From: Ranitomeya imitator
Lineage: Eukaryota
NCBI RefSeq assembly: GCF_032444005.1
Contig: NC_091285.1
Location: forward strand, 240,932,001-240,996,000
Direction of reading: 5' to 3'
DNA length: 64,000 nt
Numbering within the stretch: position 1 is the stretch's first letter; each line of letters opens with the position of its first letter. The notes beneath the pieces were generated by a model, which did not search any database, was not told the origin of the DNA, and saw only the letters and a program-made list of their open reading frames with translations. The translations under genes and the position numbers were made by a program. Of the stretch, positions 1 through 64,000 are shown one piece after another.

Positions 1-3000
1 CCCCTTCCTTTGTTCGAGCCTGTAGGGTCGGACACGATGAGTCACTAAGCAGTGTATTCTGGATAACGCATCTGCATTCCCGTGCGCTGCGCCTGCCCTG
101 TGCTCAACGGAAAAGTTAAAAGGTTGTAATGCCAAGAACCAGCGTGTCACCCTCGCATTGCCCTCTTTTGCGCGGGACATCCATGTTAGGGGTGAATGGT
201 CCGTTACTAGCCTAAATTGGCGACCTAGTAAATAATAGCGTAAGGTGAATAGGGCCCATTTCACAGCCAGGGCTTCGCGCTCAACCACGCTATAATTCTT
301 TTCTGCCCTGGTAAGCTTCCTACTCAGATAGCTTACTGGGTGTTCCTCGCCATTCACTTCCTGTGACAACACTGCACCGAGGCCGACACCAGAGGCGTCC
401 GTTTGGACAATAAACTCCCGTTTAAAGTCAGGGGCAACCAACACTGGTTGGTCACAGAGGACCGTTTTCAAATACTGAAAGGCCTTCTCTGCTTCTGCGT
501 TCCACTTTATTGTGATAGATTTTGAGCCCTTGGTAAGCTCTGTGAGAGGGGCCGCGATGGTGGCAAAATTTTTAATGAAGCGCCTATAATAGCCAACGAT
601 CCCTAAAAAGGCTCCGACCTGTTTTTTGTTGACCGGTCGTGGCCAATTCTGAATAGCGTCCACTTTATTGGTCTGTGGCTTTACGACTCCTCGCCCTATG
701 CTATATCCCAGATAGCGAGCCTCTTCCAATCCCAAGGTACTCTTAGGATTGGCAGTTAGCCCAGCAGTTTTTATCGAGTCTAAGACGGCTTGTACTTTTG
801 ACAAATGTGTGTCCCAGTCATCACTAAAGACAATGATATCGTCCAAGTATGCGGACGCATACCGGACGTGGGGTTTAAGGACAATATCTATTAGACGTTG
901 GAAGGTGGCTGCAGCACCATGCAACCCAAATGGCATATCACGGTACTGGAACAGTCCCTGGGGCGTTACAAAGGCCGTTTTCTCTTTGGCTGAATCCGTG
1001 AGGGGAATCTGCCAATAACCTTTTGTTAAGTCGATAGTAGATATGTACCTGGCCGAACCCAGTCTCTCTATAAGTTCATCAACTCTCGGCATCGGGTAGG
1101 CATCGAATTTCGATACCTCATTTAATTTCCGAAAATCATTACAAAACCTAATAGTCCCATCGGGTTTGGGCACTAGCACGATTGGGCTAGCCCAATCACT
1201 CCGGGACTCTTCAATGACTCCAAGTTCTAACATTTTCTCGACTTCCTGGGCAATGGCTTGTCTCCGAGCCTCCGGAATTCGATATGGTTTTAGTCGTACA
1301 CGGACCTGTGGATCAGTAACAATGTCGTGTTTAATTAAGTGAGTACGACCAGGAAGCTCTGAAAAAACCTCTGCGTTTTTCTGTATAAATTCCTTAGTCT
1401 CTCGTTTCTGACTTTCGGATAGTGTCTCTGCAATACCCACCTCTGGCAATGCTACCTGGGGGTCATTTACCACAGATGGGGGTGCCCTACGAGGTCCATC
1501 ATTAAGGGTGGCTTTTGTCATTAGACTCTCCCTATCCCGCCAGGCCTTAAGCAAGTTTATGTGGTAGATTTGTTCGGTTTTCCTCTTGTCTGGTTGATAT
1601 ATCTTATAATTCACTTCACCTATTCTCTCCAACACCTCGTATGGGCCCTGCCACTTCGCAAGAAATATATTTTCTACAGTGGGTACTAATACTAACACCC
1701 TGTCTCCGGGTTGAAAGACTCGTGTTTTAGCCGCTCGGTTATATACCGTGCTTTGGGCCTGTTGCGCACGTTCTAAACATTCTTTAACTATTGGCATGAC
1801 CGCCTCAATTCTATCTTGCATAAGCATTACGTGTTCAATTACACTGCGATAAGGAGTCACCTCTTGTTCCCAAGTCTCTTTAGCAATATCTAACAGGCCT
1901 CTAGGACATCGCCCGTAAACTAACTCAAAAGGCGAAAAGCCTGTGGAGGATTGGGGTACTTCCCGTATAGCGAACAGGAGATATGGTAGGAGAGCATCCC
2001 AATCCCTCCCGTCCTTATCTACCACCCTTTTCAACATTCCCTTCAGGGTTTTATTAAATCGCTCCACCAACCCGTCAGTCTGAGAGTGATATACTGAAGT
2101 ACGCAAGTGGGAGATTTTTAGTAGCTTACACAAGTCCTTAAGTATTCGAGACATAAAGGGGGTTCCCTGATCTGTTAGTATTTCTTTCGGAATGCCGGTG
2201 CGAGAAAACATATTAACAAGCTCCTTTGAAATTGCTTTCGCATTGGCATTCCGCAGAGGCACTGCTTCAGGGTAACGAGTGGCATAATCTAGTACTACCA
2301 AAATGTACTGATGTCCCCTGGCAGATTTAACTAATGGACCCACTATATCCATTGCTATCCTCTCGAAGGGCACCTCTATTATTGGTAAGGGCAAAAGGGG
2401 GCTTCTAAAATGTGACATAGGTGTGGTCAATTGACACGTAGGACAGGACTGACAATACCGGGTCACGTCCCCCCCTAGACCCGGCCAAAAGAAATGCTGC
2501 AGAATACGGTGTTTTGTTTTTTCTCCGGCCAGGTGTCCCCCCAAGGGATGTTTATGTGCCAGTTCCAATACTACCTGGCGAAAGGACTTGGGCACCACTA
2601 GTTGCTCTACCGCTACCCCCCGCACTTTGTCTATATGATACAGCATACCCTGTTGCACAGCTAGGTGTGGGAACTCATTTTGAGCCCCTGGGTACAATGG
2701 TCTTCCCTCAGAGACCTTTACATTTTCCCATGCCCTTGCCAGAGTAGGGTCCTGGTGTTGAGCGGTCCCGAACTTACCACGGGCCACCTCAAGACCTGGC
2801 ATTTCTATAGCCTCCTCTAGTTCACTTGCGTCGCCTGCATATACAGCCAGAGGTGAGTCTACAGATTCTGGAGTTACCTCTGAGATGGACTCCCCCCCCT
2901 CTTGCTGCAATAGCTCAGGGGTTAGCCCCACGGCACCCTCCTCAACTAGAGTGCTCATGCCATTTTTAAGGTTCCACAAGTCCCAAAATAAGGGAAAGTC

Positions 3001-4278
3001 TCTCCCCAATATTACATCATGTCCCATAGACTTTAGGACTGCCGCTTGATGTCTTTTGGTTCCTACTGGTGTGGCAAGGGTGACCCAGGCAGTGGGGTAG
3101 TTTTTTATATCGCCATGGATGCAACTAATGCCCAGGGTTGAGTTCGTTAGGGCTCTAGGGTCCACCAAACTGGCATGTACCAGAGTTACTTGACTGCCGG
3201 AATCCAAGACGGCATTCACACTATGGCCGTCGACCTCAAGGCAACACACGTGTCGTTCATTTCCTGTGAGGACCTCTGCAACACAGACTGACTGTACATA
3301 TAACGAAAGGCGTCTCATAGCGTTACAGTCCATTGGCTCTGTAGTCATTGGGCAGTTAGCTGCTACATGGCCAAGCCCGCGACATCGCCAACATTGTATA
3401 GGTCCTTGCTTCCTCGCCGGAGACGCCTGATAGGGTCTGCTGAATTGCTGTGAGACTGTACCGCCTCCATAGTTCTTTGTGGGTCTGCTACCCTTTATTG
3501 CAACGTTCTCTTCTTTTGAAGATGAAGTAGGTCTCGCAGTATTTTCTGGCGATTTCTTGGGAGCCCAGCGAGGTGATAACGTCCCTTGGAGTAGGCTTTC
3601 GGAAGCATTGTAGCGTTCGACCATATTCACCAACTGGTCGGCTGTATATGGGTCACCTTGTCCAACCCACCTCTGTAACTTAGGGGGCAAGGACCGCAGG
3701 TACTTGTCTAGAACAACACGTTCCACCATCTCTGCAGATGTCAAAATCTCTGGTTGCAGCCATTTTTTTACTAGATGGATAAGATCATGCATTTGTGAGC
3801 GGGCTGGCTGATCTTCCACAAAAGTCCATAAATGTACCCTCTGTGCTCGTACATATGTGTTTACTCCCAGCCTTGCCAGGATTTCACTTTTTAATTTGGT
3901 ATAGTCCATAGCATCCACTCCACTTAAATCGTAATAGGCCTTTTGTGGATCTCCACTCAGAAATGGCGCAACCACTTCAGCCCACGTGTCCACCGGTAAA
4001 TGCTCACGTTCTGCAATACGTTCAAATACGGTGAGATACGCTTCTACATCATTGTCAGCAGTCATTTTAAGCAGGGTTTTTTGTACGGCTTTCCGTGCAC
4101 CAGCAACACTTTGTGCATGATCCCTCTCATCTCGGGGCTGCCGAATCAAAGCCTGCTTTATTGCATTCAACTGCTCTTGCTGAATCTGGTTTTGCTGGTC
4201 CAGGGCTTGCTGGAAGTAAGTATTGGTCTGCTGTTGTTGCACATTTGCCTGCAATAACTGTTTCACTAGTTCCTCCAT
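1..4278 (-). CDS. Gag(SCAN-like)-PR-IN-RT-RH polyprotein, at least 1426 aa, no stop reached inside the window
   Basis: ATG at 4278 (MEELVKQLLQ). Motifs: MVERVVLDKYLRSLP (SCAN/capsid-like), CWRCRGLGHVAANC (~3390-3350), LDSG (~3210), FFWPGLGGDVTRYCQSCPTC (~2500-2440), TDQG and GLVERFN (IN core), YLDD (~840), TDASGVGLGAVLSQ (RH). The frame at the ATG equals the frame at position 1. The ORF track lists no minus-strand ORF here, which is consistent with one uninterrupted frame lacking a stop in the window. Confidence 0.85.
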   Translation of the reverse strand, partial: MEELVKQLLQANVQQQQTNTYFQQALDQQNQIQQEQLNAIKQALIRQPRDERDHAQSVAGARKAVQKTLLKMTADNDVEAYLTVFERIAEREHLPVDTWAEVVAPFLSGDPQKAYYDLSGVDAMDYTKLKSEILARLGVNTYVRAQRVHLWTFVEDQPARSQMHDLIHLVKKWLQPEILTSAEMVERVVLDKYLRSLPPKLQRWVGQGDPYTADQLVNMVERYNASESLLQGTLSPRWAPKKSPENTARPTSSSKEENVAIKGSRPTKNYGGGTVSQQFSRPYQASPARKQGPIQCWRCRGLGHVAANCPMTTEPMDCNAMRRLSLYVQSVCVAEVLTGNERHVCCLEVDGHSVNAVLDSGSQVTLVHASLVDPRALTNSTLGISCIHGDIKNYPTAWVTLATPVGTKRHQAAVLKSMGHDVILGRDFPLFWDLWNLKNGMSTLVEEGAVGLTPELLQQEGGESISEVTPESVDSPLAVYAGDASELEEAIEMPGLEVARGKFGTAQHQDPTLARAWENVKVSEGRPLYPGAQNEFPHLAVQQGMLYHIDKVRGVAVEQLVVPKSFRQVVLELAHKHPLGGHLAGEKTKHRILQHFFWPGLGGDVTRYCQSCPTCQLTTPMSHFRSPLLPLPIIEVPFERIAMDIVGPLVKSARGHQYILVVLDYATRYPEAVPLRNANAKAISKELVNMFSRTGIPKEILTDQGTPFMSRILKDLCKLLKISHLRTSVYHSQTDGLVERFNKTLKGMLKRVVDKDGRDWDALLPYLLFAIREVPQSSTGFSPFELVYGRCPRGLLDIAKETWEQEVTPYRSVIEHVMLMQDRIEAVMPIVKECLERAQQAQSTVYNRAAKTRVFQPGDRVLVLVPTVENIFLAKWQGPYEVLERIGEVNYKIYQPDKRKTEQIYHINLLKAWRDRESLMTKATLNDGPRRAPPSVVNDPQVALPEVGIAETLSESQKRETKEFIQKNAEVFSELPGRTHLIKHDIVTDPQVRVRLKPYRIPEARRQAIAQEVEKMLELGVIEESRSDWASPIVLVPKPDGTIRFCNDFRKLNEVSKFDAYPMPRVDELIERLGSARYISTIDLTKGYWQIPLTDSAKEKTAFVTPQGLFQYRDMPFGLHGAAATFQRLIDIVLKPHVRYASAYLDDIIVFSDDWDTHLSKVQAVLDSIKTAGLTANPKSTLGLEEARYLGYSIGRGVVKPQTNKVDAIQNWPRPVNKKQVGAFLGIVGYYRRFIKNFATIAAPLTELTKGSKSITIKWNAEAEKAFQYLKTVLCDQPVLVAPDFKREFIVQTDASGVGLGAVLSQEVNGEEHPVSYLSRKLTRAEKNYSVVEREALAVKWALFTLRYYLLGRQFRLVTDHSPLTWMSRAKEGNARVTRWFLALQPFNFSVEHRAGAAHGNADALSRIHCLVTHRVRPYRLEQRKG

Positions 4279-4370
4279 ATTACTGGACTCTTGGCTCTTC
4301 AAAAGCACATGAGCTTTCAGCCAGGACATACACAGAGCACTTTATCTGCAGTCACAGTCCAACAGCCACT

Positions 4371-4391
4371 ATGCCCGCATTCTCAAAACCA
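4371..4391 (-). other. Primer-binding site, tRNA-Ala-like
   Basis: Minus strand TGGTTTTGAGAATGCGGGCAT closely resembles the complement of a vertebrate tRNA-Ala 3' end (ATGCCCGCATTCTCCACCA). It sits 2 nt after a CA end. Confidence 0.65.
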
Positions 4392-4393
4392 TT

Positions 4394-4890
4394 TGTGGGA
4401 ATATAGCTCATCAGGGATCTCTGCTTTGGCCCAAGCAGGTGGCTATGGAGTCACAACGAACAATAGCAGGCTAGCGAGTTCCACACAGGTATGTGTCAGG
4501 TGTATTTATTGTACACATTTGCCGTACAATGTTACACGTGCCAAACATGAAATAAAATGTCTAAGGCCGTCTGGCCACTAACTAACAACAAGATACTAAC
4601 TACAAAATAAACCTATACAACAAGAAAGAAGTTTGTGCAACCTTACTGTGTCAGCTCCCAGACCAGCAGATGAGAGACTGAGATCCCAGCAGTTCCTTAT
4701 CATATCAGCTGAAGCAAAAGCTGGATCGTATGTGGAAGGGAAGCACCAGAGCTTTCAGGCTGATCACTAAAGAAACCAGGACCGGATTACAGAGAAATAA
4801 ACAGCTTCACAATCAATACCGTGATACATATGAAATGAAACGGGGAGAAACATATCTGTTTTCTAGTACTTCTCCCCTTGGCACCTCACA
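4394..4890 (-). repeat. Putative 5' LTR of the Gmr1-like element (~500 bp)
   Basis: TG...CA segment directly upstream of the PBS. The outer edge is uncertain (4890 or 4893) because the partner LTR is outside the window. Confidence 0.55.
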
Positions 4891-5217
4891 ACATATACTG
4901 CTCAAAAAAATAAAGGGAACACTTAAACAACAGAATATAAATCCAAGTAAATCAAACTTCTGTGAAATCAAACTGTCCAATTAGGAAGCAACACTGTTTG
5001 ACAATCAATTTCACATGCTGTTGTGCAAATGGAATAGACAACAGATGGAAATTATTGGCAATTATCAAGACACACTCAAAAAAGGAGTGGTTCTGCAGGT
5101 GTGGACCACAGATAACATCCCAGTAACAATGCTTTCTGGCTGATGTTTTGGTCATTTTTGAATGTTGGTTGTGCTTTCACACTCATGGTAGCATGAGATG
5201 GACTCTACAACCCACAC

Positions 5218-6740
5218 GTGGCTCAGGTAGTGCAGCTCATCCAGGATGGCACATCAATGCGAGCTGTGGCAAGAAGGTTTGCTGTGTCTGTCAGCGTAGT
5301 GTCCAGAGGTTGGAGGCGCTACCAGGAGACAGGCCAGTACACCAGGAGACATGGAGGGGGCCGTAGGAGGGCAACAATCCAGCAGCAGGACCGCTACCTC
5401 GGCCTTTGTTCAAAGAGGAACAGGAGGAGCACTGCCAGAGCCCTGCAAAATGACCTCCAGCAGGCCACAAATGTGCATGTGTTGGCATAAACAGAAACCG
5501 AATCCATGAGGATGGTCTGAGTGCCCGACGTGCAAAGATAGGGGTTGCGCTCACAGCCCAACACCGTGCAGGGCGCTTGACATTTGCCACAGAACACCAG
5601 GATTTGCAAATTTGCCACTGGCACCCTGTGCTCTTCACTGATAAAAGCAGGTTCACACTGAGCACATACAAAAAGAACCAGGCACTCGACTTATGTGTTA
5701 ACAACTCCGCATTTTTATTGCAGTACAAAAACGTTTCGGTCTGAGAGACCTTCCTCAGTCACGTACTTAAAGTTAGAGGCAGGAATACTGCTCCTTGGTC
5801 ACAGTGTGTCATACAGCACCTGTTCTTAGGTGGCTTTTAGGTAAGTATAACCTTCCAGACTGATGGTAAGGAATGGAAGATCATAAATTGCTTAGCTTGC
5901 TGTGGGTCCTATTAATGACGCAGAATCCACCGCTTGTCGGTCAAGTGAGAAGTATGTGACATACTTACCTAAAAGCCACCTAAGAACATGTGCTGTATGA
6001 CACACTGTGACCAAGGAGCAGTAGTCCCACCTCTAACTTTAAGTACGTAGCTGAGGAAGGTCTCTGACAGAAGCGTTTTTGTACTACAATAAAAATGCGG
6101 AGTTGTTCACACTTAAGTTGAGTGCCAGGTTATTTTTGCATTACACATGGTGTGGGAACCTACCTGTGCACTCTTAAAGTAGTGCTCACATCTATTTCTT
6201 CCACACTGAGCACATGTGACAGACAGACAAACGTGACAGAGTCTGGTGAAACCGTGGAGAGCAATCTGCTGCCTGCAACATCCTTCAGCATGACTGGTTT
6301 GGCAGTGGGTCAGTAATGGTGTGGGGTGGCATTTTTTTGGAGAGCTGCACAGCCCTCCATGTGCTCGCCAGAGGTAGCATAACTGCCATTAGGTACCGAG
6401 ATGAGATCCTGAGATCCCTTGTGAGACCATATGCAGGTGCAGTAGTCCCTGGGTTCCTTCTGATGCATGACAATGCTAGGCCTCATGTGGCTGAAGTGTG
6501 TCAGCAGTTCCTGCATGATGATGGCATTGATGCTAAGGTCTCACCTGCCGTGAATCCAATTGAGCACATCTGAGACATCATGTCTCGCTCCATCCACCAA
6601 CGCCATATTGCACCATAGACTGTTCAGGAGTTGACTGATGCTTTATTCCAGTTCTGAGAGGAGATCCCTAAGGATAACATCCACTGCCTCATTAGGAGCA
6701 TGCCCAGGCATTTTACAGAGATCATACAGCACGTGGAGGC
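5218..6740 (+). pseudogene. Tc1 transposase pseudogene (element A), split by the 5668-6201 insert and frameshifts
   Basis: ORF fragments 5218-5490 and 6316-6573 carry Tc1 HTH and DDE motifs. Confidence 0.85.
5668..6201. mobile_element. Penelope-like (PLE) inverted-repeat insertion with a 14-bp TSD
   Basis: CACACTGAGCACAT is duplicated at 5654-5667 and 6202-6215. Arms of ~180 bp (5668-5848 and ~5962-6138) are inverted. A hammerhead-like motif lies on the minus strand at 5730-5758. Confidence 0.6.
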
Positions 6741-6966
6741 CACACACACTACTGAGCATCATTTCCTTGTCTTGAGGCATTTCTACCAAAGTTGGCTAAG
6801 CCAGTAACTTCATTTTCCACTTTGATTTTGAGCATCATTCCAACTCCAAACCTTCTTGGGATATTAATTGTGATTTATGTTGATCATTTTTAGGTTTTAT
6901 TGTTTTCAACACATTCCACTATGTAATGAATAAAGATTTACAACTGGATTATTTCATTCAGTGATA

Positions 6967-8495
6967 CAGTTATATAAAAAGTTTGGGCACCCCTATTAAT
7001 CTTAAGCTTAATGTTTTATAAAAATTGTTTTTTTTGCAACAGCTATTTCAGTTTCATATATCTAATAACTGTTGGACACAGTAATGTTTCTAGCTTGAAA
7101 TGAGGTTAATTGTACTAACAGAAAATGTGCATTCTGCATTCAAACAAAATTTGACAAGTGCATAAGTATGGGCACCCCACCAGAAAAGTGACATTAATAT
7201 TTAGTAGATCCTCATTTTTCAAAAATAACAGCCTTTAGTCGCTTCCTGTAGCTTTTAATGAGTTCCTGGATCCTGGATGAAGGTATTTTTGACCATTCCT
7301 CTTTACAAAACAATTCCAGTTCAGTTAAGTTTGATGGTTGCCGAGCATGGACAGCCCTCTTCAAATGATCCCACAGATGTTCAATGATATTCAGGTCTGG
7401 GGACTGGGATGGCCATTTCAGAACAGTGTAATTGTTCCTCTGCATGAATGCCTGAGTAGATTTGGAGCGGTGTTTTGGATCATTGTCTTGCTGAAAGATC
7501 CATCCCCTGCGTAACTTCAACTGATTCACTGATTCATGAACATTATTGTCAAGAATCTGCTGATACTGAGAGGAATCCATGCGTCCCTCAACTTTAACAA
7601 GATTCCAATTGCCGGCATTGGCCACACAGCCCCAAAGCATGATGGAACCTCCACCAAATTTTACTATGGGCAGCAAGTGTTTTTCTTGGAGTGCTGTGTT
7701 TCAGCCGACTCTGTTTGTGGCGTGCTTGCAGAAACGGCTTCTTTCGCATCACTCTCCCATACAGCTTCTCCTTGTGCAAAGTGCGTTGTATAGTTGACCG
7801 ATGCACAGTGACACCATCTGCAGCAAGGTGATGCTGCAGCTCACTGCAGGTGGTCTGAGGATTGTTCATGACTGATCTCACCATTCTTCTTCGCTGCCTT
7901 TCTGATGTTTTTCTTGGCCTGCAACTTCTGGCCTTAACAAGAACTGTACCTGTGTTCTTCCATTTCCTTACTATGTTCCTCACAGTGGAAATTGACAGGT
8001 TAAATCTCTGAGACAGCTTTTTGTATCCTTCCCCTGAACAACTATGTTGAATAATCTTTGTTTTCAGATCATTAGACAGTTGTTTTGAGGAGCCCATGAT
8101 GCCACTCTTCAGAGGACATTCAAACAGGAGAACAACTTGCAAGTGGCCATTTTAAGTAGCTTTTCTCATGATTGCATACACCTGGCTATGAAGTTCAAAG
8201 CTCAATGAGGTTAGAAAATAAAAAAAAGTGCTTTAGTAAGTCAGTAAAAAGTAGGTAGGAGTATTTAAAACAAGAAAATGATAAGGGTGCCCATACTTAT
8301 GCACCTGTCAAATTTTGTTTGAATGCAGATTGCACATTTTCTGTTAGTACAATAAACCTCATTTCAAAGCAGAAACATTACTGTGTCCAACAGTTATTAG
8401 ATATATGAAACTGAAATAGCTGTTGCAAAAAAACAATTTTTATAAAACATTAAGCTTAAGATTAATAGGGGTGCCCAAACTTTTTCATATAACTG
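6967..8495 (-). mobile_element. Tc1 element B (long-TIR, IR/DR type) nested in Tc1 A
   Basis: TA|CAGTTATAT...ATATAACTG|TA ends with ~210-bp inverted repeats. The flanks rejoin into continuous Tc1 A sequence (CAGTGA-TA-TCTAGG). Confidence 0.93.
7212..8100 (-). pseudogene. Tc1 transposase pseudogene (element B), frameshifted or internally deleted
   Basis: ORF 7594-8142 gives MGSSKQLSNDLKTKII (HTH). ORF 7212-7676 gives [22 protein letters not shown] and WPSQSPDLNIIEHLW. Confidence 0.9.
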
Positions 8496-8690
8496 TATCT
8501 AGGATGTGGGATTTTAGTGTTCACTTTATTTTTTTGAGCAGTGTGTATATATTAGGGTGACTGTCAAAAGTTTTTGTGCAACTATTTAGGTCTCACCCAT
8601 GGGAATAATTACCTTTGGTGGGATTTTAACATACACTAAATTTTGTAACATTGTAACACTGTTTACTGGTTTCTCAATCATCACAAAGCT

Positions 8691-10250
8691 AATAATAATA
8701 ATAATAATAATAATCTTTATTGATATAGCACCAACATATTCCGCGGTGCTTTACAGTTTAATAGTTTCAAACACAACAGTCATAAGTAATAACATTACCA
8801 ATACAATAATTAAAGCAAAATAAGATGACCCTGCTCTTGAGAGCTTACAATCTACAATGAGGTGGGGGAGATACAAAGTACAGGTGTGTATTTACAATTA
8901 TGTATTTAGCAATGATGGTTCAGCCATCTTCAGGGGGTGGGGGATAGATGGAAATAGTGAATGGGCAACACAAACATAAAATGACTTTGATTAGTGAATG
9001 TGATAAGCCGATCTGAACAAATGTGTTTTGAGGGAGCGCCTAAAACTATGCAAATTGTGGATGGTCCTAATATCTTGGGGTAGAGCATTGGGACAGCACG
9101 GGAGAAGTCTTGGAGTCGGCAGTGGGAGGTACGGATTAATGCAGAGGTTAGTCGAAAGTCGTTTGCAGAGTGCAGTGGTCTGTTAGACCGATAGACCAAA
9201 ATGAGGGAGGAGATGTAAGGGGGTGCCGCAATGTGGAGAACTTTGTGGGTGAGAACAAGTACTTTAAATTGGATTCTATAATGAATGGGCAGCCAGTATA
9301 ATGAAGGGCGATGACCGGATATGTCTGAATACGGATTAGCTAGATGGACAACCCTGGCTGCTGCATTTAGGTTAGACTGGAGAGGGGAAAGTCGAGTAAG
9401 GGGGAGGCCAATTAATAGAGCATTGCAAAAGTCCAGGTGGGAGTGGATCAAGGTGACAGTGAGGGTTTTTGTTGCTTCCATGGTGAGAAAAGGGCGGATG
9501 TTCTTTAGGTCTAAGCGGCAAGAGCGGGCAAGAAATTGCATATGGGATGTGACGGAGAGATCGGAGTCAAACATAACACCCAGACAGGGTACCTGCTGCC
9601 GGGTCTTATTATGGTGCCACCCACGGAGAGGAGGTTAGTAGATGACGGGAGCAGAAGGAGTTCAGTTTTGGAGAGACTGAGTTTCAGATAGAGAGCGGAC
9701 ATGATGTTGGAGACTGCAGACAGACAGTCACTCGCGTTCTGTAGTACAGAGTGGGTAAGGTCAGGGGATGATATGTATAGTTGTGTGTCATCAGCATAAA
9801 GATGGTACTGAAAGCCAAATCTGCTGATGGTCTGTCTAATTGGGCCTGTGTAGAGGGAGAAGAGAAGGGGGCCAGGACTGAGCCCTGAGGTACCCCAACA
9901 GTGAGAGGAAGAGGAGATGAAGTGGAGCCAGTGAACAGAACACTGAAGTAGCAGTCAGAAAGATAGGATGAAAGAGCAGTGTCCTTAATGCCTAGTGACT
10001 GGAGCCTAGAGGGTGGTCAACAGTGTTGAAAGCTGCAGAAAGATTGAGAAGAATGAGCAGAGAGTGGTCACCACTACATTTTGCTGTCAGAAGGTCGTTG
10101 GTCACTTTGATGAGTGCAGTTTCTGTCGAATGTAGGTGGCGGAAACCGGACTTTGAAGGGTCTAGCAAGGAATGAGTGGAGAGGTAACGGGTAAGGTGGG
10201 AGTAGATCAGGTGCTCCAAGAGTTTAGAGATGAAGAGGAGATTGGAGACT
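8691..10250 (-). mobile_element. 5'-truncated L2-clade LINE with an (ATT)n tail
   Basis: RT fragments [38 protein letters not shown] and HSHLDFCNALLIGLP. The 3' end CTGTAAAGCACCGCGG..AATAAAGATT is followed by (ATT)n at 8691-8713. Confidence 0.88.
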
Positions 10251-11439
10251 GGACTTGTCTGTATTTGTTTGTGCAGGATGTGTAATAAATGTCTTGCAGC
10301 AATGTAAATGTAAAATTTTACAGTAGTTTCATGGTTTCACTTTTTTTTAAGAAAAAACATGCTTTATTTGGTTCTGCATAGTCATGGCAATGCTTCTCCA
10401 CACACTGGAGAATTAACAGTTTCTTGTCTTCTTGAGTGCTCAGTGACAAACTGAATATACTCGTGAATGTCATGGAGCGTTCTGCGACATTATGAATGAT
10501 TTTCAATCTGATGACTTTTGAGGATGCAGCAATGTAACTTGCATTACTGTGCCAGAGACAAGGAAATTGATGAAGAAAATGTTGGTTTATTTCCTGTGCA
10601 TTGAACAGTTTTTTTTGTTTTCGACTACATGTAGTGATAAAGCTTCGTGTGACACAAGGTCTTTGGCAAGTTGCACGCGATTTGAGCAGACATTTTGTCC
10701 TTCCTTCTGCAAAGACAGTACCATCTTAAACTTTTCTGTGGATGGAACCTCACTCTAAAAAGAGCCAAACACCCAATAATCTCACTGAAGTACCACAGAC
10801 TTGTCTGTTGAAAGTTTTTATTGCTGTCTCAACAACAGTAACATGCCTTCCTTTGTATGCTACGAGTTCTTGCATTAATGTTGTCCTTTTACGGCAATGT
10901 GGCTGGGATTTCACAGAGGTACCAAGCCTTCAAGTATAAGCAGATAATAAAAGTGCAAAATTTTGGTTTATTTCCAGTGCAGCAAACAGTTTTTTTTTTT
11001 TTTGGACTACATGAAGTGATGAAGGTATCATGATTAAAGGTGCGTAGCCACCTAAAATGCGTCGATGACGCAAATCATGTAACTTACAATGTTGATGCAG
11101 TTTTACTCTTCAACCAGCATACAGAGGTCAGAGAGATGTGAATGAGGCCAGACTGCATTATTTGATTATGCAATCTATTTGTATAGTTTTTACTCCTCTA
11201 TTTGGGAATGCTAACAAACTGTCTAGCATGGACATTGAATGTAATTACCATATCGGCAAACATCATTGTTCAGTGGCAATGCATTACTGTTTTGCAAAAG
11301 ATAGCAGAAAAAAAACTGTAGGAGATAATATTAGAGGTAGATATTCATCCTACAAGAAGAGTCAATACTTCAGACAACAGTTTATGATTCTGGTCCTACA
11401 CAATTTACGTCTGGCATAATTAAGCAGAATTGCTTTGCT

Positions 11440-11960
11440 GTCACACTATCATTGTCTTAAGCGCCGTTGTCACTACAACTGCTGCTACTGCAAAGTTCAG
11501 CCAATGTTGCCAACTGCTGAACTCCCTCACTTTCCTTTTTAGTTTGTTTCTCTGCTTGTAATTTTCTCATAAATCTTTCCTCGACCTAGGCTAGCTTTTT
11601 GTAAAATGGTCCCATGCTTCTACGACGACCATTTTCTATTTGAGCAAGCAAGAAGTCATCGACTTTCTGAAGTTTTATAAGTTTCATGGCATCAGCATGA
11701 GTGACATCAATCAAATCCTCAACTTTATTAGCAAATTGGTTCTCATTGGATTCTTTTTGTTTTGGTTCGCCATTTAGCATTCTTCGTGAGACTCTTTCAA
11801 TGACCAAACAAACTCAGCCATGACACATTCAACTGTGGAGCCGAACAGCTGATCAGCCGAATCGATCCAGGAAGCCGGGTTCCCTCTGCATCTTATTTGG
11901 CCGCTATAGCTTGCCGAATAAGCAGTGACCAGATGAAATTCTCTTATCTCTAATAACAAC
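11440..11960 (-). pseudogene. Heavily decayed DNA-transposon-like coding relic, superfamily not determined
   Basis: DLIDVTHADAMKLIKLQKVDDFLLAQIENGRRRSMG resembles, from memory, a motif in uncharacterised transposon-derived proteins. Multiple stops are present. Confidence 0.3.
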
Positions 11961-12216
11961 CAAAAGAAACAATGTTTTAAAGGATATTACAGATCATTAT
12001 GTGTAACAAGTATAGGGGGTGAGACCATTGACTTTGAATAAAACTAATCTTTTTTTTAGAACGCATTGTCACCCTTCCCGATTTCCTATTGTTTTGCATG
12101 TTTTTCACACTTAAATGTTTCAGTTCAAATGTTTCAGATCAAACAAATTAAAGTACTGTACAAAAGATAACACAAGTAAACACAAGATATAGTTTTTAAA
12201 TGAAGGTCTTTATTAC

Positions 12217-13030
12217 TAACCCCTTCACGCTGCAGCCCATTTTCATTTTTGCGTTTCTGCTTTTTGCTCCCCTGCTTTCCAGAGCCATAACTTTTTTATT
12301 TTTTTGCCAATATGGCCATGTGTGGACTTGTTTTTTGCTGGACGAGTTGTACTTTTGAAGGACACCATTTGTTTTACCATATCTTGTACTAGAAAATGGG
12401 GATAAAATCCAAATGTGGTGAAACTGCAACAAAAAAAGCGCAATTTCACAACTGTTTGGGTTTTTTTTTACAATGTCCAAAAAAATGCGAAAACTGCCAT
12501 TATGATTCTCAAATTCATTACGAGTTCGTAGATAATAAACATATATAGGTTTTTTTTATATGGTGAAAAAAAATCCAAAGTTTTGTAAAAAAATAATTTG
12601 GGTAATTTTCCGAGACCTGTAGTGGCTCCATATTTTGTGATCTGGGGCTGGATGAGGGCTTATTTCTTGTATGCCGAGCTGACCTTTTTACTGAAACTAT
12701 TTTGGTGTAGATACATTCTTTTGATTACCTGCGATAGCATTTTAATGCAATGTTGCATTTTGACTTTTTTTTTCGCTATGCTGTTTACCGATCGGAATAA
12801 TTCTTTTTATATCTTGATAAATCAGGCAATTCTGAACACAGTGATACCAAATATGTATATTTTTTAATTGTTTTATCTTGAATGGGACGAAAGGGGGGTT
12901 ATTTGATGTTTTATATCGTTTTTTATATTTTTAAAAACATTTTGTTTTACTTTTCACTTGCTTCAATAATTTCCATGGGAGACTAGAAGCTGCAATCTTC
13001 TGATCGTCTCTTCTACACAGAGGTGATGAT
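12217..13030. mobile_element. AT-rich non-autonomous DNA element fragment with an (T)TAA-CCCCTT-type end (piggyBac-like); other end missing
   Basis: CTAACCCCTTCACG start followed by T-tract-rich sequence typical of frog non-autonomous elements; abuts a Tc1 fragment at ~13030. Confidence 0.4.
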
Positions 13031-14224
13031 CATAATTTTGTTTTTCTTAAACAATTCAGAGGTGAACTTGCTGGTGTGTTTTGGATCATATTCCTGCTGT
13101 TATGCCTACGTGCACTTGAGGTCACAAACAGATGGTGAGACATTCTCCTTCAGGATTTTTTGTAGACAGCAGAATTCATGGTTCCACTAACCACAGCAAG
13201 CCTTCCAGGTCCTGAAGCAGCAAAACAGCCCCAGACCATCACACAACCACCCCTATATTTTAATGTTGGTTTTTCCAAAATGCTGTGTTACGTCTACACC
13301 AGATGTAATGGGACATACAACTTCCTAAAAGTTCAACTTTTGTCTTGTCAGTCCACAGAGTATTCTCATAAAAGTCTTGGGGATCATCTAGATGTTTTCT
13401 GGCAAAACTTAGACAAGCCTTTATGTTCTTATTGCCCAGCACTGGATTTCATCTTGGAACTCTCCCATGCAGACTATTTTTGCCCAGTCTCTTTCTTATG
13501 ATGGAGTCATGAACACTGACCTTAACTAAGGCAAGTGAGGTCTGCAGTTCTTTGAATGTTGTTGTGGGGTCTTTTGTGACCTCTTGGGTGAGTTGGCGCT
13601 GCACTCTTGGGGTAATTTTGGTAGGCCAGCCACTCATGGGAAGGTTCACCACTGTTCCATGTTTTTGAAATTTGTGGATAATGGCTCTCACTGTAGTTCG
13701 CTGGAGTCCCGTCGCAATGCTTTAGAAATGGCTTTATAACATTTTTCAGACTGATAGATATCAATTACTTTGTCTAGAATTTGTTCCAGGATTTCTTTAG
13801 ATCGTGGCATGATGTCTAACTTTTAAGGATCTTGTGGTCTACTTCACTTTGTCAGGCTGGTCCTATTTAAGTGGTTTATTGATTGAGAACAGGGGTGGCA
13901 GTGATCAGACATGGGTGTGGCTAGAGAATTTTAACTTAGCTTCTCAAAAATATATTAAACCACAGTTAATTCATGTTTTAAGGCTGCGGCAGTCACTTTG
14001 TCCACACAGGGCTCTGTAGGTTGGGATTTCTTTTTCCTTTAATAATAAAGACCCTTGTTTAAAAACACACACCTTGAGGGCGCATGCGCGGACTTTGATG
14101 GGGCCGGACGTGCTCTGCTGAGCTCCGCAGCCCGACGTCCAAATATACCCCCACCAAGCACCGGAACCGGGGAGATTTTATAATGAACGGATCCTCCTCT
14201 TACCTGAGAGCCCAGTGACTTATA

Positions 14225-15193
14225 ATGCCCAAGAAAGGGGGAGCTGGCCAGCCGGTGAGTCGCCTGATATCTGAGCTCCTGGCGGGCAGCGGCACAGGTA
14301 AAATGGCCGCCGCGCCTATCTCCACTCCCGCCCCGTCCTCACAGCTCAGTGCAGGAGCAGGTGACGAGGACTTAGACAAAGAAGGGGACGCTGTTATCTC
14401 CACCGCAGCGTTAACCAAAACCCTCCAGGAGACCTTTCGCACGGAACTCACCACTGCTATGCAGGCCGTTACCGCCCAGCTGCAGGATATTATTCAGCGC
14501 ACGACAAGTCTGGAGGAAAAGATGGATGCCACTGCGGAGGTGTTAGAGGAGGACCAAGAGACCCTCAAGCACCATGCGGACCGCATAATGGACCTTGATT
14601 TAAGAAGTGAGGACTTGGAAAACAGGTCCCGCAGAGGAAACATCAGGGTACGTGGACTGCCAGAATCTTATGTAGCATTAAAAGAGATGATTACCACGTT
14701 GTTCACAACACTTCTACCGGCTGCAGACCCTTCCCTACTGCATATCACTAGGATCCATAGATCTCTGGGTAAGCCGAGATCCTCAGACATCCCCAGAGAC
14801 TTAGTCCTTAAAATGCAATATGAGGAATCCAGGGACCTCATCCTGAATGCTGCAAGGCCGCTGGCTACACTACCTGGCCTTCCAAACTCTGTGCCTCTTT
14901 TTTCAGACATTGCACCAGCCACGCTGTTTCGCAGGGGAGCCCTAAAGCCAGTCACTACAGCCCTGCAAACAGCACAAGTTAAATACCGCTGGGGCTTTCC
15001 ATTCTCCCTATCCTTCACATATGGGAATGAACTACATATATGCCGTTCGTTGGAGGAGGGTAAAAAGGCCCTCGAACAAGCTGGACTACCATTCACTGAT
15101 TCCCCGCCACCACAACCGCAAAGAAGGCCACGTCTGACCAGAGAGTGGCAGCCTGCTCCTAAAACTAGGAGCCAACGCACACGAGTCACTTGA
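14225..15193 (+). CDS. L1 ORF1p (322 aa, intact)
   Basis: Coiled coil, then LENRSRRGNIRVRGLPE, RIHRSLG, PRDLVLK, LFSDIAPATLFRR and YRWGFPFSL, all L1 ORF1p-type motifs. Confidence 0.92.
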   Translation: MPKKGGAGQPVSRLISELLAGSGTGKMAAAPISTPAPSSQLSAGAGDEDLDKEGDAVISTAALTKTLQETFRTELTTAMQAVTAQLQDIIQRTTSLEEKMDATAEVLEEDQETLKHHADRIMDLDLRSEDLENRSRRGNIRVRGLPESYVALKEMITTLFTTLLPAADPSLLHITRIHRSLGKPRSSDIPRDLVLKMQYEESRDLILNAARPLATLPGLPNSVPLFSDIAPATLFRRGALKPVTTALQTAQVKYRWGFPFSLSFTYGNELHICRSLEEGKKALEQAGLPFTDSPPPQPQRRPRLTREWQPAPKTRSQRTRVT

Positions 15194-15505
15194 CTGGTTC
15201 TTAAAGGCTAATTTGTAACTTGATTTAGTTTTGCGGCTATATCGCAACCTACTGCTGGCTATGCCAAGTTCTACTGGTTTTACTGTTCCACACAGTTATA
15301 TTATTGAATATTCTTCCGGTTCCATGTTTATTTAGATAAGCCCGAATTTACCTAAACCCTAACCACCACATACCCTTCCATTTTTTTTCCTCCCTCTTTC
15401 TTCTCTTCCTTTTTACCTCCCCCCCTTTCATTATTATAACTTAGAAGGGCTTTGTGTTATAACGGGTTGGACCTCGGGTTCACCTCATGTTGCCTAACTT
15501 TGGTG

Positions 15506-18500
15506 ATGCCTGGATTGCTTTCTATTATGGCTCACAATGTGAGAGGGCTGAACTCACCTATTAAACGGAAAAAAAGCCTTTTTGGACTACCATAAACACA
15601 AACCTGATATTTTGTGTTTACAAGAAACTAATTTTTCCACTACTTCTTCACCTAACTACTTTGATTCTGGTTACTCCCGCTTCTATCTAGCTTCCTGGGT
15701 CCGCAAAACTAGGGGTGTGGCCATATTCCTCAAAAACATCTTTCCCTTCCATTTAACCGACTCATATTCGGACCCAAAGGGTAGGTTCATAATCCTACAA
15801 GGGACATTGCAGGGTAAAAACTTCTGTATTGTGAATAGTTATCTCCCCGCTACTACCCAACTGTCGGTATTTAAAATGATACTATCAAAACTATCCCTAA
15901 TCTCATACTATTACCTAGTTTGGTGTGGAGATTTCAATTTAGCCTTGAACCCGAGCCTGGATAGCGGTTCAGTACGCAGATCTGACATCACCAAGACTGA
16001 CAGAAAAAAAATTCTACGTATGATGAACGAGAATAGGTTGGTGGACATATGGAGGGAGGTAAATGGGCCTATGAGGGGCTACACATTCTTCTCACCAGTC
16101 TATAAATCGTATTCACGAATTGACCTACAAATAACGACAGCGAGTTCACCCACGACGGTCTTGTACTCGCGCCATGTTCCATCGACATGGTCGGATCACG
16201 ACTTCGTCCTATCTGTCTTTAAATTTGACATCACTACGTCCAACCTTTTAAAATGGAGATTAAATGAATCCCTAATCATAGATCCTTCAATATCATCTCA
16301 AATCGCAGAGGAACTAAAACTGTTCTTCCAAACTAATGCAACCAGTGAAGTCACCCCCGGGAATATTTGGATGGCCCATAAAAAGTTCATCACTGGCTCT
16401 TTAATCAAAATAGCCTCTTTTCGTAAAAAAAGCAGAACTGATCTCCAAAATAGACTAGAAACCTAACTATTTAAGCTTGAGCAGGCGAATCAATTATCTG
16501 CGTCTCGTTACCTAATAAAACAAATTCACAACGTTAAAAGGCAGTTGGATGCTATTCTCACTAGTAGAACGGAAAAGGCCATGGCATGGACCAGAGCCAC
16601 CTTCTATAAGCAGGCGAACAAACCCTCCAGAATGCTAGCACGTCAATTGCGAGCGAGAGAATTTATAAATACTATCCCCTCCATCAAGGATAATTCAGGG
16701 CATATATCAGCTCATCCCGAGACCATCTACAGAGTCTTCAAGATTATTACCAGAAATTATACTCCTCTCCCCAGGCACCTCCCACGAATCTTTTAGATTC
16801 TTTCTTACAGGACATAAACCTCCCCAAAATTACGGAACCTGTGGCACATCAGCTCCAGTCAGAAATTTTACCTGAGGAAATTAATCCAATAATTAAAAAT
16901 CTAAAAGCTAGAAAAGCACCGGGACCGGATGGCCTTTCAGCTCTCTACTATAAAAAATTTGGAAACCTCCTTATGCCCCATATTAAAAAATTTTGTAACG
17001 CCCTACTCACAGGGTCCCAAATGCCTCCCGAGTTCTATGTCACGCATGTTACAGTTATACCCAAGCCAAAACGAGACCACTTATTAGTTAAAAATTTCCG
17101 GCCCATCTCTTTACTAAACGTTGACCTAAAAATATTTACATCAATCATCACTGATAGACTTAATAAAATTCTCCCTTCGCTAATTCATCAAGATCAAGTA
17201 GGCTTTATTCCCATGAGGCAGGGCCCTGATAATATACGAAGAAACCTTAACATCATCCATTCAGCAAATAGTTCCCAAAAACCGCTCATGGTTTTAGCTT
17301 TAGATATTGAAAAAGCTTTTGACACAGTTACATGGCCCTACCTCTTTACAGTGTTGGCTAAATTTGGCTTCCCCAAAAAATTAATCTCATGCCTCCAGCT
17401 AATATATGACAAACCGACTGCCTACCTCAAACTCCCCTCGAACAAGCCTACCCCTATAGCTATACAACGAGGCACACGACAGGGATGCCCATTATCCCCT
17501 GCGCTATTTGCATTAGTCATGGAGCCATTAGCCGCAGCTATAAAAAATAACCCTAACATTCTAGGCCCTTCAGGTCTAGGCGAACAATATAAGGTTTTAC
17601 TTTTTTCGCGGATGACCTCCTTCTGACACTAACCAGCCCTTACTCCACTCTACCTAATCCATTCTCTCTCCTCCGCACATTTGAAAAAATTTCTGGCCTT
17701 AAAATTAATGTGGATAAATCGGAGGCTTTGTTTATCAACACCCCCAGGGAAGACCAAGATAATTTAGTTTCGCAATTCGGATTTACAAAGAAGGAACATT
17801 TTCTAACTTACCTGGGAATTAACCTTACAACCCACAAATCATCTCTTTTTAAATGGAACTACTCCCCCTTAATCAGAAATTTTCAAGCTGATATAACCAA
17901 GTGGTCACGTATGTCATTATCTTGGTTGGGCCGGCTGCATACAATAAAGATGATCTCCCTCCCAAGATTTTTATGTCTATTTAGGTCAGTCCCTGTTATG
18001 GTACCATCAAAAAGCCTCTGGGATATCCAGTCAACTATATCTAGATTTATCTGGAACGGTAAGAGACCCCGCATCAAACAAAATGTCATGTTTCTCCATA
18101 GAAAGATAGGTGGCCTATCGCTACCCAATTTTGCGCTATACTTTAAGTCCGCCCAAATAGCCCAAATGGCCAAACTTAATTCTAATTGCCATAGTCCCAG
18201 GTGGGTACAATTAGAATCTCATTTCCTACGACCACATTCACTTTGTGGCCTATTATGGTCTACTGAAAAACTCCCGCTAAATATTTTAGCTATAGCCCCT
18301 TTTTCGGCCCTCTCCCTAATCCTATGGAGGAAGGAGAGATTTTTAGTATGGATTGCAGTCCAAGTTTTCCCCCCTCATTTCCCTGTTTCATAATCCCATG
18401 TTCCTGCCAGGGTTGGAACCAGCACACTATTCCTGGTGGATTCTAAACGGGATTACCACGTTGAGACATCTTTGTTCACCGTTTAACTTATTACTCACCA

Positions 18501-19312
18501 GAAAAGAATTTGTTCAATGATATGAGCCACCGCCTAGAGAAGTCTTACGCATAAACGAGGTCCTCCATTTTGCTAGGCAGAACTCACCCCACGGGATCCC
18601 ATTCTGTCCAACTAGTTTTGAACAGAGGTGTATAAATGACCCAATGGGGAACGGGATGATATCCTTGCTATACTCTATGTTTAACATACCGCACACTGCA
18701 GGGAAATTAAAATATATGTTACAGTGGGAAGCGGATCTGGGACTTACCATGCCCATAGAGACATGGCATATTTGTTGCGACACACTATCAAAAGGCAGTC
18801 ATCAGACATCGTTGGCTGAAACATCACTTAAAGTACTACATAGAGCATATCATGTTCCAACAAGACTTCATGCCATATACCCTCACATTTCAGAAAATTG
18901 CTTTAGAGGCTGTAATGTTCCAGGCGATATGCTACATATTTGGTGGAAGTGCCCAGTCGCCAAGGCTTTATGGCATGAGATCAAATTGATTATTGACCAG
19001 ATCTTTGGTAAAATGATTCCCATGGATCCTACAGTATTCTTGCTGGGTAAGAAGCACCCCGGGTTTTCAAAGAGCCTGCAGAAATTGGTGACCACCATAT
19101 GTATGGCGACCAAAATTCACATAGCCGCCAAATGGAGAACTCCATCGTTGTCTATCTCACTGGTTAAAGATAGGGTGAATGAGATCCTACTATATGAACG
19201 AATTCAAGCTACCAGGAATGACGAGTGGAATGTTTTTTTTAAGACCTGGAACCCCTGGCTTGACGTTGGCTCCGGCGCTCATCTGGCTCAGGCCCTCACA
19301 CTATCCCCGTAA
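15506..19312 (+). pseudogene. L1 ORF2 (APE-RT-C-terminal Cys domain), broken by frameshifts and stops
   Basis: AHNVRGLNSPIKRKK, ILCLQET, CGDFN, SRID, SDH; KAPGPDG, QVGFIPMR, LDIEKAFD, QRGTRQGCPLSPALF; CFRGC..GDMLHIWWKCP. Spread over five ORF pieces. Confidence 0.92.
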
Positions 19313-19909
19313 ATAATCCCAAATGTATGAGCCGTATGTTAGTTTCGGTTACCTATATAGTAAAGTGGATCATCGGGGGATCTAGGGGTGCTCCCCTATA
19401 TGTTTATAATTCACACAATCTTGCATATTCCTGTTTGATTAAAACCCGAGCGCGTCTGAGTGTTTTATTATAATATTCTACCCCCTTCCGTGCTATACAT
19501 ATAACTATGCCCACAGCAATGAAGTTCTTAGCCCTGTTGTTTCTTTCCTTTGTCTGTATTTGTGTTGTATTTCCCATGTCTTTATGTCCGACCTACTCTG
19601 TGTTAAATTGACTCTTCCATTCAATAAGTGTTGCACTTACCAATAATTTACTTATATCTTCTACATGGAGGAGTATACATGTACTGTTAAGTTATGTTAT
19701 GTTAAAATTTCAAATAAACATATTGAAACTAAAAACACACACCTTGTGTGTGTTTACTTATATTAACTTTTTTCAAATATTCAATTTGATGATCTGAAAC
19801 ATTTAACAGTGACAAACATGCAAAAGTATAGGAAATAAGGAAACACTTTTTCACACCGCTGTATACCTTGTAAGAAAGCAGGAGGAAAAGTTCCTGGATG
19901 GCAGATATA

Positions 19910-21538
19910 CAGTGGGTACGGAAAGTATTCAGAGCCCTGTAAATTTTTCACTCAGTTTCATTGCAGCCATTTGTTAAATTCAAAAAAGTTCATTCTTTCA
20001 CATTAATGTACACTCTGCACCCTATCTTGACTAAAAAAAACAGAAATGTAGAAATTTTGCAAATTTAATAAAAAAGAAAAACTAAAATATCACATGGTCA
20101 TAAGTATTCAAACTCTTTGCTCAGACACTCATATGTAAGTCACATTCTGTCCATTTCCTTGTGATCCTCCTTGAGATGGTTCTACTCCTTCATTGGAGTC
20201 CAGCTGTGTTTAATTAAACTGATAGGACTTGATTTGGAAAGGCACACACCTGTCTATATAAGACCTCCCAGCTTACAGTGCATGTCAGACAAAATGAGAA
20301 TCATGAGGTCAAAGGAACTGTCCAAGGAGCTCAGAGACAGAATTGTGGCAAGGCACAGATCTGGCCAAGGTTCCAACAGAATTTCTGCTGTACTCAAGGT
20401 TCCTAAGAGCACAGTGGCCTCCATAATCTTTAAATGGAAGAAGTTTAGGACCACCAGGAGTCTTCCTAGACCTGGCCGTCCAGCCAAACTGAGCAATTGT
20501 GCGAGAAGAGCCTTGGTGAGAGAGGTAAAGAAGAACCCCAAGATCACTGTGGCTGATCTCCAGAGATGCATTAGGGAGATGGGAGAAAGTTCCACAAAGT
20601 CAACTATCACTGCAGCCCTCCACTAGTCGGGTTTTTATGGCAGAGTGGCCCAACCGAAGCCTCTCCTCAGTGCAAGACATACAAAAGCCCACATAGAGTT
20701 TGCTAATAAACACATGAAGGACTCCTAGACTATGAGAAATAAGATTCCCTTGTCTGATAAGACAAAGAGATGATGATTTGGTGATAATTTTAAATGGTAT
20801 GTGTGGAGAAAACCAGGCACTGCTCATCACCTGCCCAATACAATCCCAATAGTGAAACATGGTGGTGGCAGCATCATGCTGTGGGGGTGCTTTTCAGCTG
20901 CAGGTTAAAGATAACTGGTTGTCATTGAAGAAAACATGAATGTGGCCAAGTACAGGGATATCCTGGATGAAAACCTCTTCCAGAGTGCTCTTTACTTCAG
21001 ACTTGGCCAAGTGTTCACCTTCCAACAAAGCAATGACCCTAAGAACACAGCTAAAATACCAAAGGAGTGGCTTCAGAACAAGTCTGTGATCATTATTGAC
21101 TGGCCCAGCCAGAGCCCTGACCTAACCCCAATTGAGCATCTCTGGAGAGACCTGAAAATGGCTGTCCACCAATGTTCACCATTCAACCTGTCGGAACTGG
21201 AGAGAATCTTCAAGGAAGAATGGCAGATGATCCTCAAATCCAGGTGTGAAAAACTTGTTGCATCATTCCCAAGAAAACTCTTGGCTGTACTAGCTCAAAA
21301 GGTGCTTATACTCAATACTGAGCAAAGGATCTGAATACACTTATGACCATATGATATTTCAGTTCTTCTTTTTTGATAAATTTGCAAAAATTGCTACATT
21401 TCTGTTTTTTTCAGTCAAGATAGGATGCAGAGCTAACATTAATGAGAAAAAAATAAACTTTTTTGAATTTGCCAAATGGCTGCAATGAAACAAAGAGTGA
21501 AAAATTGTACAGGATATGAATACTTTCCATACCCACTG
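19910..21538 (+). mobile_element. Complete but decayed Tc1 element D
   Basis: TA|CAGTGGGTACGGAAAGTATTCA...TGAATACTTTCCATACCCACTG|TA. Transposase fragments at 20171-20626 and 20936-21334 (FQQSNDPKNT, WPSQSPDLTPIEHLW). Confidence 0.93.
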
Positions 21539-21756
21539 TACTATGTGTCACCAAGGTGGTTGGCCTCAGTACTGTAAAATCTGTAAAGGTAACACTAGGA
21601 TATTGAGAGGGTTAATTTGTCTGGATTTTGGGTCCAGGATTTACGAACAATCAAACAAGTCTGAGTGGAAAAGTTTGCTCCCATAATCCTGCATGGAGTT
21701 TACAGGACTAAAAGCAGCAGTTGGGTTAGTTCAGCAGTGTGGACTAGTGTTGAGCG

Positions 21757-21880
21757 ATACCTTCCGATATCGGAAAGTATCGGTATCGGATAGGATCGGC
21801 CGATATTCAAAAAATATCGGATATCGCCGATACCGATACCCGATCCCAATGCAAGTCAATGGGACCAAAATATCGGAATT
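21757..21880. repeat. Left subterminal CCGATA/TATCGG cluster (putative transposase-binding sites)
   Basis: About ten CCGATA(C/T) or TATCGG hexamers in both orientations just inside the TIR. Confidence 0.75.
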
Positions 21881-22059
21881 AAAATAAACCCTTTCTTGCC
21901 TTGTAGGTTCATTCTACATGAAGGAAAACAACTAAGAATAATGCCGGATGTATTTGGGGAGGTGGCGGAGACATTAAAGTCATAGAGGTTTATCCCAATC
22001 AAATAGAATAGCATGTTTTTTTTTTTTTTTAAGACGTTCGGAGTGACAAAGATATTGAC

Positions 22060-22380
22060 TATGTAAATTTTTTTTTTATTTTGTCAGATATTGATGTTTC
22101 ACTATTCCACGCCCTTCCCCTTCTTTTTTTTCTTTTTTTTTTTTTTACTTTTCCCACACTTTCATCTTCATCATCATCATCAGCATCTTTGACATCAACT
22201 TCTTCTTCACCTTATTCATCTTCTTCTTCATCCTTTACCTTTTTTTTTTTTTTTGATTACATTCTTCATATTCATTTTATTCAACTATTATTATTCTTCC
22301 TATTCTACATATTCTTTTTATTCCACTGTTATTATTCTTCCTATTCTACTTCTTCATCATATTCTCATTTGTGACAGGCA
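22060..22380. repeat. Low-complexity poly-T, (TCT)n, (CAT)n and (TAT)n tract
   Basis: Directly visible triplet runs. Confidence 0.9.
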
Positions 22381-22639
22381 TTCCCTTAGTTGTTATCTAT
22401 AAAAGTTTGAAGATTACACCTTCCGTTCTGCCAGTCACAAAAGTTACATTTGTCCGCGTTCAGTTTGGCCTGCAGCATCAGGCTTTATCCAGGGGCACCA
22501 CGAGGAGGAACGGACTCACCCCCATACACTGCTTAGTCTTCTTCTGCATATAATTTAGATAATATATTTTGCTCTGATATTAAGTCTTATGCTTAATGTT
22601 CTTCTGCTCTTTGTTCTGCAGCCTCTTGTTCTTCTGCTT

Positions 22640-22830
22640 CTCGGTCTTCCATGTCGTCGTCTCCAGGGTCGTCGTCTCCAGTGTCGTCATCTCCGCCGTC
22701 GTCGTCTCAGCCGTCGTCGTCTCCGCCGTCGTCGTCTCCGCCGTCGTCGTCTCCGCCGTCGTCGTCGTCATCGGGGTGGTCTTCCGGGTCGTCGTCATCG
22801 GGGTGGTCTTCCGGGTCGTCGACTTTAGGG
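22640..22830. repeat. GTC-rich minisatellite (15-bp GTCGTCGTCTCCGCC-type units plus a 27-bp duplication)
   Basis: Directly visible; produces the TTTAE and SSSPP low-complexity ORFs. Confidence 0.9.
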
Positions 22831-22899
22831 TCTTCAACTTGGAAATGTAGCAGAAGGTACAAGAAGGCTGAGAAAATGCCAAGAACCAGCTGATGGAAC

Positions 22900-25800
22900 T
22901 GGAACTCGGATGGCTACCCGGAGGTTCAAGAGCCTATGGAACTACTGAGGACCAGCTGACGTTACTGGAACCCGGTTACTAAGCAGGAGGTACCCGTGCC
23001 TGAAAGCACTACCAAGGACCACCTGACGTTGGTGGAACTTGGATACCCAGAAGGAGGCACCTAAGCCAAAGGCTCTGCCCGGAACCAGCTGACGGTACTG
23101 GAACCAGGATGGGGAGCAGAAGGTACCAGAGCAAAAGACACTGCCGAGAACCAGCTGACGGTGCTGGAACCAGGTGGTGGACCTGAAGGCCCACAGGAGA
23201 GAAGAGAACAGCTAGGCCGCGAGGCAGCCGCAGTTACCGAACCCCAACAGTCCTACAGGGGGAGCTGGGCCTACTGGCACTACAGAACCAGCCTTGACTA
23301 CCAGTTCACGCAGCCCACATAGGAAGCTCCTAAACTGGAGGCACCCTGGAGTTGGCTAAACCGACCGCACCACGACGGGGCAAGCATAGGCGTCTCAGTG
23401 AACTTGACACAACCCGGAAACAGCTGACGGTGCTGAAACCAGGCTTGGCACGAGGGAGTACCTGTGACAAGAACACTGCCGAGAACCAGCTGGCGGTGCT
23501 GGAACCCAGATGCGTTGCCCCAGTGTGCAAGAGCCAATGGCACCGAGGACCAGCTGGCGGTGCTGGAACCCGGTTACTAAGCTGTAGGTGCCTGCGCTTA
23601 AGAGCACTACCAAGGACCACCTGGCGTTGGCGGAACTCGGATACCCAGGAGGAGGCACCTAAGCCAAAGGCTCGGCCTGGAACCAGCTGACGGTGCTGGA
23701 ACCAGGAGGTGGACCCGAAGGCCCACAGGAGAGGAGAGAACAGCTAGGCCGCGAGGCAGCCGCAGTTACCGAACCCCAACAGTCCTACAGGGGGAGCTGG
23801 GCCTACTGGCACTACAGAACCAGCCTTGACTACCAGTCCACGCAGCCCACATAGGAAGCTCCTAAACTGGAGGCACCCTGGAGTTGGCTAACCCGACAGC
23901 ACCACGACGGGGCAAGCATAGGCGTCTCAGTGAGCTTGACACAACCTGGAAACAGCTGACGGTGCTGAAACCAGGCTTGGCACGAGGGAGTACCTGTGTC
24001 AAAAACACTGCCGAGAACCAGCTGGCGTTGCTGGAACCCAGATGCGTTGCCCCAGTGTGCAAGACCCAATGGCACGACCGAGGACCAGCTGACGGTGCTG
24101 GAACCCGGTTACTAAGCTGTAGGTGCCCGCGCTTAAAAGCACTACCAAGGACCGCCTGACGTTGGCGGAACTCGGATACCCAGGAGGAGGCACTTAAGCC
24201 AAAGGCTCGGCCCGGAACCAGCTGACGGTGCTGGAACCAGGAGGTGGACCCGAAGGCCCACAGGAGAGGAGAGAACAGCTAGGCCGCGAGGCAGCCGCAG
24301 TTACCGAACCCCAACAGTCCTACAGGGGGAGCTGGGCCTACTGGCACTACAGAACCAGCCTTGACTACCAGTTCACGCAGCCCACATAGGAAGCTCCTAA
24401 ACTGGAGGCACCCTGGAGTTGGCTAACCCGACAGTACCACGACGGGGCAAGCATAGGCGTCTCAGTGAGCTTGACACAACCCGGAAACAGCTGACGGTGC
24501 TGAAACCAGGCTTGGCACAAGGGAGTACCTGTGTCAAAAACACTGCCGAGAACCAGCTGGCGTTGCTGGAACCCAGATGCGTTGCCCCAGTGTGCAAGAG
24601 CCAATGGCACGACCGAGGACCAGCTGACGGTGCTGGAACCTGGTTACTAAGCTGTAGGTGCCCGCGCTTAAAAGCACTACCAAGGACCGCCTGGCATTGG
24701 TGGAACTCGGATACCCAGGAGGAGGCACCTAAGCCAAAGGCTCGGCCTGGAACCAGCTGACGGTGCTGGAACCAGGAGGTGGACCCGAAGGCCCACAGGA
24801 GAGGAGAGAACAGCTAGGCCGCGAGGCAGCCGCAGTTACCGAACCCCAACAGTCCTACAGGGGGAGCTGGGCCTACTGGCACTACAGAACCAGCCTTGAC
24901 TACCAGTTCACGCAGCCCACATAGGAAGCTCCTAAACTGGAGGCACCCTGGAGTTGGCTAACCCGACCGCACCACGACGGGGCAAGCATAGGCGTCTCAG
25001 TGAACTTGACACAACCCGGAAACAGCTGACGGTGCTGAAACCAGGCTTGGCACGAGGGAGTACCTGTGACAAGAACACTGCCGAGAACCAGCTGGCGGTG
25101 CTGGAACCCAGATGCGTTGCCCCAGTGTGCAAAAGCCAATGGCACCTAGGACCAGCTGGCGGTGCTGGAACCCGGTTACTAAGCTGTAGGTGCCCGCGCT
25201 TAAAAGCACTACCAAGGACCGCCTGGCGTTGGCGGAACTCGCATACCCAGGAGGAGGCACCTAAGCCAAAGGCTCGGCCTGGAACCAGCTGACGGTGCTG
25301 GAACCAGGAGGTGGACCCGAAGGCCCACAGGAGAGGAGAGAACAGCTAGGCCGCGAGGCAGCCGCAGTTACCGAACCCCAACAGTCCTACAGGGGGAGCT
25401 GGGCCTACTGGCACTACAGAACCAGCCTTGACTACCAGTTCACGCAGCCCACATAGGAAGCTCCTAAACTGGAGGCACCCTGGAGTTGGCTAACCCGACA
25501 GCACCACGACGGGGCAAGCATAGGCGTCTCAGTGAGCTTGACACAACCCGGAAACAGCTGACGGTGCTGAAACCAGGCTTGGCACGAGGGAGTACCTGTG
25601 ACAAGAACACTGCCGAGAACCAGCTGGCGGTGCTGGAACCCAGATGCGTTGCCCCAGTGTGCAAGAGCCAATGGCACGACCGAGGACCAGCTGACGGTGC
25701 TGGAACCCGGTTACTAAGCTGTAGGTGCCCGCGCTTAAAAGCACTACCAAGGACCGCCTGACGTTGGCGGAACTCGGATACCCAGGAGGAGGCACCTAAG

Positions 25801-26200
25801 CCAAAGGCTCGGCCCGGAACCAGCTGACAGTGCTGGAACCAGGTGGTGGACCCGAAGGTCCACAGGAGAGGAGAGAACAGCTAGGCCGCGAGGCAGCCGC
25901 AGTTACCGAACCCCAACAGTCCTACAGGGGGAGCTGGGCCTACTGGCACTACAGAACCAGCCTTGACTACCAGTTCACGCAGCCCACATAGGAAGCTCCT
26001 AAACTGGAGGCACCTTGGAGTTGGCTAACCCGACTGCAACACGACGGGGCAAGCATAGGCGTCTCAGCGAGTTTGACACAACCCGGAAACAGCTGACGGT
26101 GCTGAAACCAGGTTTGGCACGAGGGAGTACCTGTGACAAAAACACTGCCGAGAACCAGCTGGCGGTGCTGGAACCCGGATGCTTTGCCTATCAAACATTG
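22900..26200. repeat. 532/535-bp tandem satellite, about six units
   Basis: Anchor CCTACAGGGGGAGCTGGG at 23252, 23784, 24319, 24854, 25386 and 25921. Units contain CCAGCTGACGGTGCTGGAACC subrepeats. Confidence 0.95.
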
Positions 26201-29200
26201 TCTTCCTACAGCCCCAACTAGCGGTGTTGGAGCAAAGGGTAAGCAGGGGGAGCAGAGTGTAGGCCGAAGCCTGCACTGGAGTCAGCTTTGTGTCTGCGTT
26301 GCGTTTGCAGGACACTTTGCCGGCTACACAGTGGGGGAACAGCAGGCGGTGCTGAACCCCACTAACACATTGGCTGGTGTTTTTCTCTGTGCAGCTAGCA
26401 CTTCCGGGCAAAAACTAGCGTTGTTACAGCCCAGGATCAGCAGGAGGAGGAGAGGAGCAGAGTGTAGGCCGAAGCCTAGTTGAACCAATTTCAAAGGTAA
26501 CCTTTAACCTCCCCTCAGGTGTTACAAAGTACAAGAGCCACACCTTGTGCAGCATTAATGCTGCACAAGAAAAGGTTGCTCTATTAATTTGTCTACTTGC
26601 ACACGCTGAATGCAACACGTACACAATTTAGCCCATTCTACAGTCAAACTGTAGTTGAGGCGTGACTTGTATTTTTAAGGAGACGCAGCATAGGTGTCCC
26701 AAATAACGCCTTTGTGCTAGGCGCTGCTTCCTGAGCGTTGTTTTTTGCTGTACAGGAGTCTGCGCTCTTGTGTTATCCCTTGGCAATGCCCTGTTAGCGC
26801 TGCCCGTCTTATGACCTCATTTCATGTTGGCCGCTGCGGTTAACGATGGCCATAAATCCCAGACCCACACTGCCTTTTCATAAAGTCACACTGCGGTGCT
26901 GGGATTCGTGGCCTTGTGCAGTAAATATTTTCGACGCTCACACACGTCCTTACACCTGCTTCAGACTGGGCGGCCTCTGCTGATCCCTTTTCGCATGCCG
27001 CGGCCAGGAGGCCGCACAGTCTGAAGAAGGCGGAAGGAGATGAGTGACGACAGGCGAACATATGCACTGCTCGTGCCCATAAACCACACCCTCGCTGACA
27101 AAATAAATCAGACAACGAGGGGCGTTGTTTCACGCAGGGCGGATGCACAGGCGCAGCCAGCTAACCATGATGTCAAAAGACGGGAAGCGCTACCAAGGGG
27201 GGTGCTGCGTATCATTAGAAAGGAAAGTCACACCTCAGGGACAGTGGAATGGTCTCAATGAGACACATTTTGTACGTGTTGAGTTCCACGTGGGCAAGGA
27301 GAAAAAGTCAGCCACCTTGTACAAATGCAGCAGTACTGCTGAACAAGGTGGCTGTTATACATAGAAACACCTGGGGGTGGGGGGCAGGCTCCCTTCAATT
27401 TCAGTTCATGTGCCTGCATGGCGTTTGCAGGTCACGTTGCCGGCTACACAGCTGGGGAACAGCTGGCGGTGCTGAACCCCATTAACACATTGGCTGGTGT
27501 TTTTCTCTGTGCAGCTCGCATGTCCGGGCAAAAACTAGCGGTGTTTAAGCCCAGGGTCAGCAGGAGGAGGAGAGGAGCAGAGTGTAGGCCGAAGCCTAGT
27601 TGAACCAATTACAAAGGTAACCTTTAACCCCCCCTCAGGTGTTGCAAGGTACAAGAGCCACACCTCATGCAGCATTAATGCTGCACAAGTAAAAGGTTGC
27701 TCTCTTAATTTTTCTCCTTGCACACGCTGAATAAAACACGTACACTATTTAGCCTATTATACTGTCAAACAGTAGTGGAAGCGTGACTTGTCTTTTTAAG
27801 GAGATGCAGCACAGGTGTCAAAATTAACACCTAGGTGCTGGGCGCAGATTCCTGAGCGTTGTTATTTGCTGTACAGGAATCTGCGCTCTTGTTATCCCTT
27901 GGCCATGCGCTGTGAGCGATGCCTGTCTTCTCACCTCATTTCATGTTGGCCGGTGCGGTTAGCGATGGCCATGAAACCCAGACCCGCAGTGTCTTTTAAT
28001 AAAGTCACACTGCAGAGCTGGGATTCGTGACCTTGTGCAGTAAATTTTGTCGCCTGTCCCTCATGTCCTTACACCTGCATCAGACTGGGCGGCCTCATCT
28101 GATCCCTTCTCGCATGCCGCGGCCATGAGGCCGCACATTCTGAAGAAGGCGGAAGGAGATGACTAAAGACAGGCGAATATATCCACTGCTCGTGCCCATC
28201 AATCACACCCTCGTAGTCAAAATAAGTAAGACAACGAGGAGCGTGGTTTCAGGCAGGGCGGACGCACAGCCGCAGCCAGCCAACCAAAGATGTCAGAAGA
28301 CGGGCAGCGCTAACAAGGGGGGTGCTGCGTGTCATTAAAAAGGAAAGTCACACCTCAGGGACATTGTAATGGTCTGTAATGAGACACATTGTTTACGTGT
28401 TTAATTAAACGTGGGCAAGTAGACAAAGTCAGCCACCTTGTACAAATGCAGCAGTACTGCTGTACAAGGTGGCTGTTATACATAGAAACACCTTGGGGTG
28501 GGTGGCAGGGTCCCTTTAATTTCAGTTCATGTGCCTGCGTGGCGTTTGCAGGTCACGTTGCCGGCTACACAGCTGGGGAACAGCTGGCGGTGCTGAACCC
28601 CACTAACACATTGGCTGGTGTTTTTCTCTGTGCAGCTAGCACTTCCGGGCAAAAACTAGCGGTGTTTAAGCCCAGGGTCAGCAGGAGGAGGAGAGGAGCA
28701 GAGTGTAGGCCGAAGCCTAGTTGAACGAATTTCAAAGGTAACCTTTAACCCCCCTCAGGTGTTGCAAGGTACAAGAGCCACACCTCGTGCAGCATTAATG
28801 CTGCACAAGTAAAAGGTTGCTCTCTTAATTTTTCTCCTTGCACACGCTGAATAAAACACGTACACTACTCAGCCCATTCTACTGTAAAACAGTAGTGGAG
28901 GCGTGACTTGTCTTTTTAAAGAAAAGCAGCCCAGGTGTCGAAAATAACACCTTGGTGCATGGGCTCAGCTTCCTGAGCGTTGTTATTTGCTGTACAGGAG
29001 TCTGCGCTCTTGTTATCCCTTGGCCATGCGCTGTGAGCGCTTCCTGTCTTCTGACCTCATTTCATGTCGGCCGTAGCGATGGAAATGAATCCCAGACTCA
29101 CAGTGTGTTTTCAAAAAATCACACTGCGTGGCTGGGATTCGTGGCCTTGTGCAGTAAATATGTTTGCCGCTCACACATGTCCTTACACCTGCTTCAGACT

Positions 29201-30246
29201 GGGCGGCCTCATCTGATCCCTTATCGCATGCCGCGGCCATGAGGCCGCATAGTCTGAAGAAGGCGGAAGGAGATGAGTTAAGACAGGCGAACATATGCAC
29301 TGCACATGCCCATCAATAACACCCTCGCAGCCAAAATATATGAGACAACGAGGGGTGTTGTGAATTCTGTGGCTGAATTCACTCCTGTGGTCACAAGTGG
29401 TACTGCAGCTTCTGAGCTTCCTCCCTCAGGTGTTCTGGTGAGCTCGTTAACTGCTTCATTACTTAACTCCGCCTGATGCTGCTATCCTTGCTCCTTGTCA
29501 ATGTTTCAGTGTTGGATCTGAGCTTCTCCTGATTGTTCCTGTGACCTGCTGCTCTGTATAGCTAAGTGCTTTTTGCTTTTTTGTTGCTTTTTTTCTGTCC
29601 AGCTTGTCTTTTGTTTTGCTGGAAGCTCTGAGACGCAAAGGGTGTACCGCCGTGCCGTTAGTTCGGCACGGTGGTTTTTTTGTGCCCCCTTTGCGTGGTT
29701 TTGCTTTAGGGTTTTTTGTAGACTGCAAAGTTCGCTTTACTGTCCTCGCTCTGTCCTAGAATATCGGGCCCCACTTTGCTGAATCTATTTCATCCCTACG
29801 TTTTGTCTTTTCATCTTACTCACAGTCATTATATGTGGGGGGCTGCCTTTTCCTTTGGGGAATTTCTCTGGGGCAAGTCAGGCCTATTTTTCTATCTTCA
29901 GGCTAGCTAGTTTCTTAGGCTGTGCCGAGTTGCCTAGGTAGTTGTTAGGCGCAATCCACAGCCGCTTTTAGTTGTGTTTAGGATAGGATCAGGTGTGCAG
30001 TCTACAGAGTTTCCACGTCTCAGAGCTCGTTCTTGTATTTTTGGGTATTTGTCAGATCACTGTGTGCGCTCTGATCGCTATGCACACTGTGTTTCTGGAT
30101 TGCCTTCATAACACCTGTCATTAGCAAACATAACAGTACAAGGAGCCAAACTAATGATTCTCAATAGAGGGAAAGAAAAAGTTCTGACATCATTTTTTTT
30201 TTTTTCTGCTCTGTGTTCACTTTTTTTTTTTCCCCTAGACATTTAG

Positions 30247-31395
30247 GTGATTCTGGACACAGGTGTGGACATGGATATTCAGGGTCTGTGCTCTTCAATG
30301 GATAATCTCGTTATAAATGTACAAAAAATTCAAGATACTATTGATCAGAAATCTATGTTAGAACCAAGAATTCCTATTCCTGATTTGTTTTTTGGAGATA
30401 GAACTAAGTTTCTAAGTTTCAAAAATAATTGTAAGCTATTTCTGGCCTTGAAACCTCATTCTTCTGGTAATCCTATTCAACAGGTTTTGATTATTATTTC
30501 TTTTTTGCGCGGCGACCCTCAAGACTGGGCATTTTCTCTTGCGCCAGGAGACCCTGCATTGAGTAGTGTCGATGCGTTTTTCCTGGCGCTCGGATTGCTG
30601 TACGATGAGCCTAATTCAGTGGATCAGGCTGAGAAAAATTTGCTGGCTTTGTGCCAGGGTCAGGATGATATAGAAGTATATTGTCAGAAATTTAGGAAAT
30701 GGTCAGTACTCACTCAGTGGAATGAATCTGCGCTGGCAGCTTTGTTCAGAAAGGGTCTCTCTGAGGCTCTTAAGGATGTCATGGTGGGATTTCCTATGCC
30801 TGCTGGTTTGAATGAGTCTTTGTCTTTGGCCATTCAGATCGGTCGACGCTTGCGCGAGCGTAAATATGTGCACCATTTGGCGGTACTGCCTGAGGTTAAA
30901 CCTGAGCCTATGCAGTGCGATAGGACTATGACTAGAGTTGAACGGCAGGAATACAGACGTCTGAATGGTCTGTGTTTCTACTGTGGTGATTCCACTCATG
31001 CTATTTCTGATTGTCCTAAGAGCACTAAGCGGTCCGCTAGGTCTGCCGTCATTGGTACTGTACAGTCCAAATTCCTTCTGTCCATTACCTTGATATGCTC
31101 TTTGTCGTCGTTTTCTGTCATGGCGTTTGTGGATTCGGGCGCTGCCCTGAATCTGATGGATTTGGATTATGCTAAACGTTGTGGGTTTTTCTTGGAGCCT
31201 TTGCGGTGTCCTGTTCCATTGAGAGGAATTGATGCTACACCTTTGGCCAAGAATAAACCTCAATACTGGGCCCAGCTGACCATGTGCATGGCTCCTGCAC
31301 ATCAGGAAGTTATTCACTTTCTGGTGTTGCATAATCTGCATGATGTGGTCGTGTTGGGGATCTGGTTTGGTTATCTTCTCGTCATATTCCTATGA
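30247..31395 (+). CDS. Ty3/Gypsy Gag-protease (382 aa), ending just past a deletion junction
   Basis: Retrotransposon gag (PDLFFGDRTKF..F), LCFYCGDSTHAISDC knuckle and FVDSGA protease. Confidence 0.9.
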   Translation: MILDTGVDMDIQGLCSSMDNLVINVQKIQDTIDQKSMLEPRIPIPDLFFGDRTKFLSFKNNCKLFLALKPHSSGNPIQQVLIIISFLRGDPQDWAFSLAPGDPALSSVDAFFLALGLLYDEPNSVDQAEKNLLALCQGQDDIEVYCQKFRKWSVLTQWNESALAALFRKGLSEALKDVMVGFPMPAGLNESLSLAIQIGRRLRERKYVHHLAVLPEVKPEPMQCDRTMTRVERQEYRRLNGLCFYCGDSTHAISDCPKSTKRSARSAVIGTVQSKFLLSITLICSLSSFSVMAFVDSGAALNLMDLDYAKRCGFFLEPLRCPVPLRGIDATPLAKNKPQYWAQLTMCMAPAHQEVIHFLVLHNLHDVVVLGIWFGYLLVIFL

Positions 31396-31934
31396 AGGTT
31401 TCCTCTCCTAAATTTAAACCTCGTTTTATTGGTCCGTATAGGATTTCTGAGGTTCTCAATCCTGTGTCTTTTCGTTTGACCCTCCCAGACTCCTTTTCCA
31501 TACATAATGTATTCCATAGGTCGTTGTTGCGGAGATACGTGGCACCTATGGTTCCATCTGTTGAGCCTCCTGCCCCGGTTTTGGTGGAGGGGGAATTGGA
31601 GTATATTGTGGAGAAGATTTTGGATTCTCGTGTTTCTAGACGGAAACTCCAGTATCTGGTTAAATGGAAGGGTTATGCTCAGGAAGATAATTCCTGGGTT
31701 TTTGCCTCTGATGTTCATGCTTCCGATCTTGTTCGTGCCTTTCATGCGGCTCATCCTGGTCGGCCTGGGGGCTCTGGTGAGGGTTCGGTGACCCCTCCTC
31801 AAGGGGGGGGTACTGTTGTGAATTCTGTGGCTGAATTCACTCCTGTGGTCACAAGTGGTACTGCAGCTTCTGAGCTTCCTCCCTCAGGTGTTCTGGTGAG
31901 CTCGTTAACTGCTTCATTACTTAACTCCGCCTGA
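31392..31934 (+). CDS. Integrase C-terminal GPY plus chromodomain fragment
   Basis: PRFIGPYRI, IHNVFHRSLL, EYIVEKILDSR..QYLVKWKGY..DNSWV; the frame runs into the 3' LTR. Confidence 0.75.
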   Translation: MKVSSPKFKPRFIGPYRISEVLNPVSFRLTLPDSFSIHNVFHRSLLRRYVAPMVPSVEPPAPVLVEGELEYIVEKILDSRVSRRKLQYLVKWKGYAQEDNSWVFASDVHASDLVRAFHAAHPGRPGGSGEGSVTPPQGGGTVVNSVAEFTPVVTSGTAASELPPSGVLVSSLTASLLNSA

Positions 31935-33985
31935 TGCTGCTATCCTTGCTCCTTGTCAATGTTTCAGTGTTGGATCTGAGCTTCTCCTGATTGTTCCTGT
32001 GACCTGCTGCTCTGTATAGCTAAGTGCTTTTTGCTTTTTTGTTGCTTTTTTTCTGTCCAGCTTGTCTTTTGTTTTGCTGGAAGCTCTGAGACGCAAAGGG
32101 TGTACCGCCGTGCCGTTAGTTCGGCACGGTGGTTTTTTTTTGCCCCCTTTGCGTGGTTTTGCTTTAGGGTTTTTTGTAGACTGCAAAGTTCGCTTTACTG
32201 TCCTCGCTCTGTCCTAGAATATCGGGCCCCACTTTGCTGAATCTATTTCATCCCTACGTTTTGTCTTTTCATCTTACTCACAGTCATTATATGTGGGGGG
32301 CTGCCTTTTCCTTTGGGGAATTTCTCTGGGGCAAGTCAGGCCTATTTTTCTATCTTCAGGCTAGCTAGTTTCTTAGGCTGTGCCGAGTTGCCTAGGTAGT
32401 TGTTAGGCGCAATCCACAGCCGCTTTTAGTTGTGTTTAGGATAGGATCAGGTGTGCAGTCTACAGAGTTTCCACGTCTCAGAGCTCGTTCTTGTATTTTT
32501 GGGTATTTGTCAGATCACTGTGTGCGCTCTGATCGCTATGCACACTGTGTTTCTGGATTGCCTTCATAACACCTGTCATTAGCAAACATAACAGAGGGGC
32601 GTTGTGTTGGGCAGGGCGGACGCACAGGCACAGGCAGCCAACCAATGATGTCAGAAGACGGGCAGCGCTACCAAGGGTGGTGCTGCGTATCATTAGAAAG
32701 GAAAGTCACACCTCAGGGACAGTTGAATGGTCTCAATGAGACACATTTTGTACGTGTTGAGTTCCACGTGGGCAAGGAGAAAAAGCCAGCCACCTTATAC
32801 AAATGCAGCAGTACTGCTGTACAAGGTGGCTATTATACATAGAAACACCTGGGGGTGGGGGGCAAGCTCCCTTCAATTTCAGTTCATGTGCCTGCGTGGC
32901 GTTTGCAGGTCACGTTGCAAGCTACACAGCAGGGGAACAGCTGGCGGTGCTGAACCCCACTAACACATTGGCTGGTGTTTTTCTCTGTGCAGCTAGCAAT
33001 TCCGGGCAAAAACTAGCGGTGTTAGAGCCCAGGGTCAGCAGGAGGAGGAGATGAGCAGAGTGTAGGCCGAAGCCTCCACTGGTGGCAGCTTTTGGTTGGT
33101 TGTGCCAGCGTGGCTTGTGCTGGACACGATGCCGGCTACACAGCAGGGGAACAGCTGGCGGTGCTGAACCCCACTAACACATTGGCTGGTGTTTTTCTCT
33201 GTGCAGCTAGCAATTCCGGGCAAAAACTAGCGGTGTTAGAGCCCAGGGTAAGCAGGAGGAGGAGATGAGCAGAGTGTAGGCCGAAGCCTCCACTGGTGGC
33301 AGCTTTTGGTCGGTTGTGCCAGCGTGGCCTGTGCTGGACACGATGCCGGCTACACAGCAGGGGAACACCTGGTGGTGCAGAACCCCACTAACACATTGGC
33401 TGGTGTTTTTCTCTGTGCAGCTAGCACTTCAGGGCAAAAACTAGCGGTGTTAGAGCCCAGGGTCAGCAGGAGGAGGAGAGGAGAAAAGTGTAGGCCGAAG
33501 CCTAGTTGAACCAATTTCAAAGGTAACCTTTAACCCCCCCTCAGGTGTTGCAAGGTACAAGAGCCACACCTTGTGCAGCATTAATGCTGCACAAGTAAAA
33601 GGTTGCTCTATTTAGTTTGCTCCTTGCACACGCTGAATAAAACACGTACACTATTTAGCCCATTATACTGTCAAACAGTAGTGGAGGCGTGACTTTTCTT
33701 TTGAAGAAGACGCAGCACAGGTGTCAAAATTTACACCTAGGTGCTGGGCGCAGACTCCTTACCGTTGTTATTTGCAGTATAGGAGAGTGCGCTCTTGTGT
33801 TATCCCTTGGCAATACCCTGTTAGTGCAGGCCGTCTTATGACCTCATTTCATGTTGGCCGGTGCGGTTAACGATGGCCATAAATCCCAGACCCACAGTGC
33901 CTTTCCATAAAGTCACACTGCGGTGCTGGGATTCGTGGCCTTGTGCAGTAAATATGTTCGCCGCTCACACATGTCCTTACACCTG

Positions 33986-34875
33986 AGTACACATATATAT
34001 AACAATGAACATATAGTGTGCATTACCAAATTATACTAAACCTATAACATAATGCACAACTCATAAAATCATGATAAACATAACTTTATTAATCATAAAA
34101 ATATCACATAACATAAATGAAAGGGAAAAACAAAATCAGGTGGAAAAAGGGGTACGGGGTAACACAGAGACCAAGATAGCATGTATTATGACTCATACAT
34201 TATAAAAAAGTTTTCAAATAAACATCAAAATACATGCACATAATAATTTCAGCATAAGTATCCATAATATGTAGAGATGACAATATCGTCTATAATGGGA
34301 TCATCAGCTATAAATTACTATAAGGCACCACAAATAATCATGGTGCCACAAAGTATATCGTTCCAGAGAAATTAATAGTGCAAAAATGCTGTTCAATATA
34401 AGGCAATAATATAAATGAAATACCGTACAGAAGAAATTGTATCAAAATCAGAAACTGTGTGCACAAATTATTATAATAATAAAATACAACTATCTATATG
34501 GCAGCACAGTATAAATATTGCACATTAGATCCATCTAGCAGCAAAACAAGGCTGCTTGTACAGCAGTATCATGCGAATAGCAGCGTAATTCAATCATAAA
34601 TATAGCAGCACAGCACAGTGTAATTTAAATATATAAAAAACCCATAAAGCAGACAGAAAAACGGCTGTGTAGAGCGATGGAATACTTAACTGTATGAGTG
34701 GTCCCGTGATAGCCCGCACCCGCCCGACGCGCGTTTCGCCTGAGCTTTGACGTACCCCTTTTTCCACCTGATTTTGTTTTTCCCTTTCATTTATGTTATG
34801 TGATATTTTTATGATTAATAAAGTTATGTTTATCATGATTTTATGAGTTGTGCATTATGTTATAGGTTTAGTATA
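33986..34875. mobile_element. Penelope-like AT-rich insertion with a 15-bp TSD and ~127-bp inverted repeat
   Basis: ATGTCCTTACACCTG occurs at 33971-33985 and 34876-34890. Sequence ~34040-34166 is the reverse complement of ~34751-34877. Minus-strand GGCGAAACGCGCGTCG at ~34725-34740. Confidence 0.65.
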
Positions 34876-37800
34876 ATGTCCTTACACCTGCTTCAGACTG
34901 GGCGGCCTCAGCTGATCCCTTATTGCCTGCCACGGCCATGAGGCCGCACAGTCTGAAGAAGGCGGAAGGAGGGGAGTGAAGACAGGCGAACATATGCACT
35001 GCTCGTGCCCATCAATCACACCCTCGCAGTCAAAATATATGAGACAACGAGGGGCGTTGTGTCGGGCAGGGCGGACGCACAGGCACAGCGAGCCAACCAA
35101 TGATGTCTGAAGACGGGCAGCGCTAACAATGGGGGTGCTGCGTGTCATTAAAAAGGAAAGTCACACCTCAGGGACATTGTAATGGTCTCTAATGAGACAC
35201 ATTTTGTACGTGTTGACTTCCACGTGGGCAAGGAGAAAAAGTCAGCCACCTTGTACAAATGCAGCAGTACTGCTGTACAAGGTGGCTGTTATACATAGAA
35301 ACACCTGGGGGTGGGGGGCAGGGTCACTTCAATTTCAGTTCATGTGCCTGCGTGGCGTTTGCAGGACACGTTGCCAGCTACACAGCAGGGGAACAGCTGG
35401 CGTTGCTGAACCCCACTGACACATTGGCTGGTGTTTTTCTCTGTGCAGCTCGCATGTCCGGGCAAAAACTGGCGGTGTTCGAGCCCAGGGTCAGCAGGAG
35501 GAGGAGAGGAGCAAAGTGTAGGCCGAAGCCTGCACTGGTGGCAGCTTTTGGTCAGTTGTGCCAGCGTGGCTTGTGCTGGACACGATGCAGGCTACACAGC
35601 AGGGGAACAGCTGGCGGTGCTGAACCCCACTAACACATTGGCGGGTGTTTTTCTCTGTGCAGCTAGCAATTCCGGGCAAAAACTAGCATTTTTAGAGCCC
35701 AGGGTCAGCAGGAGGAGGAGAGGAGCAGAGTGTAGGCCGAAGCCTGCACTGGTGGCAGCTTTAGATCAGTTGTGCCAGCGTGGCTTGTGCTGGACACGAT
35801 GCCGGCTACACAGCAGGGGAACAGCTGGCGGTGCTGAACCCCACTAACACATTGGCGGGTGTTTTTCTCTGTGCACCTAGCACTTCCAGGCTACAACTGG
35901 CGGTGTTATAGCCCAGGGTCAGCAGGAGGAGGAGAGGAGCAGAGTGTAGGCCGAAGCCTAGTTGAACCAATTTCAAAGGTAACCTTTAACCCCCCCTCAG
36001 GTGTTGCAAGGTACAAGAGCCACACCTTGTGCATCATTAATGCTGCACAAGTAAAAGGTTGCTCTTTTAATTTTGCTCCTTGCACATGCTGAATAAAACA
36101 CGTACACTATTTAGCCCATTCTACTGTAGAACAGTAGTGGAGGCGTGACTTGTCTTTTTAAAGAAAAGCAGCACAGGTGTCGAAAATAACACCTTGGTGC
36201 ATGGGCGCAGCTTCCTGAGCATTGCTATTTGCTGTACAGGAGTCTGCGCTCTTGTTATCCCTTGGCCATGCGCTGTGAGCGCTTCCTGTCTTCTGACCTC
36301 ATTTCATGTTGCGTTGCGGTTAGCGATGGACATGAATCCCAGACCCACAGTGTGTTTTCTAAAAATCACACTGCGTGGCTGGGATTCGTGGCCTTGTGCA
36401 GTAAATATGTTTGCCGCTCACACATGTCCTTACACCTGCTTCAGACTGGGCGGCCTCATCTGATCCCTTATCGCATGCCGCGGTCATGAGGCCACCCAGT
36501 CTGAAGAAGGCGGAAGGAGATGAGTGAACACAGGCAAACATATGCACTGCACATGCCCATCAATCACATCCTCGTTGTCCAAAAAAATAAGACACAGAGG
36601 GGCGTTGTTTCGAGCAGGGCAGATGCACAGGCGCAGCCAGCTAACCAATGATGTCAAAACACGGGCAGCGCTAACAAGGATGGTGCTGCGTATCATTAGA
36701 AAGGAAAGTCACACCTCAGGGACAGTGGAATGGTCTCAATGAGACACATTTAGTACGTGTTTAATGAAACGTGGGCAAGGAGAAAAAGTCAGCCACCTTA
36801 TACAAATGCAGCAGTACTGCTGTACAAGGTGGCTGTTATACATAGAAACACCTGGGGGTGGGGGGCAGGCTTCCTTCAATTTCAGTTCATGTGCCTGCGT
36901 GGCGTTTGCAGGACACGTTGCCAGCTACACAGCAGGGTAACAGCTGGCGTTGCTGAACCCCACTGACACATTGACTGGTGTTTTTCTCTGTGCAGCTCGC
37001 ATGTCCGGGCAAAAACTGGCGGTGTTCGAGCCCAGGGTCAGCAGGAGGAGGAGAGGAGCAAAGTGTAGGCCGAAGCCTGCACTGGTGGGAGCTTTTGGTC
37101 GGTTGTGCCAGCGTGGCTTGTGCTGGACACGATGCCGGCTACACAGCAGGGGAACAGCTGGCGGTGCTGAACCCCACTAACACATTGGCTGTTGTTTTTC
37201 TCTGTGAAGCTCGCATTTCCGGGCAAAAACTAGCGGTGTTAGAGCCCAGGGTCAGCAGGAGGAGGAGAGGAGCAGAGTGTAGGCCGAAGCCTAGTTGAAC
37301 CAATTTCAAAGGTAACCTTTAACCCCCCCTCAGGTGTTGCAAGGTAGAAGAGCCACACCTTGTGCAGCATTAATGCTGCACAAGTAAAAGGTTGCTCTAT
37401 TTAGTTTGCTCCTTGCACACGCTGAATAAAACACGTATACTATTTAGCCCATTAAACTGTCAAACAGTAGTGGAGGCGTGACTTGTCTTTTTAAGGAGAC
37501 GCAGCACAGGTGTCAAAATTTACACCTAGGTGGTGGGCGCAGATTCCTGAGTGTTGTATTAGCTGTACAGGAGTCTGCGCTATTGTGATCCCTTGGCCAT
37601 GCGCTCTGAGCGCTGCCTGTCTTCTCACCTCATTTCATGTTGGCCGTTGCGGTTAGCAATGGATATGAATCCCAGGCCCACAGTGTGTTTTCAAAAAATC
37701 ACACTGCGTGGCTGGGATTCGTGGCCTTGTGCAGTAAATATGTTTGCCGCTCACACATGTCCTTACACCTGCTTCAGACTGGGCGGCCTCAGCTGATCCC

Positions 37801-40800
37801 TTATCGCCTACCACGGCCAGGAGGCCGCACAGTCTGAAGAAGGCGGAAGGAGATGAGTTAAGACAGGCGAACATATGCACTGCACATGCCCATCAATCAC
37901 ACCCTCGCAGCCAAAATATATGAAACGAGGGGGGTTGTGTCGGGCAGGGCGGACGCACAGGCACAGGCAGCCAACCAATGATGTCAGAAGACGGACAGCG
38001 CTACCAAGGGGGGTGGTGCGTGTCATTAAAAAGTAAAGTCACACCTCAGGGACATTGTAATGGTCTGTAATGAGACACATATTTTACGTGTTTAATTAAA
38101 CGTGGGCAAGTAGACAAAGTCAGCCACCTTGTACAAATGCAGCAGTACTGCTGTACTAGGTGGCTGTTATACATAGAAAGACCTGGGGGGGTGGGGCCAG
38201 GTTCCCTTTAATTTCAGTTCATGTGCCTGCCTGGCCTTTGCAGGTCACGTTGCCGGCTACACAGCAGGGGAACAGCTGGCGGTGCTGAACCCCACTAACA
38301 CATTGGCTGGTGTTTTTCTCTGTGCAGCTAGCACTTCCGGGCAAAAACTAGCGGTGTTTGAGCCCAGGGTCAGCAGGAGGAGGAGAGGAGCAGAGTCTAG
38401 GCCGAAGCCTGCACTGGTGGCAGCTTTTGTTCTGTTGTGCCAGCGTGGCTTGTGCTGGACACGTTGCCGACTACACAGCAGGGGAACAGCTGGCGGTGCT
38501 GAACCCCACTGACACATCACCTAGTGTTTTTTCTGTGTAGACAACACTTCCAGGTGGCAACTGACAGTGTTGAAACCCAGGGAATCAAAGAGGAGCAGAG
38601 TGTAGGCCGAAGCCTGCAGTGGAGCAAGTTGAAAGGGAACCTTTAACCCCCCCCCCCAGGCATTTGTTGCTGAAAGAGCCATCTTGTACAGCAGTAATAC
38701 TGCACATGGAAAATGGTGGTTTCGAAAATTATGCTCCTTGCAAACGCTGAAGTACACACTCATATAATGTGTCCCCTCACACCGTCAAACCATCCCGGAA
38801 GTGGGACTTTCCTTTGTAATGTGACACAGCACAGCCGTCATTCCAACCCCCTTGGTGCCGGGCGCCACCTCCTCAACGTTGTTTGGTTCTGTCACGGAGC
38901 CCGCGCTGTAATGTTATCCCTTGGCCATGCACAGTTAGCGGTGCCCGTCTTCTGACATCATGTAGGTGTCAGGCTGGCAGTGCCTGTGCGTCCAAGCTGC
39001 CCGAGATCCAACCTTGCAGTGTAATCTAATGTAGTCCCACTGCGGGCCAGGGATCCATGGGCATGCGCAGTGCATATCATCGCCTCTCACTCACCTCCTT
39101 CCTGCTTCTTCAGACTGTGCGGCGTCACGGCCGTGGCATGCTATTAGGGATCAGCTGACGCCGCCTAGTCTGAAGAAGCGTGAAGAAGGGGAGTGAGAGG
39201 CTAGTATATGCACTGCGCATGGCCATGGATACCAGGCCCACTGTGGGATCACATTAGACGACACTGCGAGGTGTGATTTTGGGCAGAGTGGACGCACAGG
39301 CGCAGCCAGGACGACAACAAATGATGTCAGAGGACGGGCAGCGCAAACTGTGCATGGCCAAGGGATAACATAACAGCGCAGGGTCCATGACGGAATCAAA
39401 CAACTCTAAGGAGGCAGCGCACGGTGCCAAGGAGGTAGCAATGACGGCTGTGCTGCGTCACATTACAAAGGAAAGTCCCACCTCCGGGACGGTTGGACGG
39501 TGTGAGGGGACACATTACATGAGTGTGTAGTTCAGCGTTTGCAAGGAGCATAATTTCAAGAGCGACCTTTCCCTTGTGCAGTATTAGTGCTGCACATGGT
39601 GGCTCTTTCAGTAACAAACGCCTAGGGGGGGGACAGGTCCCCTTACATTTTAGTTGTGCCAGCGTGGCGGTCGCATGACACGTTGCCGGATACACAGCTG
39701 GGGATCAGCTGACGTTACTGAACCCCAATAACAGAGGAGCGACTGTTGACTGTGCACACAGCACTTCCAGGCACCAACTGGCGGTGTTGGAGCCCAGGGA
39801 CAGCAGGAGGAGCAGATTGGAGGTATTGCCGCACACACAGCTGGGGATCAGCTGACGTTACTGAACCCCAATAACAGAGGAGCGACTGTTGACTGTGCAC
39901 ACAGCACTTCCAGGCACCAACTGGCGGTGTTAGAGCCCAGGGACAGCAGGAGGAGCAGATTGGAGGTATTGCCGCACACACAGCTGGGGATCAGCTGACG
40001 TTACTGAACCCCAATAACAGAGGAGCGACTGTTGACTGTGCACACAGCACTTCCAGGCACCAACTGGCGGTGTTAGAGCCCAGGGACAGCAGGAGGAGCA
40101 GAGGAACAGAGTGTAGGCCGAAGCCTGATTGGAGCAAGTTGAAAGGGAACCTTTAACCCCCCCCCCAAGACGTTTGTAGCTGAAAGAGCCATCTTGTGCA
40201 GCACTAAGGATGCAAAAGGAAAAGGTGGTTCTTTTAATTATGCTCCTTGCAAACACCGAAGTAAACACTAAAAATGTCCCGGAGGTGCGAATTTCCTTCG
40301 TAATGGGACACAGCACAGCTGTCATTCCTATCCCCTTGGTGCCGTGCGCTGCCTCCTCAGCGTTGTTTTAAGCTGTCACGGAGCCTGCGCTGTTCTGTTA
40401 GCCCTTGGCCATGCCCAATTAGCGCTGCCTGTCTTCTGACATAATTTGGTGTCAGGCTGTCAGTGCCTGTGCGTCCACGCTGCTCCAGATCCCACCTCGC
40501 AGTCTCGTCTAACGTAATCCCACTGCGGGCCTTGGAACCATGGGCATGCACAGTGCATATCCTCGACTCTCACTCCCCTCCTTCCCTCTTCTTCAGACTG
40601 TGCGGTGTCACGGCCGTGGCATGCTATTAGGGATCAGCTGACGGCGCACAGTCTAAAGAAGGCGGAGGGAAATGAGCGAGACCCCGAGGGGAAGATATGC
40701 ACTGCGCATGCCCATGGATCCCAGGCCCACAGTGTGACTCAATCAGAAGACACTGCGAGGCGGGATCTCGGGCAGCGCGGCCGCACAGGCGCAGCCAGCC

Positions 40801-41352
40801 TGACACCAAATTATGTCAGAAGACAGGCAGCGCAAATAGGGCATGCCCAAGGGATAACAGAACAGCGCAGGCTCCGTGACAGCTTAAAACAACGCTGAGG
40901 AGGCAGCGCATGGCACCAAGGGGGTAGGAATGACGGCTGTGCTGCGTCACATTACGAAGGAAAGTCCCAGCTCCGGGACAGTATAACGGTATCAGTGACC
41001 ACATTTTATAAGTGTTAAGTTCTGCGTGTGCAAGGAGCTAAAAAAAAAGAGCTACCTTTTCCTTGTGCAGCATTACTGCTGCACAAGATGGCTCTTTCAG
41101 TAACAAACGACGGGGGGGGGACAGGTTCCCTTACATTTAGGTTGTTGTGCCAGCGTGGCGGTCACAGGACACATTGCCGGCTACACAGCTGGGGATCAGC
41201 TGACGTTACTGAAACCCAATAACACTGGGTCGTATGTTTTTACTGTGCAGCCTGCACTTCTGAGCCGCAACTGGCGGTGTTGGAGCCCAGGAATAGCAGT
41301 TCAGGTGGTAGAAAGATGAACACAGCAGGAGACCTGGATGACACCCAATTAC

Positions 41353-44300
41353 TTAATCAGGCAGAGGAGTGGCAAATTCCTGCGAGATCCAGGCCTGGTT
41401 CATTTTCAGGAAAGTAAGCCGGTCAATGTTATCGGAGGATAGTCGCATGCGACGGTCTGTTAGTACACCACCTGCGGCACTAAAGACACGTTCCGATAAG
41501 ACACTAGCCGCAGGGCAAGCCAGCACCTCCAATGCATACTGGCTTAGCTCTGGCCATGTATCCAGCTTAGAGACCCAAAACTTGAACGGGGAAGAGCCGT
41601 CTGGGAGTACAGTAAGAGGGCATGCCATGTAGTCTGTCACCATCTGACGGAACCGTTGCCTCCTGCTGACTGGAGCCGCCGGTGATGGTGTAGACATTTG
41701 GGGCGGGCACACAAAAGTGTGCCAGAGTTGTGCCATACTGGGCTTGCCTTGGGCAGAGGCACTGCTTCTGCACCCTCTTTGGGCAGAGCCTCCCCCACTG
41801 CCTCGACGCACTGAGCTGCTTTGTAAAGCACTAGCAGCACTCCTCTCAGTTGGACAGGAGAAGATGATGGAATTCACCAGTGTGTCGTGGTACTCCCGCA
41901 ATTTACGCTCCCGGGTCAACACAGGGATGAGGTTCTGGACGTTGTCCCGGTAGCGAGGATCGAGGAGGGTGAACACCCAATAATCAGGCATGTTGAGAAT
42001 GTGGTCGATGCGGCGGTTGTTTCTCAGGCACTGCAGCGTGAAATCCACCATGTGCTGCAGAGTGCCAACTGGCCCAGAAACGCTGTCCCCTGCTTGAGAC
42101 ATGATCTCTGCCCGCTCGTCATCACCCCACCCTCGCTGTACACACTGACCACTGGACAATTGTGTCGCTCCCTCCTCTGGACGGAGCTCTTCCTCCTCCA
42201 TTGACTCCTCCTCATCCTCCTCACAAATTGGCCCCTGCGTACCCCTTTGTGAGGAACCACGTGGTGCTGACTCTCCAGAAGCTGATGGAAAAGGTGACTC
42301 CTCATCCTCCACCTCTTCCACAACATCATCCCTTAACCCTTGCAAAGTTTGCTGAAGCAGGCAGATAAGGGGGACAGTCATGCTGACTAGTGCATCATCT
42401 GCACTTGCCATCCGCGTGGAATAATCAAAAGGACGCAAAACCTGGCAGACGTCCTTCATAGTGGCCCACTCTATGGTTGTGAAGTCTGATCGGCGCTGAC
42501 TGCGACTTCTTTGCGTCTGATGCAGCTGGTACTCCATAACTGCTTGCTGCTGCTCACACAACCGCTCCAACATATGTAACGTGGAATTCCACCGGGTAGG
42601 TAGGTCACATATGATGCGGTGTTCCGGAAGGCGGAATCGGCGCTGCGGAGCAGCAATGCGGGATCTGGCCAAGCTGGAACGCCGCAAGTGAGCACACTCT
42701 AGGCGGACCTTGTGCAGCAGGGCATCAAGATCCGGATAGTCCCTCAGAAAACTCTGCACAACCAAATTGAGCACATGTGCCAGACATGGGATGTGAGTGA
42801 GGTTGCCAAGGGCCAAAGCTGCCACCAGATTTCGGCCATTGTCACACACTACCATGCCTGGCTGGAGATTCGCTGGCAGTAACCACACATCGCTCTCCTG
42901 CTTGATGGCATTCCAGAGCTCCTGCGCTGTGTGGCTTCGATGCCCCAATGAAACTAGTTTCAAGACGGCCTGCTGACGTTTGGCCACGGCTGTGCTCATG
43001 TCGGTCATAGGTAAACGTTCACGGGTCCATGTGGAGGTGGACTGTGACGGATCCTGCAGAGAGGAATCTGAGGAACTGGTGTAAGAGGAGGAGTCGATGC
43101 GTACAGACTGGATTCCTGCAATCCTTGGAGTGGGCAGGACACGTCCTGCGCCACTCGCACGATCTGTACCTGGCTCAACAACATTAACCCAATGGGCAGT
43201 GAGGGAAACATATCGCCCCTGTCCATGCTGACTGGTCCACGCATCGGTGGTGAGGTGGACCTTGCTACTGACGGCGTTCAGTAGCGCATGTTTTATGTTT
43301 GCCTCAACATGCCTGTGCAGGGCAGGGACAGCCTGCCTGCTGAAGTAAAAGCGGCTGGGCACCTTGTACTGTGGGACTGCCAATGCCATCAAGTCACGGA
43401 AGCTGTCAGTCTCCACCAGCCTGAACGAGAGCATTTCCAGGGACAAAAGTTTGGCAATACCTGCATTCAGAGCCTGTGCTCGGGGGTGGTTGGCCGAGAA
43501 TGCCCGCCTTTTCTCCCATGCCTGTACTACCGATGGCTGTAGAGTAGACTGGGAGTGTGAGGATGACTGGGAAGGTGGTGCTGTGGGTGGAATTACACAA
43601 GGTCTATGGACAACAGTGCCAGAGGTTCTTCCATGGCGATCCTGGGAGGAAGCCAAACCAGCTGTGCGTGAGCTGGAGGAAGAGGCAACACGAGCTGAAG
43701 AGGTGGTAGCTGCCACTGTTGGTTGGCCTACATCTTCAGTCTGTTTCTGTAACTCCACCGCGTGCCTGGTCCGCACATGTTTCCACATATTTGTGGTATT
43801 GAGGTTGCTGACATTTTTCCCTCTTTTTACTTTCTGATGACACAGCTTGCATTTGACAAAACAAATGTCATCTGCAACTGTGTCAAAAAAGGACCAGGCA
43901 CTGCAAGTCTTGGGAGCGCCCTTTTTGGCTTTGGAAAGAGACAGGCTCCTAACGGGTGCCAAAGTGGAGGCTACAGGCTCCGCAGTCTTCCCCCTCCCTC
44001 TCCCTCTTTGGCCCGTAAGGGTAAGCTCTTCCTCAGAGCTGCTCCCACCACCTTCCTGTTCCTCACGCCACGATGGGTCAAGGACCTCATCATCTCCACT
44101 ACCCTCTGCCACCAACTGCTCCTCCTGGGTAGTCTCGGCAGCACAGTACGCATCAGAAAGCGGCACCTGAGTTTCATCATCAGATGCGTACTGCGCTGTG
44201 GTCGCCGGAGGCACTGGCCCACCTGCCTCTTCAGAGTCAGAGAGAAAAAGCTGTTGGGCATCACTGCACACTGCCTCTTCTTCCATTTCTCCAATGCTGC

Positions 44301-44697
44301 TTGGCTGGCCCCCTGTTTTCAAGCCAAGAGATTCAGAGAACAGAAGTAGAGACGGCTCCTGTCCTGGGCTCTCTGACTGCCTGGCCAATTTGGCAGGTGG
44401 TGAAGAGACAGATGGCTGCTCTCCAGTGCTCTGTGCCTGAGAGGATGTGGCACTAACTGAAGTCGATGCCGAGGCGTTAGCTGCCATCCACCCGACAACG
44501 GCTTCAATTTGGTCTTCACGCAGCAGCGGTGCACGGCGCTCTCCGACAAAGCTGCGCATGAAGGACTGTTCCCTGCTGAAACTGAGTGACGACGAGTCAC
44601 CGGCGCCTGCAGCAGGCACAGAATCACCACGTCCTCTCCCTGCTCCTCTCCCTGCTCCGCGCCCACGCCCACGTGCCTTACTCCCTGCCCTCTTCAT
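41353..44697 (-). CDS. hAT transposase with BED zinc finger (1114 aa, intact)
   Basis: BED finger AWSFF..KCKLC..NTTNMWKHVRTRH; VHLTTDAWTS (D), VVCDNGRNL (D), PCLAHVLNL (CxxH), DLPTRWNST and CPAASVLSERVFSAAG (E, dimerisation domain). No stops. Confidence 0.96.
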   Translation of the reverse strand: MKRAGSKARGRGRGAGRGAGRGRGDSVPAAGAGDSSSLSFSREQSFMRSFVGERRAPLLREDQIEAVVGWMAANASASTSVSATSSQAQSTGEQPSVSSPPAKLARQSESPGQEPSLLLFSESLGLKTGGQPSSIGEMEEEAVCSDAQQLFLSDSEEAGGPVPPATTAQYASDDETQVPLSDAYCAAETTQEEQLVAEGSGDDEVLDPSWREEQEGGGSSSEEELTLTGQRGRGRGKTAEPVASTLAPVRSLSLSKAKKGAPKTCSAWSFFDTVADDICFVKCKLCHQKVKRGKNVSNLNTTNMWKHVRTRHAVELQKQTEDVGQPTVAATTSSARVASSSSSRTAGLASSQDRHGRTSGTVVHRPCVIPPTAPPSQSSSHSQSTLQPSVVQAWEKRRAFSANHPRAQALNAGIAKLLSLEMLSFRLVETDSFRDLMALAVPQYKVPSRFYFSRQAVPALHRHVEANIKHALLNAVSSKVHLTTDAWTSQHGQGRYVSLTAHWVNVVEPGTDRASGAGRVLPTPRIAGIQSVRIDSSSYTSSSDSSLQDPSQSTSTWTRERLPMTDMSTAVAKRQQAVLKLVSLGHRSHTAQELWNAIKQESDVWLLPANLQPGMVVCDNGRNLVAALALGNLTHIPCLAHVLNLVVQSFLRDYPDLDALLHKVRLECAHLRRSSLARSRIAAPQRRFRLPEHRIICDLPTRWNSTLHMLERLCEQQQAVMEYQLHQTQRSRSQRRSDFTTIEWATMKDVCQVLRPFDYSTRMASADDALVSMTVPLICLLQQTLQGLRDDVVEEVEDEESPFPSASGESAPRGSSQRGTQGPICEEDEEESMEEEELRPEEGATQLSSGQCVQRGWGDDERAEIMSQAGDSVSGPVGTLQHMVDFTLQCLRNNRRIDHILNMPDYWVFTLLDPRYRDNVQNLIPVLTRERKLREYHDTLVNSIIFSCPTERSAASALQSSSVRRGSGGGSAQRGCRSSASAQGKPSMAQLWHTFVCPPQMSTPSPAAPVSRRQRFRQMVTDYMACPLTVLPDGSSPFKFWVSKLDTWPELSQYALEVLACPAASVLSERVFSAAGGVLTDRRMRLSSDNIDRLTFLKMNQAWISQEFATPLPD

Positions 44698-44910
44698 CTT
44701 GGTTGACAGATAAAGATAAGCAGAAAAGTACTAAGGCCTTAGTGTGCTTATTCCTGAAATGCTCCTCCTAACAGGTGTAAGAAACACTAATGTTGTAAAG
44801 TGTGGACTAAACTTTAATATTTTTCAAATGTGGCCTACACAAGTGTTAAGTTGTGTTTGGTGAACTTTATTTTTTTTTTGTGCAGATCGGGCTACAGAGC
44901 TAGTTTAAAT

Positions 44911-45860
44911 CACACGGAGACCGTGCAGACAGCCGTAAATGGCGCTGCAAGGCCAAAAAACCCTCCTCTAGGTTATCCTATGTAGTGTTTTTCCACTATT
45001 TAGCTGGAGACGGGTGGAAAAACACTAATAGGGAATTTTTTTTTAAATTTTTAAACAGGCTGCACTATTTGAAAAAAAGGAAATTTTTTCTCAAGGTATG
45101 AGGCAGTAACGAACCCTGAGCTGAATCCAACCGGCTATGGCTGCACACAGACTACAGGGCGAGCTGGGCTCACACGGAGACCGTGCAGACAGCCGTAAAC
45201 GGCGCTGCAAGGCCCAATAAACCCCCTCTAGGTTATCCTATGTAGTGTTTTTCCACTATTTAGCTGGAGACGGGTGGAAAAACACTAATATGGAATTTTT
45301 TTTTAAATTTTTAAACAGGCTGCACTATTTGAAAAAAAGTAAAATTTTTCTCAAGGTATGAGGCAGTAACGAACCCTGAGCTGAATCCAACCGGCTATGG
45401 CTGCACACAGACTACAGGGCGAGCTGGGCTCACATGGAGACCGTGCAGACAGCCGTAAACGGCGCTGCAAGGCCCAAAAAAAACCCTCTAGGTTATCCTA
45501 TGTAGTGTTTTTCCACAATTTAGCTGGAGACGGGTGGAAAAACACTAATAGGGAATTTTTTTTTTAAATTTTTATACAGGCTGCACTATTTGAAAGAAAG
45601 GAAAATTTTTCTCAAGGTATGAGCCAGTAACGAACCCTGAGCTGAATCCAACCGGCTATGGCTGCACACAGACTACAGGGCGAGCTGGGCTCACACGGAG
45701 ACCGTGCAGACAGCCGTAAACGGCGCTGCAAGGCCCAAAAACCCCCCTCTAGGTTATCCTATGTAGTGTTTTTCCACAATTTAGCTGGAGACGGGTGGAA
45801 AAACACTAATAGGAAATTTGAGAAAAAATGTGCAGCAGGCTGCACAATGAGCAAAAAAGG
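44911..45860. repeat. 260-bp tandem repeat, about 3.6 units, upstream of the transposase
   Basis: Anchor CACA(C/T)GGAGACCGTGCAGACAGCC at 44911, 45171, 45431 and 45692. Confidence 0.95.
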
Positions 45861-45939
45861 ACAACTGTGTGAGGCAGTGTGAACCCCCCCTGAGCTGAAT
45901 ACAACCGGGTATATGGCTGCACACAGACTACAGAGTGAG

Positions 45940-45942
<3 letters not shown>

Positions 45943-45970
<28 letters not shown>
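45943..45970. repeat. (CA)14 microsatellite
   Basis: Directly visible. Confidence 0.98.
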
Positions 45971-45973
<3 letters not shown>

Positions 45974-46149
45974 ACCTTGCAGAACGCTGTTAAAACATCG
46001 CTGCAAGGCAAGAGCAAGGTGAACAGTGAAGAACACACAGCGTTTTGCTAAATTAGCCTTTGGAAAGGAAAATAAAGCAATTAGCTAGCTCAACTGGCCC
46101 TCAGTTAGAACACAGCGTCCTGTCCCTAACTGAAATCACAGCAGAGTGA

Positions 46150-46290
46150 GCGCAAAATGGCGGCAGCGTTTTTTATAGTGCAGAGTGACATCATTTCAGC
46201 AGCCAATCACAGCCTTGCCAGTACTTACATGCCCACCATGCTAAACAGGATGTGCCCACACTTCCAATCATTCCTCATTGGCTGCTGCGT
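46150..46290 (-). promoter_or_regulatory. Putative transposase promoter region
   Basis: YY1-type AAAATGGCGG at ~46153, AGCCAATCA at 46201, CATTGGCT at ~46276, local CpGs; lies between the right TIR and the ORF. Confidence 0.35.
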
Positions 46291-46312
46291 TCAGTTTGAA
46301 TTCTGGGAACTT

Positions 46313-46410
46313 CCGATTCCGGTATCCGATACGCGGGAAGTATCGGAATTCAGTATCGGAATTCCGATACCGCAAATATCGGCCGATACCCGATACTTGC
46401 GGTATCGGAA
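46313..46410. repeat. Right subterminal CCGATA/TATCGG cluster
   Basis: About eight CCGATA(C) or GTATCGG motifs mirroring the left-end cluster. Confidence 0.75.
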
Positions 46411-46748
46411 TGCTCAACACTAGTGTGGACTTGTCCTGGAGCTGAACAAAGGTGCATTTTTGTCTGCTGAACACAATTAAACTTCTGGAGCTGATATGGT
46501 CTGAAATATTTAGATTGGTGAGGCTGCTACATTTACCTTTTTCATTGTATTTGAAGATGGAACTATTTATGTTATTCAATTATACTGGAGAAAGGCTGTG
46601 TTAGTTTTAGAGCTGTAAAGTCTATGAAAGACAGTAAACTCTATGCTGTTTTGTACTCAACTTGGTATGTGCACTGTGTCAGAAGGTGTGTGCCCCTATT
46701 GCCTGAGCTGCCAACCTCTAATGGTTTTATTTTAGCAATCATGGGGGA

Positions 46749-47034
46749 TAGTGATGAGCGAGTATACTCGTTGCTCGTTTTTTCCCGAGCATGCTTGGGT
46801 GTCCTCCGAGTATTTTGGCATGCTCAGAGATTTCGTTTTTTCGACGCAGCTGCATGATTTGCGGCTGTTAAACAGCTTGAATACATGTGGGGATTCCCTA
46901 ACAGACAATCCCCACATGTATTTAATCTGTCTAATAGCCACAAATTATGCAGCTGCGTCAACAAAAATGAAATCTACTAGCACGCTAAAATACTCGTAGG
47001 ACACCAGAGCAAGAAGTATACTCACTCAACACTA
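46749..47034. mobile_element. 286-bp hAT-type palindromic MITE
   Basis: Ends TAGTGATGAGCG and CACTCAACACTA; perfect 8-bp TSD ATGGGGGA at 46741-46748 and 47035-47042; long internal inverted repeat. Confidence 0.9.
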
Positions 47035-48894
47035 ATGGGGGAGTCTCAGGACCCAGACCACAAGTGTTCTGCTTGCAATTAAATGGGTACTCAATTATAA
47101 AAAGACTAATAATGGTTCAACCACTCTTTAAAGGAGTATTACAGGTAAAACTGATACATAGTATCTTTTCTAGAGCAGAGCCTTTTAAGGAAAAGTCTTC
47201 TCAAATACGGTAAGTACATTAGCCGTGAAATGTATACAAAATATTGTGTCTGCTACTTTGTTTTAATACTGTTCTTACATATTCGTAAGTGACTCTGTCT
47301 TTCCTCTCTGCTGACTTCTAAATGCTGGTATATTGTAATATTTTGCACGTATTTTTTTGATTGCTTTTATATTTATTATTTCTATTTAAAATGTGTCTTT
47401 TTATTTCATACTATTCTTATAGAACACAGAAAGTTTCTGATTATTGTTTTATTAATAAACATCATCAGTTTTCATAAGGGACATTTATTTTCATTGGAAG
47501 GCATGTCCAAATAACTTTTTAGAGAATTATAAATACTCTAAATAACATTTGAGATGTTTGTTACAGTACTCTTCCTGAGGGACCTTAATTCCATACTTTG
47601 TATTTGATGTTATAAATATTAATGCCTGTTTTAAAAGATTTGTCCTAGTTTCTATGAATGTGTTTAAATATTTTCCACAGACATTTTCTATCCACAGTCT
47701 GTTGTGGCAGTCACTTTGAATTACTTTGACATAATTTAAAGACTAACTGTCATTTTAATTTTTATTTCATAAATCAATATTACACATGAAAATAAGCAAT
47801 TTTATAATATATCTTATCAAAAATATTTGCTTCTTTCTTCTTTCAGATTTGATCAGTCATTATCAAAATTCTCAATTCTGAGGTGAAATCCGTATTCAGT
47901 GAAGATAATAGGATCACATGCATCCATACAAGTCTATATGTGCATGTCTCTAATGCGGAAATTGTCTCTTCAGTGAGGAAGAGGACGATAACACTAGTGC
48001 AGGTAGCAAACCTAAAATTCAATATTGACCCTCTAATAAGCCAAACCAGGAGAAAAGCCCAAACCAAAATCTCAATATTTAGACTCTGTGTTTCAGGGTA
48101 CTGCCCCTCTTCAGTGCAAAGTTTGAGATCTACTTTGGCTGGGTGAGAGGCGCCTGAACGGAATCCAAGGGGTAATGTTTCTCCTTGCGGAGACCGACTT
48201 GTCAAGCTAGAAAAGTCTTGATGTTTTATAATGAAGCTAATTGCAAATGTGGTTAGAGTGTGAAGATAGACGTTTTTAAAGGACATTTTAGGCGCTGGAA
48301 TACTCCTTTACCAATAGTTACGACAATGTGCCAGTGTCTGCTGTTTTGCAAACCAAACACACAGCTTGATGGAATCATGTTTTCACATATATGATACTAA
48401 AACAGTTTTTTTTTAACAGTGGCAACTTTTCTTAGTTCCACAAGGAACAGTCTCTTTATATGTCACTCAACAACTTCCCAATTTCCATTATCTTTGCAGA
48501 CACTTCTTTCTCAAAGACTTCTTCTACCCATTTCAAGAAAACAGGACTTGCATGCGTTCTAATGACTGTCCAATCCTCTCAACCTCTCACTTGTGGCTGG
48601 TTACTTTACTGGTGCTGAGGCTTTCATTCACTCTTTGTCTTCAGGAGGTCTTTACACATACAAACACTTTTGACTGGGGCCCACATCCCTGTAGCAGCTT
48701 ACTATTAACTCTTAGTAGTGTGACTCCTAAATCGCGACTCTACTCTTTTGGACTTTTATTCATTAGCATTTTTAAGAAGTGGCCACTTGTTACTCTCCTG
48801 GTGACTACACCTGCCTGTCTCCTCATGGACCAGTTTTTCTCTTATGGCTCTGTTTTCCTGTCAATGAGACAGAATTGAACATCGTTAAACTCAT

Positions 48895-49627
48895 TGTAAG
48901 AGGGAGAACTGTGATCACATCAGTACAGCATTAGGACCCTGCTGCTACATATCTGGGCTGTGTGTGAGAGCCCGGAAAAATATGTGTGCTGTGGGTAGGG
49001 TCTAGTCTCTGCTGTATAGAAGGCTGGGATGTGATGCAAGAGAAGGAGAGACTGCCATGTGACATGCAGCATGAGGCAACTTATGAGAAGTTAGAAGTCT
49101 GGAACCTGAAAAGACTGTATGCTGCCAGCATTTTGTGAAGGTGTTAACCCCTTTTGTTTGTGAACCTGTGGTTCTGCTGTGAGACAAGGACAGAGCATTT
49201 TTGAGAGCTGTTTGACTCTGGAGCTCCATGGAATTCCTGCACTGCTCAGTTGAAGAAGTACTGAAGACATCCTTCCTGTACAGATCCAGGCGGTCTGCTT
49301 CCAGGAGAAGCTTGTAGTGACTGTTTAAGAAGAGATGGTATCCTGTATCTTTTGTGTTGAGACGGACTCAGACAAGCCCGGTTGAAGAGCTATCCCGTAT
49401 CATACCTTGAGGCTAAAGAACTGTAAGTCCCCAGTGTGTGGGCTCGGCATCGGCCGACAAGATGCAGAGCTTTGGTTTGCTGTAACTGGCGCCAAAGATT
49501 TTGGACTGGCTGCAGCCGATGTAAAATATATGCCTGAGTAGTGACATACATCAGGTTAACGGTACCATAGTAATATATACCCGGGTATCCCTAGACTAAC
49601 TGTATAAGAACAGTTGTCATATTTACA
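48895..49627. mobile_element. Candidate solo LTR
   Basis: TGTAA...TTACA ends and LTR-like composition, but no TSD was found. Confidence 0.3.
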
Positions 49628-49644
49628 TATATATTCATATTGTA

Positions 49645-49758
49645 TGAATGGTGGCGCAGTGGTTAGCACAGCAGCCTTGCAGCGCTGAAGTTCTGGGTTC
49701 AAACCACACCAAGGACAACATCTGCAAAAGAGTTTGTATATTCTCTCTGTTTTTGCGT

Positions 49759-49789
<31 letters not shown>

Positions 49790-49914
49790 ACATTCCAAAG
49801 ACATACTGATAGGGAATTTAGATTGTGAGCCCCAATGGGGACAGTGATGATAATGTGTGCAACCTGTAAAGTGCTGCAGAATATGTTAGCGCTATATAAA
49901 AATAAAGATTATTA
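49645..49914 (+). mobile_element. tRNA-derived V-SINE with an L2-type 3' tail
   Basis: A-box TGGCGCAGTGG and B-box-like GGTTCAAACC; V-domain GGTTTCCTCCGGGCACTCCGGTTTCCTCCCACA; tail CTGTAAAGTGCTGCAGAATATGTTAGCGCTATATAAAAATAAAGATTATT matching the L2 tail at ~8700-8760. Confidence 0.88.
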
Positions 49915-50036
49915 ATATATTATATTGTTGGTATTTGATAAGTTATAGTCAGTGTGCCATCCCCGAGTCTCCCATTACACCTCTCCATCAGATTTACACC
50001 TGCTTTTCAGATAGTTCACTGAAAGACTTTGTTTAA

Positions 50037-50663
50037 ATGGAACCTGTCACACCCAAAATCGATGGTGAGGTAAGCTCACCGTCATCAGCGGCCTATCTAC
50101 AGCATTCTGTGATGCTGTAGATAAGCCCCCAATGTTACCTGAAAGAGGAGAAAAAGAGGTTAGATTATACTCACCCAGGGGCGGTCCTGCTCCGATGGGT
50201 GTCTCAGGTCCGGAACAGCGCCTCCCATCTTCATTCCATGACGTCCTCTTCTGGTCTTCATGCCGCGGCTCCGGCGCAGACGTACTTTGTCTGCCCTGTT
50301 GAGGGCAGAGCAAAGTACTGCAGTGCGCAAGCGCCGGAAAGGTCAGAGAGGCCCGGTGCCTGCGCACTGCAGTACTTTGCTCTGCCCTCAACAGGGCAGA
50401 CAAAGTATGCCTGCGCTGGAGCCGCGGCGTGAAGACCAGAAGAGGACATCATGGAATGAAGATGGGAGGTGCCGGAGCGGACCTGAGACATCCATTTGAC
50501 TGGACCGCAGCGGGACCGCCCCTGGGTGAGTATAATCTAACCTCTTTTTCCCCTCTTTCAGGTTACATTGGGGGCTTATCTACAGCATTACAGGATGCTG
50601 TAGATAAGCCCCTGATGACGGTGAGCTTACCTCACCATCGATTTTGGGGGTGACAGGTTCCCT
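50037..50663. mobile_element. Complete T2/Kolobok-type MITE
   Basis: TTAA|ATGGAACCTGTCAC...GTGACAGGTTCCCT|TTAA; a near-perfect palindrome along its length. Confidence 0.9.
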
Positions 50664-50919
50664 TTAACCTAGTGGTTAGGTAAATTTCTTCTGTCACTTC
50701 AGTGTAATACACATCATTTGGAAATTTTGGGATTGGCACTTTTATTTCAGCCCTGGCTGATTGAGTGTAAATAATTGGGGAGTCTCAGACTGTTCCAGAA
50801 AATCTTGAAATTTAATTTCAATTCTTATTCCAGTAAAGGGAGTTTTGGTATTTCCATCTCCACCTCAGTTTGTGACCCACTGGATCTTATTAGGACCTCC
50901 TCCGAGCCCTGCAATGTGA

Positions 50920-51295
50920 ATAAATCATAAGACACTGTGGGGCTGGGATTCGCAAGCAGGGCAGCCGCACAGGTGCAGTCTGCGAGACTGCATATGAGGT
51001 CAGACGGCCAGCGCTCACTGCGCCTGCCCCAGGCACGACAAAAGAGCGCAGGCGCCAGATGATTTGAAAACAGCGCTGAGAAGACAGTTGAGTGATGGCT
51101 GTGTGGCGTGTGCAGCAGGGGGGGAAAGACCTGCCTCCAGGACTGAAGACAGGTATTTTGGAGAAATTACAAAATGCATTATTTCAGCATTTACAGCATC
51201 AATAACTAAAAGAGCCACCTTGTCAGAATGCAGCATTACTGCTGCACAAGGTGGCTCTTTTAGTTTCTAACGCCTGGGGGGGTGACAGGTTCCCT
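50920..51295. mobile_element. Partial T2-type MITE (right end only), same family as the hAT-internal units
   Basis: Ends AAGAGCCACCTTG..GCAGCATTACTGCTGCACAAGGTGGCTCTT..GGGGGGGTGACAGGTTCCCT|TTAA. Confidence 0.75.
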
Positions 51296-52454
51296 TTAAC
51301 CAATTTACCATTTGCGGGCCATATCAAGTAGCATTGCTCCAACCCACTCTATGAACCCTGTGCAATCGACTCCAAGTGGCTATAAACTAGCCCCTAAAAA
51401 ACCTAGGTCAAACAATCTATGAGATGTCTCAAGTCAGTCATTAACACAAATAATCCCTGACTAACTGGACTGCTGCAGGTTTGATATCTAGTACGTTCTA
51501 CAGATTCATAGCAAAGTAGTACATGATAAACTGAATAGACAATACAATTTAAATCGGTCTTTTCAGTTTGTAAATGATTAAAATTAGAAAGAGTTTGTAA
51601 AATCAAACAGTGTTGCCCTTTATCCTTTATTAAAAAAAAAAACCTCTCTGTTCTGAAGAACCAAGTAATTTTAAATTTCATCATGTGCAAGACAGCCAGG
51701 AAGCCGGGTGGCATAGGAGCAGCACACTACTGAGCTAGATTTAAACACTCCTTTAAACAAGGATACATAAGTTTAGGTGAGGGCTGAAAGAAAACAAATC
51801 AAGGGGCAAGCTGCTTTTGTAAGAGAGTTAACAACAACAATCATTTTCATCCCTGTTACACACCTATAATTATTTCTATTGGTCAATTGCAATGTCGACA
51901 ATGTTTATCCTCAACTATTGCATGGTTTATTATAGTTTCAGGTAATTTTAGAATATGTAGACTTGTTGTTCTGCTGACGTGTATCTGCTGGGACATTTTT
52001 CCGGCTTCCCATAATCCTCATTTAGATGTGCTCAGGGCCTTACTGGCCATCTGGAAATTCTGGCAAATACCAGATTGGCCGGTTTGGCCATTTGCTGCAT
52101 TGTCTGCTACACTGTCCTAAGGATGCCAAAACTGTAAACACTTGTGAAGGAGTACAGAGCCACATGCTCAATCATTTATTCTGGCAGGCTTCGGCCACTC
52201 TTTCTGCCTGTGGCCTGCCACAGACTGGCACCACAATTGGGATGGCAGAGGTGCAATGACATCACTGCATCATACACCCAGTGTCCACTAGGAGACTGGA
52301 TAGAAGATGAGATGGAGGTTGCAGAGGACGAGGAGTCTGGATTAGGTGACTATAAGGATTTTTATTTTGGAGGGGCTGTGAGGGATCATAAGTTCATAAC
52401 ACTATATAAAGCACAGTGGCATGAACCATCATACTATATAGGGTGCTGTTGGAT

Positions 52455-55400
52455 TCAATATAGTACATAGGGCAGACTAGATCAGGTGTTTTCCATAATT
52501 AGATCACTGCAGAAAGATGTTGAAGGCCTGCAAAAGAAGTTTGGAGGCTTTGAACACAATCAACAACTGTTAGGACAGACTTTGCAGGACTTAAGCATCC
52601 GTATGGCAGCCCAGGAAAACAAACTTGCTGGCATAGAGTCTCAGTATGGACGGGCTTTTCAGGACATAAGCACGCAAATAGCTGCACAAGTAACTTTACC
52701 CTCTGGGCAACCGCCACCAGCTAGCCCACCTAAGTTGCCCCCATTCAAATTTAATGGAGATCGCGACAAATTTCGTGGCTTTGTGAATCAATGTTTGCTA
52801 TATTTTGATGTACATGCTGACCGTTTTCCTAATGATAGATCTAAATTATTGTGTGTAATAATGCTGCTGACCGCACGAGCGCTTGCCTGGGCAAATCCGA
52901 TGATTGAATCTCATGACTCACGGTTAAATAACTTGGATGATTTCTTTGCCGCTATGTCATTAATGTTTGATGATCCTAATCGCCGTGCAACCGCTGAATC
53001 TGCTTTGTTGTCTTTACGCCAGGCAAAACGTTCTGTTATTGAGTATGCTACTGAATTCAGGAGATTAGCGGTAGATACCAATTGAGACAGTTATGCACAA
53101 TTGCCTATTTTTAAAAGGGGTCTGTCTAGTATTGTAAAAGATGAACTAGCTTGCTCTGAGACACCACAAGAATTAGAGACATTTATACAGCATTGTGTGC
53201 GCATTGACATTCGCCTTACTGAGCGTAGACAGGAGAAGTTTGCTGCATATAACCGTATTTCTAACTGTTCCCTTCCTTCCAAAGAGCCTGCAGGTAAAAC
53301 AGCTTGGGAGGAGGTGCCCATGCAAATTGATTCCGTTCAGAGGCGTGAGATCAATGAGCGCCGGGAGCATCGCCTTCGTGAAAGTCTATGTTTCTACTGC
53401 GGCCAGTCTGACCACTTCTTGATCAATTGTCCTAAGTGTCCTAGACGGCCCAACAAGGTACTAGCAGCAGTTACGCCCCTGCAGCATTTCAACACTTTGC
53501 TAATTACATTTTCAGAGATTTGTTGGACCAGTTTGTGGTAATCTATTTGGATGATATACTAATCTTTTCTGACTCTCTACAGGAACATGAAGAACATGTC
53601 AAAACTGTTTTAAGACGTCTGAAAGAGAACCATCTCTTGAGCCGGAGAAATGCGAGTTCCATCGTTCTGAGATACAGTTCTTAGGTTATATCATCTCTCC
53701 CCAGGGGATGAAAAATGAAATCAGGTAAGATTCAGGCTATCCTTAACTGGACGGTACCCAGGAACGTTAAGGAGGTCCAACGTTTTATTGGTTTTGCAAA
53801 TTTCTACAGACGCTTCATTCGAAATTTTTCCGATATTGTCTGTCCCATTACTTCCTTGACAAAGAAGGAAAAGCCCTTTAAGTGGTCATCACAGGCTCAA
53901 GAAGCTTTTGATCGGTTTAAGATCTGCTTCACCTCAGCACCGCTGTTGATACACCCAGATCCAACACTTTCTTTCATTGTGGAGGTGGACGCTTCTGATA
54001 ATGCTTTGGGGGCTGTTCTCTCCCAAAGAACTGGAGAGAAGGGTCTGCTACATCCTTGTGCTTTCTTTTCCCGTAGACTAACCTCAGCAGAGAAGAATTA
54101 CGATGTGGGAGACAAGGAATTGCTGGCTATTATTGCGGCTTTCAAAGAATGGAGGCCTCATCTGCAAGGAGCTTCACAACAGATCATAGTGCTAACTGAC
54201 CATCGCAATTTAGAGTTCCTTAGATCCGCTAGATGTCTTTCTCCTCGTCAGGCTCGTTGGAACTTATTTTTAAATCAATTTAACTTTGTTATCTCGTACC
54301 GTCCAGGTTCTCGTAATGGGAAGGCTGATGCTTTATCCCGAATCCATGCTGTGGATTCCATACCTGGAGCCCCGTCCAAGACCATTCTATCTGATGCCAA
54401 GTTCATCAGAGTTATCCACGATCAGGACTTGTGGAAGGAGTGCAGGGAGGCCTATGACAGTGATGTATTTCTTGCCAACCTACCTGTCGATATTAATCTT
54501 GTCTTTAAGGGTGGCATGTGGTTCAGAGATCGACGTATCTATGTCCCTGAGGTCGTCCGTCTGCAGATCCTCAAGTTGGTACATGACTCCAAGTTGGCTG
54601 GTCACAGGGGGGTACAGAAGACACAAGAGTTCCTGAGCCGATTCTTCTGGTGGCCAACTTGCCTGAAGGATACCAAGGACTATGTTCTCTTTTGCGAGGT
54701 ATGTGCCCATTACAAGACTGCTCATGTGGCACCTACGGGTCTTCTACAACCATTACCTGTTCCATCTCGCCTTTGGGGGTCTATATAAATGGACTTTATT
54801 GTGGAGCTGCCTACATCGGGGGGCATGAATACAATCATGGTGGTAGTTGATCACCTGACTAAAGCTGCTCATTTTGCTCCATGCACCTGCCTCCCCTCAG
54901 CTAAAGATACAGTGAACTTGGTTATACAGAATGTCTTTCGGTTGCATGGGGTTCCGGATGAGATCATCTCTGACCGTGGAGTACAGTTCACTTCAAGATT
55001 CTGGAAGGGGTTTTGCTCTGCACTCAATATTAATGTCTGTCTCTCTTATGCTTACCATCCCCAGACAAATAGTCAGACTGAGCGGACCAACCAGACGCTG
55101 GAACAATATCTAAGATGCTATGTCAGCCATCTCCAGGATGATTGGTTGGAGTTGCTGCCGTTAGCCGAATTTTCAAATAACAATTCTCAGAGCGCCTCCT
55201 CTAAATTTACACCTTTCTTTGTCAATCTGGGTTATCATCCGTGTATCTTACCTAGGTCTCCAAATAATTCTCCGGTTCCGGCAGTGGAGGAAAGGCTGAC
55301 TGTGATGAGACAAAATCTGGAGGTTCTGAAGGAATCCCTTACCACAGCTCAAGAACGTTATAAGAGATCGGCTGATAGATTCCGTAAACCTGCACCCATG

Positions 55401-56524
55401 TTCAAGGTAGGAGATTCCGTGTGGTTAGCAACTAAGAATCTGAAGTTAAACGTTCCTTCACAAATACTTGGACAGAAATTCATTGGCCCTTTCAAGAACA
55501 ACGGTATTGTGAGCTCTGTGGCCTGCCGACTGAAGCTGCCTAGGACTATGAAGGTACATCCAGTTTTCCATGTATCTTTACTAAAGCCTGTATCTCCTAA
55601 TACCTTCCAGGGACATGTTGTGCCACCTCCGCAGCCTGTGGTGATTGATGGGCAAGAACAATTTGTGGTGGAGGATTCGCAGGAATCGGCTCCAATATCT
55701 GATAAGATGGCAGGGATGTCCCCCTGAGGAAGACTCTTGGGAACCTGTGGAAAACATCAATGCCCAACAGAAGATTTCTCGTTTTCATCAGAGATTCCCT
55801 GAGAAAAAAGGTCCAGGATCGTCCTGAGGCCTCTTCTAAGGAGGGAGTAATGTCAGGACTCTGAACATTGTTTATCACCTTTTGGTCATCACTGCCCTTT
55901 TCCAAGATGGCGTCCTTGGTCTCATGTGCACTGTGTTTTCCTGTTATAAAACTCCACCCCAGCCTTCAGTCTGTGCTAGAGTATTCTGCCTTGCATCCAG
56001 CTCCTGACCTCTGATTACTCCATGGCTTTAAACCTGCTCCTGTGAACCTGTGTGGTGATCCTACTACTCTAATCTGAGTTCCTGCTGCATACACCAGTTC
56101 CAGTAATCCTCCTTCATCTGCTGCTCGTGTTTACTTCCATCTGCATTTGCTGGACATGTAAGCTGTTTGCTGCTCTGCAAGAACCTGAGACTATTACCCA
56201 GGCCTCTGAGCTAAGATATTATTTGAAATGCCTTATAAACACATCTATCTGTGTTTTGAACTAAGCAAGGACTTATTCGTGTCAAGTATCCTCAAGAATA
56301 ATTGTGCTTCATAGACTTTCTCGTGATTACATTCTCCTCTGAAGTTTTCTATAGACTGCTAAGCTGCATTTAATATTTGCACCAAGTATTGTGGACTTGA
56401 GTTTCTCTCTGCACCTGTTTGAATCACCGTGTTATAATATAGACTTTACCACTTATAAAACTGTGTCCTGTGGTTGTCTGTTCCACGCAAAGAGTCTCCT
56501 GAGTTATCCCCTATAATTATTACA
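52455..56524 (+). mobile_element. Defective chromodomain Gypsy element: 5' LTR missing, PR and N-terminal RT deleted, 3' LTR at 55851-56524
   Basis: Gag (PPFKFNGDRDKF, LCFYCGQSDHFLINC) joined near 53470 directly to the RT core (YLDDILI at ~53545). RNase H (VDASDNALGAVLSQ), integrase (HDSKLAGH..C..C, MDFI, SDRGVQF, YHPQTN, FIGPF), a broken chromodomain, PPT and a TG...CA LTR follow. Confidence 0.9.
52486..55827 (+). pseudogene. Gypsy gag-pol pseudogene
   Basis: Fragments 52486-53085, 53101-53541, 53715-54788, 54789-55727 and 55645-55827 are separated by stops and frameshifts. Confidence 0.88.
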
Positions 56525-56539
56525 ATAATACAATAAATT

Positions 56540-56950
56540 TGGCTATGGGATGGAGCATCATATTATATGGTGGGCTGTTGGGGTGACCATCATTCTATAT
56601 GGGGGCATGTGATGGAAGAACTATCATACTATATGGGGGCTCTTTGGGGTCAATCATAATGTATGAGGGGCTGTTTTGGAGACCATCATACTGTGTGGGG
56701 TGGCTGTGGATCTTCATATTTCGAATGGAGGTTTTGGTGGACAATATACTGTGTAGGGTGGCTGTAGTGAGCATTATACTGTGTGGGGTAGTTGTGGGGT
56801 AACATCATACTGTTTGGAGGCTTGTGGGGGAATATCATATTGTATGGGGGCTGTGGAGGCCATCATACTATGTGGAGGTATAATGAAGGCCATTATACTG
56901 TGTCGGGGGCTGTGGTGATCAGGTGACCATCATCATACTATATGGGAATG
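56540..56950. repeat. Degenerate CATCATA(C/T)T(A/G)T(A/G)TGGGG minisatellite
   Basis: About ten imperfect units; a similar unit occurs at ~52425-52450, on the other side of the Gypsy element. Confidence 0.75.
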
Positions 56951-56962
56951 GGTTATGGGAGA

Positions 56963-58139
56963 TATAGGATTTGGATGTTTCACCCCCAGCAGTTCTCCCC
57001 CAGCAGTTTGCCCCCAGCAATTTGCCCCCAGCAGTACGTCCTGGGCACATTTACTTTACTTATGGGAAGTTATACCATCCAGCTGCAATACTATCACACC
57101 AGAGGACCCCTTTAAGCAGCGACGGTCCCTATTGACCGAATACCACAGGTGGTGTCACGAACAAACTTTATTCTTAAACTCCTTTTAAAGACCTTTTCCT
57201 TTACTTGGGCACCCAGGGCCATGGCCCGGGTCGCAGCCACCTTGACGTCCCCTTCAAGTACCGGTCGTGGTACCGAGTACCCCACCGCCCTGGTGGGCAA
57301 CTCAACTTGGTGTCATGAGCAGGATGTACCCGGGGCTATATGAGATTTTTTGGAACACCTGGAGTGGACCCACGAATCTACGACAACGAACCTCCCAATG
57401 GTGAGCAGGAAGCGTTAGGGGCAGACCCAAGGGAGACTATTGCCGCAGAAGCTGGAACCTGGAGACAGGTAGTAGGAGGTACAAAATAGAGAAGCTGGGG
57501 GTAGGACAGACAGAGCAGGGTAAGATGAAGTACAGTTTGGTAAGAGCTGAATACAGGCGAGACCAAAGGAGCACTGGGAAGGTGAAGACACAAAGGAAGC
57601 AGGACAGGACACCAGACTAACAGAGTACGGAACGGACACTGGGAAGGCTGGACTGGACGAGGAGACATGGAAGCCTGGGAAAGGCAGAGAAGCTGAACTG
57701 GCTGGACAGAGCAGAAACTCAGAAAAGGCAGTGCAAATACAAAGGTGGAATGGAGTCACAGAAGCACAAATGACAGACAGGCAAGGAGCAGAGGAAGGAA
57801 TCACCTTAAATACAAGGAGTGCTGAAGGACTTCCGGGTCATGGTCCTCCAGGATCACAGAGAGGAGATACAGAGCGCCTGTAAATCAGAAAGTGGAAGTG
57901 CTGGAGTGGGCAGTGTGCACACGCACCCGTCGAGAACCAGGGAGTGGAGAAAAATGAAGAAGAGGACACGCGCCTGAAGAAGGAGCATGCCGCAGCGGGT
58001 AAGTATGAGTGGGGGGAGCGGCGGTGGTCCTGGCAGCAGGCACGACTGCAGAAGGAGTGGCCGTGACAGGCTAACTGCTGGGGTGAACTGCTGGGGGCGA
58101 ACTGCTGTGGGCGAACTGCTGGAGGAGGAACATCCTATA
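56963..58139. mobile_element. Inverted-repeat (MITE-like) shell containing LTR-like fragments
   Basis: TATAGGAT..(CCCCCAGCAGTT)x4 on the left mirrors (AACTGCTGGGG)x4..ATCCTATA on the right. Inside are TGTCAC at 57153, TGTCAT at 57311 and GTGACA ending at 58068. Confidence 0.5.
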
Positions 58140-58258
58140 ACCGGGAGATTTACTGTATGAGGAGCATTGGTAGACATCTTACTTTATATAGAGGCCTGTG
58201 GTGGAAATCACAATGTGTGTGTGTGTGGGGTGGTGGTCTGTGGAAAATGAGTGACAAC

Positions 58259-58636
58259 AAATCAGGGATTCAAGCTTCAGGAGGCTAATTTGCATATTCC
58301 AGGTGCCTTCTGGGAGAAGCGAAGTCTCCCTAAGCTAGAAGATCGTTGGGTACAGCCGGGACCAGCTGCTTCGAAAGCATCACCAAACCAGGGATTCAAG
58401 CTTCAGGAGGCTAATTTGCATATTCCAGGTGCCTTCTGGGAGAAGCGAAGTCTCCCTAAGCTAGAAGATCGTTGGGTACAGCCGGGACCAGCTGCTTCGA
58501 AAGCATCACCAAACCAGGGATTCAAGCTTCAGGAGGCTAATTTGCATATTCCAGGTGCCTTCTGGGAGAAGCGAAGTCTCCCTAAGCTAGAAGATCGTTG
58601 GGTACAGCCGGGACCAGCTGCTTCGAAAGCATCACC
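58259..58636 (+). promoter_or_regulatory. Three 126-bp monomers forming the CR1 5' UTR, each with an octamer ATTTGCAT
   Basis: Units start at 58259, 58385 and 58511; octamers at 58288, 58414 and 58540. The repeat is seen directly; promoter function is inferred. Confidence 0.7.
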
Positions 58637-58733
58637 AAACCGCGCGCCGTAGGACATTATTGCAAGAGAGCTTGGCTGAGTAGATTACACAAGAAGGAAA
58701 ACACACAGCAAGTCAGCAGGATCTAGGAGCAAC

Positions 58734-59687
58734 ATGGCAGATGTGACAACCTACATGGTGAGCTGCAGCATGTGCTACATGTTCACAGATCGACCAGAAG
58801 AAGAATCCAATTTCACCTGTCAGAAGTGTAGACTAGTGGCCCTTTTAGAAGAAAAGGTGCGGGGTCTGGAAGAAAGAATAGCAACTTTGAAACTCATCAA
58901 AGAGAATGAAGACTTTCTAGACAGAACAGAAGCATCTCTACTGGTCACAGAAGGTGCAAAAAGTGTCAGAGAACCTCCAAAAGCAGATGAGTGGAAGCAT
59001 GTGACCAAAAGAAGCAAGAAGACCATGGAGAAATCACCAACCACACAACTGAAGAACCGATATCAAATCTTTGTAGAGGATGAAGATGGCACACCTAAGA
59101 ATGAAGCAATACCAGCAAGCAAAAAAGAAAAGGGCACACAGCAACAAGTGACAGCAAAAAGTACAGCCAAGAAGCAACGAAGAGTGGTGGTGGTGGGAGA
59201 CTCACTACTGAGAGGCACCGAAGCAGCCATCTGCAGACCGGACATAACTGCAAGAGAAGTATGCTGCCTTCCAGGTGCGATGATCAAGGATGTGACCGAT
59301 AGGATACCAAAGCTCTTCAGCTCCAAGGACGTCCACCCATTTCTTCTGATACATGTTGGCACCAATGACACGGCAAGGAAGGACCTACCGACAATCTGCA
59401 AGGACTTTGAAGAGTTGGGGAAGAAAGTAAAGGAACTGGATGCACAGGTAGTTTTTTCTTCTATCCTTCCAGTAGACGGGCATGGCACCAGGAGATGGAA
59501 CAGGATCCTTGATGCAAACAACTGGCTAAGACGATGGTGCAGACAACAAGGATTTGGATTCCTGGACCACGGTGTGAATTACTGGTATGATGGACTCCTC
59601 GCCAGAGACGGACTACACCTCAACAAACCTGGGAAACAAACATTCGCCAGAAGACTCGCTACACTCATCAGGAGGGCGTTAAACTAG
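58734..59687 (+). CDS. CR1 ORF1p: zinc finger/leucine zipper plus SGNH(GDSL) esterase (317 aa)
   Basis: CSMC..CQKC, VVVGDSLLRG, IHVGTND, RDGLHLN. Confidence 0.93.
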   Translation: MADVTTYMVSCSMCYMFTDRPEEESNFTCQKCRLVALLEEKVRGLEERIATLKLIKENEDFLDRTEASLLVTEGAKSVREPPKADEWKHVTKRSKKTMEKSPTTQLKNRYQIFVEDEDGTPKNEAIPASKKEKGTQQQVTAKSTAKKQRRVVVVGDSLLRGTEAAICRPDITAREVCCLPGAMIKDVTDRIPKLFSSKDVHPFLLIHVGTNDTARKDLPTICKDFEELGKKVKELDAQVVFSSILPVDGHGTRRWNRILDANNWLRRWCRQQGFGFLDHGVNYWYDGLLARDGLHLNKPGKQTFARRLATLIRRALN

Positions 59688-59824
59688 AAGAAGAGGGGAC
59701 GGGAAGAAAAACATTAGACTCGAACAAAGACGACCCAGGAAAACATACTCAGAAGGGAGGTAAGAACATTTCTAAAACAATCCACAGTGAGGAGATTGGA
59801 ACAAAACAAAATCCTCTAAACTGC

Positions 59825-62605
59825 ATGCTCGCAAACGCCAGAAGCCTGACAAACAAGATGGAAGAACTAGAAGCAGAAATATCTACAGGTAACTTTGACA
59901 TAGTGGGAATAACCGAGACATGGTTAGATGAAAACTATGACTGGGCAGTTAACTTACAGGGTTACAGTCTGTTTAGAAAGGATCGTAAAAATCGGAGAGG
60001 AGGAGGGGTTTGTCTCTATGTAAAGTCTTGTCTAAAGTCCACTTTAAGGGAGGATATTAGCGAAGGGAATGAGGATGTCGAGTCCATATGGGTTGAAATT
60101 CATGGAGGGAAAAATGGTAACAAAATTCTCATTGGGGTCTGTTACAAACCCCCAAATATAACAGAAAGCATGGAAAGTCTACTTCTAAAGCAGATAGATG
60201 AAGCTGCAACCCATAATGAGGTCCTGGTTATGGGGGACTTTAACTACCCGGATATTAACTGGGAAACAGAAACCTGTGAAACCCATAAAGGCAACAGGTT
60301 TCTGCTAATAACCAAGAAAAATTATCTTTCACAATTGGTGCAGAATCCAACCAGAGGAGCAGCACTTTTAGACCTAATACTATCTAATAGACCTGACAGA
60401 ATAACAAATCTGCAGGTGGTTGGGCATTTAGGAAATAGCGACCACAATATTGTGCAGTTTCACTTGTCTTTCACTAGGGGGACTTGTCAGGGAGTCACAA
60501 AAACATTGAACTTTAGGAAGGCAAAGTTTGAACAGCTTAGAGATGCCCTTAATCTGGTAGACTGGGACAATATCCTCAGAAATGAGAATACAGATAATAA
60601 ATGGGAAATGTTTAAGAACATCCTAAATAGGCAGTGTAAGCGGTTTATACCTTGTGGGAATAAAAGGACTAGAAATAGGAAAAACCCAATGTGGCTAAAC
60701 AAAGAAGTAAGACAGGCAATTAACAGTAAAAAGAAAGCATTTGCACTACTAAAGCAGGATGGCACCATTGAAGCTCTAAAAAACTATAGGGAGAAAAATA
60801 CTTTATCTAAAAAACTAATTAAAGCTGCCAAAAAGGAAACAGAGAAGCACATTGCTAAGGAGAGTAAAACTAATCCCAAACTGTTCTTCAACTATATCAA
60901 TAGTAAAAGAATAAAAACTGAAAATGTAGGCCCCTTAAAAAATAGTGAGGAAAGAATGGTTGTAGATGACGAGGAAAAAGCTAACATATTAAACACCTTC
61001 TTCTCCACGGTATTCACGGTGGAAAATGAAATGCTAGGTGAAATCCCAAGAAACAATGAAAACCCTATATTAAGGGTCACCAATCTAACCCAAGAAGAGG
61101 TGCGAAACCGGCTAAATAAGATTAAAATAGATAAATCTCCGGGTCCGGATGGCATACACCCACGAGTACTAAGAGAACTAAGTAATGTAATAGATAAACC
61201 ATTATTTCTTATTTTTAGTGACTCTATAGCGACAGGGTCTGTTCCGCAGGACTGGCGCATAGCAAATGTGGTGCCAATATTCAAAAAGGGCTCTAAAAGT
61301 GAACCTGGAAATTATAGGCCAGTAAGTCTAACCTCTATTGTTGGTAAAATATTTGAAGGGTTTCTGAGGGATGTTATTCTGGATTATCTCAATGAGAATA
61401 ACTGTTTAACTCCATATCAGCATGGGTTTATGAGAAATCGCTCCTGTCAAACCAATCTAATCAGTTTTTATGAAGAGGTAAGCTATAGACTGGACCACGG
61501 TGAGTCATTGGACGTGGTATATCTCGATTTTTCCAAAGCGTTTGATACCGTACCGCACAAGAGGTTGCTACACAAAATGAGAATGCTTGGTCTGGGGGAA
61601 AATGTGTGTAAATGGGTTAGTAACTGGCTTAGTGATAGAAAGCAGAGGGTGGTTATAAATGGTATAGTCTCTAACTGGGTCGCTGTGACCAGTGGGGTAC
61701 CGCAGGGGTCAGTATTGGGACCTGTTCTCTTCAACATATTCATTAATGATCTGGTAGAAGGTTTACACAGTAAAATATCGATATTTGCAGATGATACAAA
61801 ACTATGTAAAGCAGTTAATACAAGAGAAGATAGTATTCTGCTACAGATGGATCTGGATAAGTTGGAAACTTGGGCTGAAAGGTGGCAGATGAGGTTTAAC
61901 AATGATAAATGTAAGGTTATACACATGGGAAGAGGGAATCAATATCACCATTACACACTGAACGGGAAACCACTGGGTAAATCTGACAGGGAGAAGGACT
62001 TGGGGATCCTAGTTAATGATAAACTTACCTGGAGCAGCCAGTGCCAGGCAGCAGCTGCCAAGGCAAACAGGATCATGGGGTGCATTAAAAGAGGTCTGGA
62101 TACACATGATGAGAGCATTATACTGCCTCTGTACAAATCCCTAGTTAGACCGCACATGGAGTACTGTGTCCAGTTTTGGGCACCGGTGCTCAGAAAGGAT
62201 ATAATGGAACTAGAGAGAGTACAAAGGAGGGCAACAAAATTAATAAAGGGGATGGGAGAACTACAATACCCAGATAGATTAGCGAAATTAGGACTATTTA
62301 GTCTAGAAAAAAGACGACTGAGGGGCGATCTAATAACCATGTATAAGTATATAAGGGGACAATACAAATATCTCGCTGAGGATCTGTTTATACCAAGGAA
62401 GGTGACGGGCACAAGGGGGCATTCTTTGCGTCTGGAGGAGAGAAGGTTTTTCCACCAACATAGAAGAGGATTCTTTACTGTTAGGGCAGTGAGAATCTGG
62501 AATTGCTTGCCTGAGGAGGTGGTGATGGCGAACTCAGTCGAGGGGTTCAAGAGAGGCCTGGATGTCTTCCTGGAGCAGAACAATATTGTATCATACAATT
62601 ATTAG
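59825..62605 (+). CDS. CR1 ORF2p: APE endonuclease plus reverse transcriptase (926 aa, intact)
   Basis: NARSL, GITETW, MGDFN, LDLIL, SDHN; [56 protein letters not shown]. Confidence 0.96.
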   Translation: MLANARSLTNKMEELEAEISTGNFDIVGITETWLDENYDWAVNLQGYSLFRKDRKNRRGGGVCLYVKSCLKSTLREDISEGNEDVESIWVEIHGGKNGNKILIGVCYKPPNITESMESLLLKQIDEAATHNEVLVMGDFNYPDINWETETCETHKGNRFLLITKKNYLSQLVQNPTRGAALLDLILSNRPDRITNLQVVGHLGNSDHNIVQFHLSFTRGTCQGVTKTLNFRKAKFEQLRDALNLVDWDNILRNENTDNKWEMFKNILNRQCKRFIPCGNKRTRNRKNPMWLNKEVRQAINSKKKAFALLKQDGTIEALKNYREKNTLSKKLIKAAKKETEKHIAKESKTNPKLFFNYINSKRIKTENVGPLKNSEERMVVDDEEKANILNTFFSTVFTVENEMLGEIPRNNENPILRVTNLTQEEVRNRLNKIKIDKSPGPDGIHPRVLRELSNVIDKPLFLIFSDSIATGSVPQDWRIANVVPIFKKGSKSEPGNYRPVSLTSIVGKIFEGFLRDVILDYLNENNCLTPYQHGFMRNRSCQTNLISFYEEVSYRLDHGESLDVVYLDFSKAFDTVPHKRLLHKMRMLGLGENVCKWVSNWLSDRKQRVVINGIVSNWVAVTSGVPQGSVLGPVLFNIFINDLVEGLHSKISIFADDTKLCKAVNTREDSILLQMDLDKLETWAERWQMRFNNDKCKVIHMGRGNQYHHYTLNGKPLGKSDREKDLGILVNDKLTWSSQCQAAAAKANRIMGCIKRGLDTHDESIILPLYKSLVRPHMEYCVQFWAPVLRKDIMELERVQRRATKLIKGMGELQYPDRLAKLGLFSLEKRRLRGDLITMYKYIRGQYKYLAEDLFIPRKVTGTRGHSLRLEERRFFHQHRRGFFTVRAVRIWNCLPEEVVMANSVEGFKRGLDVFLEQNNIVSYNY

Positions 62606-63269
62606 GTTCTGTAGAAGGACGTAGATCTGGGTATTTATTATGATGGAATATAGGCTGAACTGGATGGACAAATGTCTTTTTTCGGCCTTACTAACTATGT
62701 TACTATGTTACTATGTTACTAACGTCACATATATGGTCTGCAGAGCACTGGTGTAGACCTGATATTACCATTATATAGTCACTGTATGGTGGTAATATCA
62801 GTCTTAGTACAGTAGTTTTTGTTAATGGGGTCATCCTGCAAGGGAGAATCCTGACAGTGTGCTCTATGAGGATTCAGAAGTCTAAAGCCACTTAGCCGTT
62901 AACCTTAAGCCTGGACAACCCATTTTAATGATCAGTATTGTGGTATTATCATTACTGTATATGCTGGCAATATCTAGTTATGGTTTGCTGGTATTTGTCT
63001 GTTATATATTTTGGCACCAGTCAGATCCTGTGTTGAATTACATCTATACCAAGCCATGCATGTCAATTTTTACTGGAACAGGAAGGTCCAGGAACTGTCC
63101 AAGAAAACAGTTTTGTGTTTCTCTGAATGAGGCTGTGCATACACACCAGGACTCCACTATTGCAGAACAGTATAAATTCTCTTCTAATAATGGTATAGTC
63201 TCATTATTTGTGTTGATAGCTAATCAACTAAATACTTAGTAGATGAAAATGAATCTTTATATTACTTAC

Positions 63270-63455
63270 CTTTGTTTTGAATCTAAGTTAAGAATTCCAC
63301 CAACAGACCAGATAACTGAAAATAAACCATAAGCCATGATCATATGTTTGTCATCTTCATTTGTTTTCTTGCTAATTGTATTAAAACTTGGAGACTCTAA
63401 GTCCTCTGAAACTTCAAGGATTCCGTCTTCAGTGTCCATTTTTAGTTTTGCAGAA
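63270..63455 (-). CDS. Probable internal exon of a host axonemal dynein heavy chain gene (AAA2-lid region)
   Basis: 186 nt (a multiple of 3) between TTTCAG and AG|GTAAGT. It encodes ..KHMIMAYGLFSVIWSVGGILNLDSKQR, resembling the FLFSLIWSVGG..D.DSR.KF lid motif of DNAH3/7/12-type chains. The paralog cannot be assigned. Confidence 0.55.
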
Positions 63456-64000
63456 CTGAAATGATACAAAACAGTATGCAATGTCAAATATATGCAATGA
63501 TAAGTATACAGTATATGACGGAATGACAAACGCCAAGCGAAGTAATTCTGGCTACAACTCACCCTGTCATCGGAAATGACTGGAGTAAGCGTGGTACTAG
63601 TGCAGTAATGTTTTATGCTCTGCCCACAGAAGAGCAAAGTAAATTGTGCCCATGTAGACCTGTGAGGCTACTGTGCAGATGCAAAATTTTGCTTAGCTGA
63701 TACAAAATGTGTCATCTACATCAATCATAGCCAGAGGGCACAGATTAGGCGCACAAAAGAGGTACAGATGCCATAGGGTGGATGCTCATCGGACAGGACC
63801 ATCTTCAATTAAATACAATGTGGGAGCAATTAAAATAGTATTTTGGGGAGTATACAGAGGTGACAGATTCACTTTAAAAAAAAACTGCTATGGTTATAGT
63901 CACTAGATTATATTGGAGAGAATATTGGCCTTTAATCTGGAAATGTATCTTTATATAATATTCATACTCTTGAAAATATTTTTTTAAATTTCTAATAAGA

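Follow-up and report, generated by a model that had tools for sequence, protein, structure and literature searches.

The segment between positions 21745 and 46422 of the window (the whole 64-kb stretch of DNA that was analysed) raises the question of whether a DNA transposon of 24.7 kb, more than half of which consists of tandem repeat arrays, moved into its present site as one unit, or whether a short hAT element landed there and its arrays grew afterwards. An initial annotation of the locus had favored the former, proposing a giant hAT element that still encodes an intact transposase. We consider it probable (roughly 0.85 for the two propositions taken jointly) that the segment is a true DNA transposon of the hAT superfamily, a member of a high-copy family in a dendrobatid-like frog, and that cut-and-paste transposition brought it to this site in one piece measuring no less than ~20.5 kb and perhaps all of the 24.7 kb.

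Ends, target site and transposase

The element is bounded by terminal inverted repeats (TIRs) that match over 11 of 11 bp, in line with the ~10–25 bp and the YAG start usual for hAT elements. The left TIR, TAGTGTTGAGC (21745..21755, plus strand), is the one lying 3' of the transposase gene, and the right TIR, GCTCAACACTA (46412..46422, minus strand), is the reverse complement of TAGTGTTGAGC; each end sequence is found once in the 64-kb window. These are flanked by a perfect 8-bp target-site duplication (TSD), GTGTGGAC, whose unstranded left and right copies lie at 21737..21744 and 46423..46430. By chance, ~0.007 occurrences of an 11-bp TIR combined with an 8-bp direct flank would be expected in the whole window, and GTGTGGAC agrees with nTnnnnAC, the established hAT target consensus (Hermes/hobo). 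Seventeen of the 21 TATCGG/CCGATA sites within the element are at most ~130 bp from an end: nine are in the first ~130 bp of the 3' subterminal region (21756..22870, minus strand), which then passes into low-complexity T-rich and GTC-rich stretches, and eight are in the last ~100 bp of the 5' subterminal region (45943..46411, minus strand). On the strength of this motif distribution, the two clusters are candidate transposase-binding sites at both ends. The TIRs, TSD and mirrored clusters thus stand as they were initially described. In the read contigs, many copies of the family share the end at 46422 but differ in their flanks, and contigs of other copies stop or diverge precisely at this position (X8, with loose ends in X3 and X5).

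Along the transposase gene, the order of parts is TIR, motif cluster, the 260-bp array C, the gene and a set of diverged B-like units, followed in the same orientation by array B, array A, the low-complexity tail, the second motif cluster and the TIR. The transposase ORF (41353..44697, minus strand) is free of stops over 1114 aa, as had been claimed, and has a long low-complexity N-terminus; a leader (44698..44909, minus strand) extends from its start codon to array C. Pfam searches recovered a BED finger (zf-BED, PF02892, E 3.8e-08), with C283/C286/H307/H312 as its ligands, and the hAT dimerisation domain (Dimer_Tnp_hAT, PF05699, E 7.6e-14). In Hermes, the hAT catalytic set comprises D180, D248 and E572 with the conserved W319. 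An alignment with Hermes takes in the D248, CxxH, PTRWNST (W319) and SERxFS (E572) motifs, with which D619, W703 and E1069 of the ORF pair, and C638/H641 form a further landmark. The remaining acidic position, D485 (in TTDAWTS), was picked by its invariance in 12 homologues, the Hermes alignment covering the later motifs only. All 12 homologues retain D485, D619, W703 and E1069, as well as the zinc ligands.

The best homologue is a Ranitomeya variabilis protein with 87% identity, and the best protein matches carry the automatic names ZBED4/ZBED6-like. Like the ZBED4 and ZBED6 proteins, the predicted product combines a BED finger, an RNase-H-like fold and a hAT dimerisation domain. However, ZBED genes are domesticated host genes that are single-copy and have neither TIRs nor TSDs, whereas the frog ORF is enclosed by TIRs and a TSD, is a member of a very high-copy family and is missing from the empty site described below; a domesticated ZBED gene is thereby ruled out. 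Contigs from the RNA-labelled run X5 match the ORF at ~99% identity, a match that says nothing on transcription.

The open frame and the retained catalytic residues suggest that the element may be autonomous, and it would have been mobilised either by its own transposase or by one supplied in trans. The second of these options has a substantial chance of being correct, if somewhat short of even: the long element would have moved as a passenger, with its own transposase dead or weak and that of a sibling doing the cutting. Relative to the family majority, the ORF has 18 private differences in 3345 bp (0.54%), of which 12 are non-synonymous (including L684P) and six synonymous. As this ratio looks near neutral, the transposase of this copy may be impaired. 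Moreover, the family reaches a summed depth of ~6e5 against ~10 for single-copy flank contigs (X1), these figures being summed assembler word depths rather than copy numbers; so high a depth suggests that transposase in trans would be plentiful if any copy is active. Against this, the frame is open over all 1114 codons, none of the private changes falls in a column invariant among the 12 homologues, and the residues invariant in them, including D485, D619, E1069 and W703, are intact.

Tandem arrays and nested insertions

The repetitive interior consists of several distinct blocks, none of which is assigned a strand. Array A (22871..26188) begins with a diverged half unit, continues with ~5.8 monomers of 532–535 bp and has a GC content of 60%; its monomers have a mean pairwise identity of 96.5% (range 93.6–98.9%). 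Array B (26216..38410) has ~7 monomers of ~1.12 kb with a mean pairwise identity of 90.7% (range 88.7–93.4%), in each of which a 189(+25)-bp subrepeat, present one to three times, is joined to a ~900-bp imperfect palindrome. Next to it, ~3 kb of diverged B-like units (38436..41352), partly inverted and 71–81% alike to the B monomer, contain a 143-bp subrepeat at 39683–40102 and adjoin the stop codon of the transposase ORF. Array C (44910..45942) is on the upstream side of the ORF and has ~4 monomers of 260 bp. Monomers are arranged head-to-tail in arrays A, B and C. The tandem DNA downstream of the ORF (A at 22871–26188, B and the diverged units at 26216–41300) amounts to ~14.3 kb net of insertions, close to the ~15 kb of tandem repeat proposed in the initial annotation; however, what had been treated as a single satellite comprises at least three unrelated repeat families, and the third array is upstream.

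Two other roles for the arrays were considered and rejected. Gene cargo is ruled out: Rfam and tRNA searches of the arrays gave no match, and neither array A nor array B is traversed by an ORF of at least 120 aa. Added transposase-binding sites are ruled out with respect to TATCGG/CCGATA, a motif that a count over the whole element finds in none of the arrays.

Both nested insertions are within array B and together measure 4.13 kb, in keeping with the ~4.15 kb first estimated. One (29356..32593, plus strand) is an internally deleted, Ty3/gypsy chromovirus-like LTR element of 3238 bp with the TSD GAGGGG, TG..CA ends and 780-bp LTRs that are one base apart (99.87% alike); Pfam searches identified gag, zf-CCHC, integrase SH3 and chromo domains in it. 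The other (33986..34875, unstranded) is an 890-bp insert composed of 46 bp of filler and an 844-bp element with ~75-bp TIRs and the 15-bp direct duplication ATGTCCTTACACCTG on both sides.

The ~900-bp palindrome of the array B unit has T2/Kolobok-like ends. Its right end reads ...GGGTCCCTTTAA and its left end ACAAAGGTAACC, where the TTAA has decayed, and a solo relative at 51202–51299 ends in CCCTTTAA. A TTAA target and terminal AGGRR are the hallmark of T2-MITE/Kolobok elements (PMC6004289). From this we infer a route by which array B might have formed: a palindromic Kolobok/T2-like MITE would have landed in an ancestral hAT element, and the MITE and ~214 bp of adjacent hAT sequence would then have been amplified together in tandem. 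If this route holds, a Kolobok-type MITE was made into a satellite within a second transposon.

The empty site and the arrival of the arrays

The initial annotation had suggested looking for an empty site of the form CAGCAGTGTGGACTTGTCC, and precisely this form is present in the reads of organism A. Run X1 yields a 492-bp contig (depth 10.4), and run X2, from the same sample, carries the same contig at 493 bp. Letters 1–233 of the empty-site contig correspond to window positions 21513–21745 and letters 220–469 to 46418–46667, and letters 225–232 are a single GTGTGGAC between the left and right flanks. There is no trace of an element, not even a short one. The read assembly graph uses a word of 31 letters, and since such a graph cannot cross an 8-bp repeat, the joined form must exist in the reads themselves. 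The flanks differ from the contig at ~2–4 positions per 470 bases (<1%). In contrast, the filled left junction word was found only in X25–27, which derive from organism H rather than A. With the filled and empty forms coming from different organisms, the empty site may represent an orthologue and not an allele, and the age of the insertion may reach back to the split between A and H. Occupied and unoccupied forms of one site are both observed, and the fact that public reads of a close relative show the matching site completely devoid of the element points to its arrival as one long unit. A composite of two elements around a satellite is also ruled out, since the two TSD copies are identical and the empty site is exact.

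It is improbable that the empty-site contig instead represents a paralogous duplicate of the flanks, neither allele nor orthologue. The DNA to the left of ~21500 and to the right of ~46750 is indeed repetitive and of high depth; however, at 21664 and 46620 the sole contig in X1 and X2 is the empty-site one, at the single-copy level of ~8–10, and even a paralogue would display an unoccupied target with one copy of the TSD.

Still less credible is the possibility that a short, ordinary hAT element of a few kb inserted here and its arrays then grew on the spot, whether through replication slippage or through unequal exchange. Tandem arrays do alter their length locally, and the nearest pairs of A monomers are 98.7–98.9% alike. 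In addition, contig joints in organism A skip or repeat whole A monomers (e.g., 23126->24599 and 23048->25724), indicating that monomer number varies between copies. However, growth in place predicts near-identical monomers, whereas B monomers differ by 7–11% and A monomers by 3.5% on average, in a copy that is itself only 0.54% from its family and has flanks <1% from the empty site. The arrays and the junctions between segments are, moreover, also found in organisms B and C, with several monomers per ORF, and the sole alternative form of the site that was observed is fully empty. A short element at the orthologous site, expanded later, had been named at the outset as the case that would speak against movement as one unit, and this check came out in favor of the initial reading.

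Entry as a long unit is further supported by the family at large. The monomers of the arrays have diverged by 3.5–9%, against 0.54% of private change in the ORF, and the arrays occur in three organisms (A, B and C) with several monomers per ORF; it follows that they are older than the insertion and a regular feature of the family. In organisms B and C, contigs span the tail/A, A/B and B/ORF junctions, run out of the ORF into the diverged B-like units and match the 3' subterminal region (21756..22870) at ~99% identity. By depth there are ~3–7 A monomers and at least 2–3 B units per ORF equivalent, which, rough as these depths are, leaves little room for big free-standing arrays of tens of kb to Mb such as those of classical satellite DNA. 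Both nested insertions, and minor shifts in the number of monomers, might have come after the jump; this applies in particular to the LTR element, with its 99.87% alike LTRs, and to the closest A pairs. We likewise give little credence to an assembly artefact in which arrays of several copies were joined together or lengthened between ends that are themselves genuine. Although the family is very high-copy and repeat-rich and the interior length is known from the assembly alone, the B monomers are ~9% apart and individually distinguishable, the array is anchored by two nested insertions that are each unique and have target duplications of their own, the sequence of the window is free of N and every segment junction is present in independent contigs.

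With regard to mechanism, a hAT transposase would recognize only the TIRs and subterminal motifs, so that everything between the ends would travel with them and each transposition would seed a new 10–15-kb block of arrays elsewhere. The size of the cargo should be no obstacle, as engineered versions of the hAT element Tol2 have moved up to ~200 kb (PMC8151067).

Related elements and significance for frog genomes

The well-studied hAT elements Hermes, Ac, hobo and Tol2 are ~3–5 kb long with little internal repeat. The frog element shares with them short TIRs starting TAG/CAG, an 8-bp TSD on nTnnnnAn, short subterminal repeats, a BED finger, an RNase-H-like DDE domain with the conserved W and a C-terminal dimerisation domain; it differs in its 24.7-kb length, its ~14 kb of arrays from three families and its 1114-aa ORF. 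Among transposons with satellite-like arrays, Drosophila DINE-TR1 is a Helitron/Helentron element with central tandem repeats. The same organization is seen in the oyster Helitron/Helentron CgHINE (PMC7492417), and the foldback element Tetris also carries tandem repeats (PMC4079207). All of these resemble the frog element in seeding the genome with such arrays, but they belong to other superfamilies, are non-autonomous and usually hold no more than ~10 short monomers, whereas the frog element has 10–15 kb of arrays beside a transposase gene.

The Xenopus Xmix/Xstir, as cited in PMC6004289, are tandem repeats on a T2 (Kolobok-type) MITE, a further case from a frog genome in which a DNA transposon has spread repeats that were amplified within it. 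The array B unit likewise appears to contain a T2-like MITE, with TTAA and AGGRR-type ends (the left TTAA being decayed). However, Xmix is a small non-autonomous MITE with short units, whereas the 1.1-kb frog unit would combine MITE and host-element sequence and sits in an ORF-bearing element of a different superfamily. ToxhAT, a 14-kb element of wheat-pathogenic fungi, is likewise a hAT-type element of uncommon size that transports passenger DNA; its cargo, unlike that of the frog element, consists of genes, and it is fungal, low-copy and without satellite arrays (PMC12506042). In engineered Tol2 vectors, a hAT transposase similarly moves any DNA between the ends, well over 20 kb of it (PMC8151067), but that load is artificial, whereas the load of the frog element is natural, inherited within the family and present in many copies. 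A literature search of partial coverage turned up no account of a satellite-bearing giant hAT, which is weak evidence of novelty.

Small non-autonomous elements (Helitrons, MITEs, foldback elements) are usually held responsible for satellite-like arrays dispersed on chromosome arms. The frog hAT, which bears a transposase and is 5–8 times the usual size, carries ~14 kb of arrays, and its exact empty site shows that it entered whole; it provides a concrete source for dispersed macrosatellites and a natural counterpart of the large-cargo behavior of engineered Tol2. Across the family, the ratio of ends to ORFs is near 1:1, which may suggest that long copies, rather than miniature derivatives, succeed. 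In the poison frog genome paper, hAT elements account for ~4% of the assembly and unclassified repeats for ~39% (PMC11152451), and giant satellite-bearing hATs are not described in the genome papers PMC11152451 and PMC6278860. We advance only tentatively, as an idea with the odds against it, that a 12–25-kb ORF-bearing hAT family, composed mostly of MITE-derived macrosatellite and present in some 10^4 copies or more, makes up several percent or more of these giant frog genomes. If so, its members would exceed in length every naturally mobile hAT element recorded so far, and cut-and-paste transposition would be a main spreader of satellite-like arrays and of much of the "unclassified repeat". 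The family may be a large, so far unlabelled contributor to the genome gigantism of poison frogs.

Termini, target site and transposase

The 24.7-kb element (21745-46422) is bounded by the end pair TAGTGTTGAGC...GCTCAACACTA and flanked by 8-bp target-site duplications (TSDs); its left junction reads ...CAGCA GTGTGGAC / TAGTGTTGAGCGATACC..., where GTGTGGAC is the TSD, and its right junction ...GGAATGCTCAACACTA / GTGTGGAC TTGTCC.... Each arm of the 11-bp terminal inverted repeats (TIRs) occurs once in the 64-kb window, and by chance only 0.007 cases of an inverted match of 11 bp flanked by a direct repeat of 8 bp would be expected per window. The hAT target pattern established for Hermes/hobo is nTnnnnAC, which GTGTGGAC matches when compared by eye. 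The motif TATCGG/CCGATA occurs nine times in the first ~130 bp of the element, eight times in the last ~100 bp and four times across the intervening 24 kb, with none found in the tandem arrays. The matching TIRs (11/11 positions), the perfect 8-bp TSD and the end-clustered CCGATA motifs of the initial annotation are thus all borne out. As every defining feature open to testing is present, the element is a true member of the hAT superfamily.

Its sole long open reading frame (ORF; 41353..44697, minus strand, 1114 codons) is indeed the stop-free transposase that had been proposed, with Pfam zf-BED (residues 267-312) and hAT dimerisation (1034-1098) domains. Hermes transposase is its best match among solved structures: the segments VVCDNGRN, IPCLAH and SERVFS correspond respectively to the D248 block, the C..H block and SERTFS (E572) of Hermes, and PTRWNST is identical to the W319 block. 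An alignment of this ORF with 11 anuran and reptile homologues showed C283, C286, H307, H312, D485, W487, D619, C638, H641, W703 and E1069 to be invariant. The closest database protein is a 'ZBED6-like' protein of Ranitomeya variabilis (87% identical), and the remaining close matches come from dendrobatid and other frogs, which places the source genome among the poison frogs or their near kin.

Measured against the majority letter of the family in organism A, one of the coded organisms behind the public read runs, the 3345-bp ORF carries 18 private differences (0.54%). They include several CpG transitions as well as L684P; the split into 12 non-synonymous and six synonymous changes is close to neutral, while the frame remains open and all landmark residues are retained. 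Because siblings are so many, the present copy may as likely have been mobilised by a transposase acting in trans as by its own. Contigs of an RNA-labelled run (X5) cover the ORF, which is in itself no proof of transcription. At 43605-43642, contigs from the RNA-labelled run as well as from organisms A, B and C skip a stretch of 36 bp (in frame, 12 codons); it is therefore either an insertion in the present copy relative to many family members or a deletion common to those members.

Interior arrays and nested insertions

Self-comparison of the element gave its interior layout, described here in plus-strand order. A 1.1-kb tail with low-complexity runs (21745-22870) is followed by array A (22871-26188), in which a diverged half unit precedes about 5.8 monomers of 532-535 bp with a GC content of 60% and a mean identity of 96.5%, and by array B (26216-38410), with about seven monomers of ~1.12 kb that are on average 90.7% identical (range 88.7-93.4%). 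Next come diverged B-like units (38436-41352), which are only 71-81% alike, in part inverted and include a 143-bp subrepeat; they extend to the stop codon of the ORF. Beyond the ORF lie a 212-bp leader (44698-44909), array C (44910-45942; 4 x 260 bp) and a 480-bp 5' end region (45943-46422). The arrays contain no long ORF, Rfam family or tRNA.

Each B monomer consists of a 189(+25)-bp subrepeat present one to three times, followed by a ~900-bp imperfect palindrome with paired arms at monomer positions 219-340/980-1095, 375-404/914-943, 503-550/862-907 and 653-690/717-754. At its right end the palindrome has the sequence ...GGGTCCCTTTAA, of which the left end shows a decayed form. Elsewhere in the window, a single stretch matches part of the hAT, namely a solo relative of ~100 bp (51202-51299), a hairpin that ends in CCCTTTAA and is kin to the outer arms of this palindromic MITE. 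TTAA followed by AGGRR is the signature of the frog T2-MITEs, which are non-autonomous Kolobok elements (PMC6004289). By its sequence, array B appears to have been made from a foreign MITE of another superfamily.

Two insertions interrupt B monomers. The first (29356-32593) has TG..CA ends, 780-bp LTRs with a single difference and the TSD GAGGGG; it joins gag and a zinc knuckle to an integrase SH3 and a chromodomain, and so is a Ty3/gypsy chromovirus with an internal deletion. The second, an 890-bp insert (33986-34875), is made up of a 46-bp filler and, after it, an 844-bp element whose TIRs (TATACTAAACC...) are ~75 bp long. A duplicated 15-bp stretch of the monomer flanks this insert, and such a junction, filler included, is unusual for a TA-type element and may reflect break repair. 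Together they account for 4.13 kb, and the earlier estimate of ~20.5 kb after their removal holds. Since the LTRs are 99.87% alike, the nested elements may have arrived later than the jump itself.

The empty site and its surroundings

Logan contigs from four public runs were aligned to 41001-47000 and 21201-27200. In run X1 from organism A, a 492-bp contig (depth 10.4) matches 21513-21745 with its letters 1-233 and 46418-46667 with its letters 220-469. As letters 225-232 match 21737-21744 and 46423-46430 alike, i.e., one GTGTGGAC, the contig is the left flank, one TSD and the right flank, with nothing gained or lost. The contig recurs in run X2 of that sample (493 bp, depth 8.3). The predicted empty-site form was thus found, exact and without the element. 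An error of the word graph is ruled out, as the flanks share 8 bp only and the graph uses 31-letter words. At 21664 and 46620 the contig and the window have different letters (flank difference <1%); at each of these positions no other contig aligns, and the depth is that of single-copy DNA.

A 60-base query with the filled left junction at its centre recovered one of two sampled words in runs X25-27 (organism H) only, with none found in X1 and X2. Organisms A and H have four study codes in common and are therefore probably congeners. The lineage of the window has the element at this site, and a very close relative or population lacks it. Given that hAT excision normally leaves a footprint, the precise, footprint-free empty site looks like a target that was never occupied.

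The surrounding DNA carries other repeats. In the reads, DNA to the left of ~21500 has a high copy number, and just left of the hAT site an inverted repeat pair (19895-20124 / 21318-21553; 85%, ~1.2 kb apart) is probably another TIR element. Farther left are an apparent hairpin or MITE, formed by a 91% inverted repeat pair (5669-5848 / 5961-6138) around a ~110-bp spacer, and a Tc1/mariner element (6963-8499), whose 217-bp TIRs share 96.8% identity. The latter's transposase is frameshifted, as its HTH domains (7597-8142) and DDE_3 domain (7215-7676) lie in separate overlapping minus-strand frames. On the right is a tandem repeat of a 126-bp unit (58255-58641; 99% alike).

Arrays as mobile cargo of an abundant family

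Three lines of evidence, namely array age, occurrence in other organisms and dosage, indicate that the arrays came with the element, as the initial annotation had held in describing a long unit moved whole. First, monomers differ pairwise by 7-11% in array B and by 3.5% on average in array A, against 0.54% for the ORF and <1% for the flanks. Growth after insertion is disfavoured, since arrays formed in that way would be younger, not 7-20 times older; a small shift in monomer number may still have followed the jump, as the most similar A pairs reach 98.7-98.9% identity. Second, contigs of organisms B and C span the tail/A, A/B and ORF/B boundaries at about 95-99% identity. Third, by summed word depths, which are not copy numbers and give rough ratios, the 532-bp A monomer exceeds the ORF about 3-7-fold (X1, X3 and X8); for the B subrepeat the factor is about 2.6-7.5 and for the B palindrome about 2-2.6. 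Set against the 5.8 A and about seven B monomers of the present copy, these rough ratios point to arrays as standard equipment of the family and leave little scope for large arrays standing on their own.

In X1 the single-copy flank contig has a depth of about 10 and the ORF a summed depth of about 6e5, which suggests, roughly since depth is not copy number, at least 10^4 ORF equivalents at >=90% identity in organism A. Many copies stop exactly at 46422 with differing flanks (in X8 among other runs). The ratio of end depth to ORF depth is only about 1-1.6; hence, on these rough depths, short deletion derivatives do not dominate the family, which is unusual for hATs. Organism A has many joints at which entire A monomers are skipped or repeated, and array length thus appears to differ between copies.

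Mechanistically, a transposase dimer or oligomer would bind the subterminal motifs and TIRs and cut both ends, and all intervening DNA would be inserted whole at an 8-bp staggered cut. Since engineered Tol2 moves cargo of up to ~200 kb (PMC8151067), 25 kb is unremarkable in this respect; however, the large cargo of Tol2 is engineered, whereas the present hAT is a natural, abundant family with arrays. Tandem repeats on non-autonomous Helitrons/Helentrons, MITEs (among them Xmix/Xstir of Xenopus) and foldback elements are well known (PMC9659126, PMC7492417, PMC4079207, PMC6004289). Such elements are not described in the dendrobatid genome papers PMC11152451 and PMC6278860, which give hAT content. 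What is new is that a natural hAT family has let non-coding arrays, one of them apparently built from a foreign MITE, reach several times the size of its own gene and goes on moving them.

Follow-up and report, generated by a model that had tools for sequence, protein, structure and literature searches.

The window, as the whole 64-kb stretch of Ranitomeya imitator DNA analysed here is called, contains a complete autonomous hAT element that carries a tandem array of foldback cassettes 3′ of its transposase ORF (Table 1). The two copies of its 8 bp target-site duplication (TSD) are identical at 8/8 positions, as in the hAT superfamily, and the terminal inverted repeat (TIR), TAGTGTTGAGC, is matched at 11/11 bp between the ends. 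Of the 61 occurrences of the subterminal motif ATCGG/CCGAT in the window, 11 fall within the last 200 bp at one end and 9 within those at the other. A Pfam search of the predicted transposase found zf-BED (PF02892, 3.8e-08) and Dimer_Tnp_hAT (PF05699, 7.6e-14), and it shares 85% identity with ZBED-like proteins of Ranitomeya. On the basis of the TSD, the TIR with its subterminal repeats, and the BED and dimerisation domains, the host element of the array is assigned to the hAT superfamily. Because TSD and TIR are perfect and the ORF is intact, this copy is judged to be a young insertion; the family is multi-copy and apparently active. The left arm of the hAT includes repeat-frame ORFs only, none of them convincing, and Rfam at the gathering threshold returned zero matches over 20-52 kb.

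Table 1. Positions in the window of the hAT element, the components of its array and the free relative of the cassettes.
Feature	Position	Strand	Description
hAT, left TSD	21737..21744		GTGTGGAC
hAT element, complete, autonomous	21745..46422	-	24,678 bp; 20.5 kb minus two nested insertions; defined by TIR, TSD, subterminal repeats
hAT's own tandem field	23003..26188	+	66-bp/535-bp repeats; shares CAGCTGRCGGTGCTGRAACC motif with spacers
Tandem array	26216..41340	+	eight units (foldback cassette plus spacer or spacers); 10,983 bp net of nested insertions; from self-BLAST, left-end 17-mer, unit lengths
Cassette c1	26495..27394	+	900 bp; ends AGGTAACC..GGCTCCCT; flanks TCAA/TCAA
Cassette c2	27615..28515	+	flanks ACAA/TTAA
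Cassette c3	28736..32872	+	split by LTR element 29356-32594; flanks TCAA/TCAA
Cassette c4	33521..35328	+	split by 891-bp insertion 33986-34876; flanks TCAA/TCAA
Cassette c5	35977..36875	+	flanks TCAA/TCAA
Cassette c6	37310..38207	+	flanks TCAA/TTAA
Cassette c7	38634..39643	+	1010 bp; ends AGGGAACC..GGTCCCCT; flanks TGAA/TACA; in three organisms' contigs at 99%
Cassette c8	40144..41131	+	988 bp; best preserved, end-to-end foldback; ends AGGGAACC..GGTTCCCT; flanks TGAA/TACA
Spacer monomers, example	32887..33503	+	3 x 214 bp; from TRF, anchors, motif scan
Further spacer monomer starts	26289, 27409, 28530, 35343, 35557, 35771, 36890, 37104, 38222, 38436		
143-bp spacer variant	39683-40102		
Last spacer	41146-41300		
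LTR element (secondary insertion)	29356..32594	+	internally deleted Ty3/gypsy chromovirus; 781-bp LTRs, 780/781 identical; TSD AGGGG
891-bp element (secondary insertion)	33986..34876	.	AT-rich; 14-bp flanking duplication TGTCCTTACACCTG; 127-nt perfectly complementary arms
hAT transposase ORF	41353..44697	-	intact, 1114 aa; Pfam domains
hAT, right TSD	46423..46430		GTGTGGAC
Free truncated T2-type MITE	50901..51299	+	right half; ends ..CAGGTTCCCT/TTAA

Net of the two nested insertions the array amounts to ∼11 kb, about 45% of the 24.7-kb hAT. Self-BLAST shows its units arranged head-to-tail from 26216 to about 41300, and the left-end 17-mer AAAGGKAACCTTTAACC (≤1 mismatch) occurs exactly 8 times in the window, always on the + strand and within the array (26493, 27613, 28734, 33519, 35975, 37308, 38632 and 40142). 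Measured from left end to left end, after the two secondary insertions were taken out, the units are 1120, 1121, 1541, 1552, 1333, 1324, 1510 and 1197 bp long; an initial annotation of this DNA had counted eight units of 1.1-1.5 kb, in agreement with the computed 1.12-1.55 kb. Each unit consists of a 0.9-1.0-kb foldback element with AGG(G/T)AACC...CCCT ends, and one to three spacer monomers, each 214 or 143 bp long. A spacer motif of roughly 35 bp forms a continuous series on one strand from 23152 to 41288, matching the 66/535-bp field of the hAT. Pairwise divergence of the units is 6-34%, and the same sequences occur in independent runs; assembly duplication or chance as the origin of the array was rejected on these grounds.

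The subterminal motifs listed in the initial annotation are present in every unit, though as approximations, and the strings as typed agree only partly with the sequence. AGGGAACCT occurs unchanged in c7 and c8 and reads AGGTAACCT in c1-c6, and GCTGCACAAGGTGGCT is exact solely in the free copy, at 51241. With motifs inexact across the cassettes, the description of the unit ends as decayed was apt.

The cassettes resemble T2-type MITEs, which carry a terminal AGGRR in the TIR and have TTAA as their target (PMC6004289). The terminal sequence is AGGGA in c7, c8 and the free copy, and AGGTA, with one change, in c1-c6. They are short non-coding inverted-repeat elements, 0.9-1.0 kb lying at the upper edge of MITE sizes; an ORF scan of the cassettes found none above 131 aa, only repeat-frame ORFs of which none is convincing. 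The end-to-end foldback of c8 has a predicted DNA fold of -436 kcal/mol (z -43). The free MITE end that had been placed at 51180-51299 is real and TTAA-flanked, with CCCT/TTAA at 51295/51296-51299. Another T2-type end carrying TTAA is located at 50655-50667, and the free relatives read CCCT/TTAA in 2/2 cases. Kinship of the free fragment at 50901..51299 to the cassettes extends past short terminal motifs, as its match with c8 is 413 bp long (E 1e-23), and when the window beyond the array was searched this fragment was the sole relative found. It is 60-68% alike to the cassettes, the closest figure (68%) being that of c8.

No clean TTAA/TTAA pair flanks any of the eight cassettes, but the 4-mers are compatible with decayed TTAA. 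Kolobok parentage of the cassette MITE is presumed, the assignment being drawn from end signatures only; no Kolobok transposase is present in the window. The cassettes are probably no longer able to move alone. Two other origins were rejected. Termini of piggyBac elements read CCC...GGG next to TTAA, whereas the ends here are AGGG...CCCT beside TTAA. An apparent 8-bp duplication, CAATTTCA, beside c1-c6 could suggest a hAT-type MITE; however, the target itself reads CAATTT-CAATTT, c7 and c8 are without the CAATTTCA duplication, and the free relatives have TTAA.

All eight cassettes are inserted at the same base of the same spacer linker: GTGTAGGCCGAAGCCT lies 17-18 nt upstream of them and TGTGCC 11-14 nt downstream. 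The linker minus the cassette and a 4-bp TSD is 25-27 bp long, against 25 bp in empty spacer-spacer linkers, and the linker text beside the cassettes is strongly diverged from that of the empty linkers. The left ends of 8/8 cassettes are CCTTTAACC, while their right ends and the free copies have CCTGTC(A/C)CC. As this left-end change is common to all eight and absent from the free copies, and the insertion point is the same, the eight cassettes probably derive from a single insertion followed by amplification and not from eight insertions. This is what the initial annotation had proposed, and the identical site, the shared decayed 4-mers and the shared change in the left TIR uphold it. Its description of the amplified unit needs revision; a MITE in the 3′ region of the hAT was correct, but the unit is the MITE plus 1-3 spacers, and the MITE landed in a tandem field that already existed.

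Two lineages of cassettes are distinguished. Identities are 88-94% among c1-c6, 84% between c7 and c8, and 66-70% between the lineages. Amplification took place in at least three stages. A tree of the units groups c1-c6 (100/100) and c7 with c8 (92/91), and, having one free relative as its single outgroup, does not reach the question of monophyly of the eight relative to dispersed copies. The joins of c3 and c4 are displaced by 1-6 bases in the cassette alignment, which leaves the results unaffected. A single origin of the two lineages is accordingly argued from the shared site and the left-end change, not from the tree.

The most serious alternative is independent insertion of two or more related T2 MITEs: each would have used the same TTAA-like hotspot in a separate spacer monomer, with a minimum of one event founding the c1-c6 lineage and one founding c7-c8, and local duplication would have followed. 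Insertion of T2/Kolobok elements is site-specific for TTAA (PMC6004289), and repeated monomers present a repeated identical target. The lineages are also as distant from each other as c8 is from the free copy (68-70% between c8 and c1-c6, 68% to the free copy), and between them the MITE parts are about 69% alike compared with 76-80% for the spacers. However, orientation and insertion base are identical on both sides in 8/8 cassettes, the flanking linkers are homologous between the lineages at about 60-65%, and all eight share the left-end CCTTTAACC where the free copies and their own right ends have CCTGTCACC. Independent insertion is therefore considered unlikely.

Copies elsewhere place the array in a multi-copy hAT family with which it moved as cargo, the latter as suggested by the initial annotation, since contigs from three organisms (coded A, B and C) include c7-c8 with their spacers, and the array/ORF junction as well, at ≥99% identity. 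Across c7, c8 and the ORF these contigs show 1-7 differences per piece, and the junction (41184-41886) is bridged by X3 record 22 (703 bp) and X8 record 30 (641 bp). The private differences of the window copy are of the same kind in c7/c8 as in the ORF. Between 64 and 85% of the sampled words are held by 20 runs from 7 studies, including runs of 5-50 M letters. Contigs were used for location only, depth not being read as copy number, and c1-c6-type contigs are not attributable to single cassettes, so presence in master copies applies to c7/c8 and the junction. Unit-number variants in other copies are seen as the joints 39494>40988, where one unit is skipped, and 38618>41141, and the joint 41294>37267 in other runs represents an alternative unit order. 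The term satellite in the initial annotation fits the head-to-tail higher-order organisation but is a liberal label for an array of eight units (11 kb net) seen inside a hAT only.

It is also conceivable, though very unlikely, that a MITE-bearing tandem repeat of the host genome was taken up whole by the hAT, for example through template switching in gap repair. Foreign DNA can be acquired by hAT and other cut-and-paste elements, and alternative unit orders such as 41294>37267 could stem from arrays elsewhere. Yet no array was seen outside a hAT, and the spacers share the roughly 35-bp motif, on the same strand and in the one series across 23152-41288, with the adjacent 66/535-bp field. Growth of the array at this site after the hAT had inserted, as local tandem duplication and not cargo, is hardly credible: tandem arrays do expand locally and unit numbers differ between copies, but units 6-34% apart lie inside an element whose TSD and TIR are perfect and whose ORF is intact, and the finding of c7, c8 and the junction at ≥99% in contigs of three organisms, very small runs included, largely refutes it for c7/c8.

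The preferred history, a single T2-type MITE insertion into the repeat field of a hAT that was amplified with its spacers and carried as cargo, is given a probability of roughly 0.8. A foldback T2-type MITE of roughly 1 kb, with AGGRR ends and a TTAA target, would have inserted once in the non-coding 3′ portion of an autonomous hAT, in a 25-bp linker between two monomers of the tandem field already there. Being direct repeats, the spacer monomers flanking the insert would then have allowed the block of MITE and spacer(s) to multiply through unequal exchange, slippage during replication or slipped gap repair; a recombination mechanism of this kind probably underlies growth of the array. An old duplication would have given rise to the two lineages, a later one within one of them to c7 and c8, and a burst in the other to the six copies c1-c6. 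As a minimum, the master copies of the hAT already contained c7 and c8 with their spacers, together with the array/ORF junction. Because a hAT transposase requires only the ends of its element, these parts have travelled passively to many sites in the genome. The copy in the window received the LTR element and the 891-bp insertion later.

Similar associations are known. Xmix and Xstir are Xenopus T2-family MITEs presumed to be non-autonomous Kolobok elements (Hikosaka & Kawahara, as cited in PMC6004289). The shared features are a frog MITE with terminal AGGRR, inverted repeats, a TTAA target in free copies and a link between T2 elements and tandem repeats; in Xmix/Xstir an internal segment is amplified and rides within the MITE, whereas here the whole MITE with flanking spacer is repeated and rides in a transposon of another superfamily. 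At about 1 kb the cassettes are long for a MITE, and their likeness to Xenopus T2 elements is judged by end features. Foldback or MITE sequences that give rise to tandem arrays and spread them through transposition include Tetris of Drosophila virilis, a foldback transposon feeding a satellite (PMC4079207), and the tandem-repeat-containing MITEs DTC84 of Donax and miDNA4 of X. tropicalis (PMC3879986; PMC9659126). In these the TIR or core of the element itself supplies the array, which that non-autonomous element also disperses; here the vehicle is an autonomous hAT and the module a nested element of another superfamily. Tandem repeats also fill non-coding parts of transposable elements and are dispersed with them, as PisTR-A in the 3′ UTR of Ogre and ENSAT1 in the 5′ UTR of Atenspm, both autonomous (PMC9659126), and in FEDoR of Rana temporaria, a frog DNA element whose tandem repeats lie between paired inverted repeats (PMC12054243). 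In these elements the monomers are short and home-grown, FEDoR having 22-bp monomers and no ORF, and a complete foreign MITE as higher-order unit is reported in none. A literature search for a foreign MITE amplified within an autonomous hAT found nothing specific, which is not proof of absence.

The locus joins two known processes, insertion of one DNA transposon inside another and expansion of a MITE into tandem copies, in a clean and datable case, and the outcome is a higher-order repeat copied around a giant frog genome by an autonomous element. Transposons that breed and spread satellite-like DNA in this way are neat, not unprecedented. Such elements enlarge the genome per transposition event, and a hAT with this array scatters ready-made satellite seeds and long palindromes that are potential fragile or recombinogenic sites. 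Eight 1-kb hairpin cassettes lie downstream of the transposase stop codon and, if transcribed in the transposase 3′ UTR, would form long double-stranded RNA that could enter small-RNA pathways. That the captured array might be a built-in trigger, and not inert cargo, through which silencing of its own hAT or of related T2/Kolobok MITEs is tuned, is a speculative and very improbable idea. For annotation, repeat maskers would be expected to call the interior Kolobok/T2 plus 'unknown satellite' and to miss its membership of the hAT.

The cassette array occupies the 3′ non-coding part of a complete hAT transposon of 24,678 bp (21745-46422, minus strand), as had been proposed in the initial annotation, since it starts 13 bp past the stop codon of the transposase ORF. 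The TIRs of the hAT (11 bp, TAGTGTTGAGC) and its 8-bp TSD GTGTGGAC are perfect, and ATCGG/CCGAT subterminal repeats are dense at both ends. The ORF (41353-44697, minus strand) is uninterrupted and predicts a 1114 aa protein with BED and hAT dimerisation domains, the nearest named proteins being Ranitomeya ZBED-like models (85% identity), which marks this as the genome of a dendrobatid-like frog. A separate tandem array of 260 bp x 3.5 (44892-45951, 96% matches) is located between the transposase start codon and the 5′ TIR, presumably in the leader/promoter region. Short repeats of 15-, 27- and 41-bp period (GTCGTCGTCTCC-type) are found just within the 3′ end (22195-22831), and ORFs there were rejected as coding, being repeat-frame artefacts.

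Self-comparison of 24-46 kb revealed a head-to-tail arrangement from 26216 to ∼41300, with periods of 1120-1333 bp in the left and middle parts and ∼1500 bp at the right end. The 17-mer AAAGGKAACCTTTAACC from the cassette left end (≤1 mismatch) has eight matches in the 64-kb window, all within the array. After subtraction of two later insertions, the units are 1120, 1121, 1541, 1552, 1333, 1324, 1510 and 1197 bp in length, and the array without nested insertions is 10,983 bp. These data bear out the eight units, coordinates and size range described initially; the motif strings listed with them were approximate, AGGGAACCT being exact in units 7 and 8 only and GCTGCACAAGGTGGCT in the free MITE copy only. 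Each unit contains a cassette of 0.9-1.0 kb bounded by AGG(G/T)AACC...CCCT and 1-3 spacer monomers, either S (214 bp, comprising a 189-bp core and a 25-bp linker) or the 143-bp variant S′ that adjoins cassettes c7 and c8, in the order S c1 S c2 S c3 SSS c4 SSS c5 SS c6 SS c7 S′S′S′ c8 S′. Among the cassettes, c8 (40144-41131) is the best preserved and folds back over its entire length, with arms 81-88% complementary, and its predicted fold as single-stranded DNA has an energy of -436 kcal/mol, versus -157 ± 6 for shuffles. An ORF scan found no ORF >131 aa in any cassette, and the cassettes have no match in Rfam. With eight units, all of them observed within a hAT, satellite is too strong a term.

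Features of the array and other elements in the window (for cassettes, the position is that of the left-end 17-mer match)
Feature	Position	Strand	Flanking 4-mers (left/right)	Context or basis
Cassette c1	26493	+	TCAA/TCAA	
Cassette c2	27613	+	ACAA/TTAA	
Cassette c3	28734	+	TCAA/TCAA	
Cassette c4	33519	+	TCAA/TCAA	
Cassette c5	35975	+	TCAA/TCAA	
Cassette c6	37308	+	TCAA/TTAA	
Cassette c7	38632	+	TGAA/TACA	
Cassette c8	40142	+	TGAA/TACA	
Internally deleted Ty3/gypsy chromovirus, 3.2 kb	29356-32594			nested in c3; LTRs, TSD, ORFs
AT-rich insertion, 891 bp	33986-34876			in c4; 14-bp flanking duplication TGTCCTTACACCTG
Ty3/gypsy pol fragments (RNase H, integrase)	53715-55727			within TE region 52486-55727
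CR1/L2-like LINE, 926-aa endonuclease-RT ORF, intact-looking	59825-62605			

The spacers belong to the hAT itself. A motif of ∼21 nt with a small CAGC...GCTG hairpin, CAGCTGRCGGTGCTGRAACC, has 46 occurrences (≤4 mismatches) from 23152 to 41288, without exception on the + strand. The 66-bp and 535-bp arrays at 23003-26188 have this motif as their core, and it is present throughout the 66-, 535-, 214- and 143-bp repeats of the hAT; it might serve this hAT family for protein binding or as a structural unit. A ∼35-bp version is found twice in every spacer; the clearest copy in each spacer type scores 38 and 32 in local alignment, with shuffles reaching at most 22 and 24, which makes the spacers part of the repeat field of the hAT. 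What was amplified is a higher-order unit composed of the MITE and neighbouring monomers. Direct repeats flanking the cassette would supply homology for unequal exchange or slipped repair, the inferred mode of amplification.

T2 MITEs of frogs are defined by a TTAA target and terminal AGGRR, and on that basis are taken as non-autonomous partners of Kolobok transposons (PMC6004289). The cassettes begin with AGGGA (c7, c8) or AGGTA (c1-c6), and two free T2-type ends in the window (50655-50667 and 51287-51299) are each followed by TTAA. A 413-bp alignment (66% identity, E 1e-23) links c8 to the free fragment 50901-51295; the more decayed c1 and c6 match this fragment over the terminal ∼95 bp and in short inner pieces. 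The similarity therefore reaches beyond terminal motifs, contrary to the outcome that the initial annotation had named as refuting the proposed kinship. Ends of the piggyBac type would read CCC...GGG, and a piggyBac origin was rejected as the cassette ends are not of this type. From their termini, the cassettes would have Kolobok parentage. The two free elements are different T2-type right ends (..GACAGGTTCCCT|TTAA; 50500-50668 and 50901-51299) 630 bp apart, the second truncated at 50901, and together resemble clustered TTAA-MITE insertions outside the hAT.

In all eight cases, 17-18 nt separate the cassette from the end of the preceding spacer core, GTGTAGGCCGAAGCCT, and 11-14 nt separate it from the next core start, TGTGCC. 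Without the cassette and a 4-bp duplication the linker is restored to 25-27 bp, and empty spacer-spacer linkers are 25 bp, indicating that the cassette is an insertion into the linker of a pre-existing repeat. The flanking 4-mers are what a decayed TTAA duplication would look like, with decay common within lineages. Furthermore, all left ends read CCTTTAACC, whereas CCTGTC(A/C)CC is found at the right ends of the same cassettes and in both free copies, which represents a shared derived asymmetry. The common site, flanking decay and left-end asymmetry favour a single insertion followed by amplification. The tree recovered c1-c6 (100/100) as a star-like group that includes (c3,c5) (96/99), and (c7,c8) (92/91), but with one free outgroup it has no power on monophyly of the cassettes versus dispersed copies, and for this reason independent insertions at the same hotspot retain a small probability, though they appear improbable.

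Divergence between units is 6-12% within c1-c6, 16% for c7 and c8, and 30-34% between the two lineages, which, set against the perfect TSD and TIRs and the intact ORF, argues that the array expanded in elements ancestral to this hAT copy. Sampled words of 38400-44400 are present at 64-85% in 20 runs (7 studies, 3 organisms), some of only 5-50 million letters. Runs of that size can assemble high-copy sequence only. Contigs from the three organisms over 36900-42899 span c7, c8, the spacers and the ORF, each piece showing 1-7 differences; c1-c6-type contigs are not assignable to single cassettes, and contig depth was not used as copy number. The array/ORF junction is bridged by two contigs, X3 record 22 (703 bp) and X8 record 30 (641 bp). 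Differences private to the window relative to every contig occur in c7/c8 (39023, 39433, 40682, 40729, 40980 and 40999) as in the ORF (41427, 41623, 41772 and others), and hence the two regions are copies of a single family sequence and are of equally young age. Other copies have joints that leave out precisely one unit (39494>40988) or both c7 and c8 (38618>41141), the variation in unit number expected of a recombining array.

Transitions from MITE to tandem repeat are well documented, as for Xstir from the T2 MITE Xmix (PMC6004289), miDNA4 and DTC84 (PMC3879986; PMC9659126), Tetris (PMC4079207) and pearl-type elements, and arrays are known in UTRs of the autonomous elements Ogre and Atenspm (PMC9659126). 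FEDoR is a frog DNA element with tandem repeats (PMC12054243), and the dyeing-poison-frog genome paper reports hAT content without mention of satellites or MITEs. A literature search found no case in which an autonomous hAT harboured a complete MITE from a different superfamily that had become the unit of a higher-order array and was spread by that hAT.

The chromovirus in c3 is a young element with 781-bp LTRs (780/781 identical) and a 5-bp TSD, AGGGG, and contains only gag/zinc-knuckle and integrase-SH3/chromodomain ORFs. The flanking duplication of the insertion in c4 is unusually long, and the 127-nt arms of this insertion (34030-34156 and 34751-34877) show 100% complementarity, the left arm starting 45 bp inside. 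Outside the hAT, a GDSL-lipase/OSK-like domain is encoded by the ORF (58734-59687) that precedes the LINE ORF.
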